A stretch of 64,000 bases of DNA from Nitrospirae bacterium GWF2_44_13 (GTDB taxonomy: Bacteria > Nitrospirota > Thermodesulfovibrionia > Thermodesulfovibrionales > UBA1546), in contig MHEE01000015.1 in the NCBI GenBank assembly GCA_001805105.1, positions 294,024 to 358,023 on the forward strand. The letters run 5' to 3'. Shown here one piece after another: positions 1 through 64,000 of this stretch. The position numbers and the translations under genes are program-made. Each line of letters starts with the position of its first letter. The first letter of the stretch is position 1. The notes beneath the pieces are model-generated. The model was given only the letters and a program-made list of their open reading frames with translations. It was not told the DNA's origin and searched no databases.

Positions 1-234
1 ACTTTTGTAGGCAGCGATAACTTCCCAGACCTCAATCCCGCTGCCGGCAATCCGCGCCCTGCGCCCTGCAGTTCCCTCACTGAAAACAATACCGGGACAG
101 CGCTGCATTCTCACCGCTTCCTCAAGCAGTTCATTCGTTACAGCAGAAAACTCCTTCCCTGACTCTCTGACCATCTGCTCAATCTCTCTAAATGTTTTTT
201 CCTGAATTCTTATGCTTCTCTGAACCGTTGGCAT
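1..234 (-). CDS. DUF433-type antitoxin-like protein (partial, runs off window start)
   Basis: ATG at 234 with AGGGAGGAG RBS; reads MPTVQRSIRI...RCPGIVFSEGTAGRRARIAGSGIEVWEVI, a DUF433-like motif; absent from the ORF track because truncated. Confidence 0.7.
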   Translation of the reverse strand, partial: MPTVQRSIRIQEKTFREIEQMVRESGKEFSAVTNELLEEAVRMQRCPGIVFSEGTAGRRARIAGSGIEVWEVIAAYKS

Positions 235-337
235 AAACTTCTCCTCCCTGCTTTAACAATTGAACTACAGCGTAATACAATAGACTACAACATGAGGTCA
301 ATGCATGTCAAATGATTAATGACGATATAAGACTGCT

Positions 338-790
338 TTAAATCTCAATTATCACAGCGTCTTCATCGCATTCAGGGAAACGGGGACATCTGAGGCAGTC
401 TCCCCATATCTTCTGAGGAAGCTTTGACTTGTCAATGGCTTTAAAGCCATTCTTCAGAAAAAACTCAGGCTGATAAGTCAGAGCAAACACCCTTTTTATC
501 CCGAGTCCTTTTGCCTCCTTGAGGCATATTTTCAAAAGCCTGTTTCCTATCCCCTTGCCCCTTGATCCTTCTGCAACCGCAAGCGACCTTATCTCCGCAA
601 GGTCATCCCATAATATGTGAAGCGCGCTTACTCCTTTTATCCGCCCGCGGTCTTCGCATACAAAAAGGTCTCGGATACTTTCATAGAGGTCATTTAAGGA
701 ACGCGGCAGCATTTCCTCTTTTTTTGCAAATTCATTTATAAGCCGCTGAACCTCTCTAATATCAGATATTTTTGCTTTTCTTATCTTCAA
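338..790 (-). CDS. argA: Short GNAT N-acetyltransferase (ArgA-type amino-acid acetyltransferase)
   Basis: MLPRS..LYE, AEIRSLAV, LPQKIWGDCLRCP..CDE motifs. Confidence 0.8.
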   Translation of the reverse strand: MKIRKAKISDIREVQRLINEFAKKEEMLPRSLNDLYESIRDLFVCEDRGRIKGVSALHILWDDLAEIRSLAVAEGSRGKGIGNRLLKICLKEAKGLGIKRVFALTYQPEFFLKNGFKAIDKSKLPQKIWGDCLRCPRFPECDEDAVIIEI

Positions 791-1343
791 TATATCTCCT
801 GCCCTTTACTATTGCCTCTTTGTTTACGCCAAGGGCCTTTTTTCTTTTCTGAGGGGTAAGCTCGTCAAGCGCGCTGACTGCTGATTCTTCTTTTATTATC
901 CCTGTCTCCGCAAGCAGGGCGCTGAGCATCACCATGTTGGCGCATTTCGTCCCTCCGATTGAGGCAGCTATTTCACTTGCAGGGACATCAACAACGCGCA
1001 CATCAGAGCGCAGTTCAGGTTTTTTTATAAGGGATGACTCAAATATTAAAATTCCGCCGCTCTTCAGCCTCGGCTGAAATTTATCAAGGGATGCCTCGTT
1101 CATTACTACAAGGATTTCTGGATTTCTTACAACCGGAGAGCCTATCATCTCGTCAGAGATAATCACAGTGCAGTTTGCAGTGCCGCCGCGCACTTCGGCT
1201 CCATAAGAAGGAAACCAGGTCACCTCCCTGCCTTCAAGCATGCCTCCGTATGCAAGCAGCTTGCCGAGGAACAGAATGCCCTGCCCTCCGAATCCTGCTA
1301 CCATTATCTTATGTTCCAAATCATACCCCCTATGACTCGCCAT
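762..1343 (-). CDS. 2-oxoacid:ferredoxin oxidoreductase gamma subunit
   Basis: AGFGGQG, PSYGAEVRGG motifs; true start may be slightly downstream. Confidence 0.9.
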   Translation of the reverse strand: MASHRGYDLEHKIMVAGFGGQGILFLGKLLAYGGMLEGREVTWFPSYGAEVRGGTANCTVIISDEMIGSPVVRNPEILVVMNEASLDKFQPRLKSGGILIFESSLIKKPELRSDVRVVDVPASEIAASIGGTKCANMVMLSALLAETGIIKEESAVSALDELTPQKRKKALGVNKEAIVKGRRYIEDKKSKNI

Positions 1344-2076
1344 ATTTATCCTTAAATGTACCGAGAGGGAAAACAGGCATCATCTCAGAACGCATCCAGT
1401 TTATGGACTCCTCAGCGGACATTCCCCAGTCAGTCGGACACGGGAACAGAATTTCCACAAAGCTGAATCCCTTGCCCTCCATCTGATACCTGAATGCCTT
1501 CTCAACATTTTTCTTTGTCGTCATAAGATTTTTTACAGAGTCCACCGAGTTCCTTGCAATAAACGAAACGCCATCAATAGTTGCAAGCATTTCAGAAACA
1601 CGCAGAGGATAGCCTGATGTTTTGACGTCTCTGCCCCTCGGCGTGGTGGTAGTCCTTTGTGAGATAAGCGTTGTCGGCGCCATTTGTCCGCCTGTCATAC
1701 CGTATGTGGCATTGTTTACAAAGAAGACAGTTAAGTTCTCGCCCCTGTTTGCGGCGTGGATTATCTCTGCGGTGCCGATTGCGGCAAGGTCACCGTCACC
1801 CTGATATGAAAATATTATTTTATCAGGCATAACCCGTTTCAGCCCTGTCGCTGCTGCAGGGGGCCTTCCGTGCGCCACCTCAAGAATATCAAAGTTGAAA
1901 TAGTCATAAGCAAAAACAGCGCATCCGACAGGCGCAATTCCTATGACTTTCTCCCTGATATTAAGCTTGTCTATGCACTCTGCAATAATCCTGTGTATCA
2001 GGCTGTGTCCACAGCCCGGGCAGAACCTGAAAGGCACAGGTTTAAGGCTTACCGGTCTTTTGAATACCTTTTCCAT
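1330..2076 (-). CDS. 2-oxoacid:ferredoxin oxidoreductase beta (TPP-binding) subunit
   Basis: FCPGCGH, GDGD...NN..YGMTGGQ TPP motif. Confidence 0.92.
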   Translation of the reverse strand: MEKVFKRPVSLKPVPFRFCPGCGHSLIHRIIAECIDKLNIREKVIGIAPVGCAVFAYDYFNFDILEVAHGRPPAAATGLKRVMPDKIIFSYQGDGDLAAIGTAEIIHAANRGENLTVFFVNNATYGMTGGQMAPTTLISQRTTTTPRGRDVKTSGYPLRVSEMLATIDGVSFIARNSVDSVKNLMTTKKNVEKAFRYQMEGKGFSFVEILFPCPTDWGMSAEESINWMRSEMMPVFPLGTFKDKYGES

Positions 2077-2086
2077 AAAATTTAAA

Positions 2087-3013
2087 CTATGCGCTCCTTT
2101 CAGAAAGTTTTATGAGCACCCCTTCAAGCAGTCCATCGTCACTCACAAGAATATTAGTAAATCCGAATAATTCCATGATATTAATTGTAAAGAGTATGCC
2201 GGGGATAATCAAGTCTGCCCTTTCCGGCTCAAGTCCAATCATCTTTTTTCTCTCACTGAGAGAAATACTTATAAGTCTCTCTGAAATATCATAGAGTTTT
2301 TCTATCGAGATATTATGCCTGTGGATTTTTTCATGGTCGTAACTCTCAAGCCCAATATCAATAGCTGCAGTTGTTGTAATAGTTCCTGCTGTTCCGATAA
2401 AAACTGTCCTGCTGTTTATAAGATGCCCTATCTGCGTTTTGAGTCCGCTTAAGACAGTATCTGATTCCTTTTTTAGAGAGAGAATATCATCTTTTGACGG
2501 AGGGTCCGATTTTATGTACTTGTCAAAGAGCTTTACAACGCCTGTCGGAATTGTCCCAATTTCAAGAGGAGATGAATTTCGGCAGAAAATCCATTCAGCG
2601 CTTCCGCCGCCGATGTCAATAATGAGAGACGAATCCGCCTCCGGCATGTCAAACATAACACCACGCGCCGTAAGCTCTGCCTCCTCTTCGCCTGAAATTA
2701 CTTCTATGTCTATTCCTGTTTCCGCTAACACTCTTTCTCTGAACTCCTCCGAATTTTTAGCTTCTCTTAATGCGCTTGTACCGACGGCTCTTATATGAGA
2801 AATATCATAAGCCAAAATAATATCCGAAAAAGCCTTCAGGACAGATATTGATTTCTCCACGTTGTCAGGATTCAGCAATCCTGTCTCTGCAATTCCTGAG
2901 GCAAGTCTTGTAATCACCATTTCTGTTTTGCGACGAATAACCTTTCCGCCCTCCACTCTGCCGATAAGCAGGCGAATTGTATTTGAACCAACATCTATTG
3001 ATGACAACAGCAT
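2087..3013 (-). CDS. Ppx/GppA family phosphatase
   Basis: IDVGSNTIRL, TSALREA, DIGGGSAE motifs. Confidence 0.9.
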   Translation of the reverse strand: MLLSSIDVGSNTIRLLIGRVEGGKVIRRKTEMVITRLASGIAETGLLNPDNVEKSISVLKAFSDIILAYDISHIRAVGTSALREAKNSEEFRERVLAETGIDIEVISGEEEAELTARGVMFDMPEADSSLIIDIGGGSAEWIFCRNSSPLEIGTIPTGVVKLFDKYIKSDPPSKDDILSLKKESDTVLSGLKTQIGHLINSRTVFIGTAGTITTTAAIDIGLESYDHEKIHRHNISIEKLYDISERLISISLSERKKMIGLEPERADLIIPGILFTINIMELFGFTNILVSDDGLLEGVLIKLSERSA

Positions 3014-3039
3014 TGTTTATTATAACCTGAAAGAAAATA

Positions 3040-3216
3040 AGGAGGCTGTGTCTGGATTGAGGCAAGATTCACGGGTCTGTCAGAATAGGGGCTGAAGTCG
3101 CAACAAAGTGGAGCGGATAGCCCCGCATGAGCACTTGTAATTGCATCTATATAGTATTAACGCCTGTAATTTTACAATGGTAGTTTAATATTGCCTAAAG
3201 ATAGATATAGCCTCCT
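3040..3216. repeat. Structured ~175-bp intergenic element, copy 1 (MITE-like or ncRNA)
   Basis: Terminal inverted repeat AGGAGGCTGTGTCT/AGATATAGCCTCCT; shares CTGGATTGAGGCAAGATTCACGGGTC and GGTAGTTTAATATTGCC with 54673-54842. Confidence 0.75.
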
Positions 3217-3267
3217 ATAAATCGTATTTAAGTTGAAATAATCATGCGATGAAACTTAAAATACCCT

Positions 3268-4146
3268 ATGAACTCCCACATCCAGAAATTTCTGCGCTAT
3301 CTTGAAGTAGAAAAAGGCGTGTCCCCTCACACACTCAGGGCATACAGGAAAGACCTTGGGGCCTTCTACAATTATGTCAAGACAAAGACAGAAAACATAG
3401 AACTGAATGACATCAGAGGATTTGTTGCCGAAGAGATAAATTCAGGGCACAAAAAGACCACCGCAGGCAGAAGGCTCGCGGCAGTAAGATCGTTTCTTAA
3501 ATTTCTTTACCGCGAAGGATATATAAAATCAAATCCTGCAAAACTCGTCCCTACGCCAAAACTGCCGAAAATGCTGCCGAAATTTCTCTCCGTGGATGAC
3601 GTCTTTTCTCTCGTGGAAAAACCGGAAGGAATAGGTTTCCTGCCTGCAAGGGACAGGGCCATCCTTGAACTCCTGTATTCAAGCGGCCTTCGCGTAAGCG
3701 AGCTTTCAGGGCTGAATGCTGATGACATAAATACAAGAGAGGGGCTCGTTAAGGTTAAAGGCAAGGGAAAAAAAGAGAGGATAGTTCCCGCAGGCAGAAA
3801 GGCATTAGAGGCGATGAAGACATATTTCATTGAAAGGGTTTTGCTTAAAAAGAAGGATGGAGCGTTCTTCCTTAACAGAAACGGAGCAAGATTGACAGAC
3901 AGAAGTATAAGACGTATAGTAATCAAGTATGCAAAGGCAATCGGCGTTAACAGCCGCATCGGGCCTCATACTCTCAGGCATACCTTTGCAAGCCATCTTC
4001 TTCAGGGCGGCGCAGACTTGAGAGTAATTCAGGAGCTTTTAGGACATTCGTCGTTGTCAACAACACAGAAATATACGCATCTGGACATAACGCATTTAAT
4101 GGATACTTATGACAAGGCGCATCCATTGGCAAAGAAAGAGAAATAG
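3268..4146 (+). CDS. xerC: Tyrosine recombinase XerC
   Basis: SGLRVSE, HTLRH, LLGH, TQKY catalytic motifs; upstream of hslVU. Confidence 0.9.
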   Translation: MNSHIQKFLRYLEVEKGVSPHTLRAYRKDLGAFYNYVKTKTENIELNDIRGFVAEEINSGHKKTTAGRRLAAVRSFLKFLYREGYIKSNPAKLVPTPKLPKMLPKFLSVDDVFSLVEKPEGIGFLPARDRAILELLYSSGLRVSELSGLNADDINTREGLVKVKGKGKKERIVPAGRKALEAMKTYFIERVLLKKKDGAFFLNRNGARLTDRSIRRIVIKYAKAIGVNSRIGPHTLRHTFASHLLQGGADLRVIQELLGHSSLSTTQKYTHLDITHLMDTYDKAHPLAKKEK

Positions 4147-4219
4147 GTTAATGGGTGAATAGGTTATTCGGATTAAACATTTTTGCGATTCACCCATTCA
4201 CCGATTCACCTATTCACCG
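4142..4219. repeat. Octamer palindromic repeat, family B (intergenic)
   Basis: AATAGGTT-AATGGGTG-AATAGGTT arm followed by (NATTCACC)x4 arm. Confidence 0.85.
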
Positions 4220-4233
4220 AGAGAGGAGCAATT

Positions 4234-4761
4234 ATGTTTAAGGGAACAACAATATTATGCGTGAGGCGTGACGGAAAGGTTGCCATTGCCGGAGACGGCC
4301 AGGTGACAATGGGCAATACTGTCTTGAAACACAATGCAAAAAAGGTAAGGACCATGTACGACAATAAAATCATTGCGGGTTTTTCAGGCGCAACAGCAGA
4401 TGCATTCACTTTGTTCGAGAGGTTTGAGGCAAAGATAGAATCATACCGCGGCAATATCAAAAGGGCTGCCGTAGAGCTTGCAAAAGACTGGCGAACGGAT
4501 AAGATTTTACGGAGGCTTGAGGCGCTTCTAATCATTGCCGATAAAGAGCATACATTTATAATCTCCGGCACAGGCGATGTTATTGAACCTGAGGACGGGG
4601 TTGCTGCAATCGGTTCGGGGGGACCTTACGCTCAGGCAGCTGCAAAGGGGCTCTTTGAAAATACAAGCCTCTCCGCAAGAGAGATAGTTGAGAAATCAAT
4701 GAAGATTGCATCTAATATATGCATATACACCAATGAGAATATAACTATAGAGGAACTGTAG
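4234..4761 (+). CDS. hslV: ATP-dependent protease peptidase subunit HslV
   Basis: MFKG-TTIL N-terminal Thr, GDGQVT, GSGG; start moved to ATG 4234 after AGAGGAG RBS. Confidence 0.95.
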
Positions 4762-4812
4762 ACTAGAAATTATGCATGATACGGAGAGTTTAAAATATAA
4801 ATAGGAGTTGCA

Positions 4813-6189
4813 ATGGAAAACCTTACGCCGAGAAAAATAGTAGAAGAGCTGGATAAGTATATAATCGGCCAGAACAAGGCCAAAAAAGCAGTTGCAATCG
4901 CTTTAAGAAACAGGTGGCGAAGGCTGCAGCTTTCCCCTGAGTTAAAAGACGAGGTGCTTCCCAAAAACATAATCATGATCGGGCCTACAGGCGTCGGAAA
5001 AACAGAGATTGCAAGACGCCTCGCAAAGCTTGCACATGCGCCGTTCCTAAAGATTGAAGCCTCTAAGTTTACAGAGGTAGGCTATGTAGGCAGAGACGTT
5101 GAATCAATGATCAGAGACCTTACAGAAATTTCACTAAATATGGTTAAGTCAGAGCATATTGAGAAGATTCAGGAAAAGGCAGAATCCCTTGCAGAAGAAA
5201 GGCTCCTTGACGTTCTGCTTCCTTCCCCAAGATCCGCTGCAGGTCGCCACGGGCGACTCGCCGAAGAGAGCGGACGGGGCATAAGCATTGAAGATGAGGA
5301 GAAAGAAAGGTATAAAGAGACGAGAGAGCGGCTCAGGCAGCAGCTTAAAGAAGGCAAACTTGATAACAGATATGTGGATGTAGAGGTAAGAGAAAAGGTA
5401 ATGCCATTCGGCGTAATCTCAAACGTAGGGCTTGAAGAGATTGAAATAAACCTTAAAGAGATGCTCGGAGGGTTAATCCCTGAAAAAGCAAAGAAGAAAA
5501 AAGCCAAAGTGCCGGAGGCATTAAGACTACTCGTGCAGGAAGAGGCAAACAAACTGATTGATATGGACAAGATAACAAAAGAGGCTATTGAGAGGGTTCA
5601 GCAGACAGGGATTATCTTCATAGACGAGATTGACAAGGTTGCAAGCAGAGGACATGCTCACGGCCCGGACGTGTCAAGGGAAGGCGTTCAGAGAGACCTT
5701 CTTCCTGTTGTTGAAGGCACAACTGTAACAACAAAGCACGGCCCCGTGAAAACAGAGCATATACTCTTCATAGCAGCAGGAGCATTCCATATGTCAAAAC
5801 CCTCAGACCTCATCCCCGAACTTCAGGGAAGATTTCCCATAAGGGTTGAGCTTGACCCATTGGGAAAAGATGAATTTGTGAGGATTCTTACAGAACCCTA
5901 TAATGCGCTCACAAAGCAGTACACGGCGCTGCTTGCAACAGAAAATGTAGAGATAAATTTCAGGAAAGATGCCGTTGAGGAGATAGCAGGCATTGCGGCA
6001 ACCGTAAATGAGAAGACAGAAAATATAGGCGCAAGAAGGCTGCATACGGTGCTTGAAAAACTCCTTGAGGATATATCCTTTGAAGCTCCTGAAAAAAAGA
6101 ACGGCAAACTTCCGATAGACAGGGAATATGTGAGAGCCAAACTCGCTAATATTGTGAAGGATGAAGATTTAAGCAGGTATATACTTTAA
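4813..6189 (+). CDS. hslU: ATP-dependent protease ATPase subunit HslU
   Basis: [20 protein letters not shown]-terminal DLSRYIL. Confidence 0.97.
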
Positions 6190-6191
6190 AA

Positions 6192-6268
6192 CAAGATGCA
6201 GGATACAGGATACAGGATACAAGATACAACCCGCAAGAGATATATCTTGCATCTTGCATCATGCATCG
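6192..6268 (+). repeat. Heptamer palindromic element, family A copy 1 (in rlpA N-terminus)
   Basis: CAAGATG-(CAGGATA)3-CAAGATA ... TATCTTG-CATCTTG-CATCATG. Confidence 0.9.
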
Positions 6269-6996
6269 TTCTTTTTTTAATCACGGCTTTTCTCACTTCC
6301 TGCGGTGCACCAAGATACGGATACTACGAAGATTATCCCAAATACGAAACCCAGCCGAAGGAAAGCCCTCAGGAGACAAAACCATCAGGCACAAAACAAC
6401 CTGATGCAATACAGCCTGAGACAAAATATATAGTTGCCTCATGGTATGGGCCTGATTTTCATGGAAAGCTAACATCATCAGGCGAGCCTTATAATATGTA
6501 TGCAAATACATGCGCGCATAAGGAATATCCTTTCGGGACAAAGTTGAAAGTAACAAATATCTCAAACAATAAAACAACCGACTGCACCGTGACCGATAGA
6601 GGGCCCTTCATTCAGGGAAGGGACTTAGACCTATCCTATGCCTGTGCAAAAGAGATTGAGTTAATAGGACCGGGAACCGGAAAAGTAAGAATTGAACCGC
6701 TCGGAAGGGACATGCGGTATATAAAATATATAAAATATTCTCCATTGGGAGGCAGCGGGCCGTTTACAATACAGATAGGCTCATACAAAGACCTGTCTAA
6801 TGCCACACGCATGAAGGCGTCGCTGGAATTTAAATACAGCAAGGTGTATATAACGGAAGCGGAAATAAGCGGCAGCAAATACTACAGGGTAAGGGTCGGC
6901 AAGTTCAATTCAAAAGACGATGCATTCACCCTCGCAAAAACACTTGCGGATGAGGGATATAACACGCTGATTGCACCTTATGAGGAAAGGATATGA
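6196..6996 (+). CDS. rlpA: RlpA-family septal lytic transglycosylase lipoprotein (DPBB + SPOR)
   Basis: LTSC lipobox, ASWYG..FHG, DRGPF, DLS motifs, C-terminal SPOR (IQIGSY, YRVRVG). Confidence 0.88.
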   Translation: MQDTGYRIQDTTRKRYILHLASCIVLFLITAFLTSCGAPRYGYYEDYPKYETQPKESPQETKPSGTKQPDAIQPETKYIVASWYGPDFHGKLTSSGEPYNMYANTCAHKEYPFGTKLKVTNISNNKTTDCTVTDRGPFIQGRDLDLSYACAKEIELIGPGTGKVRIEPLGRDMRYIKYIKYSPLGGSGPFTIQIGSYKDLSNATRMKASLEFKYSKVYITEAEISGSKYYRVRVGKFNSKDDAFTLAKTLADEGYNTLIAPYEERI

Positions 6997-7676
6997 AATC
7001 AGGCATGAAAAAACTTGATGAGATTGTCAGATTTCACGGACACATCTGCCCCGGGCTTGTGCTCGGCTACAGGGTATCAGTGTTTGCCCTGAAAAATCTC
7101 GGCAAGCGGTCCAAGGATGAGGAGATTGTCGCAATCGTAGAAAATAACTCATGCGCCGTTGATGCTGTTCAGGTTATGACAAACTGTACATTTGGAAAAG
7201 GCAATCTTATTTTCAAAGATTACGGTAAACAGGTTTACACTTTTATTAAAAGGCCTTCTGGCAAGGCAGTAAGAATCTCAATTGACTGGACACCTTCTCC
7301 TGAAACAGAAAAACAAAAAGAGATGTGGCAGAGGTATATGAAGGGCAGCCGTTCAAAGGAAGTTCTGAAAGCAGTCCATCAAAGAAAAACAAAGAAAATA
7401 GAGTCCATCTTAAAGACGTCTGATAAGGATTTGTTTAAAATAAAACACCTGAAGATGCCGCTGCCTGAAGAGGCAAGGATATATCCGAGCGTAAGATGCG
7501 AGAAATGCGGTGAGAAAACCATGGAGCCGAGACTGAGGGTAAAAAATGGGAAGACGGTGTGTATCCCTTGCTTTGAGGGAAGGGGATTAAGTGGTATCAG
7601 GGAAAAGATGGCAAGCCTCGGCATTACCGAAAAAGACATTGCCGATGCGGTTAAATGGGCGAGAAAAAGAAGTTAA
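6993..7676 (+). CDS. FmdE-family protein with C-terminal Zn finger and extra antitoxin-like tail
   Basis: FHGHICPG, C..DAVQ..T.CTFGKGN, CEKC...CIPC. Confidence 0.85.
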   Translation: MKSGMKKLDEIVRFHGHICPGLVLGYRVSVFALKNLGKRSKDEEIVAIVENNSCAVDAVQVMTNCTFGKGNLIFKDYGKQVYTFIKRPSGKAVRISIDWTPSPETEKQKEMWQRYMKGSRSKEVLKAVHQRKTKKIESILKTSDKDLFKIKHLKMPLPEEARIYPSVRCEKCGEKTMEPRLRVKNGKTVCIPCFEGRGLSGIREKMASLGITEKDIADAVKWARKRS

Positions 7677-8077
7677 GGGTCGTCCTGGATACGAATGTCC
7701 TTGTATCCGCATTGCTGTTCAAGGGCAAACTCTCAAATATAGTTGACCTGTGGGAAAGAGGCAGAATAATCCCGCTAATCTCAAGAGAGACCTTTGAGGA
7801 ATTCAAGAAAGTTATTGCTTATCCAAAATTTTCCCTGACCGCAAGTGAGATAAGGACAATTATTGAGGAGAATATTCTGCCCTTTTTTGAGGTTGTAGAG
7901 GCAAATGAGGCAATAAGGGATGCTTGCAAAGACCGTGACGACGATAAATTCCTTTCATGCGCTGTTTCTGCGAAGGCAGCCTATCTTGTAACAGGAGATG
8001 CTTATTTGCTGTCAATGAAAAACTTCAGAGGCGTAAAAATTATCACTCCGAGAGACTTTGAGGCGTTGTTTGATTGA
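7655..8077 (+). CDS. PIN-domain toxin (VapC-like)
   Basis: RVVLDTNVLVSA, D.DDDKFL.CA, LVTGD. Confidence 0.88.
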   Translation: MGEKKKLRVVLDTNVLVSALLFKGKLSNIVDLWERGRIIPLISRETFEEFKKVIAYPKFSLTASEIRTIIEENILPFFEVVEANEAIRDACKDRDDDKFLSCAVSAKAAYLVTGDAYLLSMKNFRGVKIITPRDFEALFD

Positions 8078-8109
8078 TTCCCTCGCCCACTTAAATCCGA
8101 GAGATGTCT

Positions 8110-8895
8110 CTATGTTTTTCCTAGTAATGCATTTTCTAACGCCCACTCATCAGCCAATGATTTTATTAATGCATCCTCATTAAGATACATTGTATATCTA
8201 TTGATATTCATTTCACTCAGTTCTTTCATTAATTTGGCTTTGACATCTTTACTTATTGTAATTTCACGTAGCACATGTTCATTGCTTTTGCTTTCAAATA
8301 CTTTTCTGAATGTTATAAATTTCCATTCAGAATCATATTCTGTGGGAATAAGATATTGTGACTGTTGAGCAAAATGGCGTTTCCCCGCTTCCACGTATCT
8401 GCCAATTTTCCTTAAGCCTGGAACGTTATTTCCTCCAATTGTAAATTGAGGAGGTGAATATAAAAAGGTTTTTCCATCCTTCTTATCACCTTGATTAAAA
8501 TCTTCGCATGCAAAAAATAGGGCTATGAAACACGAATTCGAAAAATCAACCAAAGGAGTTGGAAATCCATGATGCCTTAAATATGCCAAATACTCCATTT
8601 CAGGCAATTCCCATGACCCTTGGTCATATTCCTTAAAATCAAATGGGTATCCTCTGCTCGTAGATTTTCTTTCATATCGATTTTCAATAAGTGGATTAAT
8701 AAGGGGTTTATATCTATCAATTATTCTATAATATTTTTCACATGCAATTACCTCGATTCCATGCCTCTCAAGCGATGATTTAATCTCCCAGCCACAGTTA
8801 CTTTGGCCCCTGAAAAGGGCTACTCGTTCATTGCCGAGTTCACATTTAAATTTTAAAATTTCTTCTCTGTAATCTCTTATTGTTTCAACCATCAC
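8110..8895 (-). CDS. FRG-domain protein
   Basis: LFRGQ, HHGFPTPLVDFS, ALFFAC, AQQS motifs; visibly AT-rich. Confidence 0.85.
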   Translation of the reverse strand: MMVETIRDYREEILKFKCELGNERVALFRGQSNCGWEIKSSLERHGIEVIACEKYYRIIDRYKPLINPLIENRYERKSTSRGYPFDFKEYDQGSWELPEMEYLAYLRHHGFPTPLVDFSNSCFIALFFACEDFNQGDKKDGKTFLYSPPQFTIGGNNVPGLRKIGRYVEAGKRHFAQQSQYLIPTEYDSEWKFITFRKVFESKSNEHVLREITISKDVKAKLMKELSEMNINRYTMYLNEDALIKSLADEWALENALLGKT

Positions 8896-8982
8896 TGTAA
8901 TTTTTTCCGAGGCACCATACCGGTTTCTTATTTCCCCGTCCCTCTCCCAAATCCTGCCCGCATTATAACAGAAAAATAAAAA

Positions 8983-9025
8983 AATGGTGAATAGGGGAAT
9001 AGGTGAATAGTGAATAGAGGAATTA
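8983..9025. repeat. Octamer repeat, family B (intergenic, single arm)
   Basis: AATGGTG-AATAGGGG-AATAGGTG-AATAGTG-AATAGAGG. Confidence 0.75.
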
Positions 9026-9027
9026 GC

Positions 9028-9282
9028 TTACAGTTTATAAATCTCTCGTCTATGTCCTACGGCTTTAATGACAATTGCATCTGCCTCAATTATATAAACG
9101 ACACGCCAGTCGCCAACTCTTAATTTAAACTGTCCCGACATATCGCCAGACAAGGGGTCCGGAGTTATGCTGTTGAAATGCTGCGAGAGCCATGAAATTT
9201 TATTAAGGATGCGCTTTACAATAGGATGGTCTATTATTTGAAGGTCATCTAAGGCTTCTTTTTCCCATTGAACCTTAGGCAA
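9028..9282 (-). CDS. RelE/ParE family toxin
   Basis: KLRVGDWRVVY, VGHRREIY. Confidence 0.9.
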   Translation of the reverse strand: MPKVQWEKEALDDLQIIDHPIVKRILNKISWLSQHFNSITPDPLSGDMSGQFKLRVGDWRVVYIIEADAIVIKAVGHRREIYKL

Positions 9283-9475
9283 ATCTCTTTAATACCTCTT
9301 CGTGGGCAATTCTCTTTGAGGGGTTTTTAAGCCTGTGTTCCAACTTAGCTTTAAACTCTTTTTTCAGATGAAGACCTGAATCGGGGTTGCCAATTATCTC
9401 AAGAAGTTTTTGCTCTACTATCTGTTCAACATCATCTATTGTCACCGCTTTTGCCCTTGCCATATACACCTCCAA
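9275..9475 (-). CDS. Probable antitoxin for the RelE toxin
   Basis: Small ORF overlapping the toxin start; PDSGL.LK.EF motif. Confidence 0.7.
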   Translation of the reverse strand: MEVYMARAKAVTIDDVEQIVEQKLLEIIGNPDSGLHLKKEFKAKLEHRLKNPSKRIAHEEVLKRFA

Positions 9476-9580
9476 TAATTTCTTATTATATTCTTTTAGC
9501 TAAAGATTGACAATAGGCGAATAATAAAAACCTTTCAGACTTGAAAAGACTTTGCACTCCACGTTAAAATCAAGGCAATC

Positions 9581-10459
9581 ATGAAAAAACTTATTGAAAA
9601 GGCAAACATACTCATTGAGGCTTTGCCGTATATCAGGAATTTTTCAGGCAAGACATTCGTCATCAAATACGGCGGCGCTGCCCAGACAGAAGAGCATTTA
9701 AAAGATTCATTCGCTCAGGACATAGCGCTCTTAAGTTTCATCGGAATCCATCCGGTGATTGTGCACGGCGGAGGGCCGAAGATAAGCGCAACAATGGAGA
9801 AGATGGGCAAGAAGCCAAAATTCATCCACGGCCAGCGCGTTACAGATAAAGAGACAATGGACATCGTTGAGATGGTCCTCGGCGGGCTTGTCAATAAAGA
9901 GATAGTCTCTCTGTTAAACAAGCACGGGGGCAAGGCCATAGGCTTGAGCGGAAAAGACGGTGGACTTATAAAGGCAAAGAAAAAACTTATGAAAATCTCG
10001 CAAAAGGCAGGGGTTGAGGAGCTGATTGACCTCGGGCTTGTAGGAGAGGTCACGGGCATAAACTCGCAGGCGCTTAAAAGCCTTGGAAAAGAGAGGTTTA
10101 TCCCTGTCATTTCTCCGATAGGCATTGGAGAACACGGCGAGACATTTAATATCAATGCGGACTATGTTGCATCTTCAATAGCGGCAAAGCTCAAGGCGGA
10201 AAAACTCATCCTCCTCACAGACGTGCCGGGCATTAAGAATAAAAAAGGGGATACAATCTCAACGCTTTCTCAAAAGCAGATAAAGAAACTTGTCTCTGAC
10301 AATGTAATTTCGGGGGGAATGCTTCCTAAAACTCAGGCATGCATGAAAGCGCTCGAGGCAGGCGTTGCCAAAACTCATATCATTGACGGGCGCATCTCGC
10401 ACTGCCTGCTGCTTGAGATATTCACAAAAGAAGGAATCGGAACAGAGATTGTAAAATAA
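9581..10459 (+). CDS. argB: Acetylglutamate kinase
   Basis: EALPYI, IKYGG, VHGGG, NINAD, GGMLPK. Confidence 0.96.
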   Translation: MKKLIEKANILIEALPYIRNFSGKTFVIKYGGAAQTEEHLKDSFAQDIALLSFIGIHPVIVHGGGPKISATMEKMGKKPKFIHGQRVTDKETMDIVEMVLGGLVNKEIVSLLNKHGGKAIGLSGKDGGLIKAKKKLMKISQKAGVEELIDLGLVGEVTGINSQALKSLGKERFIPVISPIGIGEHGETFNINADYVASSIAAKLKAEKLILLTDVPGIKNKKGDTISTLSQKQIKKLVSDNVISGGMLPKTQACMKALEAGVAKTHIIDGRISHCLLLEIFTKEGIGTEIVK

Positions 10460-10461
10460 TC

Positions 10462-11823
10462 ATGGCTAAAGCAAAAACATTTTATCAGTGCCAGGCGTGC
10501 GGATACGTGAGCCCTAAATGGCTCGGCAAATGTCCTGACTGCGGGGAATGGAATACCCTTGCTGAAGAGAAAAAAGAGACCAGGCAGGGAAGAAAATCAT
10601 CGGGAAGGTCTGAACCCCAGCCCCTGAATACAATCGTCAGCGGAAAAGAAAAACGCACAACAACAGGGATAAAGGAATTTGACAGGGTTCTGGGAGGCGG
10701 GGTCGTTGCAGGCTCTGTAATCCTTGTCGGCGGAGACCCCGGAATCGGAAAATCAACTGTCCTTATTCAGGCGCTCTCCGGCCTCTCAAAAAAATATGAA
10801 AGCGTGCTCTATGTATCAGGAGAGGAATCTCCTGAACAGATAAAACTGAGAGCGGAAAGGCTTTCCGTAGATTCCGGCAAGATAATGCTTCTTGCCGAAA
10901 CATCGCTTGAGAATATACTTGACACAGCCTCAGAACTAAAACCCGGCGCAATAGTAATTGATTCCATCCAGACAATGTACACAGAGGAAATATTGTCGGC
11001 CCCGGGGTCTGTAAGTCAGGTGCGGGAATGTGCGGCAAGGTTGATGTTCTTTGCAAAGAAATCGGCAATACCAGTTTTCCTTGTAGGTCATGTGACAAAA
11101 GAAGGCGCAATTGCAGGGCCGAGGGTTCTTGAACATATAGTTGACACTGTGCTTTACTTTGAAGGAGACAGAGGGCATTCTTACAGGATTTTAAGGACTG
11201 TTAAAAACCGCTTTGGTTCAACAAATGAGATAGGCGTGTTTGAGATGACGGATTCAGGGCTTTCGGAGATTGAGAATCCATCTGAATTATTCCTCTCGGA
11301 AAGGCCGCTTAATGTCTCAGGCTCGACAGTTGTTGCAAGCATGGAAGGGACCAGGCCGCTGATGGTGGAGATTCAGGCTCTGGCCTCGCCGACAACATTC
11401 GGAATGCCGAGAAGGACAAGCATCGGAGTTGATTTCAACAGGGTTAATCTTCTGACTGCAGTACTTGAGAAAAAGGCAGGGCTCCATCTCAGTGGGATGG
11501 ATATATTTATAAACGTAGTCGGCGGGCTCAAAATAATTGAACCTGCTATTGACCTTGGAATTATAATGACGATTGCATCATCGCTGAGGGACATCCCCAT
11601 TGACCCTAAGATATTTATGTTCGGCGAGGTGGGCCTTTCAGGCGAAATACGCGCAGTTGCTTATGCGGAGCAGAGGATTAAGGAAGCCGCAAAGATAGGA
11701 TTCAAAAAAGCGCTCATGTCCAGAACAAACAGCGAAAGGCTGACGGCAGTTGAGCCTTTCGGGCTTGAGATAATGGGAGCGGGAAATGTTGAAGAGGCGC
11801 TTGAGGCAGTGCTCGGAATCTAA
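10462..11823 (+). CDS. radA: DNA repair protein RadA/Sms
   Basis: N-terminal C4 Zn finger, GDPGIGKST, KNRFG. Confidence 0.97.
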   Translation: MAKAKTFYQCQACGYVSPKWLGKCPDCGEWNTLAEEKKETRQGRKSSGRSEPQPLNTIVSGKEKRTTTGIKEFDRVLGGGVVAGSVILVGGDPGIGKSTVLIQALSGLSKKYESVLYVSGEESPEQIKLRAERLSVDSGKIMLLAETSLENILDTASELKPGAIVIDSIQTMYTEEILSAPGSVSQVRECAARLMFFAKKSAIPVFLVGHVTKEGAIAGPRVLEHIVDTVLYFEGDRGHSYRILRTVKNRFGSTNEIGVFEMTDSGLSEIENPSELFLSERPLNVSGSTVVASMEGTRPLMVEIQALASPTTFGMPRRTSIGVDFNRVNLLTAVLEKKAGLHLSGMDIFINVVGGLKIIEPAIDLGIIMTIASSLRDIPIDPKIFMFGEVGLSGEIRAVAYAEQRIKEAAKIGFKKALMSRTNSERLTAVEPFGLEIMGAGNVEEALEAVLGI

Positions 11824-11936
11824 GATGCAAGATACAGGATACAGGATACAGGATAAAAAAAATCATGCATCATGCATCATGCATCATACATCTGTATTTA
11901 CCCGATTCACCGATTCACCGATTCACCGATTCACCC
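11822..11936 (+). repeat. Family A copy 2 followed by family B octamers (in lipoprotein N-terminus)
   Basis: AAGATG-CAAGATA-(CAGGATA)3-A-tract-(CATCATG)n, then (GATTCACC)4. Confidence 0.9.
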
Positions 11937-12562
11937 TTCTGCTCTTCTGCGCTTCTGTTCTCCTGCTTTTATCTTCCTGCACTGCAAAGAGAGTTGAACT
12001 GCCTGATTACGAAGGCGTTGATGTAAGAACAGTTATCACCGAGCGCAAGAGCATAAAAGGCGTTAACGCAACTTTTCATGTTGAGTTTGAGAAGACTGAC
12101 AGCACAATGACAGGAGACGCTGCGCTCACGCTTACAGAGAAAGCCCTCGAGCTGAGGATATACTCTATGGGATTTCTCATGGCAGAAATAAAAGAGACAG
12201 ATGGGATAATAAAAAGCAATCCTCCCTCTGACAGGAATAAAAACATAATACTGGCAGAAGGTTTAAGAAGCAGTATATTGTGGTGGCTGATAAAAGACTA
12301 TGATGTTGAAGAGCAAAACAATAGTTATCATATCAGGAATTCAAGCCGGAAGATTGTCATTGATAAAAAAACCATGCTCCCTGTATCCCAGACGATAGAA
12401 CTTGAGAATGGAAAAGAACTCCGCATTTCTTACGGGGAACCTGCAAACAGCAATGGATTCTGGTATCCCTCAAGAATGAAGATAGAACTGTCAAAGTATG
12501 TTGTGAAACTGAAGATTAAGAGTATCTCCTTTATTCCTCACTCAGCCCAAGGTCCACAGTAA
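11825..12562 (+). CDS. Predicted outer-membrane lipoprotein (possibly LolB/DUF4292-like)
   Basis: Hydrophobic stretch and LSSC lipobox, beta-rich body; start moved to ATG 11825 just after the radA stop. Confidence 0.6.
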   Translation: MQDTGYRIQDKKNHASCIMHHTSVFTRFTDSPIHRFTLLLFCASVLLLLSSCTAKRVELPDYEGVDVRTVITERKSIKGVNATFHVEFEKTDSTMTGDAALTLTEKALELRIYSMGFLMAEIKETDGIIKSNPPSDRNKNIILAEGLRSSILWWLIKDYDVEEQNNSYHIRNSSRKIVIDKKTMLPVSQTIELENGKELRISYGEPANSNGFWYPSRMKIELSKYVVKLKIKSISFIPHSAQGPQ

Positions 12563-13349
12563 CAGCCTTGATAATCGCTTCATCTATGATATTCGTCTTA
12601 AAGAGGAATCCGTCAAGAAGGGCATTGTCGCAGATTGTATTTATCAAACGCGGCACGCCGTTTGAATACTGATATATAGCCCGCATTGCATTTTCTGTGA
12701 ATGGATTTTTAGCAGAACCGGCAATATGCATCCTGTGAATTACATACTCCTTTGTACTCTCTTCAGAAAACGATTTCAGCCTCACCCTTATTGCAACCCT
12801 TTGTTTTAACGGCTCGTCAAGGGCAAGCACGCTGTCCAGTTCAGGCATGCCGACAAATATGAAATTCACCATCTTTCCTTCAGGCATCTCCATATTCAGC
12901 AGCCCCCTGAACTCCTCCATTATTTCCTTTGAGTTCAACATCTGCACCTCGTCAATGATAACAACCGCTGCCTTGCCCTGTTCGCCCAGTTCAAAAAGCC
13001 TCCTGTATATCTGGCTGAGGAGTTCTACCTTCTCTTCCTTCACATCCGTAACGCCCAGCTGTATGGCAAGTTTTTTCAGAAGCCAGTCAGCGCTTACCGC
13101 TGAATGAATCACAACAAGGAGAACCGCCTCATAAATATTCTCATCAAGCTCTTCAAGCAGCCTGCGCGCAAGCGTAGTCTTGCCGGCGCCTATGTCTCCT
13201 ATGACAACAGCCAGCCCTTTCTTTGTATCTATGGCATATTTCAGCCTTACAAGCGCCTCTGAATGCTGTGTGCCCTTATAGTAAAACCTGTTGTCAACAA
13301 CATTTGAAAACGGATGTTCTTTCAGCTTATAAAACTCAAGATAATCCAT
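12531..13349 (-). CDS. ExeA/GspA-family AAA ATPase
   Basis: YLEFY.L.E.PF, GDIGAGKTT, IIDEVQ, GVPRLINTICDNAL. Confidence 0.9.
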   Translation of the reverse strand: MDYLEFYKLKEHPFSNVVDNRFYYKGTQHSEALVRLKYAIDTKKGLAVVIGDIGAGKTTLARRLLEELDENIYEAVLLVVIHSAVSADWLLKKLAIQLGVTDVKEEKVELLSQIYRRLFELGEQGKAAVVIIDEVQMLNSKEIMEEFRGLLNMEMPEGKMVNFIFVGMPELDSVLALDEPLKQRVAIRVRLKSFSEESTKEYVIHRMHIAGSAKNPFTENAMRAIYQYSNGVPRLINTICDNALLDGFLFKTNIIDEAIIKAVTVDLGLSEE

Positions 13350-13352
13350 AGG

Positions 13353-15692
13353 TTACAGATAAGAAACTCTCTCCTTCTTTATTTTCTGTTTCTCGGTTAG
13401 TACCGGTTTTGACGCAGGTTTTGAGGCATGCACCTTCAGCAGGTTAATTTTTTCCGCAACATTTCTGAATTTTGAATTCCACCCGTATACTTCCGTATAG
13501 TATCTAAGCGCCTCTTTAAGATTTTCATTCTTCTCATAAGCCTCTGCAAGTTCGTATTTCACGCCCCAGTATGATTCGTCCTTCGTCCCCAGCTTTTCCA
13601 TTACACTGCTAAAAGAATCAATGGCGAGCGGATACAGCCCTTTTGCCATATAACACATCCCCATCATGCTTAGTGAAGAAATTAATCTTTCAGGGTCGTT
13701 CTTTGATGTCTGGAATTCCTTTATTGCATCGTCTATCAAGCCCATTTCTTTATATGCAATCCCGAGATTATAATGCGTCTCGAAATCCTCAGTCCCTATT
13801 TCCTTTTCAAGGCCTTTCTTGAACTCTTCAAATATGCCGAGGACATCGCTTTCAAGATTAAATTCAGGAGCTGTTTCTGCCTCGAGAATATCTGAAATCA
13901 CAAACTCTTCTGTCGGGGTTTCAATTTTTGACGGCCTTTCAATAACTGTCCCGGCAGGCTTCTCAACCTCTTCTGCCGGTTTCTCTTCTATTCTGACTTC
14001 TTCCGAGGCTTTAGTCTCAATCAGCGAAAGCTTTTCTCGTATCTCATTGTTATCAGGAAATAATTCAAGAAGTTTCTGATACGCTGCCTTAGCATCCTCA
14101 TACAACCCCTGCCTCAAATAAAACTCTGCCTCTGCCTCTGCCTCACCGTAATCCTCTGCGCCCGGAGCAGACACTCCTCTATGGGCAACAAATTCTTCAG
14201 ACGGCTGACCCGGCAGCCTCTCCAGCAATCTCGGATCCTCGGGATTTATTTCGTATGCCTCTTTAAGTATCCCTTCCCTCAACTCGATATTCCCGCTTTT
14301 ATTGTAAAGTTCAGCGAGAATAATGCACTCGTTCACGGCCTGTTCTTTGTCGCCTGTCTCTGAATATAAAGATTTAAGCTTTGCATGGACATCGGCATTT
14401 TCAGGTTCCTGTATTTTAAGGGACTCAAGCAGTGTCCTTGCTTCATCATACAGTCCGTATCTTAAAAATATATCCGCCTCCGCAAGGGACTCTTCAACTG
14501 ACTTCTTAGGTTCCGCGTATTCCTCGCCAAGTTCCCTTTTGACGTCGCTTATTTTCTCTTTTAACTCATTATCATCAGGATGTATCTCCAATGCTTCCTT
14601 ATAACACTCCAAGGCCTCCTTCAGCATTCTTTCTTCCGAGAAAATAAAAGCATCGCCTAAAGAAACAAGCTCCGCAAAAGCTGATTCATAATCGTTCTTC
14701 TGTTTATACAGCGCCACAAGTTTTTTTCTCGTCTCTACGGGTTCTGTATCTATGAACATTGTCAGAATATTTATGGCCTCATCAAGTTTCCCATCAAAGA
14801 TTATCTCGTCTATAATCACCTTGTACTCTTCCCATGCCTTTTGCTTATCCCCGCTCTCCGCATACATCTCACCGAGAAGTTTCCGCGCCGAAGCATTTGA
14901 AGGTTCTATTTCAATAATCTTTGATATGTATTGCATTGCTTCTGAAAAAGACTTTGCCTTAACCAAAGATTCTGCATATTTCAAGATTAATTCGGTATTT
15001 GACGGAGCAAGTTCAACCGCCTTCTTCAGATATTCCTGAGCCTGCCTTGGATTGCCTGTTTTCTCGTATATCGAACTCAGCCCAAGCAAAGCCTCATTAT
15101 TGTTGGGCTGGAGGTCCATGGATTTTTTATAATACATTCCTGCATTGTTGACATCATCCTTTTCGTCATATAACCTCGCTATATGCAGGTACTCTTTGGC
15201 GGCCTCAATCTGGAGCCCTTCTTTTTTGAAAATTTCCGCCACCTTATTCCTCAAAGGGATGTTAGACGGAGAGAGGCTCAGTATCTTGTCATACGCCTTT
15301 AATAATTCATCCTTCTTTCCTTCTTTGGAAAGGATATCCGCGCTGGCAAGATAATACTTTATGGCATCGGTTGCCAGTCCTTTTTCCTCGCTTAACTCTC
15401 CGAGAGCATATAAGGCAGACGTGTTTGAAGTGTCAATATTTAATATCTTTTTGTAAAGCGCCAGCGCCTTCAGAGAAAAACCTTCATCCCTGAAGAAACG
15501 CGCCGCTTTATGAAATGACTCTATCGCAGGAGTCTTGTCGCCTTTTTTAAGATAGAGATCTCCGACAGTATTATAAGTATTTGCATCAGGAGATTCTTTT
15601 ATAAGTTTTTCCCATTCGGCAATTGCCTTATCTATCTGTCCCCTCGCAAGAAACTTCTGGGCTTCTTTTATTATCGCTGTTTTATCAGACAT
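13353..15692 (-). CDS. Large TPR-repeat protein (SgmX-like architecture)
   Basis: Many TPRs, acidic linker, C-terminal THYNLGIAYKEMGL.DDAI.EF TPR block. Confidence 0.75.
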   Translation of the reverse strand: MSDKTAIIKEAQKFLARGQIDKAIAEWEKLIKESPDANTYNTVGDLYLKKGDKTPAIESFHKAARFFRDEGFSLKALALYKKILNIDTSNTSALYALGELSEEKGLATDAIKYYLASADILSKEGKKDELLKAYDKILSLSPSNIPLRNKVAEIFKKEGLQIEAAKEYLHIARLYDEKDDVNNAGMYYKKSMDLQPNNNEALLGLSSIYEKTGNPRQAQEYLKKAVELAPSNTELILKYAESLVKAKSFSEAMQYISKIIEIEPSNASARKLLGEMYAESGDKQKAWEEYKVIIDEIIFDGKLDEAINILTMFIDTEPVETRKKLVALYKQKNDYESAFAELVSLGDAFIFSEERMLKEALECYKEALEIHPDDNELKEKISDVKRELGEEYAEPKKSVEESLAEADIFLRYGLYDEARTLLESLKIQEPENADVHAKLKSLYSETGDKEQAVNECIILAELYNKSGNIELREGILKEAYEINPEDPRLLERLPGQPSEEFVAHRGVSAPGAEDYGEAEAEAEFYLRQGLYEDAKAAYQKLLELFPDNNEIREKLSLIETKASEEVRIEEKPAEEVEKPAGTVIERPSKIETPTEEFVISDILEAETAPEFNLESDVLGIFEEFKKGLEKEIGTEDFETHYNLGIAYKEMGLIDDAIKEFQTSKNDPERLISSLSMMGMCYMAKGLYPLAIDSFSSVMEKLGTKDESYWGVKYELAEAYEKNENLKEALRYYTEVYGWNSKFRNVAEKINLLKVHASKPASKPVLTEKQKIKKERVSYL

Positions 15693-15851
15693 TTCCCTGT
15701 TTTAAAATTATCACATATTGACAGGGAGTGTCAATTAACAGGCCTTCTCATGCTGCCTCGATTAACCGCCTGAACCTTAATTCAAAAAGCAAATCCCGCT
15801 ATCATTTTAAGACGGCATTGCTATGCGGAGATACGCCTATCTGTAAAAATA

Positions 15852-15881
15852 TTGACAATTTACAGGCATTTCTATTATTAT
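15852..15881 (+). promoter_or_regulatory. Probable sigma70 promoter for rplM-rpsI-argC
   Basis: TTGACA (15852-57), 18-bp spacer, TATTAT (15876-81). Confidence 0.5.
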
Positions 15882-15952
15882 GTTTAACTCTATGTCCATG
15901 CGGACTGAACTTTAAGAAACTTGTTTTAAAGAATATTAATGGAAGGTGAGTA

Positions 15953-16390
15953 ATGAAAACCCGATTTGCTAAAAAAACCGATATTGAGTATAAGTGGTAT
16001 CTCGTAGATGCCAAAGACGCAGTCCTCGGAAGGCTTGCCGTAAAAATTGCTGTCTGCCTGCGCGGTAAAAACAAGGCTATATTTACCCCGAATGTAGACA
16101 CAGGTGATTTTGTAGTTGTCGTGAATGCCGAAAAGGTCAGGACAACAGGCAAAAAGCTTGACGATAAAATTTATTACCATCACTCGGGCTACCCCGGCGG
16201 CATAAAAGCCAAAACGCTCAGAGAACGTCTTTCCAAAGAACCCCAAAAGGTTATAAGTGACGCTGTCTGGGGAATGCTTCCTAAAAACAGGCTCGGAAGG
16301 GCAATGCTCAAAAAGCTCAAGGTATATAAAGGAAGCGAACATCCACACGTTGCACAGAAACCTGAAATCTTACAATATAAGGAGTTTTAA
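15953..16390 (+). CDS. rplM: 50S ribosomal protein L13
   Basis: W.LVDA...[29 protein letters not shown]. Confidence 0.98.
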
Positions 16391-16783
16391 ATGGCTGAAA
16401 TAAAACATAATGCTACAGGACGCAGAAAGTCCTCTATTGCAAGTGTGAGCATGTCCCCCGGCAACGGCCGTATAGTTGTAAATGAAAAACCTCTTGACTC
16501 GTATTTCGCCCGCGAGACACTGCAGATGATGATAAGACAGCCCCTTGAGCTGACAGGGATGTCAGGCAAATACAATATAACCGCGAAAGTTGTGGGCGGC
16601 GGCCTTTCAGGACAGGCAGGAGCGCTCAGGCACGGGATTTCACGGGCAATACTCTCAATAGACAACGACCTCAGGCTGAAACTTAAGAAAGAAGGCTTCT
16701 TAACGCGAGACCCCAGAGAAACAGAGAGAAAGAAATACGGGCAAAAGGGCGCAAGAAAGAGATTCCAGTTCTCAAAGAGATAA
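16391..16783 (+). CDS. rpsI: 30S ribosomal protein S9
   Basis: [31 protein letters not shown]. Confidence 0.98.
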
Positions 16784-16793
16784 TTAAGTAAAT

Positions 16794-17834
16794 ATGCTAA
16801 AAGCGGCTATTTGCGGAGGCAGCGGTTATACAGGAGGCGAACTTATCCGCCTTCTTTCAAACCATCCCATTGTCAAAATAACCGCCGTAACCTCAGAAAA
16901 ATCATCAGGCAAAACCGTAAGCGATTTATTCCCCCATCTTAGCAATCACTCAAATCTGACATACGAACCATTAGACAGAGAAAAACTTCTGAAAAAGGCT
17001 GCCATCTTTTTTCTGGCATTGCCTCATGCCGCCTCGCAGAGCGCAGTGGATTTTTTCTTCAGGCACGGGAAAAAAGTTATTGACCTCTCCGCTGATTACA
17101 GGCTAAGGTCTGCTAAAATATACGAGGAGTGGTATAAGACTCCGCACAAATTTCACGGGACACTGAAAAGGGCCGTGTATGGACTGCCTGAACTGTACAG
17201 GGCGAAAATTGCGAAATCATCCCTCATAGCAAACCCCGGCTGTTATCCGACAGGCGCAATCCTCGGACTTTATCCTGCTATGAAGGCCCATCTCATAGAT
17301 GTAGATTCTATCGTTATAGATTCAACATCAGGGACAACGGGCGCGGGGAGAAACGCTGATGCCGCATTCTCATTCTGTGAGATCAATGAAGGATTCAAGG
17401 CTTACTCAGTTGCATCACACAGGCACACTCCTGAGATAGAGCAGGAACTCTCTGCCATAGCTCATAAAGCTTTAAAGGTTAATTTTACCCCTCATCTTGC
17501 GCCTTACGACAGGGGGATACTCACAACCATCTACGCAAGATTAAAAAAGAAGGCTGATACAAGAGCAGTTCTTGATGCTTACAAAAAGGTTTTTGCAAAA
17601 GAGCCGTTTATAAGGGTGCTTGCTGAAGGCAAATTCCCAAATGTAAAAAATGTTCGGGGCACAAACCTCTGCGACATCGGGCTTGCTGTAAACAAACGGA
17701 CCAATACCCTCATAATTGTCACTGCGATTGACAACTTAATGAAAGGCGCCTCAGGGCAGGCAGTGCACAACATGAATATCATGATGGGGTTTAAGGAAAC
17801 CGAAGGCCTGAAAAACATAGCCCTATCCCCTTAA
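16794..17834 (+). CDS. argC: N-acetyl-gamma-glutamyl-phosphate reductase
   Basis: GYTGGEL, DLSADYRL, ANPGCYPT, DNL.KGASGQA. Confidence 0.97.
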   Translation: MLKAAICGGSGYTGGELIRLLSNHPIVKITAVTSEKSSGKTVSDLFPHLSNHSNLTYEPLDREKLLKKAAIFFLALPHAASQSAVDFFFRHGKKVIDLSADYRLRSAKIYEEWYKTPHKFHGTLKRAVYGLPELYRAKIAKSSLIANPGCYPTGAILGLYPAMKAHLIDVDSIVIDSTSGTTGAGRNADAAFSFCEINEGFKAYSVASHRHTPEIEQELSAIAHKALKVNFTPHLAPYDRGILTTIYARLKKKADTRAVLDAYKKVFAKEPFIRVLAEGKFPNVKNVRGTNLCDIGLAVNKRTNTLIIVTAIDNLMKGASGQAVHNMNIMMGFKETEGLKNIALSP

Positions 17835-17927
17835 GAACCTTCTCAGATTCCTGCCAAAGCAACTAAGTGCAGTCATTGCACATCAGGCCTTAAAGTGATA
17901 TAAATAAAGATAAGACAGGAGGCTGAT

Positions 17928-18932
17928 ATGTCAAAAAAAATAATGATATTCATACTTGCGATGATTTTTATCATTCCGGCAAACAGCGTTGCGATTGAGC
18001 GAAGCGAGCAGATAACCGTGTTTAAAAAAAGGTTAAAGGAAATTATCCAACAAGGCATCTTGCCCATAATTGACGTGGAATATCATCACGGTGGAAAAAT
18101 AGAAAATGAGAGGCTCATCAGCAGAATGGATGATAACGGCGTGGCGCTGACATGGCTTGGGCCAAATGAAAAACTCGGGAGCGGGGAATCAATAAGGCTT
18201 TATAAATTATATCCCGACAGGTTTGTGCCTACAACTGTTCATGGCGACGGAAAACTCTGGCACAGCAGCGATAAAGGTTTTCTTGAAAAACTGGCGAAAG
18301 ATGCTAAGTCAGGCAAATATTTTGCAATGGGCGAGTTTGAAGCAAGACACTATCAATCAAGCACCAATAACAGGAATGTGCATATGCCTGTTGACTCCGA
18401 AGCCATGCAGGTGGTTTTTGCGTTGTCAAGCGAGACTGGAATGCCGTTTCTGCTTCATCATGAGGCAGAAGACAAACTCCTTCCGGAACTGGAGAGAATG
18501 CTTGTTAAATATCCGAAGGCAAAGGTGATATGGTGCCATGTAGGAAGAAACCGGAATCCTGCCACTTGGAAACAATTCACGAAAGCCGACGGCGTGCGTG
18601 CCTTAATCAAAAAATACCCGAATCTTTATTTTGATCTGGTGCAGTCAAAACCCGGCTCCAAGTATCATGGGACGGGTTATGTTGATGCGATTATGTACGA
18701 GATTTCAAACTGGGGAATTGCCCTTGACCCTGAATGGAAAAAATTATTTGAGGAATTCCCTGACAGGTTCGTTATCGGTTCCGATATCAACACAGGCCGT
18801 TTTGATAATTATGACAGAGTGATGGATACCTTCAGAACCATTGTTTTCAAAGATTTAACCAAAGCTGCCGCTGAAAAAATAGCATTCAAGAATGCATGGA
18901 AATTAATGACAGGAAGGGAATGGGAAGATTAA
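17928..18932 (+). CDS. Secreted amidohydrolase-family (TIM barrel) metalloprotein
   Basis: Signal peptide, MGE, LLHHE, IWCH, PDRFVIGSD, KIAFKNA. Confidence 0.75.
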   Translation: MSKKIMIFILAMIFIIPANSVAIERSEQITVFKKRLKEIIQQGILPIIDVEYHHGGKIENERLISRMDDNGVALTWLGPNEKLGSGESIRLYKLYPDRFVPTTVHGDGKLWHSSDKGFLEKLAKDAKSGKYFAMGEFEARHYQSSTNNRNVHMPVDSEAMQVVFALSSETGMPFLLHHEAEDKLLPELERMLVKYPKAKVIWCHVGRNRNPATWKQFTKADGVRALIKKYPNLYFDLVQSKPGSKYHGTGYVDAIMYEISNWGIALDPEWKKLFEEFPDRFVIGSDINTGRFDNYDRVMDTFRTIVFKDLTKAAAEKIAFKNAWKLMTGREWED

Positions 18933-18939
18933 TTACAGG

Positions 18940-19782
18940 TTACCTCACTATTTTCATGCTTATATCAACCGCTGTTGCTGAATGAGTTAAGGCGCCTATT
19001 GAAATTAAATCCACGCCGGTATCTGCAACCTCTCTGACGTTCTCAAGGCTGACATTCCCTGACGCCTCAAGGATTATATCTTTTTTGATATTGCGAACAA
19101 TCTTTACAGCCTCTTTCATATCAGGGATAGACATATTGTCAAGCATAACGATGTCGGCGCCGCCTTCTACAGCCTCTTTCAGGTCCTTGAGGTTTTCCAC
19201 TTCCACCTCAATCTTCGCGAGATGATGCGCTTCACTTGCCAGACGCAGCGCCTCTGTTATGCTTCCTACAGCCTCAATATGGTTGTCCTTTATCAGTATG
19301 CCGTCAAAAAGCCCGAACCTGTGATTGTTCCCTCCCCCGACCCTCACAGCATATTTTTCCATGAACCTGAGGCCCGGTGTTGTCTTCCTCGTATCCACAA
19401 TCTTTGCATGCAGCCCTCTTACTTTTTCAACAAACATATTTGTAAGCGTTGCTATGCCTGAAAGGCGCTGAAACAGATTAAGGCTGACCCTTTCTCCCGA
19501 TAGCAGAACCTTTGTGCTTCCCGAGACCTCAGCGATAACATCTCCTTTCATGACCTTGGCGCCGTCATTGATAAAAACATTAAATCTCACTTCCCGGTCG
19601 AAAAAGCTAAAAACTTCTTTTATGAAAGGGATACCGGCAACAACAAAATTACCTTTTGCTATTATTAATGCCCTTGATTCGCTGTCTTCCGGTATAAGAA
19701 AAGCAGTCGTTATATCGCCGTTTCCTATATCCTCTTCAAGCGCTATGCGGATTATTTCTCTGACGCTGTGTGGTATCTTCAT
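18940..19782 (-). CDS. nadC: Quinolinate phosphoribosyltransferase
   Basis: DTRKTTPG, HRFGL.D, IKDNH, EVEV, MLDN. Confidence 0.97.
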   Translation of the reverse strand: MKIPHSVREIIRIALEEDIGNGDITTAFLIPEDSESRALIIAKGNFVVAGIPFIKEVFSFFDREVRFNVFINDGAKVMKGDVIAEVSGSTKVLLSGERVSLNLFQRLSGIATLTNMFVEKVRGLHAKIVDTRKTTPGLRFMEKYAVRVGGGNNHRFGLFDGILIKDNHIEAVGSITEALRLASEAHHLAKIEVEVENLKDLKEAVEGGADIVMLDNMSIPDMKEAVKIVRNIKKDIILEASGNVSLENVREVADTGVDLISIGALTHSATAVDISMKIVR

Positions 19783-19785
19783 ATC

Positions 19786-20274
19786 CTATCTCTTCCTGAA
19801 CAGAGAAAAGAGCCCCCACACGCCTCCAAAAACAGCTCCCATGGCAACAGCTGCACGCCAGTCAAACAGTGTGGTTACATTGCCTTCAACATTATTGGCA
19901 ATCATCAGGACAGATGCGCTGTTCTTAACCTTGATATTCATAGCAGCCATAACACCCACTGCGCTCTTATTGGAAACCGCTTCCTCTTTTGATACGACCA
20001 TGGGAGACAGGGAGAAATTAAGCGATACATTGTTCCCTGCGGTTACCGCGCTGATGCTCTGGTTCAGGCTCACGTCATTGCCTCTGAGAATGCAGGCAGC
20101 GCCCTGCGTAACTTCAATCCTGTCGCCGTCAATGCTCAGGGCTCCTACCTGCTGCATCTCAATATGCCCGCCATCAACAGCCCTTACAGAACTCTGTTTT
20201 ATATTTACGGATTCAGCCTCAATTATCTCGACATCCTTCTCTTTGATAATCTCTTTTTTACTCTTTGCTGTCAT
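19786..20274 (-). CDS. Hypothetical beta-rich protein with C-terminal membrane anchor
   Basis: Co-oriented between valS and nadC; GGAAGGGG RBS; hydrophobic C-terminus. Confidence 0.65.
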   Translation of the reverse strand: MTAKSKKEIIKEKDVEIIEAESVNIKQSSVRAVDGGHIEMQQVGALSIDGDRIEVTQGAACILRGNDVSLNQSISAVTAGNNVSLNFSLSPMVVSKEEAVSNKSAVGVMAAMNIKVKNSASVLMIANNVEGNVTTLFDWRAAVAMGAVFGGVWGLFSLFRKR

Positions 20275-20290
20275 ATTACCCCCTTCCGCC

Positions 20291-23041
20291 TTAGGCGGAT
20301 CCTGCTGCTTTAAATTTGTTAATGTTCTCCTTTATCCTTTCCTTCTTTGCGGCAAGCTCGCTGCGCTTCGCTTTCTCTTTTTCAACTACCTCGTCAGGCG
20401 CTTTTTTAAGAAAATCCTCATTCATCAATTTTCTGTCAATGAAAGCCATCGCCTCTTCAACCTTTCTTGATTCCTTTATAAGTTTATCAATTTCCGCGTC
20501 AATATTCAAAAGCCCCTTAATCGGGATGTATACTTCCATGAAATCCTTAACGCATACGGCAGAATCAGCAGGCTTTTTTATATCCTCCCCAATTGTTACA
20601 TCCGCCGTCCGCGAAAGCTTTTTGATGTAATGCAGATTGGCCCTGAGAATATCCGATACTTCACCGGAAAAGGCCTTTATTAATACGGTTACCTCAACAG
20701 AAGACCCGATATTCACTTCGCCCCTGACAGTCCTTATCCCTGTTATCGCCTCTATAACATAAGAGATTTCTGTTTCTGCCTGAAGGTCTCTTGGAAGCGA
20801 TTGAGGATAATCGGAAATAACAATGCTCTTCCTGCACAACCCCGGCTTGCCGGGGCCCGCTGAGCGCGGCTCGTTGCCGGCAAAGGGCATGTTCTGCCAT
20901 ATCTCTTCTGTTACAAAAGGCATGAACGGATGAAGAAGCTTCAGGGAGGTTTCAAGCGTATAAAGCAGGCACTGCATAACCCCGGCCGTTGCTCCCGGAT
21001 TGCTTATCTCAGTCTTTGACATCTCAATATACCAGTCGCAGAACTCATGCCATATAAAATGATAGATGCTGTTTGCCGCATCATTAAATCTATATTCTTC
21101 AAGCGCTGCGTTTATTTCATCAGCGGTTCCTGCCAGCCTGCTCAGTATCCACCTGCTGGCAAGGTCGAGTTCAGCAGGCGGTGAATCGGTCGCCGAGGAG
21201 AGCCGAGGAGAGTGAATCGGCGAATTTACCTCATCTGTCTTTATGTTCATCATTATAAATCTTGTTGCATTCCACAGCTTGTTGACAAAATGCCTGTATC
21301 CCTCAACCCTCTCCTCCGAGAATCTGATGTCCCTGCCCTGAGCTGCAAACGCACAGAGCGTAAACCTGAAAGCATCCGTGCCGTGCTTATCTATCATTAT
21401 CAAAGGGTCAATAACATTGCCTTTTGACTTTGACATCTTCTGCCCTGAGGAATCCCTGATAATCGCATGTATATAAACATCTCTGAAAGGCGCGTCCTCC
21501 ATGAACTTAAGCCCCATCATTATCATGCGCGCAACCCAGAAAAACAGGATATCAAAGGCAGTTATCAGAACACTCGTAGGATAAAATTTCTTTAAATCAT
21601 CAGCGGGTTCAGGCCAGCCAAGAGTTGAAAAAGGCCAGAGCGCAGATGAAAACCAGGTATCAAGCACATCTTCGTCCTGAACTAATTTTTTTGAACCGCA
21701 GAACGAACATTCTTTCGGAGTTTCGCGTGATACGACAACCCCTCCTTTTTTCCTGCACATTTCATTATTCATTTCCTGGCAGTACCATGCAGGAATCCTG
21801 TGCCCCCACCATATCTGGCGCGAAATGCACCAGTCCTTTATATTTTCCATCCACCCGAAATACGAGTTTTCCCATGACTGAGGCATTATTCTTATCTTTC
21901 CGCTTCTAACGGAGTCCATCGCATCTCTTGCAAGCGTCCCTACATTCACATACCACTGCAGTGTCGGCAGGGGCTCTATTATTGTCTTGCACCTGTAACA
22001 GTGTCCGACTGCATGGCGGTGTTTTTCTTCCTTTTCAATAAATTGCAGATTTTTTAAATCACTTACAACACGTTTTCTGCATTCATATCTGTCAAGCCCT
22101 TCATACTTAAGCCCTGCATCAGAAGTCATCTTGCCTTCTTTCCCTATGACAACAACAAAAGGCAGCGAAGGGTTCTGTCTTTTTGCAATAGCCTCATCAT
22201 TGAAATCATGGGCAGGCGTCACTTTAACAGCGCCTGTGCCGAATGCCGTATCAACAGCGCTGTCAGGAACAACAGGTATCTTTCTGTCTGTAAGAGGCAG
22301 GGCTATTGTTTTCCCTATAACATCTTTGTATCGGGCATCAGAGGGATTTACGGCAACCGCACTATCTCCAAGCATGGTCTCAGGCCTTGTAGTGGCAACT
22401 GTTAAATATCCGCTGCCGTCTGAAAAAGGGTATTTTATATAAGTCAATGTTCCGTCAAACTCATCGTGCTCTACTTCAAGGTCAGACAACGCTGTATGAC
22501 AGCGCGGGCACCAGTTTATCAATCTGTTGTCGCGGTATATCAGCCCTTCTTCGTGAAGCCTTACAAAGACCTCTCTTACAGCCTTTGAGAGGCCTTCATC
22601 AAGCGTAAACCTTTCCCTGGACCAGTCACACGATGCTCCTATCCTTTTAAGCTGATGTGTTATCCTGCCGCCGTATTCAGCCTTCCATTTCCATACCCTG
22701 TCAATAAAAGCTTCCCTTCCGAGCTGCTGCCGTGTAAGCTTTTCTGTTGAAAGCTGCCTTTCAACTACATTCTGGGTTGCGATACCGGCATGGTCGGTGC
22801 CCGGAAGCCACAACACGCTGAAACCGCACATCCTTTTCCATCGCACAAGAATATCCTGAAGCGTTGCGTTAAGGGCGTGCCCCATGTGAAGCGAGCCTGT
22901 AACATTCGGAGGAGGGATTACGATTGAATAAGGTTTTCCGGAGGGATTTATCTCAGGTTTGAAATAGCCCTCATTAACCCACAGTTCATACCATTTCTCT
23001 TCTATCCCTTCGGGAATATAACTCTTGCTTAATTCCGTCAC
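20291..23041 (-). CDS. valS: Valyl-tRNA synthetase
   Basis: PPPNVTG.LHMGH, DWCISRQ, KMSKS, C-terminal coiled coil. Confidence 0.98.
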   Translation of the reverse strand: MTELSKSYIPEGIEEKWYELWVNEGYFKPEINPSGKPYSIVIPPPNVTGSLHMGHALNATLQDILVRWKRMCGFSVLWLPGTDHAGIATQNVVERQLSTEKLTRQQLGREAFIDRVWKWKAEYGGRITHQLKRIGASCDWSRERFTLDEGLSKAVREVFVRLHEEGLIYRDNRLINWCPRCHTALSDLEVEHDEFDGTLTYIKYPFSDGSGYLTVATTRPETMLGDSAVAVNPSDARYKDVIGKTIALPLTDRKIPVVPDSAVDTAFGTGAVKVTPAHDFNDEAIAKRQNPSLPFVVVIGKEGKMTSDAGLKYEGLDRYECRKRVVSDLKNLQFIEKEEKHRHAVGHCYRCKTIIEPLPTLQWYVNVGTLARDAMDSVRSGKIRIMPQSWENSYFGWMENIKDWCISRQIWWGHRIPAWYCQEMNNEMCRKKGGVVVSRETPKECSFCGSKKLVQDEDVLDTWFSSALWPFSTLGWPEPADDLKKFYPTSVLITAFDILFFWVARMIMMGLKFMEDAPFRDVYIHAIIRDSSGQKMSKSKGNVIDPLIMIDKHGTDAFRFTLCAFAAQGRDIRFSEERVEGYRHFVNKLWNATRFIMMNIKTDEVNSPIHSPRLSSATDSPPAELDLASRWILSRLAGTADEINAALEEYRFNDAANSIYHFIWHEFCDWYIEMSKTEISNPGATAGVMQCLLYTLETSLKLLHPFMPFVTEEIWQNMPFAGNEPRSAGPGKPGLCRKSIVISDYPQSLPRDLQAETEISYVIEAITGIRTVRGEVNIGSSVEVTVLIKAFSGEVSDILRANLHYIKKLSRTADVTIGEDIKKPADSAVCVKDFMEVYIPIKGLLNIDAEIDKLIKESRKVEEAMAFIDRKLMNEDFLKKAPDEVVEKEKAKRSELAAKKERIKENINKFKAAGSA

Positions 23042-23042
23042 A

Positions 23043-24110
23043 CTACATCTCTGACTTTATCTTCTCTATCTCTTTTGCAATCAAAGTCTCTGCGATATCA
23101 GGAACAGTCTCCCACATTATCTTTTCAATTTCCTTGCTTAACGATGCGAGTGAACTCTGCAGCACTTCCTTGACCAGTTTATCGGTAAGCTCAGGAGCTA
23201 TTTCCCACAAGATTTTTTCAACTGAATCTTTTAATACCGGCATAAGCGACTCAAGCATTACACCTTTAATATCTATAGCGGAAAGGGCTGACACTATCCT
23301 TTCGTCAACCGCTTTCTTAAACATCGGGATAAGCTCCTCTTTTGATGGAATCTGCACCCCCAGCCCCAGCATTTCTTTTCTCACTTGTATCTCCGCAGGT
23401 GCGGGAATAACCTGCTCCTTAAACACCGGCGGGACTGCCCTCGCCATGCTCTCTTTTTCCGATGCTTCCATAACAGGAACTGCTATTATGTCCTCTACTG
23501 TCATTTCCTCCGCTTCCACCTCTGCCTCTTCTGCAACTTCAAATACACCGGCTTCCTGCTCCGCAGTTTCAAGCGCTTGGGCAATACTGACTTCTTCTTC
23601 TGCGGACACCTCTTCTATCCCGGCAGGAGTCTCCACAGAAACCCCTTCAACTGCCTCCATTGCCCAGAGGTCTTCTTCAGCGCCAACAGCCTCTGCAAAC
23701 ACCTCTGCTTCTACAGCTTCTGCTGTCTCTTCCATTGTTGATGCAGATACCAGCGCCGCATTTATCTTGCTTATTAATTCCTGAGATTCAAATGGTTTTA
23801 TAACAAAACTGTCTGCCTTTACATTCCTTGCAAGCTCCTCGTCCAGAGGCTCAAATGCCCCTGAAAGAAGAATTACAGGAACATTTTTTGTTAAAGGATG
23901 CGCCTTCAATTTTTCGCACAGCTGATAGCCGTTCATCTTCGGCATCTCTATATCTGCAAGGACTACATCAGGCTTGAATGTCTCGATTACGGCAAGCGCC
24001 TCCTCACCATTATTCACAGCCTTTATCTCAAACCCTTCCTCTGCAAGGACGAGCTCTACAACCTTCTGTATTGTAATACTGTCATCTGCAAGAAGCATCT
24101 TACGCGCCAT
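23043..24110 (-). CDS. Response regulator, RomR-like (receiver + acidic linker + conserved C-terminal helix)
   Basis: LLADDSITIQKVV receiver; Glu/Ala-rich linker; EKI.WE..P motif twice. Confidence 0.75.
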   Translation of the reverse strand: MARKMLLADDSITIQKVVELVLAEEGFEIKAVNNGEEALAVIETFKPDVVLADIEMPKMNGYQLCEKLKAHPLTKNVPVILLSGAFEPLDEELARNVKADSFVIKPFESQELISKINAALVSASTMEETAEAVEAEVFAEAVGAEEDLWAMEAVEGVSVETPAGIEEVSAEEEVSIAQALETAEQEAGVFEVAEEAEVEAEEMTVEDIIAVPVMEASEKESMARAVPPVFKEQVIPAPAEIQVRKEMLGLGVQIPSKEELIPMFKKAVDERIVSALSAIDIKGVMLESLMPVLKDSVEKILWEIAPELTDKLVKEVLQSSLASLSKEIEKIMWETVPDIAETLIAKEIEKIKSEM

Positions 24111-24353
24111 AAATTACTCCTTCCGGTATTTTCCAAATTTTATTGCCAAGACGCAAAAAAGTCAAGCATTTTCGCACAGTTAGTAATTTCCCCTGCGCAT
24201 CTGATACACTAAAAATGAAAATGAAACATTTTTATCGTGAAATTGACTGCTTGTAATAGAGGCCAGAGAGAATATATTTTACCGGCAGATATGATTCTTA
24301 ATATGTTCCAATAGTATTTGACCAAACACAATGAATCTTTTAAAATCAACTAT

Positions 24354-24436
24354 GCGAGAGTGGCGGAACTGGCAGACGCGCAGGACTTAGGATCCTGTGG
24401 GCAACCGTAGGGGTTCAACTCCCCTCTCTCGCACCA
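24354..24436 (+). tRNA. tRNA-Leu(TAG)
   Basis: Cloverleaf GCGAGAG...CTCTCGC-ACCA, anticodon loop CT-TAG-GA, variable arm. Confidence 0.95.
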
Positions 24437-24514
24437 TTATAAATAATTCCGGTATAAATAGAGATTTATCTGAATCCTTTGTTATAATCTCCATAGAGGA
24501 AAAAGGGGGGGCTG

Positions 24515-24880
24515 ATGCTGAAAAAATATTTTCTGTTATCATTTACTGCCTGCATTTTAATGCTCTTTTATTCAGGGACCGTGTTCGGCGGCGATTATAT
24601 CATAACCAAATGGCGCCCCATTTCTTCAAAACACAAAAGGGCAAAGCTGCAGAAAAGAGAGGCAACGATAACCATTAAATATCAGGGAAGCGGCAGCAGG
24701 TTAATAAACAATAGCTGTTTCAAGGCAGTCTTTGAAGACGACTCTGAATGCGATGGGACTTACGGAGACTTTAAAGATACAAGAATAGATTCAGGGCGGC
24801 GCATTACGAGAAGAGTTTATTTCTGCGAAAACAAGTATAAAATTAAAGAGATAACCTATACCTGCAAAGATTCATTTTAG
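24515..24880 (+). CDS. Small secreted hypothetical protein
   Basis: Signal-peptide-like N-terminus; four Cys in the mature part. Confidence 0.6.
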   Translation: MLKKYFLLSFTACILMLFYSGTVFGGDYIITKWRPISSKHKRAKLQKREATITIKYQGSGSRLINNSCFKAVFEDDSECDGTYGDFKDTRIDSGRRITRRVYFCENKYKIKEITYTCKDSF

Positions 24881-24887
24881 GTTTTAA

Positions 24888-26342
24888 ATGAAGATACCAG
24901 TTAAAAATATCAGAGAAACAAACTGTGCCTGCGATGCGCTGATTCTCCCTTTTGTAGAAGGGGCTTCAGAGTTTTATAAAAAATTCGGTTCAGCCTTTCA
25001 GAAACAAATCAGGAAAGCATTCTCAAAGGAATTCCACGGTAAGCGGAACGAGCTTCTTCTGATGCCGACGACTGAAGGGGTAAAACCCGAAAGAATATTG
25101 CTTATCGGCCTTGGCAAAAAAAATGAGGTATCTGCCGAAAGCATAAGGCAGGCAGGCGGAAAAGCAGCAGTGCATCTTCGCGACAAAGGGATGAAAAAGA
25201 TTGCGGTTTCCACAAGCCTTATATCATTTCTTAACCTCTCGCCTCTGAATTTCATAGAGGGCGCTTTGCTAAGTTTATATAAATATGAGAGATACAGGAA
25301 AGAAAAAGACAACAAGAAGATAGATAACATTACAATACTCTCTAAAACATCAAAAAGACTTAGCGATGAACTCAAATGGACCGAGGCCATAACATCCTCT
25401 GTATATTTTGCGAGGGATTTGATAAACACCCCCTCCAATGACATGACGCCAGCCCACCTTGCAAAGGCGGCGTTGTCTCTCAGAAATAAAAGGCTTTCCG
25501 TAAAGGTGCTTGAGAGAAAAGATGCTGAAAGACTCGGCATGAATGTTTATCTATCCGTCACAAAAGGCTCCCATGAACCTCCTAAGTTTATAGTTCTTCA
25601 ATACAAAGGAGCAAAATCAAAACCACTCGCATTAATCGGGAAGTCTATTACATTTGACAGCGGAGGCATATCGCTAAAGCCTTCTGACGGCATGGAAAAA
25701 ATGAAGTATGACATGGCAGGGGGTGCAGCTGTTTTAGGCGTATTAAAGGCTGCTTCGGAATTGAAACTTCCGGTTAACCTTGTCGGCATACTGCCTGCAA
25801 CGGAAAACCTGCCCGGAGGCTCTGCAACAAAGCCTGGCGATATAGCAAGGTCAATCACGGGAAAGACCGTAGAGATAATAAATACAGATGCGGAAGGCAG
25901 ACTGATACTTGCCGATGCAATCGGATATGCAATAAAACATTTCGGGCCGAAGGCGATTATTGACATCGCAACCCTTACAGGCGCGTGCTCCGTTGCGCTC
26001 GGAAACGAGGCCATTGCTATGATGGGAAATGACAGGAAACTGATAGATAATATAAAAAAATCTGCTGAGAGAACCTGCGAGCGCGTATGGGAGATGCCTT
26101 TATTTGATGAATACAAGGAGTACTTAAAAAGCGACATCGCTGATATCAAAAACACGGGCGGCAAAAACGGCTCGCTTGTAACAGCGGCATATTTCCTGTA
26201 TGAATTCGCGGGAAAAACGCCTTGGGTTCATCTTGACATAGCAGGCACTGCGTGGGTGGAAAAAGACAAGCCTTACATTCCAAAGGGCGCTTCAGCTATC
26301 GGCGTCAGGCTGATAATGGATGTGATAAAGAATTTAAAATGA
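24888..26342 (+). CDS. pepA: Leucyl aminopeptidase (M17)
   Basis: GK.ITFDSGG, MKYDMAG, NTDAEGRL. Confidence 0.95.
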   Translation: MKIPVKNIRETNCACDALILPFVEGASEFYKKFGSAFQKQIRKAFSKEFHGKRNELLLMPTTEGVKPERILLIGLGKKNEVSAESIRQAGGKAAVHLRDKGMKKIAVSTSLISFLNLSPLNFIEGALLSLYKYERYRKEKDNKKIDNITILSKTSKRLSDELKWTEAITSSVYFARDLINTPSNDMTPAHLAKAALSLRNKRLSVKVLERKDAERLGMNVYLSVTKGSHEPPKFIVLQYKGAKSKPLALIGKSITFDSGGISLKPSDGMEKMKYDMAGGAAVLGVLKAASELKLPVNLVGILPATENLPGGSATKPGDIARSITGKTVEIINTDAEGRLILADAIGYAIKHFGPKAIIDIATLTGACSVALGNEAIAMMGNDRKLIDNIKKSAERTCERVWEMPLFDEYKEYLKSDIADIKNTGGKNGSLVTAAYFLYEFAGKTPWVHLDIAGTAWVEKDKPYIPKGASAIGVRLIMDVIKNLK

Positions 26343-26345
26343 CGA

Positions 26346-27437
26346 TTACTTGACGTATCCTTCGACTAAAATATCTTCGCCGATTCTCTTGACTTTTACA
26401 TCTTTTAACTGATGCGCTTCAGGAAGTTTTCTGAATGCCTTTCCGCCTACGCATGGAAACGACTCCCTCCCTCCGATAATCTTTGGAGCAATGAAAAACA
26501 TTACCTTATCAACAATGCCATCTTCAAACGCGTGGCTGTTTAAGGAAGAGCCTCCCTCAATCATCACAGATGTTATCCCTGTCTCACCAAGCTTTTTCAT
26601 CAGCCAATTCAGGTCAACACGCTCTCCCTCGTAGTCAACTATCTTTATGTTTTTCTCTAGAAGTGTTTTCTTTTTAGACTCTGACGCTTGACTCTTTGAC
26701 ACTTTCGTAACTATTACCGTCTTAGGCGGCGTATTTAATAGCTTCGCATCAATAGGAATCTCAAAATCAGGGTCTATTACAATTCGAATTGGACTTCTTG
26801 CCACTTTTTTTGTTCTTGCAGTCAGCTGCGGGTCATCAGCCTTCACTGTCCCTATAGCTGTCATCACAGCGTCAACGCTGCCTCTTGTCTTGTGAACCAA
26901 TTCTCTTGCCTTTTCTCCTGTAATCCACTTTGACTCTCCTTCAGGAGTGGCAATCTTTCCGTCAAGGGTCATTGCAACTTTTAATATCACAAACGGCCTT
27001 TTTGTCATAATATATTTTGCGTAAGCTTCGTTCAGCCTAATTGAATCTTTCTCGAGAATTCCAGAGACTACATTTATGCCTGATTTGCTGAGTTCTTCTA
27101 TCCCTTTCCCTGAAACCTTTGGATTGGGGTCTTTCATGCCTATGACAACTTTCCTTATTCCTGCTTTGATAATCGCCTTTGTACATGGAGGAGTCCGCTT
27201 ATCTGTATGACAGCATGGTTCAAGGTTCACATAAAGCGTTGCGCCTTTTACCTTTTCTCCGGCTTTGCCTATGACAAGAGCCTCTGCGTGAGGAGCGCCG
27301 GGTTTTCTGTGATAGTCCTCTGCAATGATTTTCCCGTTTTTGACAAGCACAGCGCCTACCATCGGATTCGGGCTTGTCATGCCGCTTGCCTTTCCGGCAA
27401 GCCTCAGAACCCGTTTCATAAAAGCTGTATCTTTCAT
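26346..27437 (-). CDS. ribD: Riboflavin biosynthesis deaminase/reductase
   Basis: PNPMVG, HAE, LEPCCH..TPPC, TLDGKIA, IEGG. Confidence 0.96.
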   Translation of the reverse strand: MKDTAFMKRVLRLAGKASGMTSPNPMVGAVLVKNGKIIAEDYHRKPGAPHAEALVIGKAGEKVKGATLYVNLEPCCHTDKRTPPCTKAIIKAGIRKVVIGMKDPNPKVSGKGIEELSKSGINVVSGILEKDSIRLNEAYAKYIMTKRPFVILKVAMTLDGKIATPEGESKWITGEKARELVHKTRGSVDAVMTAIGTVKADDPQLTARTKKVARSPIRIVIDPDFEIPIDAKLLNTPPKTVIVTKVSKSQASESKKKTLLEKNIKIVDYEGERVDLNWLMKKLGETGITSVMIEGGSSLNSHAFEDGIVDKVMFFIAPKIIGGRESFPCVGGKAFRKLPEAHQLKDVKVKRIGEDILVEGYVK

Positions 27438-27463
27438 AGGTAATACTTTGTTAGCCCTTACAC

Positions 27464-29398
27464 TTACTTCTTCATATAAGGCAGCAGGCCGCCTTTCAGA
27501 ATAATTTCCCTCTGTCTGTCATTCAAATCTGATACAACCTCGAATGCGGCGCCCTTTGTTATGTTTTCAATGTTATAAACCTGACTGCCGTTAAGTGAAT
27601 TTATCACATCCTTAATGACAAGCCTGTCGCCCTTCTCTGCTTTCTCATAGTCAGCGGGGTTTTTGAACTGTAACGGCAATATTCCGAAGTTTATGAGATT
27701 TGCCTTATGAATCCTTGCAAATGACTTTGCAAGCACTGCCTGAAGCCCGAGGAACATCGGAGCCATCGCAGCGTGCTCGCGTGATGAACCCTGACCGTAG
27801 TTCTCACCGCCTATGATAATGCATCCGCCCTTTTCCTTTGCCTCTTTAGCCCTTTTGCTGAATGTAGCATCAATGCCGCTGAAGACAAACTCTGAAATCT
27901 TAGGTATGTTTGAGCGAAATGGGAGGACTTTTGAGCCAGCTGGCATAATGTCGTCAGTTGTTATGTTATCTCCTGCTTTCAGTAAAACCTCTGCCTCAAT
28001 CCTGTCTTTCAGAGGCTCTTTTACGGGAACATCTTTTATGTTCGGGCCCTTTATTACCTTCACATCTGATGCGGCCTTCAGAGGAGGAATTATAAAGCTC
28101 CTGTTTATCAGATATTTGGAAGGCTCTTCAAAGCTGCCTATTTTAATGCCTGATTCGCGGGAATCAACTATTTCTCCCTTAATTGCAAAGACAGCGCAAG
28201 ACACAGGGCTTGCAAGATAAACAAATGCATCCTTTGTCCCGCTTCTTCCCTGGAAATTCCTGTTATATGAGCGCACTGATATCTGGCCGCTGCCCGGCGC
28301 TCCGCCCATTCCGATACATGGCCCACATGATGCCTCAAGCATTCTTGCGCCTGATGCGATCATGTCTGCGATGAGTCCTTCCCGTGAAATCATCTCATAT
28401 ACCTGTTTTGAACCCGGGTTTATCAGTAGGGTTATGCCCTCTGAAACAGTTTTGCCCTTCAGAATGGTTGCAACTGCCTTTAAACCCTGATATGAAGAAT
28501 TTGTACAGCTTCCGATGCATATCTGGTCAACCTTTGTGCCTTTAAGGCTTTTCACAGTAACAACATTGTCAGGGCTGTGGGGCTGGGCTATCATCGGCTC
28601 TATTGCGCCTAAATCAATATCTATTATCTCCGAATACTCTGCGTCATCGTCTGCCTTAAGCTCTACCCAGTCAGTTTCTCTGCCGACTGCTTTAAGATAG
28701 AATTTTGTTCTCCCATCACTCGGGAATATCGATGTTGTTGCCCCAAGTTCTGCGCCCATATTTGTAATCGCAGCCCTCTCAGGAACATTCAGGTCTTTAA
28801 CTCCCGTCCCTCCGTATTCAAATATTTTTCCGACACCGCCTTTTACAGTAAGCCTCCTAAGGATTTCAAGAATAACATCCATTGCACTAACCCACGGGCG
28901 ATTAAGTTTTCCTGTGAGATTTATCTTTACAACCTTGGGAATTGCGAGTTCAAACGGCGCTCCGGCCATCACTGTTGCGGCATCGAGACCGCCTACGCCT
29001 ATGGCAATCATTCCCATTCCGCCGCCTGTCGGCGTATGGCTGTCAGTGCCGAGAGCGACTCTTCCTGGCGCGGCAAACTGCTCAAGATGAACCTGATGGC
29101 AGATTCCATTGCCGGGCCTTGAAAAATACGCGCCGTATTTTGCGGCTGCGGTCTGAAGGAATTTATGGTCATCAGGATTCATGTAATCTGTCTGGAGCAT
29201 GTTATGGTCAATGTATGAGACGGCAAGCGGAACCTTAACCCTGTCAACGCCAATAGCTTCAAACTGAAGCCATGTCATAGTGCCTGTTGCATCCTGAGTA
29301 TATACCTGGTCAATCCTGAGCCCGACAGGACTGCCTGTTTTCAGCTCGCCATAGGCTTTATGCGCCTCAAAAATCTTCTCTACGATATTTTTAGCCAC
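27464..29398 (-). CDS. Aconitate hydratase (short single-chain type)
   Basis: QDATG, DSHT, IGSCTN, CGPCIG, NYGQGSSREHA. Confidence 0.9.
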   Translation of the reverse strand: MAKNIVEKIFEAHKAYGELKTGSPVGLRIDQVYTQDATGTMTWLQFEAIGVDRVKVPLAVSYIDHNMLQTDYMNPDDHKFLQTAAAKYGAYFSRPGNGICHQVHLEQFAAPGRVALGTDSHTPTGGGMGMIAIGVGGLDAATVMAGAPFELAIPKVVKINLTGKLNRPWVSAMDVILEILRRLTVKGGVGKIFEYGGTGVKDLNVPERAAITNMGAELGATTSIFPSDGRTKFYLKAVGRETDWVELKADDDAEYSEIIDIDLGAIEPMIAQPHSPDNVVTVKSLKGTKVDQICIGSCTNSSYQGLKAVATILKGKTVSEGITLLINPGSKQVYEMISREGLIADMIASGARMLEASCGPCIGMGGAPGSGQISVRSYNRNFQGRSGTKDAFVYLASPVSCAVFAIKGEIVDSRESGIKIGSFEEPSKYLINRSFIIPPLKAASDVKVIKGPNIKDVPVKEPLKDRIEAEVLLKAGDNITTDDIMPAGSKVLPFRSNIPKISEFVFSGIDATFSKRAKEAKEKGGCIIIGGENYGQGSSREHAAMAPMFLGLQAVLAKSFARIHKANLINFGILPLQFKNPADYEKAEKGDRLVIKDVINSLNGSQVYNIENITKGAAFEVVSDLNDRQREIILKGGLLPYMKK

Positions 29399-29469
29399 GC
29401 CGCACCTCGCATTCTCAGTATCAATTTATTTATTCTACATATCTGATGTCAGCGGAATCAACTTTTAAA

Positions 29470-30414
29470 TTATCCTGCCTTATTTATTAACCCGTCAAGA
29501 ATCTTCCATGCCCTTTTGAATATCTCATTGACATCCTGAATGCCTGTAGTATCTATCCAGTGTATATCCTCTTCTTTATTGAACCATGTATACTGCCTCT
29601 TGGCATAACGCTTTGTGCTCCTCTTAGTGAGCCTTATTGCCTCTTCAAGCGGTATCTCCCCATTAAGATACATTGCAATCTCTTTGTATCCTATTGCCTG
29701 CAGAGCGGTGAGGGGGTGAATCGGTGAAGAGGTGAATCGTTCTATCAGACTCTTTACTTCGTCTACAAATCCCGCCTCAATCATTTTATCAACCCGTTCT
29801 TCAATCATTTTATAAAGCTCTTTTCTGTCCCTTGTAAGCCCGATCTTTATGAACTCGTATGGAAGCGGTCTTGTCAATTTCTGCTGGAGTTCCGACATGC
29901 CCTGTTTTGTCTTCAGACAGACTTCAATCGCCCTTATAATGCGCCTTGTGTCAGCAGGCATTATTTTTGACGCCGCCTCAGGGTCAAGTTCCAACAGATA
30001 ACTATAAAGCGCGCCGTCCTGTCCTTCCTCAAGAGAAGCAAGTTCTTCCCTTAGCTTCCAGTCAGCGGAAGGCCCGCTGAATATCCCCCTTGTCATTGCC
30101 TTTATGTAAAGCCCTGTCCCTCCTGCAACGATAGGGATTTTACCTCTTCTGTGAAGCTCCTCTATTATTGGCGTCACATCTTCAATGTATCTGCCAACGC
30201 TGAATGGCTCTGCAGGACTTACACTATCTATCATGTAATGCTTATAGCTAATCCTCTGCGCTTCAGACAGCTTTGCAGTACCGATATCCATTCCTTTATA
30301 TATTTGCATTGAATCTGCGCTGATTATCTCTGTGCCCAAAGCCTTTGCAATAAGGATGGAGACCTCTGTCTTTCCAACGCCTGTCGGTCCTAATAAAATA
30401 ATTACTTTATTCAT
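29470..30414 (-). CDS. miaA: tRNA dimethylallyltransferase
   Basis: [29 protein letters not shown]. Confidence 0.97.
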   Translation of the reverse strand: MNKVIILLGPTGVGKTEVSILIAKALGTEIISADSMQIYKGMDIGTAKLSEAQRISYKHYMIDSVSPAEPFSVGRYIEDVTPIIEELHRRGKIPIVAGGTGLYIKAMTRGIFSGPSADWKLREELASLEEGQDGALYSYLLELDPEAASKIMPADTRRIIRAIEVCLKTKQGMSELQQKLTRPLPYEFIKIGLTRDRKELYKMIEERVDKMIEAGFVDEVKSLIERFTSSPIHPLTALQAIGYKEIAMYLNGEIPLEEAIRLTKRSTKRYAKRQYTWFNKEEDIHWIDTTGIQDVNEIFKRAWKILDGLINKAG

Positions 30415-30423
30415 AATTCAGAT

Positions 30424-31494
30424 TCATGCCTTGTATCCTGCCTTAAGCTGCCCGCATGCGGCAAGAATATCCTGCCCCTTGCTCTTCCTTATAAAGGTAT
30501 AAATTTTACCTCTTACAAGAATCTCCTGAAAAGCAAGAACCCTCTCATCAGATGGCCTTTTAAACGTGCTTCCTGCAAATGGGTTGAAAGGAATAAGATT
30601 CACCTTTGAAGGAATCCCTTTCAGAAGCGCGACAAGCCTCTTTGCGTCAGCCAAAGAATCATTCATGCTGTCTATCATCACATATTCAAATGTTATCCTG
30701 TCCCTCGAAGATAACAGTAGTTGGGCTTTCCTGCAGGCATCAAGCAAAACCCTGATGGGATATTTCCTGTTTACCGGCATTAGCCTGTTTCTGACATCAT
30801 CTGTTGTCGCGTTGAGCGAGATCGCAAGATTCACGTGAGGCGCCTTTCTGTAAAGTTCTGGAATCGCAGGAGCGATTCCGCAGGTAGAAAGCGTTATCCT
30901 CCTCTTTGAAAAGCCCATGAGTTCAGTTATCCTGTGAAGAGCCTCAACCACTTCATCAAGATTTAATAGGGGCTCACCCATCCCCATAAGAACTATATTT
31001 GTAACCCCCCTTTCGCCCCCCTTAGTTAAGGGGGGAATTGGGCGGTTAGTTTTTGAAATTAACCTGCTTACGGCAATTATCTGGTCAACAATCTCATGCG
31101 CCTTAAGATTTCTCTTAAACCCTATTCCCCCTGTAAGACAGAAACCACACGACATGGCACACCCTACCTGAGAGGAAATACAGAGCGTGTGACGGTCTTC
31201 ATCAGGGATAAGGACACTCTCTATCGATTCACCATCTTCTAAACCGAAGAGAAATTTCTCTGTTCCGTCTTTTGAGGCCTGCCTGCTCAGGAGTTGAAGA
31301 TTGCTGACATAGGCGGCATCCGAAAGTTTATCCCTTAATTCCCTGGATAGTTCAGTGATGTCTTTAATTGATTCAACTCTCTTTTCATATATCCAGTGAA
31401 GTATCTGCTTTGCCCTGTAAGCCGGAAGCCCCTGCTCTTTTACAAACTCCTCCATTGCAGCTTTGCTCAATGCCCTAAGATTGATTTTCGACAT
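30424..31494 (-). CDS. rlmN: Dual-specificity RNA methyltransferase RlmN
   Basis: CISSQVGC...C.FC, MGMGEP, AACGQL. Confidence 0.97.
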   Translation of the reverse strand: MSKINLRALSKAAMEEFVKEQGLPAYRAKQILHWIYEKRVESIKDITELSRELRDKLSDAAYVSNLQLLSRQASKDGTEKFLFGLEDGESIESVLIPDEDRHTLCISSQVGCAMSCGFCLTGGIGFKRNLKAHEIVDQIIAVSRLISKTNRPIPPLTKGGERGVTNIVLMGMGEPLLNLDEVVEALHRITELMGFSKRRITLSTCGIAPAIPELYRKAPHVNLAISLNATTDDVRNRLMPVNRKYPIRVLLDACRKAQLLLSSRDRITFEYVMIDSMNDSLADAKRLVALLKGIPSKVNLIPFNPFAGSTFKRPSDERVLAFQEILVRGKIYTFIRKSKGQDILAACGQLKAGYKA

Positions 31495-31515
31495 TGTTAA
31501 TTATAACTTGTGTAC

Positions 31516-31700
31516 AACAGAAGATATACCCTTGAACGATATCATGAAAATTCTGGGGCACCAATCTTAGCGAAGAGAGCGTGTCAGTATGACCGAATTT
31601 GCACTGTTTGAGGCTGAAGGCCGAGTTTGCAAATTCGAGCGAACAAGCTTTAGATGGGTCAGAATTTTCATGCAGGTAGTGAGAAGGCATATCTTCTGTT
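31516..31700. other. 185-bp rod-like nested inverted-repeat element (ncRNA or MITE candidate)
   Basis: Three nested perfect stems of 12, 13 and 10 bp. Confidence 0.65.
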
Positions 31701-31801
31701 AATATCATCCAAAGGTTGCTTTTTGAGTCTTTTTTGCTTTATTCTTAAAGAAACGGTTCTTCAGAAAGAATTCCAAGAGAACCTGACTAAGGAGGTTTAT
31801 T

Positions 31802-32122
31802 GTGATAACAATAACAGACACTGCTGCAGAAAAAGCAAAACAGATACTCACAGCAGAAGGAAAAGCCGGCTGGGGGCTTCGTGTATATACTGCCGGAGGA
31901 GGATGTTGCGGCCCCTCTTACGGAATGGATATAGATGAAAAGCCTGGAGATAACGACAATGTCGTGGAGAAAAACGGCCTTAAGGTCTTCGTTGACAAAG
32001 ACACGGCAAAACAGATTGAAGGCATGAATATTGACTTCATAGATGAGGGTGAAAAACAGGGCTTCGTCATTACAGGCGGAAACGCTCCGACATGCAGCTC
32101 GGGCTGTACAAGCTGCGAATAA
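31802..32122 (+). CDS. HesB/IscA-family Fe-S cluster assembly protein
   Basis: ITITD.AA, LRV...GGCCG, C-terminal CxxxC; GTG start after AAGGAGG. Confidence 0.88.
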
Positions 32123-32126
32123 ACTT

Positions 32127-33098
32127 ATGTTCCCTTTGCACAGGCCGCGAAGGATAAGGAAAAACGAAATCATCAGGAGAATGGTGAGAGAAACCTCACT
32201 TTCTCCCGATGATTTTATATATCCGCTTTTTGTTACTTACGGCAAAAACATCCGCAGAGAGATAAAATCAATGCCAGGATGTTTTCAGGAATCAGTTGAC
32301 AAGATTGTAAAACACGCAAAAGAGGTTTACTCCCTCGGCATACCTGCGGTGATACTTTTCGGGATTCCTGAGCGCAAAGACGAAATTGGTTCAAGCGCGT
32401 ATGATCCTCATGGAGTCGTGCAAAAGGCTATCAAAGCAATCAAAGATAAAGTCCCCGGACTTTATGTCATAACAGATGTCTGCATGTGTGAATACACAAC
32501 TCATGGCCACTGCGGAATAATCGGGAAAGGCGATGTAAAGAATGACCCTACATTGGAACTCCTCGCCAAAGAAGCGGTTTCGCATGCAAAGGCAGGAGCT
32601 GACATGGTAGCGCCGTCTGACATGATGGACGGAAGGGTAAAGACAATAAGAATTGCGCTGGATTCAGAGGGGTTCTCAGAAATGCCAATTATGAGTTATG
32701 CGGCAAAATACGCCTCCGCATTTTACGGGCCGTTCAGGGAAGCTGCCGAGTCCACCCCTAAATTCGGCGACAGGCGCTCGTATCAGATGGATCCGGCAAA
32801 CAGAAGAGAGGCTTTAAAAGAGGTTCGCCTTGATATTGAAGAAGGCGCTGATATTGTGATGGTAAAGCCTGCGATGACATATCTTGATATTATTTCTGAC
32901 GTGAGAAATTCGGTCAATGTGCCTGTCGCAGCATACAATGTAAGCGGCGAATATTCTATGGTAAAGGCAGCAGCAAAGCTCGGATGGATTGATGAAAAAC
33001 GGGTGATGATGGAAGTGCTTACCTCAATAAAACGGGCCGGCGCTGACCTTATCCTCACCTACTTTGCCAAAGAAGCGGCAAAGCTACTGAACAAGTAG
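32127..33098 (+). CDS. hemB: Porphobilinogen synthase
   Basis: [25 protein letters not shown]; start moved to ATG 32127. Confidence 0.97.
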
Positions 33099-33105
33099 CT
33101 GATAG

Positions 33106-33843
33106 CTATTGGCTCTTCTTAATCCCTGTTTTCAGCGTTCTTATTCTTGCAATCTCTTCCTGATACCCATAGATATGCGCTCCCGCGCTGTAGGCATACA
33201 TGGGGCCGTTCTTTAGATTTGTTTCTCCCGCAATATAGTTTTTTAAAAGCTCTATGCCGCCGAGATTCGTAGGAAAACCTGCCCACAAATCCCATGAACG
33301 GAAGTAGCAGCTTACGGTAAGAACGAGTTCATCATTAATCGGCACTGCCTTAAAATCCAGAAGCCTCAGGCACGGCGGGTCAAGTTTTCCGTCATTGCCG
33401 TAGCAGACGTCATGATCATCCGGAGAACCTATCTCAATAACAGCCTGATTTGTTAGGGGTGTCGTCTTAAGTATTTCAATTACCCTTTCAAACTGCGTTC
33501 CTCCCTTGGGCATCGGGTGATGAATCCTGCTTGAATACTTATAGGTCTCATTTTCTGAAAGTTCAGGATCCATAAGATAATTTGCGAAATAATCTTCTAT
33601 ATAGTCCATTGTCGTAGGCGATGGGATATTCAGCGCCGGCGGTATTATGGGAATCATATCCTCGCCGGGGTGCTCAATAAACACTGCCATGCCATGATAC
33701 TGAAGCCGGTACTGCTCGTTTTCAAATGAGCCTTTCTGGATTTTCTGAGTGTAGGAATAATCAAAAATATTATATATCAGCTGAAACCACGCATCTGATA
33801 TTGTCTTGGCATGCAAACAAAAAGGAAGCATAATATCCTTCAC
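33106..33843 (-). CDS. Thymidylate synthase, short archaeal-like type
   Basis: PPC catalytic motif, FRSWD...GFPTN, AHIY. Confidence 0.8.
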   Translation of the reverse strand: MKDIMLPFCLHAKTISDAWFQLIYNIFDYSYTQKIQKGSFENEQYRLQYHGMAVFIEHPGEDMIPIIPPALNIPSPTTMDYIEDYFANYLMDPELSENETYKYSSRIHHPMPKGGTQFERVIEILKTTPLTNQAVIEIGSPDDHDVCYGNDGKLDPPCLRLLDFKAVPINDELVLTVSCYFRSWDLWAGFPTNLGGIELLKNYIAGETNLKNGPMYAYSAGAHIYGYQEEIARIRTLKTGIKKSQ

Positions 33844-33936
33844 CTCGTATGAAAATATCTGGGGGTTATTATACCAGTGTCAAATGATATTTTAAAAACA
33901 AAAAGCGCTGCATAAAAACAGCACTTTGATTTTCAA

Positions 33937-34014
33937 TGGCGTCCCCAACGGGATTCGAACCCGTGTTACCGCCTTGAAAGGGCGATGTCCTAGGCCGGGC
34001 TAGACGATGGGGAC
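33937..34014 (-). tRNA. tRNA-Glu(TTC)
   Basis: GTCCCCA...TGGGGAC-GCCA, anticodon CT-TTC-AA, TTCGAA T-loop. Confidence 0.96.
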
Positions 34015-34017
34015 ACA

Positions 34018-34093
34018 TGGTGAGCCGCGAAGGATTCGAACCTTCGACCCACGCCTTAAAAGGGCGATGCTCTACCAACTGAGCTAGCGGCCC
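34018..34093 (-). tRNA. tRNA-Lys(TTT)
   Basis: GGGCCGC...GCGGCTC-ACCA, anticodon CT-TTT-AA. Confidence 0.96.
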
Positions 34094-34313
34094 GCCAAAA
34101 AATAGATTTGTAGAATACAATTATTTTGATTTCATTGTCAACTTCAGGCTTGCTGAACTCATGCCGAATCTCACCTGAAAAACCTAAGGTATTTTTGCAC
34201 AGAGAACACAGCATTCCCATAACCAAGACTTATTGATTCATTTCTATTTCTGCATTGACAGCCTTTCCTTTGCTGTGCTAATTTTAAAGTCCACATCTGA
34301 AAGGAATTTTTGC

Positions 34314-34787
34314 ATGGAAAAAACTCTTGAAAAGATTCTGAAGGATACCAGAGAAAATGAGGGCAATCTCATATCTATCCTTCAGGATATTGAGAATGCC
34401 TTCGGATATATTCCTGAGAATGCCGTCAACTGGCTTGCATCAAAGCTGGATATCAATCCCAGCATATTCTACGGAATAGCCACATTCTATGCGCAGTTTC
34501 ACCTGAAACCGCGGGGAAAAAACATAATCACTGCCTGCTGCGGCACGGCCTGTCACGTCAAAGGTTCGGATAGGTTGATAAACGGATTAAAACAGGAGCT
34601 TGCTCTGCCTGAGGGTGAGGAAACAACAAAAAATATGGAATTTACACTTGAGAAGGTAAACTGTATAGGCGCATGCAGTATTGCCCCTGTATTCATAATA
34701 AATAAAAAAGTCCATGGGAAAGCATCGGCAGATAAACTCATCAAAGAAATACGTTCTATAAAGGGTTCAAAAAATGAAGGCAAATAA
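34314..34787 (+). CDS. NuoE/HydC-like [2Fe-2S] subunit of NAD-linked formate dehydrogenase
   Basis: ATFY.QF, C.GTACHV.G, CIGAC..AP; start moved to ATG 34314. Confidence 0.9.
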   Translation: MEKTLEKILKDTRENEGNLISILQDIENAFGYIPENAVNWLASKLDINPSIFYGIATFYAQFHLKPRGKNIITACCGTACHVKGSDRLINGLKQELALPEGEETTKNMEFTLEKVNCIGACSIAPVFIINKKVHGKASADKLIKEIRSIKGSKNEGK

Positions 34788-36552
34788 CACTGTTATAAAA
34801 GTATGCATGGGCACAGGCGGAATCGCAGCGGGCGGCTCTGAGGTTATAGATGCCTTCAGGACAGAACTCAACACAGCAGGCATTGCGGCAACAGTGGAGA
34901 AAAACTGCTTGATGCATAAGGTGGGATGCCGCGGACTGTGCGCCAAAGACGTGCTTGTTGATGTGATAATAAACAAAGAAAAGACCACATACCAGTATAT
35001 AAAACCGGAAATGGTTTCAAGAATCGTCAAGGAGCACATCATAGAAAACAATCCGGTAATTGACTGGGCTGTAGGCGATGACTATCATAATTTTCACAAA
35101 AAACAGCTAAAGGTTGTTCTTTCTGACTGCGGCTCAATAGACCCTGAAGACATTGATGCTTATATAAACGGCAAGGGCTATGAGGCGGCAAGAAAAGTGC
35201 TTACAACATTAAAGCCGGAAGAGGCAATTGAAGAAATCAAGGCATCCGGCCTCAGGGGAAGAGGCGGAGCAGGTTTTCCGACCGGTGTTAAATGGGAGGT
35301 TGCAAGAAAACAAAACTCAAAACAGAAATACATCATATGCAATGCGGATGAGGGCGATCCGGGGGCATTCATGGACAGGTCTGTTATTGAGGGCAATCCC
35401 CATGCCGTAATTGAGGGGATGATAATAGGCGCTTATGCGATAGGCTCTGACAAGGGCTATGTTTATATAAGAGCTGAATATCCGCTTGCCGTTGAAAGGC
35501 TGAGAAAAGCCCTCTCTGACGCAAAGACGAAAGGGTTTCTCGGAAAAGATATCCTCGGCACGAAATTCAGCTTTGATATAAAGGTAAAACTCGGAGCAGG
35601 CGCTTTTGTATGCGGCGAAGAGACGGCATTGATAGCATCTATCGAAGGACAGCGCGGAATGCCGAGGGCAAAACCGCCCTTCCCTGTCTATAGCGGACTA
35701 TGGGGACAACCGACAGTGATAAACAATGTGGAGACGTTTGCCAATGTCCCTTACATCATAAGAAACGGCGCGAAGTGGTTTTCTTCTTTCGGCACAGAGA
35801 AATCAAAGGGAACAAAGGTATTCGCGCTTACAGGAAAGATCAAGAACTCAGGACTCATAGAAGTGCCAATGGGAATTCCGCTTCGGGAAATAATCTACGA
35901 TATAGGCGGAGGTATTGAAGGCGGAAAATTATTAAAGGCAGTCCAGACAGGAGGGCCTTCAGGCGGGTGTATTCCTGCGGATATGCTTGATACCCCTGTT
36001 GATTTCGAGTCCCTTGCAAAAGCAGGTTCTATAGTAGGTTCAGGCGGAATGGTTGTGCTCGATGAAGATAACTGTATGGTTAACATGGCGCAGTACTTTC
36101 TCCAGTTTACGCAGATGGAGTCGTGCGGGAAATGCGTGCCGTGCAGGATAGGGACTAAAAGACTTCTTGAAATTCTCGACAGAATAACAAAAGGCAAAGG
36201 GAAAGAGGGAGACATAGAACTCCTCGAGAAACTAAGCGCTGATATTAAGGCCGCATCACTCTGCGGCCTCGGTCAGACAGCGCCAAACCCGATATTAAGC
36301 ACTATAAAATATTTCAGAAATGAATACGAGGCACATTTAAAGGGAAAGTGTCCCGCGGCAGTCTGCAAAGAACTGCTGACTTATTACATTCTTGAGGAAT
36401 TCTGTAAAGGGTGCGGAGCATGCTTGAGGGCATGTCCCTCAAAAGCAATAACAGGGGAGAAAAAGAAACTGCACAAGATAGACCCCGCGGTATGCATTAA
36501 ATGCGGGGCCTGCTTTGATGTATGCAAGTTTAAGGCAGTGAAAAAGGAGTAG
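34774..36552 (+). CDS. NuoF/HydB-like FMN/NADH-binding subunit with C-terminal 2x[4Fe-4S]
   Basis: GRGGAGF, NADEGDPGAFMDR, GEETAL, ESCGKC.PCR, two CxxCxxC ferredoxin motifs. Confidence 0.93.
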   Translation: MKANNTVIKVCMGTGGIAAGGSEVIDAFRTELNTAGIAATVEKNCLMHKVGCRGLCAKDVLVDVIINKEKTTYQYIKPEMVSRIVKEHIIENNPVIDWAVGDDYHNFHKKQLKVVLSDCGSIDPEDIDAYINGKGYEAARKVLTTLKPEEAIEEIKASGLRGRGGAGFPTGVKWEVARKQNSKQKYIICNADEGDPGAFMDRSVIEGNPHAVIEGMIIGAYAIGSDKGYVYIRAEYPLAVERLRKALSDAKTKGFLGKDILGTKFSFDIKVKLGAGAFVCGEETALIASIEGQRGMPRAKPPFPVYSGLWGQPTVINNVETFANVPYIIRNGAKWFSSFGTEKSKGTKVFALTGKIKNSGLIEVPMGIPLREIIYDIGGGIEGGKLLKAVQTGGPSGGCIPADMLDTPVDFESLAKAGSIVGSGGMVVLDEDNCMVNMAQYFLQFTQMESCGKCVPCRIGTKRLLEILDRITKGKGKEGDIELLEKLSADIKAASLCGLGQTAPNPILSTIKYFRNEYEAHLKGKCPAAVCKELLTYYILEEFCKGCGACLRACPSKAITGEKKKLHKIDPAVCIKCGACFDVCKFKAVKKE

Positions 36553-36560
36553 GAACCGGA

Positions 36561-39224
36561 ATGATTAAATTAACCATTAACGGCAAAACAATAGAGGTTG
36601 CGGAAGGCACAACTGTGCTGGATGCGGCAAAGATGCTGAATATAGAGATACCGACACTCTGTCATCATCCGAAACTTACACCGTTTGGAGGCTGCAGGCT
36701 CTGTATTGTTGAAGTAAAGGGTGTTCCGAGGCCGCTCACATCATGCACAACTCCTGTCTCAGAGGGAATGGAAGTGACAACTTCAACCCCTGCTCTTGAG
36801 GGCTTAAGAAAAACAGTGCTTGAACTTATTCTCTCAGACCATCCGAATGACTGCATGGTATGCGAAAAGGCCGGAGACTGCACGCTTCAGGAACTCGCAT
36901 ATTTCTATGGCATAAGAGAAAACAGGTTCGGAGGAGAAAGAAGGATATACGGAAAAAAAGACGGCAATCCCTTTATTGAAAGGGATATGGAAAAATGCAT
37001 ACTCTGCGGAAGATGCGTGAAGGTCTGTGACGAAGTGCAGGGAGTGGGCGCAATAGATTTTGCATACCGCGGGTTTAAATCCAAGATATGCCCGACATTT
37101 GAAAAAGACCTTGACTGTGAATTCTGCGGGCAGTGTGTGGCTGTGTGCCCGACAGGCGCTTTGACAGGCAAGATGTGGCAGCTCCGCGGCAGGCAGAAAG
37201 ACATAAAGGAAATTGACACTACCTGCTCATACTGCGGGACAGGATGCAATCTCACCCTTCACGTAAGGCAGAATGAAGTTGTAAGAGTGACTTCAAAGGA
37301 AGACACGTGGAATGAAGGATGGCTCTGCGTTAAAGGCAGATTCGGCTATTCGTTTATCAACAGCCCTGACAGGCTGAAAAAACCTCTCATAAAAAGAAAT
37401 GGTAAATTCGAAGAAGCATCATGGAATGAGGCGCTTGATTATATCTCTGCGAAGCTGAGAGAGATAAAGGAGAAACACGGGCCTGATTCGATAGCAGGCC
37501 TTTCCTCCGCGAGATGCACCAATGAGGAAAACTATCTCTTCCAGAAATTCATGAGGACCGGCATAGGCACAAACAATGTTGATCATTGTGCCCGCCTCTG
37601 ACACGCCGCAACTGTAGCCAGTCTGGCTACAATATTCGGGTCAGGGGCTATGACCAATTCCATTATAGAGATTGAGGGACTGGAGGTCATATTCATAATA
37701 GGCTCCAACACAAAAGAAACGCATCCTGTTATCGCAAACAGGATGATAAAGGCATTCAGAAAGGGCGCAAAGATAATCGTAGCCGACCCGCGAAAAGTGC
37801 CTATGGTGAGATTCTCGGAAGTCTTCATGAACCTGAGACCGGGCACGGATGTCGCCCTGATTAACGGCATCGCCCATGTGATATTAAAAGAAGGGCTTCA
37901 CGACAAAAAATTCATAGAGGAAAGAACCGAGTTTTTTGATGAATGGACAAAATCACTGGAGAAGTTCACGCCTGATGCAGTCTCACAGATAACAGGCGTG
38001 CCTGCGGAAAATATAATTAAGGCTGCGAAGCTTTACGGAGGCTCCAGAAAAGCAGGCATATTCTATACGATGGGAATAACCCAGCATACTCACGGCACGG
38101 ACAACGTGAATACAATAGCAAACCTTGCGCTTCTTACGGGAAACATAGGAAGAAAACACACCGGAATAAATCCCCTGAGAGGCCAGAACAATGTGCAGGG
38201 CGCATGCGATGCAGGATGCCTTCCTAATGTATATCCGGGCTATCAGAGGGTTGATATGCCTACAGTAAAGGAGAAATTTGAGAAAGCGTGGGGAGTTCCT
38301 CTCTCAGCCAAAGAAGGACTAAAGGCAACAGAGATGATAGGGGAAGCGCATAAAGGGAAGATAAAGGCGCTTTATATCATGGGAGAAAACCCGATACTTA
38401 CAGACGCAAATGCAAATCATACAAAAGAAGCGCTGGGAAAACTTGACTTCCTTGTGGTTCAGGACATATTCCTTACGGAGACTGCTGCCCTTGCTGATGT
38501 GGTGCTCCCCGCAACGTGTTTTGCCGAGAAGGACGGCACTTTCATAAATACAGAGAGAAAAGTACAGCTTGTGAGAAAGGCAGTTGAGCCGCCCGGAGAG
38601 GCAAAGAATGACATGTGGATAATAGCTGAAATCTCCGGCAGGATTGGGTATCCCATGAATTATTCTTCTCCTGAAGAAGTATTTGACGAACTCGGCAGTT
38701 TATGGTCGGCGCTGTCCGGAATATCCTATGGCAGAATACGCGCTAACGGTCTCCACTGGCCGTGCCCTACAAAAGACCACCCCGGAACAGAATTCCTTTA
38801 CAAGGCAGGGTTCCCAAGAGGAAAGGTGTCGTTTACATGCGTGGATTATCTGCCGCCGGCAGAAGTGACTGATAAAGATTATCCGTTTATCCTTACAACA
38901 GGAAGAAACCTGTTTCAGTATCACAGCGGTTCTATGACGCGGAGAGTCGCACCCATAGAAGCGCATGCAGGCAAAGCGTATATGGAGATAAGCGCGGAAG
39001 ATACTAATATGCTTGGTATAAAAGACGGTGAGGCAATAACGGTTAAGTCAAGAAGAGGGGAAATAAGAATAAACGCAAGGATAAGCAGCAGGGTCTCAAA
39101 AGGCGTTCTCTTCATTCCAATGCATTACGGAGAGGCGGCGGCCAACATGCTCACATCGGATGCGCTCGACCCTTATGCCAAGACGCCTGAATTTAAGGTA
39201 TGCGCCGTGAAAATAGAAAAATGA
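36561..39224 (+). CDS. fdhA: Selenocysteine-containing formate dehydrogenase alpha subunit (887 aa, in-frame UGA at 37599-37601)
   Basis: ORFs 36561-37601 and 37650-39224 are in one frame, joined by DHCARL-U-HAATVASL..FGSGAM; N-terminal NuoG-like Fe-S domains; LRGQNNVQG; TPEFK. Confidence 0.93.
37613..37631 (+). promoter_or_regulatory. Bacterial SECIS hairpin
   Basis: TGTAGCCA-GTC-TGGCTACA perfect stem starting 11 nt after the UGA. Confidence 0.8.
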
Positions 39225-39252
39225 CACAAAAATGTTGAATGAAGGAGGGGAT

Positions 39253-39708
39253 ATGGCTGACATTAAGGAACTGAAGAAACAGGTTATCTTTGAAGATATC
39301 AGCGATGCCGAACTTGAAAAATTGGCAAAAGTCATGAAAGAAGTTTCATTGAAAAAGGGCGAGTTCCTTTTCAAGGAAAACGAAGATACAAAAGGCATTT
39401 ATATGATTCGTTCCGGCAAAATCGAAATCAACAAGGTGACGCCGGACGGCTGGAAACAAACCCTTGCGGTCCTGACTCCGGGACATTTTTTTGGAGAGCT
39501 TTCGATTATTGAGCATCGAAGGCATGAGGCTAATGCAATTGCGATTGAAAGCGCAGAGCTGTTAAAACTTCCCAAAGAGGAATTCGAGAAACTGGAAAAA
39601 GAAGATGTTGTTCTGGCTTCACAGATACTTAAGAAGCTCGTACTTGTTATGAGCAAGAACCTCAGGCGCATGAACGAGAAATTCTTAAATGCACTGATAA
39701 ATTACTAA
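39253..39708 (+). CDS. Cyclic-nucleotide-binding domain protein (no HTH)
   Basis: LF.E....GIY.I.SG.I, GHFFGELS...RR.A; GGAGGGG RBS before ATG 39253. Confidence 0.85.
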   Translation: MADIKELKKQVIFEDISDAELEKLAKVMKEVSLKKGEFLFKENEDTKGIYMIRSGKIEINKVTPDGWKQTLAVLTPGHFFGELSIIEHRRHEANAIAIESAELLKLPKEEFEKLEKEDVVLASQILKKLVLVMSKNLRRMNEKFLNALINY

Positions 39709-39726
39709 ATAAGGAGGATTTTAAAA

Positions 39727-41490
39727 ATGCCCTTTGATGCAACGAAGTTAGCTGACTGGCAGATTTCCGAAGAAGCTGAAAAAAACATGCCTACTCCTGA
39801 AGTTTGGCGGGATCGGCTGGGACTGCAAAAGGATGAGATGCTGCCCATGGGACGCCTGTCTAAAATTGATTTCCTCAAGATCATCAATCGTCTCAAGGAC
39901 AAACCTGACGGCAAGTACATAGAAGTCACTGCCATCACCCCGACGCCTCTGGGCGAAGGCAAAAGCACTACCTCCTGCGGTTTGATGGAAGGGCTTGGCA
40001 AACGCGGCGTAAATGTAGGCGGCGCTCTTCGTCAGCCATCAGGCGGCCCCACAATGAATGTGAAGGGCACTGCTGCAGGCGGCGGCAACTCGTTGCTGAT
40101 TCCTATGACCGAGTTTTCACTGGGGCTTACCGGCGACATCAACGACATCATGAACGCCCACAACCTTGCCATGGTAGCGATGACAGCCCGCATGCAGCAC
40201 GAGCGTAATTACAATGACGAGCAGTTGAAGCGTCTCACCAGAATGAAGCGGCTCGACATAGACCCCACACGCGTGGAAATGGGGTGGATAATGGACTTCT
40301 GCGCCCAGAGCCTCCGAAATATAATCATCGGCATCGGCGGCAGGACAGACGGCTTTATGATGCAGTCAAAGTTCGGTATCGCAGTAGGCTCTGAGTGCAT
40401 GGCAATTCTTTCAGTAGCCAATGACCTCGCAGACCTGAAAAAGCGCCTGAACAATATCACAGTTGCTTTTGACAAGAGCGGCAAACCCGTTACCACAGGC
40501 GATCTTGAAGTCGGCAATGCAATGGCCGCCTTCATGCGAAATACTATTAATCCAACCCTCATGTGCACGGCTGAATACAATCCATGTTTTGTACATGCCG
40601 GGCCTTTTGCCAACATTGCCGTAGGCCAGTCCTCAATCATAGCAGACAGGGTCGGACTGAAACTGTTTGACTATCATGTAACCGAGTCCGGTTTTGCGGC
40701 AGATATCGGTTTTGAAAAATTCTGGAACGTCAAGTGCCGCTTCAGCGGACTGAAACCACACGTATCCGTGCTCACCACCACTGTCCGCGCCCTAAAGATG
40801 CACGGCGGCGGCCCAAAGGTAGTGGCAGGCAAGCCCCTGCCTGAAGAATACACAAAGGAAAATATAGCTTTGGTAGAAAAGGGCTGCGCCAACATGGTAC
40901 ACATGATTAACGTCATCCGCAAGTCCGGCATAAACCCTGTGGTCTGCGTCAACCGTTTTTATACGGACACAAATGCTGAAGTGGCTGCGGTCAAAAAAGC
41001 CGCTGAAGCAGCAGGCGCCCGTTGCGCTGAATCCCAGCACTGGCTAAAGGGCGGGGAGGGAGCTTTGGAACTTGCCGATGCAGTCATTGACGCATGCAAC
41101 CAAAAGAACGACTTTAAATATCTTTATCCGATAGAAATGAAACTACGCGACCGCGTAGCAACCATCGCCAAAGAAGTATACGGAGCTGACGGCGTCTCAT
41201 GGCTGCCTGAAGCTGAAGCCAAGGCCAAGATGCTTGAAGACGATCCCAAGTACGCGGACTTCGCCACCATGATGGTCAAGACCCACCTGAGTCTCACTCA
41301 TGACCCTGCTGTCAAAGGAGTTCCTAAAGGGTGGACGCTGCCCATCAGAGATATATTGATTTACTCAGGCGCTAAATTCCTATGCCCCTGTGCAGGCACT
41401 ATCAGCCTCATGCCCGGCACAAGTTCCGACCCTGCATACAGAAGGATTGATGTGGATGTGAACACCGGAAAGGTCAGCGGATTGTTCTAA
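39727..41490 (+). CDS. fhs: Formate--tetrahydrofolate ligase
   Basis: [27 protein letters not shown]. Confidence 0.96.
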
Positions 41491-41510
41491 GAAGGATATT
41501 AAGTAGAATT

Positions 41511-41542
41511 AAAAAGGGCGGCTTTCAATGCCGCCCTTTTTT
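41511..41542. terminator. Bidirectional intrinsic terminator
   Basis: AAAAAGGGCGGC-TTTCAAT-GCCGCCCTTTTTT between convergent genes. Confidence 0.85.
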
Positions 41543-41602
41543 GTTTTAGTGCTCTCACTTTGATTTTTATTCTTTGGCACTTTGAACATCAGCGCCTTCT
41601 TT

Positions 41603-42085
41603 CTATTCCACAACTTTCACCTTCATCTCAATTCTCTCATCAGGATTGTCGCTTGCGTCCCTCGGCTGGCTTACTATCTTGTCAACTGCATCCATGCCTG
41701 AAACGACTTCTCCGAATACCGTGTACTGCCTGTCAAGGAAAGGCGCATCAACAACGCAGATGAAAAACTGGGAGCCCGCGCTGTCCGGATTGGCAGACCG
41801 GGCAGCAGAGAGAGTTCCTCTCTTGTGCGGCATGTTATTGAATTCAGCTTTAATCGTATATCCGGGGCCTCCCATTCCATGTTTTGACTTGTCAGGACTT
41901 TTAGAATTCGGGTCTCCTCCCTGTATCATAAAGCCCGGGATTACGCGGTGGAATGTCGTGCCGTCGTAAAATCCTTTTTTTGCAAGGTCCGTAAAATTCT
42001 TAACGTGATCGGGAGCAACGTCAGGAAAAAACTTTAACTCAATATTCCCGAATTTAGTCTCTATTACCGCCTTTGTCTCAGCCAT
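41603..42085 (-). CDS. Cyclophilin-type peptidyl-prolyl isomerase
   Basis: FHRVIPGFMIQGGD, SAGSQFFI. Confidence 0.95.
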   Translation of the reverse strand: MAETKAVIETKFGNIELKFFPDVAPDHVKNFTDLAKKGFYDGTTFHRVIPGFMIQGGDPNSKSPDKSKHGMGGPGYTIKAEFNNMPHKRGTLSAARSANPDSAGSQFFICVVDAPFLDRQYTVFGEVVSGMDAVDKIVSQPRDASDNPDERIEMKVKVVE

Positions 42086-42114
42086 TTCATAATCTCCTTT
42101 TTTGCGATTTTATA

Positions 42115-43407
42115 TTAGTGTTTAAATACCCTCTGCCCTGTAAATACCATTGCGACTTTTGGATTCGCTTCGTTGCATGCCTCTATAACCTCAAAATCGC
42201 GCTCCGAGCCTCCGGGCTGGACAACTGCTGTAACTCCCTGGTTTATTCCGACTTCAATTCCGTCCCGGAACGGGAAGAAAGCATCGGATACCATCACAGC
42301 TCCGATAAGCCCTCCTTTATTCTTCCTTGTTTCTTCATCAATTTCCTGAAGCAGCCCCGCGTCTCTTTCGCCTCGTGCAACTTCCATCTCAAGGGTCTTG
42401 TAAGAGACACCGTAGTTCTTAAAACATAATGCATCCGCATATTTTGTATATGCCTTGAAAACGGCAATTTCCGCAACGCCCACCCTGTCCTGCTCTCCTG
42501 TGCCGATACCAACTGTCTCTCCGTTTTTTACATAGATGACGGAGTTTGATGTAATCCCCATCTCAACGCTCCAGCCGAAAATCATGTCTTCATATTCCTT
42601 ATCACCCGGCATTCTTTCTGTTGCATATTCTTTTCCTTTGTATGTGGTCTTTGCAGGAAGAAAATCAGCTTTTGTCTTTATCCTGCTTAGCTGTGACTGT
42701 TGGACAATCAAGCCGCCGTCAATCAATGATTTGCAATCAACAAAACAGAAGTTCCTGTATTTTTCAAGCTCATTGATTTTTTTGACTCTTATAATCCTAA
42801 GATTCTTCCTTTTTGCAAGTATCGCTGCTGCACCTTCTTCAAAATCAGGAGCTGCAACAACTTCAAGATAATTTTCGTTAACAGCCTCCGCTGTTTTTTT
42901 ATCCATCGCGCGGTTTACAACAAGGCATCCTCCAAATGCGGCAATCCTGTCTGCCATATTCGCTTTTCCGTACGCCTCTTCAACTGTCTTTCCGAATGCG
43001 GCGCCGCATGGGTTGTTATGCTTGAGGATAACAGCGGCAGGTTTATCCATCAGGTATTTCATTATGTTCAGACCATTGTCAAGGTCTGTCATATTAGTTT
43101 TTCCGGGATGCTTTCCGGCCTGTATCATATCCTTTTCAGTGATACTGCTTACGAGCCCATTGCCGGCATTTATATACTCACATCCTCCAAGCACCAGATT
43201 ACCGTTTACCAGTTCATAGATTGCTGCCTGCTGGTCAGGGTTTTCTCCGTAACGCAATCCTTTTTCTATAAGCTCGCCTGTTTTTTCATCAGGTATTTTC
43301 CAAGCTCGTTTTTTATAGACGAGGGTCTGATCCCCGAATTTTATTGTCATATCATCCGGGAAATTATCATCCATAATAGTGCGGTACATCTTTTTAATAT
43401 CAGGCAT
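42115..43407 (-). CDS. purH: PurH-like AICAR transformylase-domain protein
   Basis: LRYGENP.Q.A, KHNNPCG, AFGG, SDAFFPF.D, QPGGS, R.FKH; lacks the N-terminal MGS-like domain. Confidence 0.8.
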   Translation of the reverse strand: MPDIKKMYRTIMDDNFPDDMTIKFGDQTLVYKKRAWKIPDEKTGELIEKGLRYGENPDQQAAIYELVNGNLVLGGCEYINAGNGLVSSITEKDMIQAGKHPGKTNMTDLDNGLNIMKYLMDKPAAVILKHNNPCGAAFGKTVEEAYGKANMADRIAAFGGCLVVNRAMDKKTAEAVNENYLEVVAAPDFEEGAAAILAKRKNLRIIRVKKINELEKYRNFCFVDCKSLIDGGLIVQQSQLSRIKTKADFLPAKTTYKGKEYATERMPGDKEYEDMIFGWSVEMGITSNSVIYVKNGETVGIGTGEQDRVGVAEIAVFKAYTKYADALCFKNYGVSYKTLEMEVARGERDAGLLQEIDEETRKNKGGLIGAVMVSDAFFPFRDGIEVGINQGVTAVVQPGGSERDFEVIEACNEANPKVAMVFTGQRVFKH

Positions 43408-43984
43408 AAAAACCTCCTCGGGATTTAAAATAGATGTAAATATAATAGCAAAAAAAGAAATAAAAGATTATGAAAATCTATCGAGCGGCTGAACTGTCCC
43501 CTATTTATTCTCCTTGAAATTTTGCGCCCGCGCATGAAAACCCATAAAAAACCTTCCATACTTTTGTCGCATAATATCGTAAATTGTAACGCCGCACCCC
43601 GCCCTTACTTGTTGATATTTATATGGATTTTCTGTATTGCGGGTATTGACTGCATTATGCTATTATGGCGCAAATACTTTAAGTCTACCCGCGAGGTAGA
43701 TTATATGTTAAGACACATTTCGCATTCAAATCAACAGGTGACAGGCCGTATGTCTGCGGACGGTAAGCACAGTTTCAGAGTGGGCATAGCGTCTGCGATA
43801 AATTTTCACATTGCCTTATTATTAAAATTCCCATTATCATTTATGCATGAAAAAAGCTGGCTTCCTTCCCGATAATATATTCCTCAAGCATGAAGAAGAC
43901 CGTTCAAGCGGGAATTAATATTGCCTTTTGGGGCACGTTGTGCAAAAATACAGCCATGGTTCCTTAACGGAGAGGACAGAGAGA

Positions 43985-44392
43985 ATGATAACCATTAAAG
44001 ACGATGTAATAGCGAAACTGAAAAGTTTTCTTTTGGGGTATGACAATGCAATTTTCGCATTTCTGTTCGGCTCGTATGCCGAAGGCAGTGTAACAAGGGA
44101 TAGCGACCTTGATATCGCTATTTTTTTCAACAGCAGGCCGGATATATATATGCGGAATGAACTGAGGGGAGAGCTGGAAAAGATGCTCGGCAAGACAGCA
44201 GACCTCGTGGCGCTGAACGACGCCTCTCCTGTTATAAGAATGCAGGTTCTGAGAAAAGGAATATTGCTGGTTAATAAATACCCTATGGTTTACAATGAAT
44301 TTTTTGTTAATACTATAAAAGAGTACTATGATCTTAAGCAAAACAGAAAACAGATAGAAGAAAACATCTTTAAGGGAAGGATATATGCCTGA
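43985..44392 (+). CDS. MNT nucleotidyltransferase antitoxin (type VII TA)
   Basis: LFGS.A.G....SDLDIA motif; start moved to ATG 43985. Confidence 0.88.
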   Translation: MITIKDDVIAKLKSFLLGYDNAIFAFLFGSYAEGSVTRDSDLDIAIFFNSRPDIYMRNELRGELEKMLGKTADLVALNDASPVIRMQVLRKGILLVNKYPMVYNEFFVNTIKEYYDLKQNRKQIEENIFKGRIYA

Positions 44393-44810
44393 CAGGGATG
44401 TTGTGTTGGCAAAGGTTGCTGTTATTCAGAGGTGCATGAGAAGGATTAAAGAGTCTACGAAGTTGGACCCTTCTGCTCTCGAAAATATCGACAAGCAGGA
44501 TATTTTTGTCTTGAACCTCCAGCGGGCAGTGCAGGCGGCTATAGACCTAGCGGCGCATATTGTGGCATCAGAGGGCCTCGGATTGCCGGACTCCATCAAA
44601 GACAATTTCAAACTAATCAAAGGCGCCGGCATAATAAGCGAGGGCATTTCTCTAAAGATGGAAGCCATGTCCGGATTCAGAAATATAGCAATCCATGATT
44701 ATCGGGCAATAGATATTGATGTATTAAAATCAATCATGGTTAAGCATCTCAGGGACTTGGAAGATTTCTACACATCTGTATTGCTTTATTTCAAGATTTC
44801 AGCCGGTTGA
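44385..44810 (+). CDS. HEPN/DUF86 RNase toxin (type VII TA)
   Basis: GFRNIAIHDY (R-X4-H-X-Y); overlaps the MNT stop. Confidence 0.9.
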   Translation: MPDRDVVLAKVAVIQRCMRRIKESTKLDPSALENIDKQDIFVLNLQRAVQAAIDLAAHIVASEGLGLPDSIKDNFKLIKGAGIISEGISLKMEAMSGFRNIAIHDYRAIDIDVLKSIMVKHLRDLEDFYTSVLLYFKISAG

Positions 44811-44878
44811 TTTTGCCGCTGTGCTTCAAGGCAATTTTCACATTGCCTTATTTTTTAAATACCAATTATCATTTAAAC

Positions 44879-45793
44879 ATGAAAAAAGTCGGCTTCATAT
44901 ACGACGACATATTTCTTGCCCATGAAACTCCTGAGTGGCATCCTGAAGCTAAAGAAAGACTTGTTGCAATAATTGACACGCTTAAATCCTCTGACATATG
45001 GAATAAACTCATTCACATAAAACCCCGCAAGGCTGATTTCAAGGATATAGAGGCTGTTCATACACGCGATTATATTGAGAGGCTTAAGGGGATGAAAACC
45101 GGCTATGCCGACCCTGACACATACATATCAGTGAATAGCCTTGAGGCCGCTCTCTATGCGGCAGGCGCTGTGATAGAAGCCATAGACAGATGCAAAAAAG
45201 GAGACGTTGAGAGAGCCTTCTGCGCTGTTAGGCCTCCGGGTCATCATGCAGAGGCAGACAGGGCCATGGGTTTCTGCATATTCAATAATGTCGCGGTCGG
45301 AGCGCGATACGCGCAGAAGAATGGCTATAAAAAAATATTCATCATAGATTTTGACGTCCATCACGGAAACGGCACGCAGCATATGTTTGAGGAAGATGAC
45401 ACTGTGTTTTATTTCAGCACCCATCAATATCCGCATTATCCGGGCACAGGAAGTGAAACCGAAACAGGCAGGGGAAAAGGCAAAGGGTTTACATACAACA
45501 TGCCCATGAAGCACGGTTCAGGCGACAAAGAATATTTCTCTGCTTACAATGATGTTCTGCCGCATCTCGTGAAAAAGTTTGAACCTGACATGATTCTCGT
45601 GTCAGCAGGTTATGACATCCGCGCCGAAGACCCGCTGTCAGGCATAAGGGTTTCTGACAAAGGAATAAGAGGCATTGTGAACAGCATATTGTCATGCGCA
45701 GAGGTTCCTGTTATTTTTGCTCTTGAAGGAGGTTATGATTTACAGGCGCTTGGCAAGTCAGTTTTACTGACAATCAAAGAGATACTGGCATAG
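44879..45793 (+). CDS. Histone deacetylase family protein
   Basis: HPE, RPPGHHA, GFCIFNN, DFDVHHGNGTQ, LEGGY; start moved to ATG 44879. Confidence 0.93.
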   Translation: MKKVGFIYDDIFLAHETPEWHPEAKERLVAIIDTLKSSDIWNKLIHIKPRKADFKDIEAVHTRDYIERLKGMKTGYADPDTYISVNSLEAALYAAGAVIEAIDRCKKGDVERAFCAVRPPGHHAEADRAMGFCIFNNVAVGARYAQKNGYKKIFIIDFDVHHGNGTQHMFEEDDTVFYFSTHQYPHYPGTGSETETGRGKGKGFTYNMPMKHGSGDKEYFSAYNDVLPHLVKKFEPDMILVSAGYDIRAEDPLSGIRVSDKGIRGIVNSILSCAEVPVIFALEGGYDLQALGKSVLLTIKEILA

Positions 45794-45799
45794 CCCGAA

Positions 45800-47044
45800 C
45801 TACTCTTTAAGCCTCTTAAAAACCAGACAGGCATTTGTTCCGCCAAAACCGAATGAATTGGACATGACACAGTTAACATCCATCTTCCTTGCCTTATGCG
45901 GCACATAATCCAGGTCGCACTGCGGGTCAGGATTATCAAGGTTTATCGTTGGTGGAACAATATTATCCCTCATGCATAAAACACATACAACAGCCTCAAC
46001 GCCTCCTGCGGCGCCGAGAAGATGCCCTGTCATGGATTTTGTTGAACTTACCGCAAGCTTATAAGCGTGGCCTTTAAATACCGTCTTTATAGCAATACTC
46101 TCAAGTTCATCCCCGTATTTTGTAGACGTCCCGTGTGCATTTATATAATCAACTTCTGAAGCAGCAACTCCTCCGTCTTTTAAAGCTATAGCCATACACC
46201 GTGCAGCGCCTTCTCCCTCAGGAGCAGGAGAAGTCATATGGTAAGCGTCTGCTGTCATTCCATAACCGGCAACCTCGGCATATATTCTGGCGCCCCTTGA
46301 GCGTGCGTGTTCAAGGCTCTCAAGCACCATTATCCCAACGCCTTCTCCCATAACAAAACCATCCCTGTCTGCGTCAAACGGCCTGCTTGCCTTTTCAGGT
46401 TCATCGTTTCGCGTTGAAAGCGCCTTCATTGCATTGAACCCGCCGATTCCCATCGGCGTTATAACCGATTCAGTGCCGCCCGCAATCATAGCATCCGCAT
46501 CCCCTCTCTGAATTATCTTAAAGGCGTCGCCTATTGAATGGCTGCCGGTAGCGCATGCGGTTGCAACTGCGGAATTAGGGCCCTTGGCGCCATATTTCAT
46601 GGACACATGGCCGCCTGCAAGGTTTATTATGAGCATAGGGATAAAAAAAGGAGTTATCCTTCTGGGGCCTTTTTCAAGGAGAACAGAATGGTAATATTCA
46701 ATTGCCGGCAGTCCGCCCATGCCTGAGCCGATTATCACACCGACACTTTCGGCATTGCTGTCAGTTATCTTTAACCCCGAATCCTTTACAGCCATATCCG
46801 AAGCTGCAATGGCAAGATGGATAAAACGGTCCATCTTCTTTATTTCTTTAGGCTCAATATAGTCCTCAGGATTAAATCCCTCTATCTCGCCGGCTATCTG
46901 CGTTGCAAAAGCCGAAGCGTCAAACCGGGTCAGTTTTCTTATACCCGACCTGCCTTCAATAAGCCCTTTCCAGCTTTCTTCGACTCCTATCCCTACAGGT
47001 GTGATAACACCCACACCCGTTACAACAACTCTTCTTTTTTCCAT
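45800..47044 (-). CDS. fabF: 3-oxoacyl-ACP synthase II
   Basis: TACATG, NAHGTST, GHLLGAAG, SNSFGFGG. Confidence 0.97.
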   Translation of the reverse strand: MEKRRVVVTGVGVITPVGIGVEESWKGLIEGRSGIRKLTRFDASAFATQIAGEIEGFNPEDYIEPKEIKKMDRFIHLAIAASDMAVKDSGLKITDSNAESVGVIIGSGMGGLPAIEYYHSVLLEKGPRRITPFFIPMLIINLAGGHVSMKYGAKGPNSAVATACATGSHSIGDAFKIIQRGDADAMIAGGTESVITPMGIGGFNAMKALSTRNDEPEKASRPFDADRDGFVMGEGVGIMVLESLEHARSRGARIYAEVAGYGMTADAYHMTSPAPEGEGAARCMAIALKDGGVAASEVDYINAHGTSTKYGDELESIAIKTVFKGHAYKLAVSSTKSMTGHLLGAAGGVEAVVCVLCMRDNIVPPTINLDNPDPQCDLDYVPHKARKMDVNCVMSNSFGFGGTNACLVFKRLKE

Positions 47045-47274
47045 TAAGCTTTTTTACTGTTGATATACGCTATTGCGTCCTTGACCTTTGTTATCTTTTC
47101 AGCGTCCTCGTCAGGTATCTCTATGTTGAATGACTCTTCAAATGCCATTACAAGTTCAACCGTATCCAGCGAGTCCGCGCCAAGGTCTTCGACAAAGGAT
47201 GCTTCCGGCGTCACCTCTGAAGCATTGACGCCAAGCTGTTTTGATATAATCTCTTTTACCTTTTCTTCTACCAT
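47044..47274 (-). CDS. acpP: Acyl carrier protein
   Basis: [14 protein letters not shown]. Confidence 0.98.
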
Positions 47275-47300
47275 TTAAAACACCTCCAAAGTTTTTATGC

Positions 47301-47382
47301 TATGATGCATGATACACGATACATGATGCAGAATATTTTTTATCGGTACTCCTGCATCCTGAATCTTGCATCCTGTATCTTG
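47301..47382 (-). repeat. Family A copy 3 (intergenic fabG-acpP)
   Basis: Minus strand: CAAGATA-CAGGATG-CAAGATT-CAGGATG...CATCATG-TATCGTG-TATCATG-CATCATA. Confidence 0.88.
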
Positions 47383-48126
47383 TTACATATACATCCCGCC
47401 GTTAACATGTATCACCTGTCCTGTTATATAACCTGCCTCTGATGATGCGAGAAAGACAACGGCATTTGCAACATCATCTGTAGTGCCGAACCTTCCAAGC
47501 GGAATCGCCCTTTTCATATCCTCCTTAACGTTTTCAGGCAGGGCCTCGGTCATGGCAGTTGTTATAAAGCCCGGCGCAACTGCATTTGCGGTAATCCCCC
47601 TGCTCGCATATTCTTTCGCGGTGGTCTTTGTCAGCCCGACTATCCCCGCTTTTGATGCGCTGTAATTTGCCTGTCCCGGGTTCCCCATAAAAGCAACCAC
47701 TGACGATATATTTATAATCCTGCCGTATCTCTGTTTTGCCATTACTTTAACCGCCTCCTTAGAACAGAGGAACACGCTCTTTAAATTAATATTAATCACG
47801 GCGTCCCAGTCTTCTTCCTTCATCCTCATGATAAGGCCGTCTCTTGTTATGCCGGCATTATTTACGAGAATGTCTATTTTACCGTAATCTTTTGCTATCT
47901 CACCGAATACTTTAGCCACTTCTTCTGACTTTGAGACATCAATGCCGACTCCGGATGACTTAACCCCCAGCTTTTCCATTTCTGCCGCCGTTCCTTGCGC
48001 CTGTTCGCTGCTGATGTCGGCAATAACTATATTGACGCCTTTTTTTGCAAGCGCTTCGGCTATTGTCTTTCCAATCCCGCGCGCGCCGCCTGTGATTACA
48101 GCCACCTGCCCTTTAAACTCCATCAA
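47383..48126 (-). CDS. fabG: 3-oxoacyl-ACP reductase
   Basis: TGGARGIG, NNAGITRD, YSASK, NGGMYM. Confidence 0.96.
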   Translation of the reverse strand: MMEFKGQVAVITGGARGIGKTIAEALAKKGVNIVIADISSEQAQGTAAEMEKLGVKSSGVGIDVSKSEEVAKVFGEIAKDYGKIDILVNNAGITRDGLIMRMKEEDWDAVININLKSVFLCSKEAVKVMAKQRYGRIINISSVVAFMGNPGQANYSASKAGIVGLTKTTAKEYASRGITANAVAPGFITTAMTEALPENVKEDMKRAIPLGRFGTTDDVANAVVFLASSEAGYITGQVIHVNGGMYM

Positions 48127-48322
48127 TCCCTCCGATCAAAAAATCGGCTATAATTCTAACAGAGAGTTCTATTTATTTTCCAGTCCTCTGAGAAAAGCAG
48201 AATAAAAATTACCGATGAATCATATCTCACAAAAGCAGAAAAAAACAAGTGTGATATATGCTATAATTAAAAATTGCAATGCACTATCTTATCACAGTAG
48301 TCTAATTTTTATGAAGGAAAAA

Positions 48323-49201
48323 ATGCGTAAAAAAATAAGAAAGGCTATATTCCCTGCAGGCGGTCTTGGCACAAGGTTTCTGCCTGCTACAAAGGCGTCG
48401 CCAAAGGAGATGCTCCCGATTGTTGACAAGCCTATGATACAGTGTGCGGTAGAAGAAGCCATCACATGCAATATTGAAGAGTTCATAATAATCACCGGCA
48501 AATATAAGCGCGCTATCGAAGACCATTTTGACTCGGCATACGAGCTTGAAGAAAATCTCAGGAAGATGGATAAGAAAAAACTTCTCAATGAAATAACAAA
48601 ACTCAACCACTTGAATTTCGCATACGTAAGGCAGCGGGCAGCGCTCGGCCTCGGGCATGCAATTCTCTGTGCAAGGCCGTTTGTAAAGGAGGAGCCATTT
48701 GCGGTGCTGTTGAGCGATGATGTAATCGAGCCGGAAGAAACATTGCTGAGAGATATGCTGAAGCTGTATGAAAAACTTGGCTGTCCGATACTCGCGCTTG
48801 AAGAAGTTCCAATGACTGAGATACATAAATACGGCGTAATAAAGGGGAAACCTTGCGGCGGCGGGGTATATAAAATCAGCGACCTCGTTGAGAAACCCGC
48901 AAGAGAAAAGGCGCCGTCCAACCTTGCAATAATAGGCAGATACATTCTCACCCCGCAGATATTCGGCGCACTTGAGCAATTGCCTCCGGGCAGGGGCGGA
49001 GAGATACAACTGACAGACGGACTAAAAAAACTTCTTAAAAAAGAACCCATTTACGGTTATATTTTTAAAGGCCGGCGGTATGACGCAGGAGACAAGTTAG
49101 GTTATCTTAAGGCAACGGTCAGCTTTGCCCTGAAAAATCAGGAAGTCTCAAAGCCGTTTGCCGAATATCTGCTTAATATAGCGGCAATGATTAAAAAATA
49201 A
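48323..49201 (+). CDS. galU: UTP--glucose-1-phosphate uridylyltransferase
   Basis: PAGGLGTRFLPATKA.PKEMLP, VEKP, GEIQLTD; start 48311 or 48323. Confidence 0.95.
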   Translation: MRKKIRKAIFPAGGLGTRFLPATKASPKEMLPIVDKPMIQCAVEEAITCNIEEFIIITGKYKRAIEDHFDSAYELEENLRKMDKKKLLNEITKLNHLNFAYVRQRAALGLGHAILCARPFVKEEPFAVLLSDDVIEPEETLLRDMLKLYEKLGCPILALEEVPMTEIHKYGVIKGKPCGGGVYKISDLVEKPAREKAPSNLAIIGRYILTPQIFGALEQLPPGRGGEIQLTDGLKKLLKKEPIYGYIFKGRRYDAGDKLGYLKATVSFALKNQEVSKPFAEYLLNIAAMIKK

Positions 49202-49219
49202 AGGCATCCGGAGATAAGA

Positions 49220-51601
49220 ATGGCAAAAGCAGCGGAAAAAGAAGAAAAAGAAAAAGAGATTGAGATTCCTCAAAGCCTTCCTGTGCTTCCTATAAGAGAT
49301 ATAGTTGTCTTTCCTTATATGATACTCCCTCTTTTTGTGGGAAGAGAAATGTCCATAAAGGCGATAGAGCATTCATTAAGCACAAACAAGATGATAATGC
49401 TTATTGCTCAGAAAGACCTTAATGCTGAGAATCCGTCGCCTTCCGACCTCTACAATGTAGGCACCGTAGGGCTCATAATGAGGATGCTCAAACTCCCTGA
49501 CGGCAGAGTCAAGGTGCTTGTGCAGGGGCTGAGCAAGGCAAAGGCAGTAAAGTTTCTCAAAGAAGAGCCGTTCTTTACTGCGGCCATAGAAAAAATAACA
49601 GATACTCAGCCCGAAGAAATAACTATAGAGACTGAGGCGATAATGAGAACTGTGAAGGAACAGATAGACAAAACAGTCTCTCTCGGAAAAACAATACTCC
49701 CTGATATCATGATTGTGATTGAAAATCTTGAAGACCCCGGAAAACTTGCCGACCTCATTGCCTCAAATATCGGATTAAAAACAGAGCAGGCGCAGGAAGT
49801 GCTTGAGATGAGCGAACCGGCCCTGCGGCTGAAAAAAGTCAGTGAAATACTGAGCAGGGAGATAGAGCTTCTTACAGTCCAGCAGAAAATCCAGACAGAA
49901 GTCAGGGGTGAGATAGACAAGAATCAGAGGGAATATTTCCTCAGAGAGCAGCTTAAGGCGATACAAAAAGAGCTTGGCGACATTGATGAGCGCTCGGAAG
50001 AGATAAAGGAATTCAAGAAAAAGATTTTGGAAGTAAAGATGCCTGAAAAAGTTCAGAAAGAGGCCGAGAAACAGCTTAAGCGCCTTGAGAAGATGCACCC
50101 TGACAGCGCCGAGGCAGGAACTGTAAGGACCTATCTTGAATGGATGGTTGAACTGCCGTGGTCCAAACAGACAAAAGACAATCTTGATATAAAAGCGGCA
50201 AAAAAAGTTCTTGATGACGACCACTATGACTTAGAGAAAGTAAAAGAGCGGATACTTGAATATCTCAGCGTAAGAAAGCTGAGGAAAGAAAAGATGAAAG
50301 GCCCTATACTCTGTTTTATAGGCCCTCCGGGAGTTGGGAAGACGTCACTGGGAAAATCCATTGCAAGGTCGCTCGGAAGAGAATTCGTCCGCATGTCTCT
50401 GGGAGGAGTCAGAGACGAAGCAGAAATCAGAGGACACAGAAGGACATATGTAGGCGCGCTTCCCGGCAGGATGATACAGGGCATAAAAACAGCCGGCACC
50501 AACAATCCTGTTTTCATGCTTGACGAGATAGACAAGATTGGAATGGATTTCAGGGGAGACCCCTCATCAGCGCTTCTTGAGGTGCTGGACCCTGAGCAGA
50601 ACAACACCTTTGTGGACCATTACCTTACGGTTCCCTTCGACCTTTCAAGGGTGATGTTCATAACAACAGGAAACCTTGTTGACACAATACCCAACCCCCT
50701 GCGCGACAGGATGGAGATAATCTATCTCTCGGGATATACGTCAGAGGAAAAGCTCGGCATTGCAAAAAATTATCTTATTCCGAAACAGCTTGAAGAACAC
50801 GGTATAACAGACAAGGTGCTGAAGATAGCAGACTCCGCGGTTCTTACAATAATATCTCAGTATACGAGAGAAGCGGGCGTCAGAAATCTTGAAAGGGAGA
50901 TAGCCAATCTCTGCAGAAAAGTCGCAAAGAAAATAGCGGAGGGGAAACAGAAAAATTTTCTTATAACTTCAAGAAATCTGCATAAATTTCTCGGCATCCC
51001 CAAATACCTTCTCGAAGAAGAGATGGAAAAAGACGAGGTCGGCGTTTCAACCGGCCTTGCATGGACAGAGTCGGGAGGCGACATAATCTATGTTGAGGCT
51101 ACAACAATGAGGGGCAAGGGCAGTCTCACGCTGACAGGCCAGCTCGGAGACGTTATGAAGGAGTCTGCGCAGGCAGCTTTAAGCTATGTCCGCTCAAAGG
51201 CTAAGTCGCTCGGGATAAAGGATGAGGTTTTCTCAAAGACAGATATTCACATACATGTCCCTGCAGGCGCAACACCCAAAGACGGGCCTTCAGCAGGCAT
51301 AACAATGGCAACTGCAATTGCATCGGCGCTTACAGGAAACCCTGTAAGAAAAGATTTCGCAATGACCGGCGAAGTGACATTGAGAGGCAGGGTGCTTCCG
51401 ATAGGCGGGCTAAAAGAGAAGGCTTTAGCGGCAAAGAGAATGGGCATAAAACATATCGTTATCCCAAAAAGAAATAAAAAAGACCTTGAAGATATTCCGA
51501 AATACGTAAAGAAAGACCTGACATTCATCTTTGCCGATACAATGGATGATGTGCTTAAAGCAGCGCTGAAGAAAAATTCAAAAATCAAAAATAAAAATTA
51601 A
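49220..51601 (+). CDS. lon: Lon protease
   Basis: [24 protein letters not shown]. Confidence 0.97.
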
Positions 51602-51651
51602 AAGATAATGAGTTCAATAATTTTAAATTTTGCTTTTTTAATTTTGAATTT
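51574..51651. repeat. AT-rich tandem/inverted repeat overlapping the lon stop
   Basis: AAATTCAAAAATCAAAAATAAAAATTAAAA ... TTTTAAATTTTGCTTTTTTAATTTTGAATTT. Confidence 0.7.
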
Positions 51652-51654
51652 GCT

Positions 51655-52737
51655 ATGAAGCTTTATGCTATCGGCGAATCATCCCTTCTGAAAACAATCC
51701 GCAGAAGATTTACCGTAAAATCAAAAGATGTCATCGTGGGCATAGGCGATGACACGGCAGTAATAAAACCCTCGGGCAATAATTTACTGGCAACCACTGA
51801 TATGATGGTTGAAGGCATTCACTTTGACCTGAACCTTACAACGCCCTATCAGCTCGGATTCAAACTCGTATCCGTAAATGTTAGCGACATCTATGCGATG
51901 GGTGGAAGGCCTCAATATCTTTTGCTTGATATTGCATTGAACAAAAATACAGAGCAGTCATTTGTTGACAGATTTTTCGACGGCATACGCCGTGCAATGA
52001 AATTATACGGGGTCTTTCTTATAGGCGGAGACCTTTCTTCTTCAAGAAAAGATATAGTCCTTGCAGCAACACTCATAGGTGATGCGAAAAAGCATATAAG
52101 ACGCTCAGGCGCAAAACCCGGGGACAGGATATATGTAACAGGGAATCTCGGAGATTCAGCATGCGGGCTGGAAGTGCTTAAGAGGATAAAACAACCGTTT
52201 CATATCAAAAAAACGATACAAGATGCAAGATACAAGATTCAGGATAAAAAAAATCATGAATCGTGCATCATGAATCGTGCATCTGAACCACTAACGCTGA
52301 ACTCTGACCTTTCTAAGCTTGGACTCACATGGAATATTGTTAGCCCTCTGCTTAAGAGGCATCTCATGCCTGAGGCAAGAAATCCGGAGAAATTTATCAG
52401 ATATGCTACTTCAATGATTGACTTAAGCGACGGGCTGTTTATTGACCTCTCAAGGCTCTGCGATGAAAGCAGGGTCGGCGCAAAGATATTCATAGAGCGC
52501 ATACCTGTCTCCGGCCGGATGAGAACTGCATCTTCCCTGCTTGGGCTGGACGCCATGAAACTTGCCTGCTCAGGCGGAGAAGACTATGAACTGCTTTTCA
52601 CGGCGCCGGCAGATAAAAAAATCAACGCCGTATATATCGGCGACATCGTAAAATCAGGAAGAAAAATCATAGATAAAAACGGCGGAGAGAAAAAGTTCTC
52701 CGCATCCGGATACCAACATTTTGAAACTCAGAGATAG
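51655..52737 (+). CDS. thiL: Thiamine-monophosphate kinase (with in-frame repeat insertion)
   Basis: GIGDD.A, NVSDI.AMG, IDLSDGL, GGEDYELLFT. Confidence 0.95.
   Translation: MKLYAIGESSLLKTIRRRFTVKSKDVIVGIGDDTAVIKPSGNNLLATTDMMVEGIHFDLNLTTPYQLGFKLVSVNVSDIYAMGGRPQYLLLDIALNKNTEQSFVDRFFDGIRRAMKLYGVFLIGGDLSSSRKDIVLAATLIGDAKKHIRRSGAKPGDRIYVTGNLGDSACGLEVLKRIKQPFHIKKTIQDARYKIQDKKNHESCIMNRASEPLTLNSDLSKLGLTWNIVSPLLKRHLMPEARNPEKFIRYATSMIDLSDGLFIDLSRLCDESRVGAKIFIERIPVSGRMRTASSLLGLDAMKLACSGGEDYELLFTAPADKKINAVYIGDIVKSGRKIIDKNGGEKKFSASGYQHFETQR
52213..52311 (+). repeat. Family A copy 4 (in thiL) plus a TGAACT-like heptamer tail
   Basis: Encodes TIQDARYKIQDKKNHESCIMNRASEPLTLNSDL. Confidence 0.88.
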
Positions 52738-53158
52738 ACTCAGAAACATTTTAACTGTCAAGGATTCTCCGCGCAGGCTGGCAATGGCATTTTCCGTTGG
52801 TATCTTTATAGGCATGTCCCCTCTGTTTGGAATTCATACAATACTCGGGCTGATAGCGGCATGGGTTTTCGGACTTAACAGGATTGTCACAATCACAGGA
52901 GTATATATAACAAACCCATGGACTATCGTCCCTATCTATACTTTCAGCGCTTATATCGGCGCAAAATGCCTCGGCATAAAACAGATAGTTCCGGAAATAG
53001 ACTGGGCGCATATCACCTTCAGCAACTTTGCGCACGAATTAAATCCGCTGTTGACACCTTTTGTCTTTGGCACACTGCTGATTGGTTTTATCTCGGCTGT
53101 TATAAGCTATTTTATCATCTACCATGCGGTGAAAAAGGCACGCTCTAATGTCAAATAA
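52721..53158 (+). CDS. DUF2062-like membrane protein
   Basis: DSP..LA.AF..G.FIG..P..G, NP.T..P motifs. Confidence 0.8.
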   Translation: MKLRDRLRNILTVKDSPRRLAMAFSVGIFIGMSPLFGIHTILGLIAAWVFGLNRIVTITGVYITNPWTIVPIYTFSAYIGAKCLGIKQIVPEIDWAHITFSNFAHELNPLLTPFVFGTLLIGFISAVISYFIIYHAVKKARSNVK

Positions 53159-54662
53159 GTTTTCTCTTGTAAGCATGGGATGTCCGAAAAACCTTGTTGA
53201 CTCTGATAATCTTACGGAGAAACTCATCAACTGCGGATTATCGTACATTGATAATTATGAAAATGCAGAGATACTCATCATAAACACATGCGGTTTCATA
53301 CAAGACGCAAAAAAAGAGTCTATAGCAGAGATACTAAAGCTTGCTGAGATAAAAAAGGGGCCGGAAAATATGCAGGATTCAGTCTCCTCAGGCGACTCGC
53401 TAAGGCGAGGATCCAGAATTCAGGATAAAAAAAATCGTGAATCGTGCATCGTGCATCATGAATCAAAAGGCAATAATAAGAAACTTATCGTCTTCGGATG
53501 TCTTGCAAAAAGGTACAGAGACGAACTCCTCAAAGAGATTCCGGAGATAGATGCAATATTCGGCGTCGGAGAAGATGAAAGGATAGTTGAGTATTGCAAA
53601 AGTCAAAGGAAGATGCAGGATGCAGGATACATGACGCAGGATAAAAAAAATCAGGCATCGTGCATCGTGAATCATGCATCGTTTTTATTCGCCTCATCTT
53701 CCTATGCCTATCTCAAAATAGCGGAAGGCTGCAGCAGAAAATGCACATATTGCGTTATCCCCTCAATCAGAGGAGAATACAAAAGCGCCGCACCTGATGA
53801 AATTCTTAAAAAAGCAGAGGGATATATAAATGCAGGGATAAAAGAGCTTATTCTTATTGCGCAGGATACTGCATCTTACGGCAAAGACCTCAACGGTTAT
53901 GACATTGCTGCTCTCCTCAAAGGCCTCTGCTCAATAAAAGGTGATTTCAGGATACGGCTTCTCTATGCCTATCCTGCGTCAATAAAAGAATCGCTGCTGA
54001 AGGTAATTGCCGAAGAAGAAAAGATATGCAAGTACCTTGATATACCCTTTCAGCACTCTGAGGACAGAATCCTAAAGCTCATGAAAAGAGGAGGCGGCAG
54101 AAATGAATACCTGAACCTCACCAGAAAAATCAGGCGCGCCATACCTGGTATTGCGCTCAGGACAACATTCATAGCGGGTTTTCCCTCCGAGACAGAGGAG
54201 GAATTCAACTCGCTTATAAAATTCATGGAGGAAGCAGAGTTTGACAGGCTTGGCGCCTTTAAATATTCAAAAGAAGAAGGCACGCCTGCCGCAAAACTCA
54301 AGGGACATCTGACAGAGGCAATAAAAAACAGAAGGCTTGATACAATAATGAGGCATCAGGCAGATATATCCCTGAAGAAAAACAAGGCATTAATAGGCAG
54401 GAGATTTAAGGCTGTAGTTGACGAGGTTGACAATGAGATAGCCATCGGAAGATTATACTCTCATGCGCCCGAGATAGACGGAGTGGTGATTATTGAAGAT
54501 ACAGGATTCAAGATACAAGATGCAGGATACAAGATAAAAGATAAAAATGATGCATCATGCATCAGGCATTATGCATCATTGGAATTAAAAGCCGGTAATT
54601 TTGTTACTGTAGAGATCACGGATGTTTATGATTATGATCTGAAAGGGAAGATTGTTGTGTAA
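53148..54662 (+). CDS. rimO: Ribosomal protein S12 methylthiotransferase RimO (three in-frame repeat insertions)
   Basis: GCPKNLVDS, NTCGFI, KIAEGC...C.YC.IP, APEIDG, YDL.G. Confidence 0.95.
   Translation: MSNKFSLVSMGCPKNLVDSDNLTEKLINCGLSYIDNYENAEILIINTCGFIQDAKKESIAEILKLAEIKKGPENMQDSVSSGDSLRRGSRIQDKKNRESCIVHHESKGNNKKLIVFGCLAKRYRDELLKEIPEIDAIFGVGEDERIVEYCKSQRKMQDAGYMTQDKKNQASCIVNHASFLFASSSYAYLKIAEGCSRKCTYCVIPSIRGEYKSAAPDEILKKAEGYINAGIKELILIAQDTASYGKDLNGYDIAALLKGLCSIKGDFRIRLLYAYPASIKESLLKVIAEEEKICKYLDIPFQHSEDRILKLMKRGGGRNEYLNLTRKIRRAIPGIALRTTFIAGFPSETEEEFNSLIKFMEEAEFDRLGAFKYSKEEGTPAAKLKGHLTEAIKNRRLDTIMRHQADISLKKNKALIGRRFKAVVDEVDNEIAIGRLYSHAPEIDGVVIIEDTGFKIQDAGYKIKDKNDASCIRHYASLELKAGNFVTVEITDVYDYDLKGKIVV
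53370..53464 (+). repeat. Family A copy 5 (in rimO) with nested 27-nt GC hairpin
   Basis: Encodes MQDSVSSGDSLRRGSRIQDKKNRESCIVHHES. Confidence 0.88.
53610..53681 (+). repeat. Family A copy 6 (in rimO)
   Basis: Encodes KMQDAGYMTQDKKNQASCIVNHAS. Confidence 0.88.
54496..54579 (+). repeat. Family A copy 7 (in rimO TRAM domain)
   Basis: Encodes DTGFKIQDAGYKIKDKNDASCIRHYAS. Confidence 0.88.
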
Positions 54663-54672
54663 AGACACTAAG

Positions 54673-54842
54673 AGGCTATGGCTGGATTGAGGCAAGATTC
54701 ACGGGTCAGGAGCGATAGGGCTGAAGACGAAACGAAAGAGAGCGGAAGCCCGACATCTGCACTATTAAGAACTTTTATTTACGGCTTGAGGTATAACATT
54801 TGAAAAAGGTAGTTTAATATTGCCGAAAGACAGTTATAGCCT
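54673..54842. repeat. Structured ~170-bp intergenic element, copy 2
   Basis: AGGCTATGGCTG/CAGTTATAGCCT terminal stem; homologous to 3040-3216. Confidence 0.75.
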
Positions 54843-54863
54843 TGTTGGAGGACATATCTGCAG

Positions 54864-55706
54864 ATGAAAAAAATTCCGTGGCTGCACATAGTTCTTTTTA
54901 TTGCCACGTTTTTTTCCACTCTTACAGTGGGCGCACTCCAGACACAGACAATAGGAGATATAATTAAAACTCCGTCAAAAATAACAGCCGGACTGCCGTT
55001 TTCACTTGCCCTTATGCTTATACTTCTCTGCCATGAGCTGTCGCATTATATCGCCTCCAGAAAGCACCGCGTGAAGGCAACCCTGCCCTATTTTATTCCC
55101 GCGCCTACCTTAATCGGAACACTCGGCGCATTTATAAAAATGAAGTCGCCCATCACTACAAGAGAAGCGCTTATAGACATTGGCGCATCAGGCCCTATCG
55201 CAGGCTTTATAGTCTCACTTCTGGCAGTCATCATAGGACTTCCGCTTTCCAGGATAATAGTGACAAAGGGGCTGGAAGGCGGACTGGCTCTCGGAGACTC
55301 TTTGCTTTTCTCTCTGCTTTCACGGCTAATTCTGGGCGAACTGCCGGAATCATACGATGTGCTTCTGCACCCCATTGCATTTGCAGGCTGGATAGGTTTC
55401 TTTGTCACGGCGTTAAATCTGATACCGGTAGGACAGCTTGACGGAGGGCACATTGCTTATGCCCTGTTGGAAGGAAAACATGCGAACATGTCAAAGATAC
55501 TGGTCCTTTCCATGCTGATACTTGGCTTCTTATTCTGGGAGGGATGGATTATATGGGCCATACTGCTGATTATTCTGGGGCTTAGGCATCCGCCTGTCAT
55601 GTACTGGGAAACGCCTCTGAACAGCAGAAGAAGGCTCATCAGCTGGATTACGGCAATAATATTCATACTGACATTTATTCCCGTGCCGTTTAAGGTAATG
55701 CCGTAA
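54864..55706 (+). CDS. Site-2 (M50) membrane metalloprotease
   Basis: HELSH, GPIAG, NLIPVGQLDGGH. Confidence 0.93.
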   Translation: MKKIPWLHIVLFIATFFSTLTVGALQTQTIGDIIKTPSKITAGLPFSLALMLILLCHELSHYIASRKHRVKATLPYFIPAPTLIGTLGAFIKMKSPITTREALIDIGASGPIAGFIVSLLAVIIGLPLSRIIVTKGLEGGLALGDSLLFSLLSRLILGELPESYDVLLHPIAFAGWIGFFVTALNLIPVGQLDGGHIAYALLEGKHANMSKILVLSMLILGFLFWEGWIIWAILLIILGLRHPPVMYWETPLNSRRRLISWITAIIFILTFIPVPFKVMP

Positions 55707-55802
55707 ATGGAATACCCTTGATTTTTATCGTGGTTTAATTGACAATAATAACTAATCCGTTGCGCGTAAAGCGTAGCGAGTAACGCCTAAGGAGACCTAT
55801 AA

Positions 55803-56246
55803 ATGAAACTAATTCTCAAGGAAGACGTGAAGAATCTCGGCAAGATGGGCGATATTGTCAATGTCGCTGAAGGCTATGCAAGAAATTTTCTTATTCCCAA
55901 AAAACTGGCAGTGGAGGCAGTCACGGGAAACATAAAGGAGCTTGAACACCAGAAAAAAATAATTCAGGAAAAGGCAAAGAAACAGAAGAACTCGGCTCAG
56001 ACACTTTCCGGAAAAATAGCATCGCTTAACCTGTTCATAAAGGCAAAAGTAGGCGAAGAAGAGAAACTCTTCGGCTCTATCACCTCAATGGACATTGCCG
56101 CAGCGCTTAAAAATGAAGGCATTGACATAGATAAGAAAAAAATATCCATAGAAGCGCCGATTAAAAGGCTCGGCGCTTACACCGTGAGCGTAAAGGTTCA
56201 CTCTGATATAACAACACAACTGAACATTACGGTAATCGCGGAATAA
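55803..56246 (+). CDS. rplI: 50S ribosomal protein L9
   Basis: LG..GDIV.VA.GYARNFLIP, KLFGSIT. Confidence 0.97.
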   Translation: MKLILKEDVKNLGKMGDIVNVAEGYARNFLIPKKLAVEAVTGNIKELEHQKKIIQEKAKKQKNSAQTLSGKIASLNLFIKAKVGEEEKLFGSITSMDIAAALKNEGIDIDKKKISIEAPIKRLGAYTVSVKVHSDITTQLNITVIAE

Positions 56247-57616
56247 TGAAAAATACAGACCTGACGACAAACAAGCTGCCGCCCCAGAACATTGAGGCAG
56301 AGCAGTCTGTCCTCGGCGCAATCATGATAGAAAATGATGCGTTCCCGAAAATCATCGAGATTATCACGCGTGAAGATTTTTACAGAGAATCGCACAGGAA
56401 AATTTTTGACGCGATGATAGAACTCTTTGAAAAAAATGAGCCTATTGACCTGATAACAATCTCGGAAGAACTCAGGAAAAGAAACGACCTTGACGCAGTG
56501 GGCGGAGAACCATATCTGTCTGCCCTTGCAAGCCAGGTTCCCACCGCTGCGAACATAAAATATCATTCAAAGATAATCCGTGAAAAAGCTCTCATGCGGT
56601 CGCTCATAAAATCCGCTTCTGAAATTGCAGGCAGGGTTTATGAAGACAACCTGGATGCCGACGAACTTGTTGATAATGCGGAAAGAATAATTTTTAACAT
56701 ATCGGACAAGCGCATAAAGGCGTCCTTTGTAACTTTGAAAGAACTGATAAAGGGCAGCTTTGAGACTATAGAGTATCTTTATGACAAAAAGAGCGCAATA
56801 ACAGGCGTTGCGTCGGGGTTTACCCAGTTGGATGAGCTGACGTCAGGATTTCAGAGGGGCGACCTGATAGTGATAGGCGGAAGGCCTTCTATGGGGAAAA
56901 CAGCGTTCAGCCTTGATATTGCCCGTCAGGTTGGTGTTGAGCTGAAAGAACCTGTCGCAATATTCAGTCTGGAAATGTCAAAGGAACAGCTGGCCCTGAG
57001 AATGCTCTGTTCAGAAGCCAGGGTTGACTCCAACAGCGTAAGAAAAGGGTTCATAAGAAAAGAGGACTGGAGCAAACTCACAAATGCCGCAGGCAAACTC
57101 ACAGAGGCGCCTGTCTTCATAGATGATTCCTCAAACATAAATGTCCTTGAGATGAGGGCTAAAGCGCGGCGGCTTAAACTTGAACACAAGGGATTAAGCC
57201 TCATAGTAGTGGACTACCTCCAGCTGATGAGAGGCAGAGGAGGCTTTGACAAGAACAGGGAACAGGAAATCTCAGAGATATCCCGTTCGCTCAAGGCGCT
57301 GTCCAAAGAACTGCAAGTGCCCGTAATAGCGCTGAGCCAGCTAAACAGAGGCGTAGAGCAAAGGAACGACAAAAGGCCTAATCTCTCTGATTTGAGAGAG
57401 TCAGGCGCAATAGAGCAGGATGCGGACGTCATAATCTTCCTCTACAGGGATGAATTCTACAATAAGGATTCTAATGACAGGGGCAAGGCGGAAATCAATG
57501 TTGCAAAGCAGAGGAACGGTCCGACCAGAACAATCAATCTCGCATTCTTCCCGCAATACACAAGATTTGAAAACTATAGCGACAGGCAATATAGCGAAAC
57601 AGAAGAGGTCTTCTAA
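56246..57616 (+). CDS. dnaB: Replicative DNA helicase
   Basis: PPQNIEAEQSVLG, RPSMGKT, VDYLQL, DLRESGAIEQDAD. Confidence 0.97.
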   Translation: MKNTDLTTNKLPPQNIEAEQSVLGAIMIENDAFPKIIEIITREDFYRESHRKIFDAMIELFEKNEPIDLITISEELRKRNDLDAVGGEPYLSALASQVPTAANIKYHSKIIREKALMRSLIKSASEIAGRVYEDNLDADELVDNAERIIFNISDKRIKASFVTLKELIKGSFETIEYLYDKKSAITGVASGFTQLDELTSGFQRGDLIVIGGRPSMGKTAFSLDIARQVGVELKEPVAIFSLEMSKEQLALRMLCSEARVDSNSVRKGFIRKEDWSKLTNAAGKLTEAPVFIDDSSNINVLEMRAKARRLKLEHKGLSLIVVDYLQLMRGRGGFDKNREQEISEISRSLKALSKELQVPVIALSQLNRGVEQRNDKRPNLSDLRESGAIEQDADVIIFLYRDEFYNKDSNDRGKAEINVAKQRNGPTRTINLAFFPQYTRFENYSDRQYSETEEVF

Positions 57617-57618
57617 AC

Positions 57619-58422
57619 ATGCGGCGGCTGCCAGCAGTTGCAGGACAGTTCTATCAGGGCACAGCATCAAAACTGACACAGCAGGTCAAACAATACATAA
57701 ATAACAGCGCCGCAAAAGAACATGCCATCGGGATACTCTCTCCGCACGCGGGGCTCATATACTCGGGCCCTGTTGCAGGAGAGGTATACTCAGCAATAGA
57801 GTTTCCTAAAACATTCGTGCTTATAGGCCCGAATCATACAGGCATTGGCGCAAAGGTTTCCATGATGGCGTCAGGTGAATGGGAAATACCGACGGGTATT
57901 TTCTCCATAGACGAGAAGCTTTCACGGAGAATAGCAGCAAACACACCGATAATTTCAGAAGATGCACAGGCACATACATTTGAGCATTCACTTGAGGTGC
58001 AGCTTCCGTTCATAGCATATTTTTCCACAGAGCCGAAGATCGTGCCGATTACAGTTATGTCAGCTTCTCTCGAAGAATGCCGTTTGCTCGGCGAAGGAAT
58101 TGCAAAATCAATAAAAGAAGTCAAGTACGCCGTTGTCATAGCTGCAAGTTCTGACATGAGCCATTATGTGCCGGATGATGTTGCAAGGCAGAAAGACAAA
58201 AAAGCGATAGAAATGATTAAGTCCCTGAACCCTGAAGGGCTTTATACTGTTATATCAAGGGAGGGGATTTCCATGTGCGGCTATCTTCCGGCAACAATAA
58301 TGCTCTTTGCAGCAAAGGCGCTCGGAGCAATTGAGGCAAGGCTCGTTAAATACGCCACTTCTGGCGAAATCAGCGGAGACTATGACCAGGTAGTGGGCTA
58401 CGCAGGCATGATAGTGAAGTAA
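57619..58422 (+). CDS. MEMO1-family protein (AmmeMemoRadiSam protein B)
   Basis: R.PAVAG.FY, PHAG..YSG, EHSLEVQLPF, SSD.SHY, VVGY. Confidence 0.92.
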   Translation: MRRLPAVAGQFYQGTASKLTQQVKQYINNSAAKEHAIGILSPHAGLIYSGPVAGEVYSAIEFPKTFVLIGPNHTGIGAKVSMMASGEWEIPTGIFSIDEKLSRRIAANTPIISEDAQAHTFEHSLEVQLPFIAYFSTEPKIVPITVMSASLEECRLLGEGIAKSIKEVKYAVVIAASSDMSHYVPDDVARQKDKKAIEMIKSLNPEGLYTVISREGISMCGYLPATIMLFAAKALGAIEARLVKYATSGEISGDYDQVVGYAGMIVK

Positions 58423-58468
58423 TGGCGGGGTGAATCCCGATCTTATCGGGACGACCTCCCCAAAGGTA

Positions 58469-58545
<77 letters not shown>

Positions 58546-58557
58546 AAGGCAAAAAAA

Positions 58558-58633
58558 TGGTAGGCGGAACAGGGATTGAACCTGTGACATCAGCCTTGTA
58601 AGGGCTGCGCTCTCCCAGCTGAGCTATCCGCCC
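58558..58633 (-). tRNA. tRNA-Val(TAC)
   Basis: GGGCGGA...TCCGCCT-ACCA, anticodon CT-TAC-AA. Confidence 0.95.
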
Positions 58634-58702
58634 GAAAAGAGACTAATATTAAACTATATAGGGATATACTTTGTCAAATATATTGTGATAAAATGAGGCA
58701 GA

Positions 58703-59371
58703 ATGAAGGATCCAGGATGCATGATACAAGATTCAGGATGCATGATACAAGATTCAGGATGCATGATACACGATACAAGATTCAGGATTACTGATAAAAA
58801 AACTATCCTGCATCGTGTATCGTGTATCATGCATCGGAAAAGTCGTACATCATGCATCGTGCATCGTGATAACAACGGCTTCACCCTCATTGAAACAATA
58901 ATGGTGATGGTCATTGCAGTCATTCTTGCTGCCGTGGTTGCCGTCAGATGGAGCCCTTTTGATACAATCAAACTCAACAGCGCAACAAGAAAAGTCGCCG
59001 GTGACATAAGATACGCCCAAAAAGTTGCAATCTCAACTCAGGCAACATACGCCGCAATTGCGTTCAACACAAACGGATATACTGTATATGATACTTACTC
59101 ATCTATCATTTCCCGAAGTCCCGGTGACCCCTGCTCGGATAATGGAGGAAACTTTGAGGTGGCATTTAATACGCCAAGGTGCAGTAATTTCAGCGGAGTA
59201 ACAATAACCACCAACATCACCGATGACGTATTGCAGTTCAACAGCCTTGGTACACCCCTTCAGGGCATCTTCGCCTCAGTCATCCCCTCCGACAGAACCA
59301 TAACTATAACTTATAAAGACAGTAAACCCATCTACATTGAAGTAGGCACAGGAAGGGTGAGCTATCAATGA
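58703..59371 (+). CDS. Type IV minor pilin (FimU/GspH/MshC-like) with repeat-derived leader
   Basis: DNNG|FTLIE cleavage motif, DIRYAQ..A, FNSLG.P, TGRV. Confidence 0.85.
   Translation: MKDPGCMIQDSGCMIQDSGCMIHDTRFRITDKKTILHRVSCIMHRKSRTSCIVHRDNNGFTLIETIMVMVIAVILAAVVAVRWSPFDTIKLNSATRKVAGDIRYAQKVAISTQATYAAIAFNTNGYTVYDTYSSIISRSPGDPCSDNGGNFEVAFNTPRCSNFSGVTITTNITDDVLQFNSLGTPLQGIFASVIPSDRTITITYKDSKPIYIEVGTGRVSYQ
58706..58869 (+). repeat. Family A copy 8 (longest; prepilin leader)
   Basis: Includes tandem CAGGATGCATGATACAAGATT 21-mers, then a CATCGTG/TATCATG arm. Confidence 0.9.
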
Positions 59372-59964
59372 GCAGGATACAGGATAAAAAGAAGATGCAA
59401 GATACAAGATACATGATACATGATAAAGAAAAAAACAAGTTAGGCATCTTGCATCTTGACAATAAAGGCTTCTCCCTCATTGAGATAATCATGATAATCA
59501 TAGTAGTTTCTATTGCAATCCCTGCGCTTTTAATTTTAGTTGGCGGTGAAGCAGGCCGCGGGGTTGAGCCCGAGTTAAGGATTACTGCAACAAATGTGGC
59601 GCAGCAATTAATGGACGAGATAATGACAAAATGCTGGGATGAAACAGCTACAACAACCGCTAACTGCGGCGGAACAGTATCATATTCTGATTTGGGAATT
59701 GACGGCGGTGAAACTGCCGGAACTTTATCAACTTATGATGACGTGGATGACTATACTACAGGAGGCGTTCCTGCCGTAGTTATACCTGCGGGCGGAGTAT
59801 CTTATTCAAGAAGCGTTGTTGTATGTTATGTTCCATACAACGACCTAACTACTACCACTTGTAACACAACCGCTGTATTAGGAACAGATTATAAACGCAT
59901 AGCAGTAACAGTCACCCGCGGGGACACTACTGTTACGCTTACAACAGTGATGACGAACTACTAA
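59368..59964 (+). CDS. Type IV minor pilin (PilV/MshD-like) with repeat-derived leader
   Basis: DNKG|FSLIE, YDDVDDY, KRIAVTV. Confidence 0.85.
   Translation: MSRIQDKKKMQDTRYMIHDKEKNKLGILHLDNKGFSLIEIIMIIIVVSIAIPALLILVGGEAGRGVEPELRITATNVAQQLMDEIMTKCWDETATTTANCGGTVSYSDLGIDGGETAGTLSTYDDVDDYTTGGVPAVVIPAGGVSYSRSVVVCYVPYNDLTTTTCNTTAVLGTDYKRIAVTVTRGDTTVTLTTVMTNY
59373..59458 (+). repeat. Family A copy 9 (prepilin leader)
   Basis: CAGGATA/CAAGATA/CATGATA units ... CATCTTG x2. Confidence 0.88.
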
Positions 59965-59969
59965 ATTAA

Positions 59970-60058
59970 CAAGATGCAGGATACAAGATACATGATACAT
60001 GATAAAGAAAAAACCAAGTTAGGCATCGTGCATCGTGCATCATGCATCATGCATCGTG
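59970..60058 (+). repeat. Family A copy 10 (prepilin leader)
   Basis: CAAGATG-CAGGATA-CAAGATA-CATGATA x2 ... CATCGTG/CATCATG x5. Confidence 0.88.
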
Positions 60059-60573
60059 ATAACAAAGGCATTACCCTCATTGAGATGGTCCTTGGCATGG
60101 TGCTCATAGGCATTGTTGCGCTTGTTGTGGCTAATGCGCTCTCAACAGGGATTACGGGATTTTTTGTAGTGGACAACCGCAAAGAGGCCCTTGATCAGAC
60201 AAGGGTTGCGATGGATAGGATGACAAAAGAGATAAGGAACTTAAAAAATAGCGCAAGCGTAACGACAGGAAGCGCAACGCAGTTCTGCTTCACAATGTTG
60301 GACGGCACAAATAACAACGTATTGGTAAATTACAGCTATGTAGATCCTAATATCAGACGCGAAGAGGGAGGCGCTTGCGTTGCTGGAAACGGTCAAACCC
60401 TTGCAACTAATATAGCAGCAGCCACTTTCTCCTTTGCGTACATTCAGGCAAATGGAACTGAAGGGAGCACGTTTTCTTCCGTCACTACAAAAAGAATCAA
60501 GATTGTAATTCCGTGCACCATCTCAAGTGAAACCGTCACGCTTGAGACAGAGGTCTGGCCGCGGAATCTGTGA
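59974..60573 (+). CDS. Type IV minor pilin (PilW/MshO-like) with repeat-derived leader
   Basis: DNKG|ITLIE, R.AMDRM.KEIR, C-terminal V.PRN. Confidence 0.85.
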   Translation: MQDTRYMIHDKEKTKLGIVHRASCIMHRDNKGITLIEMVLGMVLIGIVALVVANALSTGITGFFVVDNRKEALDQTRVAMDRMTKEIRNLKNSASVTTGSATQFCFTMLDGTNNNVLVNYSYVDPNIRREEGGACVAGNGQTLATNIAAATFSFAYIQANGTEGSTFSSVTTKRIKIVIPCTISSETVTLETEVWPRNL

Positions 60574-60585
60574 TATAATTTTTAT

Positions 60586-61518
60586 ATGAAACATAAACTA
60601 TCAAATAACTCCGGCTTTTCCATTGTAGCAACTGTGATGATTATGATGATACTTGCGCTTTTTGCCGCTGCTGCCGTCTCTCTTATTACAACCGCAGCAG
60701 GCACCGGCATTCAGGAAGAGCGTGGCACGCAGGCTTTTTATATTGCAGACGGAGGAATGCAGTACACACTCAAGAAAAACACTTATCCGGATTATGATAC
60801 TGCTGCTTCGTCAATACCTCTCGGAGACGGCTCGTTCACTGTCACTGTTCCAACGCTTACTTCAGATGCGGCAGTAGGGGACACATCTCTATCTGTATCC
60901 TCCACAGACGGTTTTACCGCAGCGCCAGACAGCAGTTACTGGACGCTGATATGCGGGGTAACAGGCACGCCGAGACCGACTGTCGGAATGAGTTTTGACT
61001 GTGAAAAAATAAGCTGTACTTCCAAATTCTCAAGCTGCACAAGGGGAAGGGACAGCACAGACGCCGCCGCGCATCCTTCTAATTCCGTTGTCATGATGTA
61101 TTCATGGGATACAGGAAAGACAACAACCTTAGCCCAGGCTCTTGTGCCGGGCGCTAAGTGCACAGGCGCTTCTCCAAAAATATGCGTCACTGACACATCG
61201 CCTTTTGCCGATTCCGGTTTTATCAGGATATATAATGCTACTGAAAACAATATAGAGGATGTTTTCTATGACGGCATCGGCAGCGGCACAGGCACATGCG
61301 GCGGCGGCTGCACAGCATGTCTGGGAACTAACGGATGCACAAGAAGGGCTTTTGACGGCAATGGGAATGGAACAGTCAATCATATATCCGGCACTGCGAT
61401 TTATCAGTCTGAATTCAGCGTGCTTACCACATCAACTGGTATAGTTCCTGGATCAATTTTAACAGGCAACATAAAACGGGTTGTACAGGGCAGTATCCTG
61501 TCGCTTAAGGATCCATAG
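60586..61518 (+). CDS. Type IV minor pilin (PilX/MshP-like)
   Basis: NSG|FSIVA (no Glu5), QAFYIA.GG motif; Cys-rich body. Confidence 0.8.
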   Translation: MKHKLSNNSGFSIVATVMIMMILALFAAAAVSLITTAAGTGIQEERGTQAFYIADGGMQYTLKKNTYPDYDTAASSIPLGDGSFTVTVPTLTSDAAVGDTSLSVSSTDGFTAAPDSSYWTLICGVTGTPRPTVGMSFDCEKISCTSKFSSCTRGRDSTDAAAHPSNSVVMMYSWDTGKTTTLAQALVPGAKCTGASPKICVTDTSPFADSGFIRIYNATENNIEDVFYDGIGSGTGTCGGGCTACLGTNGCTRRAFDGNGNGTVNHISGTAIYQSEFSVLTTSTGIVPGSILTGNIKRVVQGSILSLKDP

Positions 61519-61520
61519 GA

Positions 61521-64000
61521 ATGAAAAAACATTTTCTCATAGGCTTAATAACTTCACTCTTAATGCTGGTCTCTGCATTGACAATTGTGAACGACGCACA
61601 GGCCGCGCCGCCGACTTTTCAGGCAGCGGGAACCGCAGTCAGCAGTATAGGCACAGCCAGTCCGGCGTGGCCGGCGCACGAAATAAATGATGTCGCTCTT
61701 CTTTTTGTTGAGAGCACAGGCGGCCAAGCTGCAACTCTTTCTGCGCCGGCAGGATTCGTTGCACTAACAAACAGTCCGCAGGCTACGGGCGCCGGCACAG
61801 CAGGAACACGAATTACCGTGTTCTGGGCGCGCGCTACGTCCTCTTCAATGTCAACGCCTACTATTGCCGATGCCGGCAACCATGTTTACGCACAAATCAT
61901 CACGTACAGGGGCGTAATCACCACCTGTAATCCTTTTGACATAACTGGCGGCGGCGTCAAGGCAGTGGCCAGCACATCTGTCACTGTGACTGGCGTCACA
62001 ACAACAGTAGCAGACACGCTCATTGTTCAGGCTGTTGCGCGTGACAACGCATCGGCAGCAGCACAGTTCAATTCTCAGACAAATGCGAATCTAACGAGCA
62101 TAGCCGAGCGCGCTGATGCAGGAACAGCTCAAGGCAATGGCGGCGGCTTTGCTGTATGGGATGGCGTCATGGCAGCAGCAGGCGCAACAGGGGATACTAC
62201 CGCGAACATTGATAACTCTGTTGTCAATGCGTTCCTGACAATTGCCCTGAAGCCGCCAACCACTGGAATACCGGCTTACAAGTCAGAAGGGACTGCAGAC
62301 AGCGGCACAGGCACAGCCACTCCTGCATGGCCTACTCATGCAATAGACGACCTTGCGCTTCTTTTTGTTGAGAGCGCCGGGGGCGAAGCTGTCACGCTTT
62401 CTGATGCCCAGGGATTCAGCGCAGTATTAAACAGTCCTCAGGCAACCGGCGCAGGCACAGCAGGAACACGGCTTTCTGTATTCTGGGCGCGCGCCACATC
62501 AACAAGTATGGCGGCGCCTACTGTTGCTGACCCCGGCAACCATGTTTACGCACAAATTTTAACCTACAGCGGCGTAACAACTTCCGGCGACCCGTGGAAC
62601 GTAACAGGCGGCGGCGTCAAGGCAGTTGCCAGCACGTCTGTCACTGTGACCGGCGTTACAACCACAGTAGCAAACACACTTATTGTTCAGGCTGTTTCCA
62701 GGGACAACGACTCAGCAGCAGCAGCGTTCAGCGCTCAGACAAATGCAACCCTGTTATGCGTCAGCACTGATGAGCGAACCGATGCAGGAACAGCTTCAGG
62801 CAACGGCGGCGGTTTTGCTGTATGGGATGACGCGAAGCCAACAGCAGGCGCAACAGGGGATACTACCGTGACTGTTACGTCAAGCATTAACGCCTTTCTG
62901 ACTATTGCCCTGAGGCCCCCTTCCTTCGGAGCGCCGAACAAGCTGGCATTTTTACAGCAACCGGGCAATACCATATTCAATAGCGCCATAACACCGGCTG
63001 TAACAGTAGAAATTCAGGATGTAGACGGAAACCGGGTTGCGACAGCAACAAATTCAGTCACCATAGCTATTGGCACTAACCCTGCGGGCGGAACCTTGAG
63101 CGGCACGCTAACTGTTAATGCTGTGGCAGGGGTGGCGACATTCAACGACCTGTCTATCAACAATGCTGGAGACGGCTACACACTAACGGCCAGTTCAGGC
63201 GGGCTGACCGGCGCCACCAGCAACGCGTTCAATATAACTACCGGAGCTTACGGCTTAACACAATGCGCGGGTTCGCGATTTGGCGGTGACCTGGGCTGCA
63301 CTGCCAACGATGTTCAGATAACCAATATATCAGTTGTCGGCGGCCTTGCATCCTGCGAAGGCGGCAGCACCATCACAGTGGACCTTGCTATCACAGTCAA
63401 TTCGGGATCGCCCAACCGTTATGACGTCGGCGTTTTTATTTCCAACGACGGCACAGACCCGCAGTTGGCCTCGGCTGCCAGTTGTACCGTGGGGATTCTG
63501 CCAACCACTGACCCTCCATTCCGTAACACAGACCCCGGACCGTGGAGCGGCACATTAGACATCTGCGGCGACGTCAACGGCACCATGAATGGCGGCACCG
63601 GCTCCGGCACTTTCACAATATATAACGTAAATATACTCTGCAAGTCCCTCACCGGAAGCGGGGGTAACTTATACATTCCATTCGTTGTGAGTTGGGATCA
63701 GCAATCAAGCCCCAGCGGTGCAACTTGCACATCCATCGCTAATCCGGTGCCGGGAACTGTATCCAAATGCAACGCTCCGCTTATCGCCCAAGGGACAGTC
63801 AATGTCGTGGTTCTGCCGACAATCACCAAGACCGATAACAAAACAACACTTTCACCCGGCGAAATCACCAACTATACTGTTGTCATCAGCAATACAACAG
63901 GCACTACATTAACCAACGTGGTCTTCAAAGACCCTGAAGTAACAGGCCTCACTGCCAACAGCGTAACCTGCTCCGGAGCAGCGTGTCCTTGTGCGAGCTG
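61521..64000 (+). CDS. Large secreted adhesin-like protein (partial, >826 aa)
   Basis: Open from ATG 61521 to window end; signal peptide ..AQA; two ~220-aa repeats, Ig-like KLAF.QQP domain, Cys-rich domain, DUF11-like ITKTD...YTVVISN. Confidence 0.85.
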   Translation, partial: MKKHFLIGLITSLLMLVSALTIVNDAQAAPPTFQAAGTAVSSIGTASPAWPAHEINDVALLFVESTGGQAATLSAPAGFVALTNSPQATGAGTAGTRITVFWARATSSSMSTPTIADAGNHVYAQIITYRGVITTCNPFDITGGGVKAVASTSVTVTGVTTTVADTLIVQAVARDNASAAAQFNSQTNANLTSIAERADAGTAQGNGGGFAVWDGVMAAAGATGDTTANIDNSVVNAFLTIALKPPTTGIPAYKSEGTADSGTGTATPAWPTHAIDDLALLFVESAGGEAVTLSDAQGFSAVLNSPQATGAGTAGTRLSVFWARATSTSMAAPTVADPGNHVYAQILTYSGVTTSGDPWNVTGGGVKAVASTSVTVTGVTTTVANTLIVQAVSRDNDSAAAAFSAQTNATLLCVSTDERTDAGTASGNGGGFAVWDDAKPTAGATGDTTVTVTSSINAFLTIALRPPSFGAPNKLAFLQQPGNTIFNSAITPAVTVEIQDVDGNRVATATNSVTIAIGTNPAGGTLSGTLTVNAVAGVATFNDLSINNAGDGYTLTASSGGLTGATSNAFNITTGAYGLTQCAGSRFGGDLGCTANDVQITNISVVGGLASCEGGSTITVDLAITVNSGSPNRYDVGVFISNDGTDPQLASAASCTVGILPTTDPPFRNTDPGPWSGTLDICGDVNGTMNGGTGSGTFTIYNVNILCKSLTGSGGNLYIPFVVSWDQQSSPSGATCTSIANPVPGTVSKCNAPLIAQGTVNVVVLPTITKTDNKTTLSPGEITNYTVVISNTTGTTLTNVVFKDPEVTGLTANSVTCSGAACPCAS

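Follow-up and report, generated by a model that had tools for sequence, protein, structure and literature searches.

What are the short palindromes that recur across this stretch of DNA, and how can a repeat with a seven-nucleotide unit come to lie, in frame and in one direction, inside conserved enzymes? A preliminary description of the whole 64,000-nucleotide stretch (the window; contig position minus 294023 gives the window position) proposed strand-aware seeding, possibly RNA-templated or by single-stranded DNA hairpins. Our analysis leads us to a different account, which we consider probable: these are lineage-specific, small imperfect palindromes with tandem-heptamer arms, whose in-frame copies are survivors comparable to those of Rickettsia palindromic elements (RPEs), and whose hairpin is kept by host-level selection.

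Copies in the window and architecture of the element

All ten copies reported for the window were present, and an independent scan returned exactly those ten. The left-arm pattern (three GATNCAR units plus GAT, with at most one mismatch) gave 22 matches in the window and none in any of 100 dinucleotide-preserving shuffles. The copies are listed below; gene calls are crude longest-ORF calls.

Copy 1, 6192..6268, plus strand: in an open frame with an RlpA-like lipoprotein ORF (6196-6996; DPBB_1 and SPOR), starting 3 nt past the stop of an HslU-like AAA ATPase ORF (4813-6189; AAA_2).
Copy 2, 11822..11893, plus strand: canonical form, in an open frame with a lipoprotein-like ORF (11786-12562), beginning at the stop of ORF 10462-11823; an 8-nt tandem repeat lies downstream (11902-11935).
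Copy 3, 47301..47382, minus strand: intergenic, in the sense direction of the fab operon on that strand; it separates a FabG-like stop (47383) from the ribosome-binding site of the short gene that follows, which we read as acpP.
Copy 4, 52213..52287, plus strand: in frame within a ThiL-like ORF (51655-52737), residues about 187-210.
Copy 5, 53369..53465, plus strand: site 1 of a RimO/MiaB-family ORF, residues about 74-106; a small 27-nt hairpin repeat is nested in its left arm (about 53383-53409).
Copy 6, 53610..53681, plus strand: site 2 of the same RimO/MiaB-family ORF, residues about 155-178, in the linker joining the UPF0004 and radical SAM domains.
Copy 7, 54496..54580, plus strand: residues about 451-473 of the RimO/MiaB-family ORF (site 3), within the region of its TRAM domain.
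Copy 8, 58706..58868, plus strand: long form with 11 left units, in the open frame of a prepilin-like ORF (58703-59371) upstream of its N-terminal methylation motif (residues 55-79).
Copy 9, 59373..59458, plus strand: 5′ end of a prepilin-like ORF (59368-59964).
Copy 10, 59970..60058, plus strand: 5′ end of a prepilin-like ORF (59974-60573; methylation motif at residues 28-52).

Nine of these had been described as translated in frame. This stands for the four enzyme-internal copies (one in the ThiL-like protein, three in the RimO/MiaB-family methylthiotransferase), but the five at 5′ ends (in the RlpA-like lipoprotein gene, the second lipoprotein-like ORF and the three prepilin-like genes) simply occupy open frames. 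There, an in-phase start codon within or after the element could be used equally well, and translation is putative. An Rfam scan of the window at the gathering score returned five tRNAs only, with no match to the element. Contigs from independent DNA runs (X9 records 26, 30 and 32; X18 records 9 and 16; the samples may belong to one campaign) crossed all four elements between 52000 and 55000 with 0 differences, so the earlier concern about an assembly artefact is removed for these elements.

A pattern scan of the assembly found 82 heptamer-armed elements genome-wide. Their geometry bore out the architecture first described, of tandem-heptamer arms around an A-rich spacer in an imperfect hairpin: the left arm is (GATNCAR)n and the right arm (TGNATCR)n, an A-rich loop separates the two, and the whole element is one inverted repeat. 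Five positions per unit are fixed, and 1166 of 1210 such positions formed Watson-Crick pairs in the 63 of 82 copies with settable geometry. The two variable positions per unit were mostly mismatched in the hairpin, with Watson-Crick pairs at 49 of 227 against 69.6 expected; that is, mismatches were commoner than chance. Left arms had 2 to 11 units. The claim that unit number differs in every copy was right in that lengths vary but overstated, as a 72-nt form is common. Because this usual size equals 24 codons, the frame is kept despite the 7-nt unit. A transposase-derived MITE would have terminal inverted repeats, a target-site duplication and a related full-length IS. Flank profiles here were A-rich on the 5′ side and mildly T-rich on the 3′ side, with no consistent target duplication, and the one filled/empty site comparison was compatible with a short A-rich duplication.

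Orientation, reading phase and host proteins

The polarity relative to transcription seen in the window extends genome-wide and to non-coding copies. Forty-four of the 82 copies lay in ORFs, 41 of them in the sense orientation. Outside proteins, copies sat in the short gaps between genes of an operon. Among the 38 non-ORF copies, the two flanking genes both ran with the element in 30 cases and both against it in 4, and 15 of the 16 strictly intergenic copies with co-directional neighbours shared their orientation. Reading phase, assigned by a register-based rule and checked against the printed codons, was also uneven within ORFs: the loop was read as CAG GAT AAA, with the loop-proximal GAT as a codon, in 33 of the 41 sense in-ORF copies and in 23 of the 28 that were deep-internal (30 residues or more away from both ORF ends). 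The phase of non-ORF copies relative to the next gene was random (13/9/10). The phase lock is thus limited to translated copies, which points to filtering by selection more than to strand-aware insertion.

The two orientations differ in what they would impose on a host. No antisense frame was open in 33 of the 82 copies, compared to 9 of 82 without any open sense frame. Antisense RNA also folded more strongly (mean −26.6 versus −23.9 kcal/mol for sense; −32.6 versus −15.5 kcal/mol for a canonical copy) and had a tail richer in U. Reckoned from the frame counts, about 26% of antisense and about 48% of sense phase choices are open, while ORF copies divide 41 to 3; stop codons alone are therefore insufficient to explain the polarity. 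Similarly, stops alone cannot account for the single phase, as the +1 frame was stop-free in 23 of 41 copies. A simple terminator scan of both strands did not flag the elements, save for one internal fragment (54564-54548). We propose that orientation and phase are the residue of selection. The antisense orientation would be selected against for its additional stop codons and its stronger, terminator-like RNA hairpin. One sense phase would be disfavoured by a TAA in the loop, and another by an A-run and an AUG in frame, which may act as a slippery run and an internal start.

The 28 deep-internal sense copies occurred in 26 host ORFs. Pfam naming, which covered 22 of these ORFs (20 plus the two in the window), identified housekeeping enzymes including QueA, QueC, Tgt, TsaD, YbeY, LpxK, HypF, CarB, DapF and alanine racemase. 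Insertions lay in loops, domain linkers and N-terminal leaders; that in alanine racemase falls between the enzyme's two domains. All internal copies kept the frame and none contained a stop codon, an argument for readthrough as opposed to removal in the manner of introns, inteins or translational bypass elements. For the methylthiotransferase, the AlphaFold2 model had a mean pLDDT of 80.7, and its only segments with pLDDT <50 (residues 74-108, 157-182 and 454-477) were the three insertions, whose peptides are thus predicted to be disordered. Contigs from RNA run X20 were mostly 90-95% alike and so derive from relatives, and no RNA contig of the organism itself was seen to cross an element. The joints of the X20 contigs across 52173-52375 and 53329-53493 fit strain differences at these variable sites and gave no evidence of splicing. 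For annotation, such insertions add 20-40 residues per copy to conserved proteins and create false N-terminal extensions.

Age, constraint and competing explanations

Many copies had orthologues at the same sites in other genera. Among orthologues still recognisable as elements (at some of the sites the sequence has decayed or is a different one), paired skeleton bases differed at 24 of 545 positions (4.4%), compared to 88 of 215 variable positions (41%), regardless of codon position, and 1159 of 2537 flanking third codon positions (46%). Skeleton bases therefore evolve about ten times slower than synonymous sites nearby, the peptide can change freely, and the constraint is on nucleotides, not on the peptide. 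Orthologous copies were more alike (identity 0.903) than non-orthologous ones (0.805), and since identity within the genome (0.761) equalled that between genera (0.76-0.79), there is no concerted evolution. Length was preserved, with 0 gap codons in most orthologue pairs; copies at some orthologous sites were decayed or deleted.

Within the same family, 17 of 19 genomes carried the element; among 21 genomes from the order's other families, 1 did. Of 401 genomes of the phylum, 4 had its strict centre pattern, and these belong to a single genus. Public records with the same architecture were labelled Nitrospirota or Thermodesulfovibrionales. Carriage by phages was considered and dropped, as the centre pattern had 0 matches in viral contigs. 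In the account we favour, the element would have spread mainly in the ancestor of the bacterial family and then been passed down vertically, apart from some gains and replacements at a later stage. Its hairpin, as RNA or single-stranded DNA, would be kept by host-level selection, most likely as a cis-acting structure in transcripts, and the regular mismatches may keep it weak enough for translation and replication.

What could have moved the copies? In an assembly with a marker-gene completeness of 100%, Y1_Tnp (PF01797) had 0 matches (a control search matched 6 of 14 known genomes), and RVT_1, the TnpB-type domain and DDE_Tnp_1 were likewise not found. Repeats and IS elements are often absent from draft assemblies. 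The absence of a transposase reported for the window thus applies genome-wide to the Y1, TnpB-type and DDE_Tnp_1 families. The seeding system proposed in the preliminary description is not supported, given the lack of RVT_1 and these three domains, the age and vertical descent of many copies across genera, and the random phase outside ORFs.

Sister species with other hairpins at the same sites nevertheless leave room for structure-directed seeding or replacement. Of 14 loci read for the FabG-like/acpP spacer, 12 held a heptamer-armed hairpin, drawn from at least seven unit families; one of the remaining two had only a short AGCTGAT tandem array and the other had no evident repeat. Sister species carried different or nested repeat families at the ThiL-like site and at all three sites in the methylthiotransferase. 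Two smaller hairpins, the 27-nt repeat and a G+C-rich one of about 45 nt, were nested in heptamer elements and also stood alone at the same sites. In cyanobacteria, small dispersed repeats are reportedly nested inside other repeats, a parallel to these passengers and not to the heptamer element. Different hairpins at sister-species sites suggest an active process outside the selection-filter explanation. Tandem arrays of at least 2.8 copies were most numerous at period 7 (215, versus 30, 39 and 21 at periods 6, 8 and 9). A TRF-based pairing of arrays, with purine richness as the measure of polarity, yielded only 28 hairpins and no usable polarity signal.

One reading of these sites, which we think rather unlikely, is that in nearly every species of the family they are occupied by a tandem-heptamer-armed hairpin whose heptamer is interchangeable, through structure-specific seeding or replacement together with a host need for the hairpin. 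The sites would be loops within housekeeping enzymes and, between the genes of operons, spacers that follow closely on a stop codon; an enzyme or a hairpin-triggered template switch would seed or replace the hairpins, and the host would need them there in transcripts or single-stranded DNA. If true, this would explain both the tenfold conservation of paired bases over synonymous sites and the actively kept mismatches.

Seeding or replacement as the governing process, a view close to that of the preliminary description, in which machinery or replication template switching at hairpins makes or swaps heptamer hairpins in a strand-aware manner, with interchangeable units and a polarity that comes from the mechanism, seems to us unlikely. 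The variety of units in the FabG-like/acpP spacer, the different or nested repeats in sister species, the period-7 excess, the shared orientation of intergenic copies with co-directional neighbours and the loosely similar heptamer hairpins found across many phyla all speak for it. Against it are the failure to find a reverse transcriptase or any of the transposase domains sought in the assembly, the random phase of non-ORF copies, and the many copies that are old and stable, without turnover. The loop and length that the copies have in common suit the copying of a complete element more than seeding on the spot, and permissive sites struck repeatedly by several mobile families would give the same picture.

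That the elements are purely selfish or neutral RPE-like DNA, tolerated without a host-level role and slowly decaying, is less likely still. Insertion at tolerant, predictedly disordered protein sites, a peptide free of constraint, the decay or deletion of some orthologous copies and searches that yielded no function would all suit such DNA. It does not account for skeleton divergence of 4.4% at all three codon positions against about 41-46% at variable and synonymous sites, with no concerted evolution to mimic constraint, or for variable-position mismatches above chance. With its paired bases near-unchanged across genera, the element is probably not plain junk DNA.

We regard independent growth of simple repeats by slippage and fold-back duplication at each site, without copying between sites, as very improbable. 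Heptamer repeats are indeed over-represented here, as they are in many bacteria (PMC4692102), and unit number does vary. However, some 80 sites share the same unit skeleton and loop, often at a length of 72 nt, and orthologue length is constant. Units inside one array also differ from each other at variable positions, so slippage is not homogenising the arrays.

Finally, a functional peptide module (for example a Cys/His-rich metal-binding tag) or a site array for a known RNA-binding regulator (CsrA on CAGGAU, or a HutP/TRAP-type ring on triplets spaced by 7 nt) is scarcely credible: His and Cys are abundant in the peptide, but codon positions 1 and 2 change freely at variable sites while skeleton third positions are conserved, and the insertions are predicted to be disordered. 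In favour of a regulator, the left-arm unit is similar to the repeat of CsrB, and a period of 7 nt is also that of HutP sites. The named-protein versions are largely refuted: a CsrA sponge was rejected because none of 20 genomes from the family with the element had CsrA (9 of 21 others did), as were HutP- and TRAP-type rings, neither protein being found in this genome. Some other binding protein may act on the element, which would fall within the account we favour.

Relation to known systems

A full-text literature search found no description of this repeat family, in line with the preliminary description, which did not recognise it. The analogues named there, Rickettsia palindromic elements and heptamer tandem repeats, were the right ones.

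Palindromes of Nematomorpha mitochondria resemble the heptamer element as inverted repeats kept in functional coding genes. They are long, perfect repeats, and amino-acid selection acts on the conserved protein regions that the two arms encode (PMC6649704). In contrast, heptamer elements are inserted extra segments with an unconstrained peptide.

Cyanobacterial STRRs and Xanthomonas GGGAATC repeats share the excess of period-7 arrays. Such arrays differ from one related species to another in both length and sequence, sometimes form inverted pairs near gene ends that are able to make stem-loops, and have been linked to a cited polymerase-footprint hypothesis (PMC4692102). They are described there as intergenic, whereas the heptamer element is a fixed, dispersed hairpin with an A-rich loop that is also translated, in one phase, in enzymes.

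REP, BIME and REPIN sequences are also hairpins in operon spacers near stop codons that are transcribed with the operon, and REPs are thought to influence mRNA stability and termination. Unlike REP/REPIN, about half of the heptamer elements are intragenic (44 of 82 in ORFs), their arms are A+T-rich heptamers without a GTAG or CGTC head, and the REP/REPIN partner, a Y1 (RAYT) transposase, was not found in this assembly.

RPEs are closest. Both are small palindromes that lie between genes and, unusually often, in frame in unrelated conserved enzymes, where they encode a family-typical peptide, and a transposase is known for neither (PMC10969869, PMC2229807). RPEs are given there as 105-150 bp, compared to about 72 nt for the heptamer element. 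In host and architecture the heptamer element stands apart, with an unrelated host and, unlike RPEs, with tandem-heptamer arms and a period-7 mismatch pattern, and we do not place it among the RPEs. The constraint on paired bases across genera shown here is a further difference.

To our knowledge, in-frame palindromic repeats in essential enzymes are a textbook rarity known mainly from Rickettsia. Their route of arrival and role have been an open question since 2000. The heptamer lineage offers a second, cleaner case, with a short periodic grammar, dozens of orthologues across genera, a single phase, a split between conserved paired and free unpaired bases, and other hairpins at the same sites in sister species. 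It makes testable the selection on nucleic-acid structure, what filters orientation and phase, and whether the long-noted heptamer excess of bacteria is tied to a hairpin-forming process. On this comparison, our verdict is that the element is best regarded as an RPE-like coding palindrome built from heptamer repeats.

Architecture, placement and host genes of the element

The element is an imperfect hairpin. Tandem GATNCAR units make up its left arm and tandem TGNATCR units its right arm; the loop between them is A-rich, in the ten window copies often GAT followed by eight A and TC. All ten copies in the preliminary description were present at the coordinates given there (the window is C15:294024–358023), and a scan of the whole assembly of Nitrospirae bacterium GWF2_44_13 (G000; 1.99 Mb, 18 contigs, 43.7% G+C, rated 100% complete) for a left-type array followed by a right-type array within 70 nt recovered exactly the same ten in the window. 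The left-arm pattern, with at most one mismatch, matched 22 times in the window compared to none in 100 dinucleotide-preserving shuffles. Rfam, at gathering thresholds, reported five tRNAs only in the window and left the element unmatched. Contigs from independent DNA runs crossed the four elements between 52000 and 55000 with zero differences, as expected of genuine sequence rather than an assembly artefact.

The element is close to identical with its own reverse complement, and two marks give its polarity: the A-rich loop lies on one strand, and on that strand both arms have a purine at position seven of the unit. Position seven is consequently a purine–purine mismatch in the hairpin. Five fixed, paired positions per heptamer form a skeleton, and the remaining two are variable. 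Among the 63 copies with settable geometry, the skeleton was Watson–Crick paired at 1166 of 1210 positions, and for position N2.N4 both strands carried a mismatch in 189 of 240 cases. Position N1.N3 was Watson–Crick in 49 of 227, fewer than the 69.6 that shuffled partners would give; here A most often faces C in the sense hairpin, giving G.U in the antisense one.

Genome-wide, the scan found 82 copies. By crude gene calls (longest ORFs of at least 70 codons, taken greedily by length), 44 lay wholly in ORFs, 19 overlapped an ORF end and 19 were intergenic. The uniform polarity claimed for the window extends to the genome, as 41 of the 44 in-ORF copies were sense to the ORF; the other three had ambiguous polarity marks, two of them no more than two codons away from the start of the ORF. 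Copies with at least 30 residues between them and each ORF end, termed deep-internal here, numbered 28 in sense (29 with one of ambiguous polarity), in 26 ORFs. The copies in the window that are referred to individually are:

Window 47301: intergenic copy in the fab operon, of the spacer type, after a stop codon and ahead of a ribosome-binding site
Window 52213: copy in a ThiL-like ORF
Window 53369, 53610 and 54496: copies at sites 1, 2 and 3 of a RimO/MiaB-family methylthiotransferase ORF

Pfam was run on 22 of the 26 deep-internal host ORFs, two of them in the window. The hosts were ordinary housekeeping proteins: QueC, QueA, Tgt, TsaD, YbeY, an RsmE-type methyltransferase, the methylthiotransferase (three copies), the ThiL-like protein, LpxK, HypF, CarB, DapF, uracil-DNA glycosylase, a nitrogenase-like protein and a histidine kinase with its copy inside the ATPase domain, among others. 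In alanine racemase the copy fell exactly between the N- and C-terminal domains, and in a CobB/CobQ host it also lay between domains. Seven of the 22 scanned ORFs (QueA, QueC, Tgt, TsaD, RimO/MiaB-family, RsmE-type and YbeY) act on tRNA, rRNA or their modification. An AlphaFold2 model of the methylthiotransferase, built from a 20-sequence orthologue alignment (mean pLDDT 80.7, pTM 0.79), had pLDDT <50 only at residues 74–108, 157–182 and 454–477. These are the three insertions, and no secondary structure was predicted for them.

Nine window copies had been described as translated. Four of them are internal to enzymes. The other five occupy the 5′ ends of genes for lipoproteins or prepilin-like proteins, in a frame that is open with the gene, but the real start could be an in-phase ATG or TTG located in the right arm or beyond it. 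The prepilin-like methylation motifs are at residues 55–79 and 28–52 of the long frames.

The 38 copies not wholly in ORFs were mostly flanked by two genes sharing the orientation of the element (30), with 4 between two opposite genes and 4 mixed. For the 19 strictly intergenic copies these numbers were 15, 1 and 3. These copies typically start 0–10 nt past the upstream stop and end 10–30 nt before the next start, just upstream of the ribosome-binding site of the next gene.

Age, nucleotide constraint and reading phase

Within the family, the left-arm pattern was present in 17 of the 19 other genomes, with 10 of 10 positive in the same genus; among 21 genomes of the order's other families, one had it. 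A reversed control pattern gave 0 matches in all of these genomes but one. In a sample of 401 genomes from across the phylum, a strict centre pattern matched 4, which belong to a single genus, and it had no match in viral contigs. A loose search of the genomes of 185,579 species gave at least 119 stretches, of which 80 listed loci were read; its pattern selected the GATNCAR unit and gives no abundance relative to other heptamers. Among the matches listed, tandem GATNCAR arrays were present in many phyla, several as hairpins with other right arms. The full architecture was found in four of the 80 listed loci, labelled Nitrospirota, Nitrospiraceae or Thermodesulfovibrionales. The taxa listed for the arrays (loci L025–L104) include Bacteroidota, Verrucomicrobiota, Anaerolineae, Acidobacteriota and Gallionella, and the arrays are often trailed by a reverse-complementary array to give perfect or near-perfect hairpins.

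Many copies in other genera are orthologous to those of G000, including those at the ThiL-like site and at methylthiotransferase site 2. In six strictly gap-free orthologue pairs, the elements differed at 7, 15 and 22 of 142 first, second and third codon positions, and the flanks at 458, 347 and 1159 of 2537. Synonymous codon pairs accounted for 13 of the differing element bases and non-synonymous pairs for 31. Identity was 0.903 between orthologues (n = 7) compared to 0.805 between non-orthologues (n = 18, maximum 0.861). When 14 orthologue pairs in other genera were aligned by hairpin geometry, the skeleton differed at 24 of 545 positions (8 of 178 third codon positions) and the variable positions at 88 of 215 (25/62, 27/75 and 36/78 by codon position), counts that cover orthologues still recognisable as elements, since some orthologous sites hold decayed or deleted copies. 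Paralogues within G000 had an identity of 0.761, the same as that to non-orthologues of other genera (0.76–0.79). Because identity within the genome equals that between genera, homogenisation of copies does not explain the conservation. We read these data as an old burst of insertion followed by vertical descent, with purifying selection, among recognisable orthologues, on the paired bases of both arms. On the same reading, the element peptide is without purifying selection.

Gains after the genus split also occurred, as methylthiotransferase site 1 is empty or filled depending on the genome. In the search for empty alleles that had been proposed, three genomes belonging to two genera had site 1 unoccupied, at 108 nt. 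It is filled in one sister species (195 nt) and in G000, where it reaches 222 nt because of a nested 27-nt repeat.

The claim that the frame is kept despite the 7-nt unit was borne out, and is explained by the common form of the element, whose 72 nt make 24 codons. Under a register-based rule, the loop-adjacent GAT is read as a codon (CAG GAT AAA) in 33 of the 41 sense in-ORF copies and 23 of the 28 deep-internal ones. The rule places three copies in the AGG ATA AAA phase, although their printed codons put two of these in the common phase with a mutated GAT. Five copies in the GGA T.. phase are variants without TAA or copies with nested inserts. Stop codons alone are insufficient to account for a single phase, because 23 of the 41 copies have a +1 frame free of stops and 8 have such a +2 frame. 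The 32 non-ORF copies that adjoin a co-directional gene are spread over the phases (13, 9 and 10 relative to that gene). Thus, the phase is locked only where the element is translated, which is what a selection filter predicts; there is no sign of phase-aware insertion. Such a filter might act on the unused open phase, which would put the A-run into the slippery register A AAA AAA and would also bring the AUG behind an AGGA and an A-rich spacer into the frame of the host protein.

That the internal copies all preserve the frame and are free of stop codons argues for read-through. The contigs from an RNA run come from relatives only, and their joints at variable sites are no evidence of splicing.

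At 40 loci from four other genera, open frames of 100 residues or more contained 22 copies in sense orientation. The deep-internal ones were all in the common phase, and one N-terminal copy used the other open phase. Five apparent antisense copies were all 4–22 residues from the frame start.

Orientation, and other hairpins at the same sites

What keeps the element in sense orientation? An open frame is lacking in 33 of 82 copies in antisense compared to 9 of 82 in sense, and, reckoned from the frame counts, about a quarter of phase choices are open in antisense and about half in sense. This difference in stop codons falls far short of the 41:3 bias. Predicted RNA folding was more stable in antisense (mean −26.6 versus −23.9 kcal/mol; 48 of 81 copies; Wilcoxon p 0.005), and for a canonical copy the values were −32.6 and −15.5 kcal/mol. 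The 8 nt after the hairpin contained on average 3.94 T in antisense and 2.86 in sense, as the sense 5′ flank is A-rich and the antisense tail is thus richer in U. With a stabler fold and a U-richer tail, an antisense copy would resemble an intrinsic terminator inside a gene or operon. On these predictions, a terminator-like antisense hairpin would be the most probable explanation of the polarity, for coding copies and operon-spacer copies alike. A simple terminator scan did not flag the elements.

The statement that no transposase is present holds across the G000 assembly for Y1, TnpB-type and DDE_Tnp_1 domains; a search for reverse transcriptase also found none in this draft, and drafts often lose repeats. 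HutP and TRAP were not found in G000. A search for CsrA was negative in all 20 genomes of the family that carries the element and positive in 9 of 21 of neighbouring families. Known CsrA RNA targets resemble the left-arm unit. We speculate that loss of CsrA might have let GGA-rich repeats, here CAGGAU-rich elements, spread in transcripts.

In sister species, the three methylthiotransferase sites and the ThiL-like site hold the same element, a variant with a G+C-rich hairpin in place of the loop, a different repeat (examples are a tandem repeat of 8 nt and other heptamer hairpins whose loop is A-rich), or nothing. Similarly, the FabG-like/acpP spacer has a heptamer-armed hairpin in 12 of 14 loci read, with units that are not alike:

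GATNCAR: two genomes
AGTGTCA type: three genomes
AAAAGTT type: two genomes
AAAAT-rich: two genomes
TAGGGTT type: one genome
CTAAATC type: one genome
A further type: a genome of another family

A short AGCTGAT-type tandem array is all that one of the two other loci holds, and the last has no evident repeat. Arrays of period 7 number 215 in G000, compared to 30, 39 and 21 for periods 6, 8 and 9. That heptamer repeats are in excess in bacteria has been described before, along with a polymerase-slippage hypothesis (PMC4692102). The fixed sites may be either permissive positions struck repeatedly by several mobile hairpin families, or places where hairpins are seeded and replaced by a structure-directed process.

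Several further repeats were seen. The TAGGGTT-type hairpin of the FabG-like/acpP spacer (locus L214, genome G003) consists of TAGGGTT-type and AATCCCT-type heptamers; its G-runs look like telomere repeats and could form quadruplexes. The 27-nt GGCGA..TCGCC-type hairpin repeat nested in the left arm at methylthiotransferase site 1 (window 53383–53409) recurs in the C14:51049 region of G000, as flanking copies at C12:288877, C15:387365 and C17:9130, and at locus L006. It stands alone at site 1 of a sister species (135 nt versus 108 nt when empty), and behaves like a separate, very small dispersed repeat. Two sister species have a G+C-rich hairpin of ~45 nt in place of the A-rich loop, at three sites in all (two in L004 and one in L002). 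It reads as a peptide rich in proline and glycine, and is either a nested loop insertion or a composite subfamily. Other repeats in the window are:

Window 51573–51651: second heptamer-armed hairpin, with AAAAATC-type and AATTTTG-type arms, in the spacer from the Lon protease stop to the ThiL-like start
Window 4186–4220, 8975–9023, 11902–11935 and 29706–29739 (the last on the minus strand): period-8 tandem repeats (CCGATTCA type and a related one)

Related A/T-rich heptamer arrays occur genome-wide (17 of AAAAGTT type, 13 of AAAATTC type), several adjoining tRNA genes. One period-8 repeat immediately follows the element copy at window 11822 and is read within a lipoprotein leader; the 8-nt repeat also fills methylthiotransferase sites 2 and 3 in sister species.

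Comparison with known systems

Both analogues named in the preliminary description were apt, one as the closest system and the other for its repeat period. Rickettsia palindromic elements are small palindromes fused in frame into conserved enzymes, with a family-typical peptide and no known transposase in the accounts cited (PMC10969869, PMC2229807). They are the closest known system. The present element works in the same way, as an in-frame palindrome in enzymes, but differs in host lineage, length and sequence grammar. It is on these grounds, rather than by sequence comparison, that we do not assign it to that family. With REP elements it shares a place in operon spacers behind stop codons, but their defining features are absent, and with the heptamer tandem repeats of cyanobacteria and Xanthomonas it has its period in common. 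A search of the main texts of full-text articles found no description of this family. Three features go beyond the descriptions of these analogues: the ten-fold split between conserved paired bases and free unpaired ones, the single reading phase, and the interchangeable heptamer hairpins at fixed sites.

Follow-up and report, generated by a model that had tools for sequence, protein, structure and literature searches.

In an uncultured Nitrospirota bacterium from groundwater, three consecutive minor-pilin genes have prepilin leaders that are encoded almost wholly by a hairpin repeat dispersed through the genome (1.99 Mb; G000 among the genomes compared). The repeat, here called family A, is a stranded element made of a run of CANGATN units (the F arm), an A-rich loop and a run of inverse NATCNTG units (the R arm). 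The reading we favour, with a probability of about 0.6, is that the pilin leaders are a safe haven in which the arrays are tolerated passengers of a translated and disposable peptide, with copying between neighbouring pilin genes.

The features of the pilin operon and its left border are given below in the coordinates of the window, which is the whole stretch of 64,000 nt that was analysed. Leader lengths were counted from the first ATG, and a slash marks the cleavage site.

58469-58545: tRNA-Asp (ARAGORN and Rfam), which together with tRNA-Val marks the left border of the pilin operon
58558..58633, minus strand: tRNA-Val (ARAGORN and an Rfam tRNA match), divergent from the pilin operon
58671..58694, plus strand: promoter-like region, with a conserved TTGTCAAAT box at 58671-58679 and TGaTAAAAT at 58686-58694, read as an extended -10
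58703..59371, plus strand: minor pilin 1 (FimU/GspH-like), leader 58703-58879 (59 aa), mature start at 58880
58707..58868, plus strand: element 1 (composite), in the pilin 1 leader, from Tandem Repeats Finder and a unit scan
59368..59964, plus strand: minor pilin 2 (PilV-like), leader 59368-59469 (34 aa)
59373..59458, plus strand: element 2, in the pilin 2 leader, with two F arrays, a loop with the shared spacer and a short R array
59970..60058, plus strand: element 3, in the pilin 3 leader, with an F array and five R units around the loop shared with element 2
59974..60573, plus strand: minor pilin 3 (PilW position in the operon), leader 59974-60069 (32 aa)
60586..61518, plus strand: fourth pilin-like gene, with a plain 10-aa leader (MKHKLSNNSG/F) free of the repeat

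Class III signal peptides were recognised by a hydrophilic leader whose last residue is Gly, followed by a hydrophobic +1 position, a Glu at +5 and a stretch of some 20 hydrophobic residues, and pilins 1 to 3 have the type IV prepilin sequence, in which the Gly motif is followed by a hydrophobic stretch. Pilin 1 matched the Pfam N_methyl domain (E=1.3e-6) and the NCBIfam GspH, ComGD and prepilin domain models, pilin 3 matched N_methyl (E=2.6e-6), and TIGR02532 matched both. The N_methyl match of pilin 2 was under the cut-off (16.4 vs 21.2 bits), and a G/FSLIE motif and a hydrophobic helix are present in this protein. The fourth gene gave a weak PilX_N match (E=0.0065), under the Pfam cut-off. 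By their N_methyl, GspH/ComGD-like and PilV-like matches in Pfam and NCBIfam, genes 1-3 fall within the minor pilins and pseudopilins. A prepilin peptidase (peptidase A24) gene is encoded in the genome (PF01478, 79.6 bits, C9:84885-85220). In the Rfam scan only the two tRNAs were above threshold.

The open reading frames of pilins 1, 2 and 3 run through the repeat into G/FTLIE, G/FSLIE and G/ITLIE, respectively. The ATG of pilin 2 (59368) overlaps the TGA of pilin 1 (59369-59371) and that of pilin 3 lies 9 nt past the upstream TAA. A preliminary description of this DNA had reported leaders of these three lengths built almost entirely of repeat, a plain leader in the fourth pilin, an ATGA overlap at the start of the second gene and internal starts by which the leaders could be shortened, all of which were confirmed; the short starts are discussed below.

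The F arm of element 1 comprises about 11.7 units (58707-58788) and is followed by the loop ACTGATAAAAAAAC and by an R side consisting of an array (58805-58831), a short spacer and a second array (58849-58868). This composite build was also present in the G001 orthologue. Tandem Repeats Finder placed period-7 arrays at 58707-58788, 58805-58868, 59392-59429, 59444-59458, 59969-60008 and 60023-60058, with 71-100% matches; unit positions 3 and 7 are variable, and a 21-nt period describes the best of the long arrays. Two adjacent CANGATN units occurred 60 times in the window compared to 0.21 expected from shuffles. The predicted RNA folds were -77.3 kcal/mol (z -9.3) for element 1 (58695-58885), -15.2 kcal/mol (z -2.5) for element 2 and -26.1 kcal/mol (z -3.3) for element 3. 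A run of 20 continuous pairs in the element 1 fold lies directly 3' of the proposed start, and a stem in this position would hinder the ribosome, which counts against translation of the long form, and resembles an RNase III substrate. Sub-threshold Rfam matches of this hairpin to plant and animal microRNA precursors were taken to reflect hairpins in general. A promoter and terminator scan placed no terminators at the elements.

Family A forms 109 clusters in the genome, and in 69 of these a CANGATN array is followed by a NATCNTG array at most 60 nt away; the order R then F was found in none of the 109. On one strand the element reads as CA[G/A]GAT units, an A-run and ATC[A/G]TG units, and the complement reads as CA[T/C]GAT units, a T-run and ATC[C/T]TG units. 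Elements are 50-160 nt long with a variable number of units. Those with at least four units (n=90) comprised 33 in long ORFs, 22 at N-termini, 8 at C-termini, 23 between genes and 4 closed in all frames, class counts that are approximate as the gene set was a crude longest-ORF call. Nearly all ORF-borne elements were in the sense form and in one reading frame (QDTGYRIQDKKNHASCIMHH-like), which is also the frame of the pilin leaders. Within the window, ThiL carries one in-frame insert and RimO three, and the RimO inserts were missing from the aligned orthologues in G012, G021 and G025. Triple units were present in 18 of the 19 other genomes of the same family (family f1), while the 21 genomes from other families of the order gave 1-7 matches in five and none in sixteen. 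The repeat is mostly restricted to a single family of relatives. With regard to the features that define MITEs (terminal inverted repeats, a target-site duplication and a related autonomous element), the two inverse arrays function as long inverted repeats; inspection of 69 element flanks revealed no evident common flank or duplication, and no transposase was identified for the element.

Literature searches on prepilins, heptanucleotides and related topics returned no description of repeat-encoded pilin leaders or of heptamer-array hairpins of the family A type. Rickettsia palindromic elements (RPEs) are dispersed palindromes, often in frame in unrelated genes, with a conserved peptide and a host protein that is apparently functional, as summarised in a MITE review (PMC10969869). 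Family A shares with them the dispersed palindromic repeat, the in-frame location in genes and the conserved encoded peptide, and differs in its tandem 7-nt units in two inverse arrays, its length of 50-160 nt, its variable unit number, its host phylum (Nitrospirota) and its site in a cleaved class III signal peptide. The comparison was made by description only and indicates that the elements work like RPEs, not that they belong to them. Heptanucleotide repeat families have also been described in Geobacter metallireducens (PMC2700814) and intergenic TAACTGA direct repeats in Beggiatoaceae (PMC4679880). These have in common with family A that they are multicopy, with 4-5 tandem heptanucleotides within and between genes. 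In the accessible parts of the two papers they were proposed as regulatory sites or RNAs, and a link to pilin leaders or to a fixed frame was not reported.

A genome survey of prepilins for repeat leaders, as suggested in the preliminary description, gave 18 matches to the prepilin motif, of which 10 were accepted after seven internal matches in other proteins and one second match in the same gene were dropped. An element ended 9 nt before the Gly codon in 4 of the 10 prepilins compared to 18 of 1904 other crude ORFs, a count in which the three adjacent pilin copies of the window are not independent events. N-terminal elements were also enriched before a hydrophobic export segment, which followed 10 of 18 of them against a background of 488 of 1796 (27%). 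The safe-haven proposal of that description is supported by this genome-wide, in-frame family and its enrichment at prepilins and before hydrophobic export segments.

The orthologous operon was compared in 13 other family f1 genomes and four outgroups (G021, G025, G031 and G035). Of the 35 pilin genes in the 14 family f1 genomes, 30 had leaders of 18-80 aa when counted from the first ATG, and for 20 the shortest leader that an ATG, GTG or TTG allows was still 14-51 aa. The units within these leaders differed by species; G000, G001, G011 and, in part, G010 have CANGAT, and other 7-nt units were seen in the remainder. Over the 30 codons that precede the Gly, the pilin frame was open in 25 of 35 genes and the other two frames in 5 and 0 of 35 (Fisher p 1.4e-11), although p-values overstate the case here because the genomes are related and not independent of one another. 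Given the long leaders, the differing units and the frequent lack of a short start in the relatives, the arrays would therefore lie inside a translated, disposable leader.

The upstream starts were also conserved. In 17 of 21 junctions the distance between the upstream stop and the first ATG was -11 to +9 nt, and the outgroup G021 had the same junctions (-4, +1) with leaders of 5 and 6 aa, its leaders being 4-6 aa overall. Pilin 1 of G035 had a 4-aa leader, those of G025 were 13-19 aa by the first ATG and 8-19 aa by the shortest start, and pilin 2 of G031 possibly has a long leader. In 11 of the 13 loci compared, pilin 1 is preceded by the same tRNA as in the window. The pilin 1 ATG (58703) starts 8 nt past the TGaTAAAAT box, and a -10-like TGaTA[A/G]AAT box followed by an ATG was kept in 9 of 13 related genomes, whichever repeat comes next, at a distance of 8-9 nt in eight genomes and of 6 or 9 nt in G002. 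From this conservation we infer a promoter that would give a leaderless or nearly leaderless pilin 1 mRNA. A consensus promoter scan called none before pilin 1, where the spacer from the -35-like box is only 12 nt.

Taken with the short leaders of the outgroup G021, these positions suggest that insertion of the arrays took place downstream of a fixed start and upstream of the cleavage site. Each array would have the ancestral start codon on its 5' side and, on its 3' side, the 3-4 leader residues that precede the cleavage Gly, with the ancestral start kept at the promoter in gene 1 and at the stop/start junction in genes 2 and 3. The long leaders would be translated and then cut off by prepilin peptidase, and the mature pilins would be unchanged because the leaders are removed, which would make the leader a permissive site and hence a safe haven. 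In this lineage, the arrays would persist at sites where the encoded peptide is harmless. Translation of the long form in the source genome, its processing by PilD and the neutrality of the inserts are all presumed in this account. Such processing is favoured by the peptidase A24 gene of the genome and by the 6-51 aa over which class III leaders are known to range (PMC6916266). The 59-aa leader of pilin 1 exceeds that cited range, which speaks against its long form. Type IVb and Firmicutes pilins, as treated in the same source, have long class III leaders that resemble those described here in the hydrophilic sequence, the Gly end, Glu5, the hydrophobic helix and the removal of tens of residues by prepilin peptidase. 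The present leaders are unlike them in that a genome-wide repeat accounts for their length, which varies among close relatives, and encoding by repeats is not described in that source.

Copying between leaders within a genome is supported by sequence identity. Leaders 2 and 3 (copies 9 and 10 of the repeat) were identical at 50 of 52 aligned bases over the F arm and loop, including the spacer that the preliminary description had found them to share. Pilins 1 and 3 of G001 agreed at all of the 36 nt ahead of the cleavage site and at 71% beyond it, and the same pair in the source genome was 92% identical before and 62% after, so that paralogous leaders were more alike within a genome than the mature parts. 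The loop of the G010 pilin 3 orthologue was nearly identical to that of element 3, and since leader 3 has this loop in common with the G010 orthologue, leader 2 probably copied its loop from leader 3. Gene conversion would homogenise the copies between neighbouring pilin genes. The match of leaders 2 and 3 and the leader-limited similarity of the paralogues support the local copying or conversion proposed earlier. A recombinational exchange of pilin cassettes, also proposed, was not supported because the similarity of the paralogues (92-100% upstream) stops at the cleavage site (62-71% downstream).

An unlikely alternative to long translated leaders is that translation starts seven codons before the leader end, leaving the arrays as an untranslated spacer or 5' UTR. 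In-frame codons at this position are a GTG at 58859 in pilin 1, a TTG at 59449 in pilin 2 and an ATG at 60049 in pilin 3, and all four element-bearing pilins of the genome (those of the window and C11:22746) have such a GTG, TTG or ATG. All eight CANGAT-type leaders examined in G001, G010 and G011 likewise have a short start (6-7 aa). The resulting peptides (M-H-R/L-D-x-x-G in the source genome) are similar to the 7-aa leaders of array-free pilins of the genome (MLRNEKG). In G011, the frame of pilin 2 is closed upstream of its first in-frame ATG, which gives a 13-aa leader (MNRASCIV..), and in G013 the first ATG of pilin 3 gives a 7-aa leader (MHR..), with only a GTG/TTG upstream, 44 codons back. 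Both starts were read as R-arm sequence. Pilin 2 of G011 seems to start late and pilin 3 of G013 probably does, and such short starts would therefore be usable. Against this, about 32 of about 58 elements genome-wide ended in the same phase by a tally of listed peptide ends, and because this end phase is the commonest in the family, the -7 codon is probably a by-product of the NATCNTG unit and its presence in four of four pilins is unremarkable. The idea that the -7 codons mark a special junction was rejected on the same grounds. No Shine-Dalgarno-like sequence was found before the -7 codons, where the 20 nt upstream are repeat units, whereas AGGAGG-like sites were seen at other genes of the genome. 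The conserved upstream starts, the open frames and the 20 of 35 genes that have no short start also favour the long form.

A broader and improbable scenario arises from a second minor-pilin cluster, on C11. The genome has only two genes of PF05635 (the 23S rRNA intervening-sequence four-helix-bundle family), both in this cluster, and each is immediately followed by a prepilin gene. CANGAT arrays flank one of the two on both sides, and sequence read by eye as a different 7-nt unit flanks the other. This cassette is the sole candidate for a full form of the element, and the gene-less elements of the window could be its remnants; the pilin operon of the window has no PF05635 gene. Prepilin 5' ends would then be a preferred landing pad for selfish hairpins with heptamer arms, the full form of which has an IVS-type gene, and the highly conserved DNA of the G-F-T-L-I-E motif and helix would provide the homology for copying the hairpin between pilin genes. 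The stem, with starts before it and in its 3' arm, would have been exploited, for example through RNase III, for minor-pilin dosage.

A domesticated hairpin, in which the mRNA stem sets a low minor-pilin output through slowed initiation or RNase III cleavage, is also improbable. The folds were significant in all three leaders of the window and in 16 of the 30 long leaders of family f1, long leaders persist across this family despite the change of units, and RNase III is encoded in the genome. A precedent is hmw1A of Haemophilus influenzae, in which an (ATCTTTC)n heptamer hairpin in the 5' UTR is processed by RNase III (PMC12721329). The two systems are alike in their 7-nt tandem repeats, their position at the 5' end of a gene for a surface structure and their long RNA hairpin. 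In hmw the array is perfect, has more than 10 units and lies in an untranslated region, and its length variation and its regulation are proven, whereas the present units are imperfect, lie in an open frame and gave no sign of variation in the contigs. The other 14 of the 30 long leaders had no significant fold. Elements also occur in housekeeping genes and between genes in every arrangement, and a pilin-specific role is therefore not needed to account for them.

The stability of the arrays was assessed in four of 22 runs (X6, X7, X9 and the RNA run X20), all of which consist of contigs, a form of data that drops rare variants. Element 2 and, in element 3, the loop and R arm had an identical sequence in DNA contigs of three other samples from different studies. 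No differences were found over 58741-60003 in X7, over 58741-59430, 59405-60009 and 59984-60700 in X6, or over 59405-60013 and 59984-60366 in X9; among these contigs, one of 1263 nt spans element 2 without differences. Within the F arms of elements 1 and 3 the contigs are broken. Where they bridge the arrays no variant in unit number was seen, a result that cannot speak for rare ones. Listed contig joints were cross-matches to other copies of the repeat family. The contigs of the RNA run X20 differed from the window by 7-14 letters per piece, which indicates that they come from relatives and makes them uninformative on starts and expression here. In G002, the leader frames are broken next to an A7 run and pilin 2 has an internal deletion; G002 was rejected as an example of phase variation, as this deletion points to a decayed operon.

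Phase variation, also suggested in the preliminary description, in which gain or loss of a 7-nt unit or of a loop A shifts the leader frame and switches single minor pilins, would draw on a unit length that is not a multiple of 3, on arrays placed between start and cleavage site and on the broken frames of G002, and is nevertheless very improbable given units that differ at positions 3 and 7 with only short perfect runs and no long run of identical units as in contingency loci, the identity of the contigs from the three other samples (weak evidence, as contigs hide rare variants), the same arrays in essential genes where switching would be harmful, the decay of G002 and an in-frame -7 start that would buffer shifts.

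Under the safe-haven reading, a signal sequence that is cut off can accommodate a repeat-encoded peptide of tens of residues, and the long-leader effect is stable across a whole bacterial family despite the turnover of units. Gene callers and pilin predictors that expect short leaders would misplace the starts of such pilins or miss them, and the 18-80-aa leaders form a natural test set for the tolerance of prepilin peptidase. Heptamer-array hairpins are abundant in uncultured lineages, and the pilin case is among the clearest settings for asking if they are selfish only or have a regulatory role in some cases.

The heptamer element, a hairpin repeat in which arrays of the units CANGATN and NATCNTG are separated by an A-rich loop, was located in frame within the ThiL and RimO genes of the window and formed N-terminal extensions in two lipoprotein-like genes, where it begins directly after the stop of the upstream gene.

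52219-52279, one in-frame copy in ThiL (51655-52737)
53433-53460, 53616-53676 and 54502-54579, three in-frame copies in RimO (53148-54662)
6192-6263, extension ahead of the signal peptide of lipoprotein-like gene 6196-6996
11828-11881, extension ahead of the signal peptide of lipoprotein-like gene 11786 or 11825-12562

The RimO orthologues of three other genomes (G012, G021 and G025) were without the heptamer inserts, and that of the relative G001 carried another, different insert at the second RimO insertion site.

Tandem 8-nt repeats in the window look like a second family of short-unit repeats, and one of the three lies in the N-terminal region of lipoprotein-like gene 11786-12562.

11902-11935, CCGATTCA, 4.2 copies
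4186-4220, ATTCACCC
29706-29739, GGTGAATC

The source genome, G000, includes a second minor-pilin cluster and a large ORF located 3' of the pilin genes of the window.

G000:C11:18500-24091, second minor-pilin cluster
61521-63998, large ORF continuing beyond the window end

Both PF05635 (23S rRNA IVS-type four-helix-bundle) genes of this genome were within the second cluster, each immediately followed by a prepilin gene. One has CANGAT arrays on both sides, and the arrays flanking the other on both sides were read as 7-nt arrays of the AAATGAC type. The large ORF has an internal duplication of approximately 230 aa, with the segment ..PAWP.H.I.D.ALLFVES.GG.. present twice, and its sole domain match was a weak one to DUF11. 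Its position would match that of PilY1-type proteins in such operons.

The orthologous operon of the relative G002 (G002:C11:21108-24599) looks decayed: the N-terminal part of pilin 2 is missing, and pilins 1 and 3 have leader frames that are closed beside homopolymer runs. Leaders at loci L020 (outgroup G031) and L016 (relative G013) featured other hairpin-like inserts at the same leader positions, and such inserts in relatives include G/C-run palindromes encoding PPHPPL..KGGRGG. The leader site therefore gathers more than one kind of repeat.
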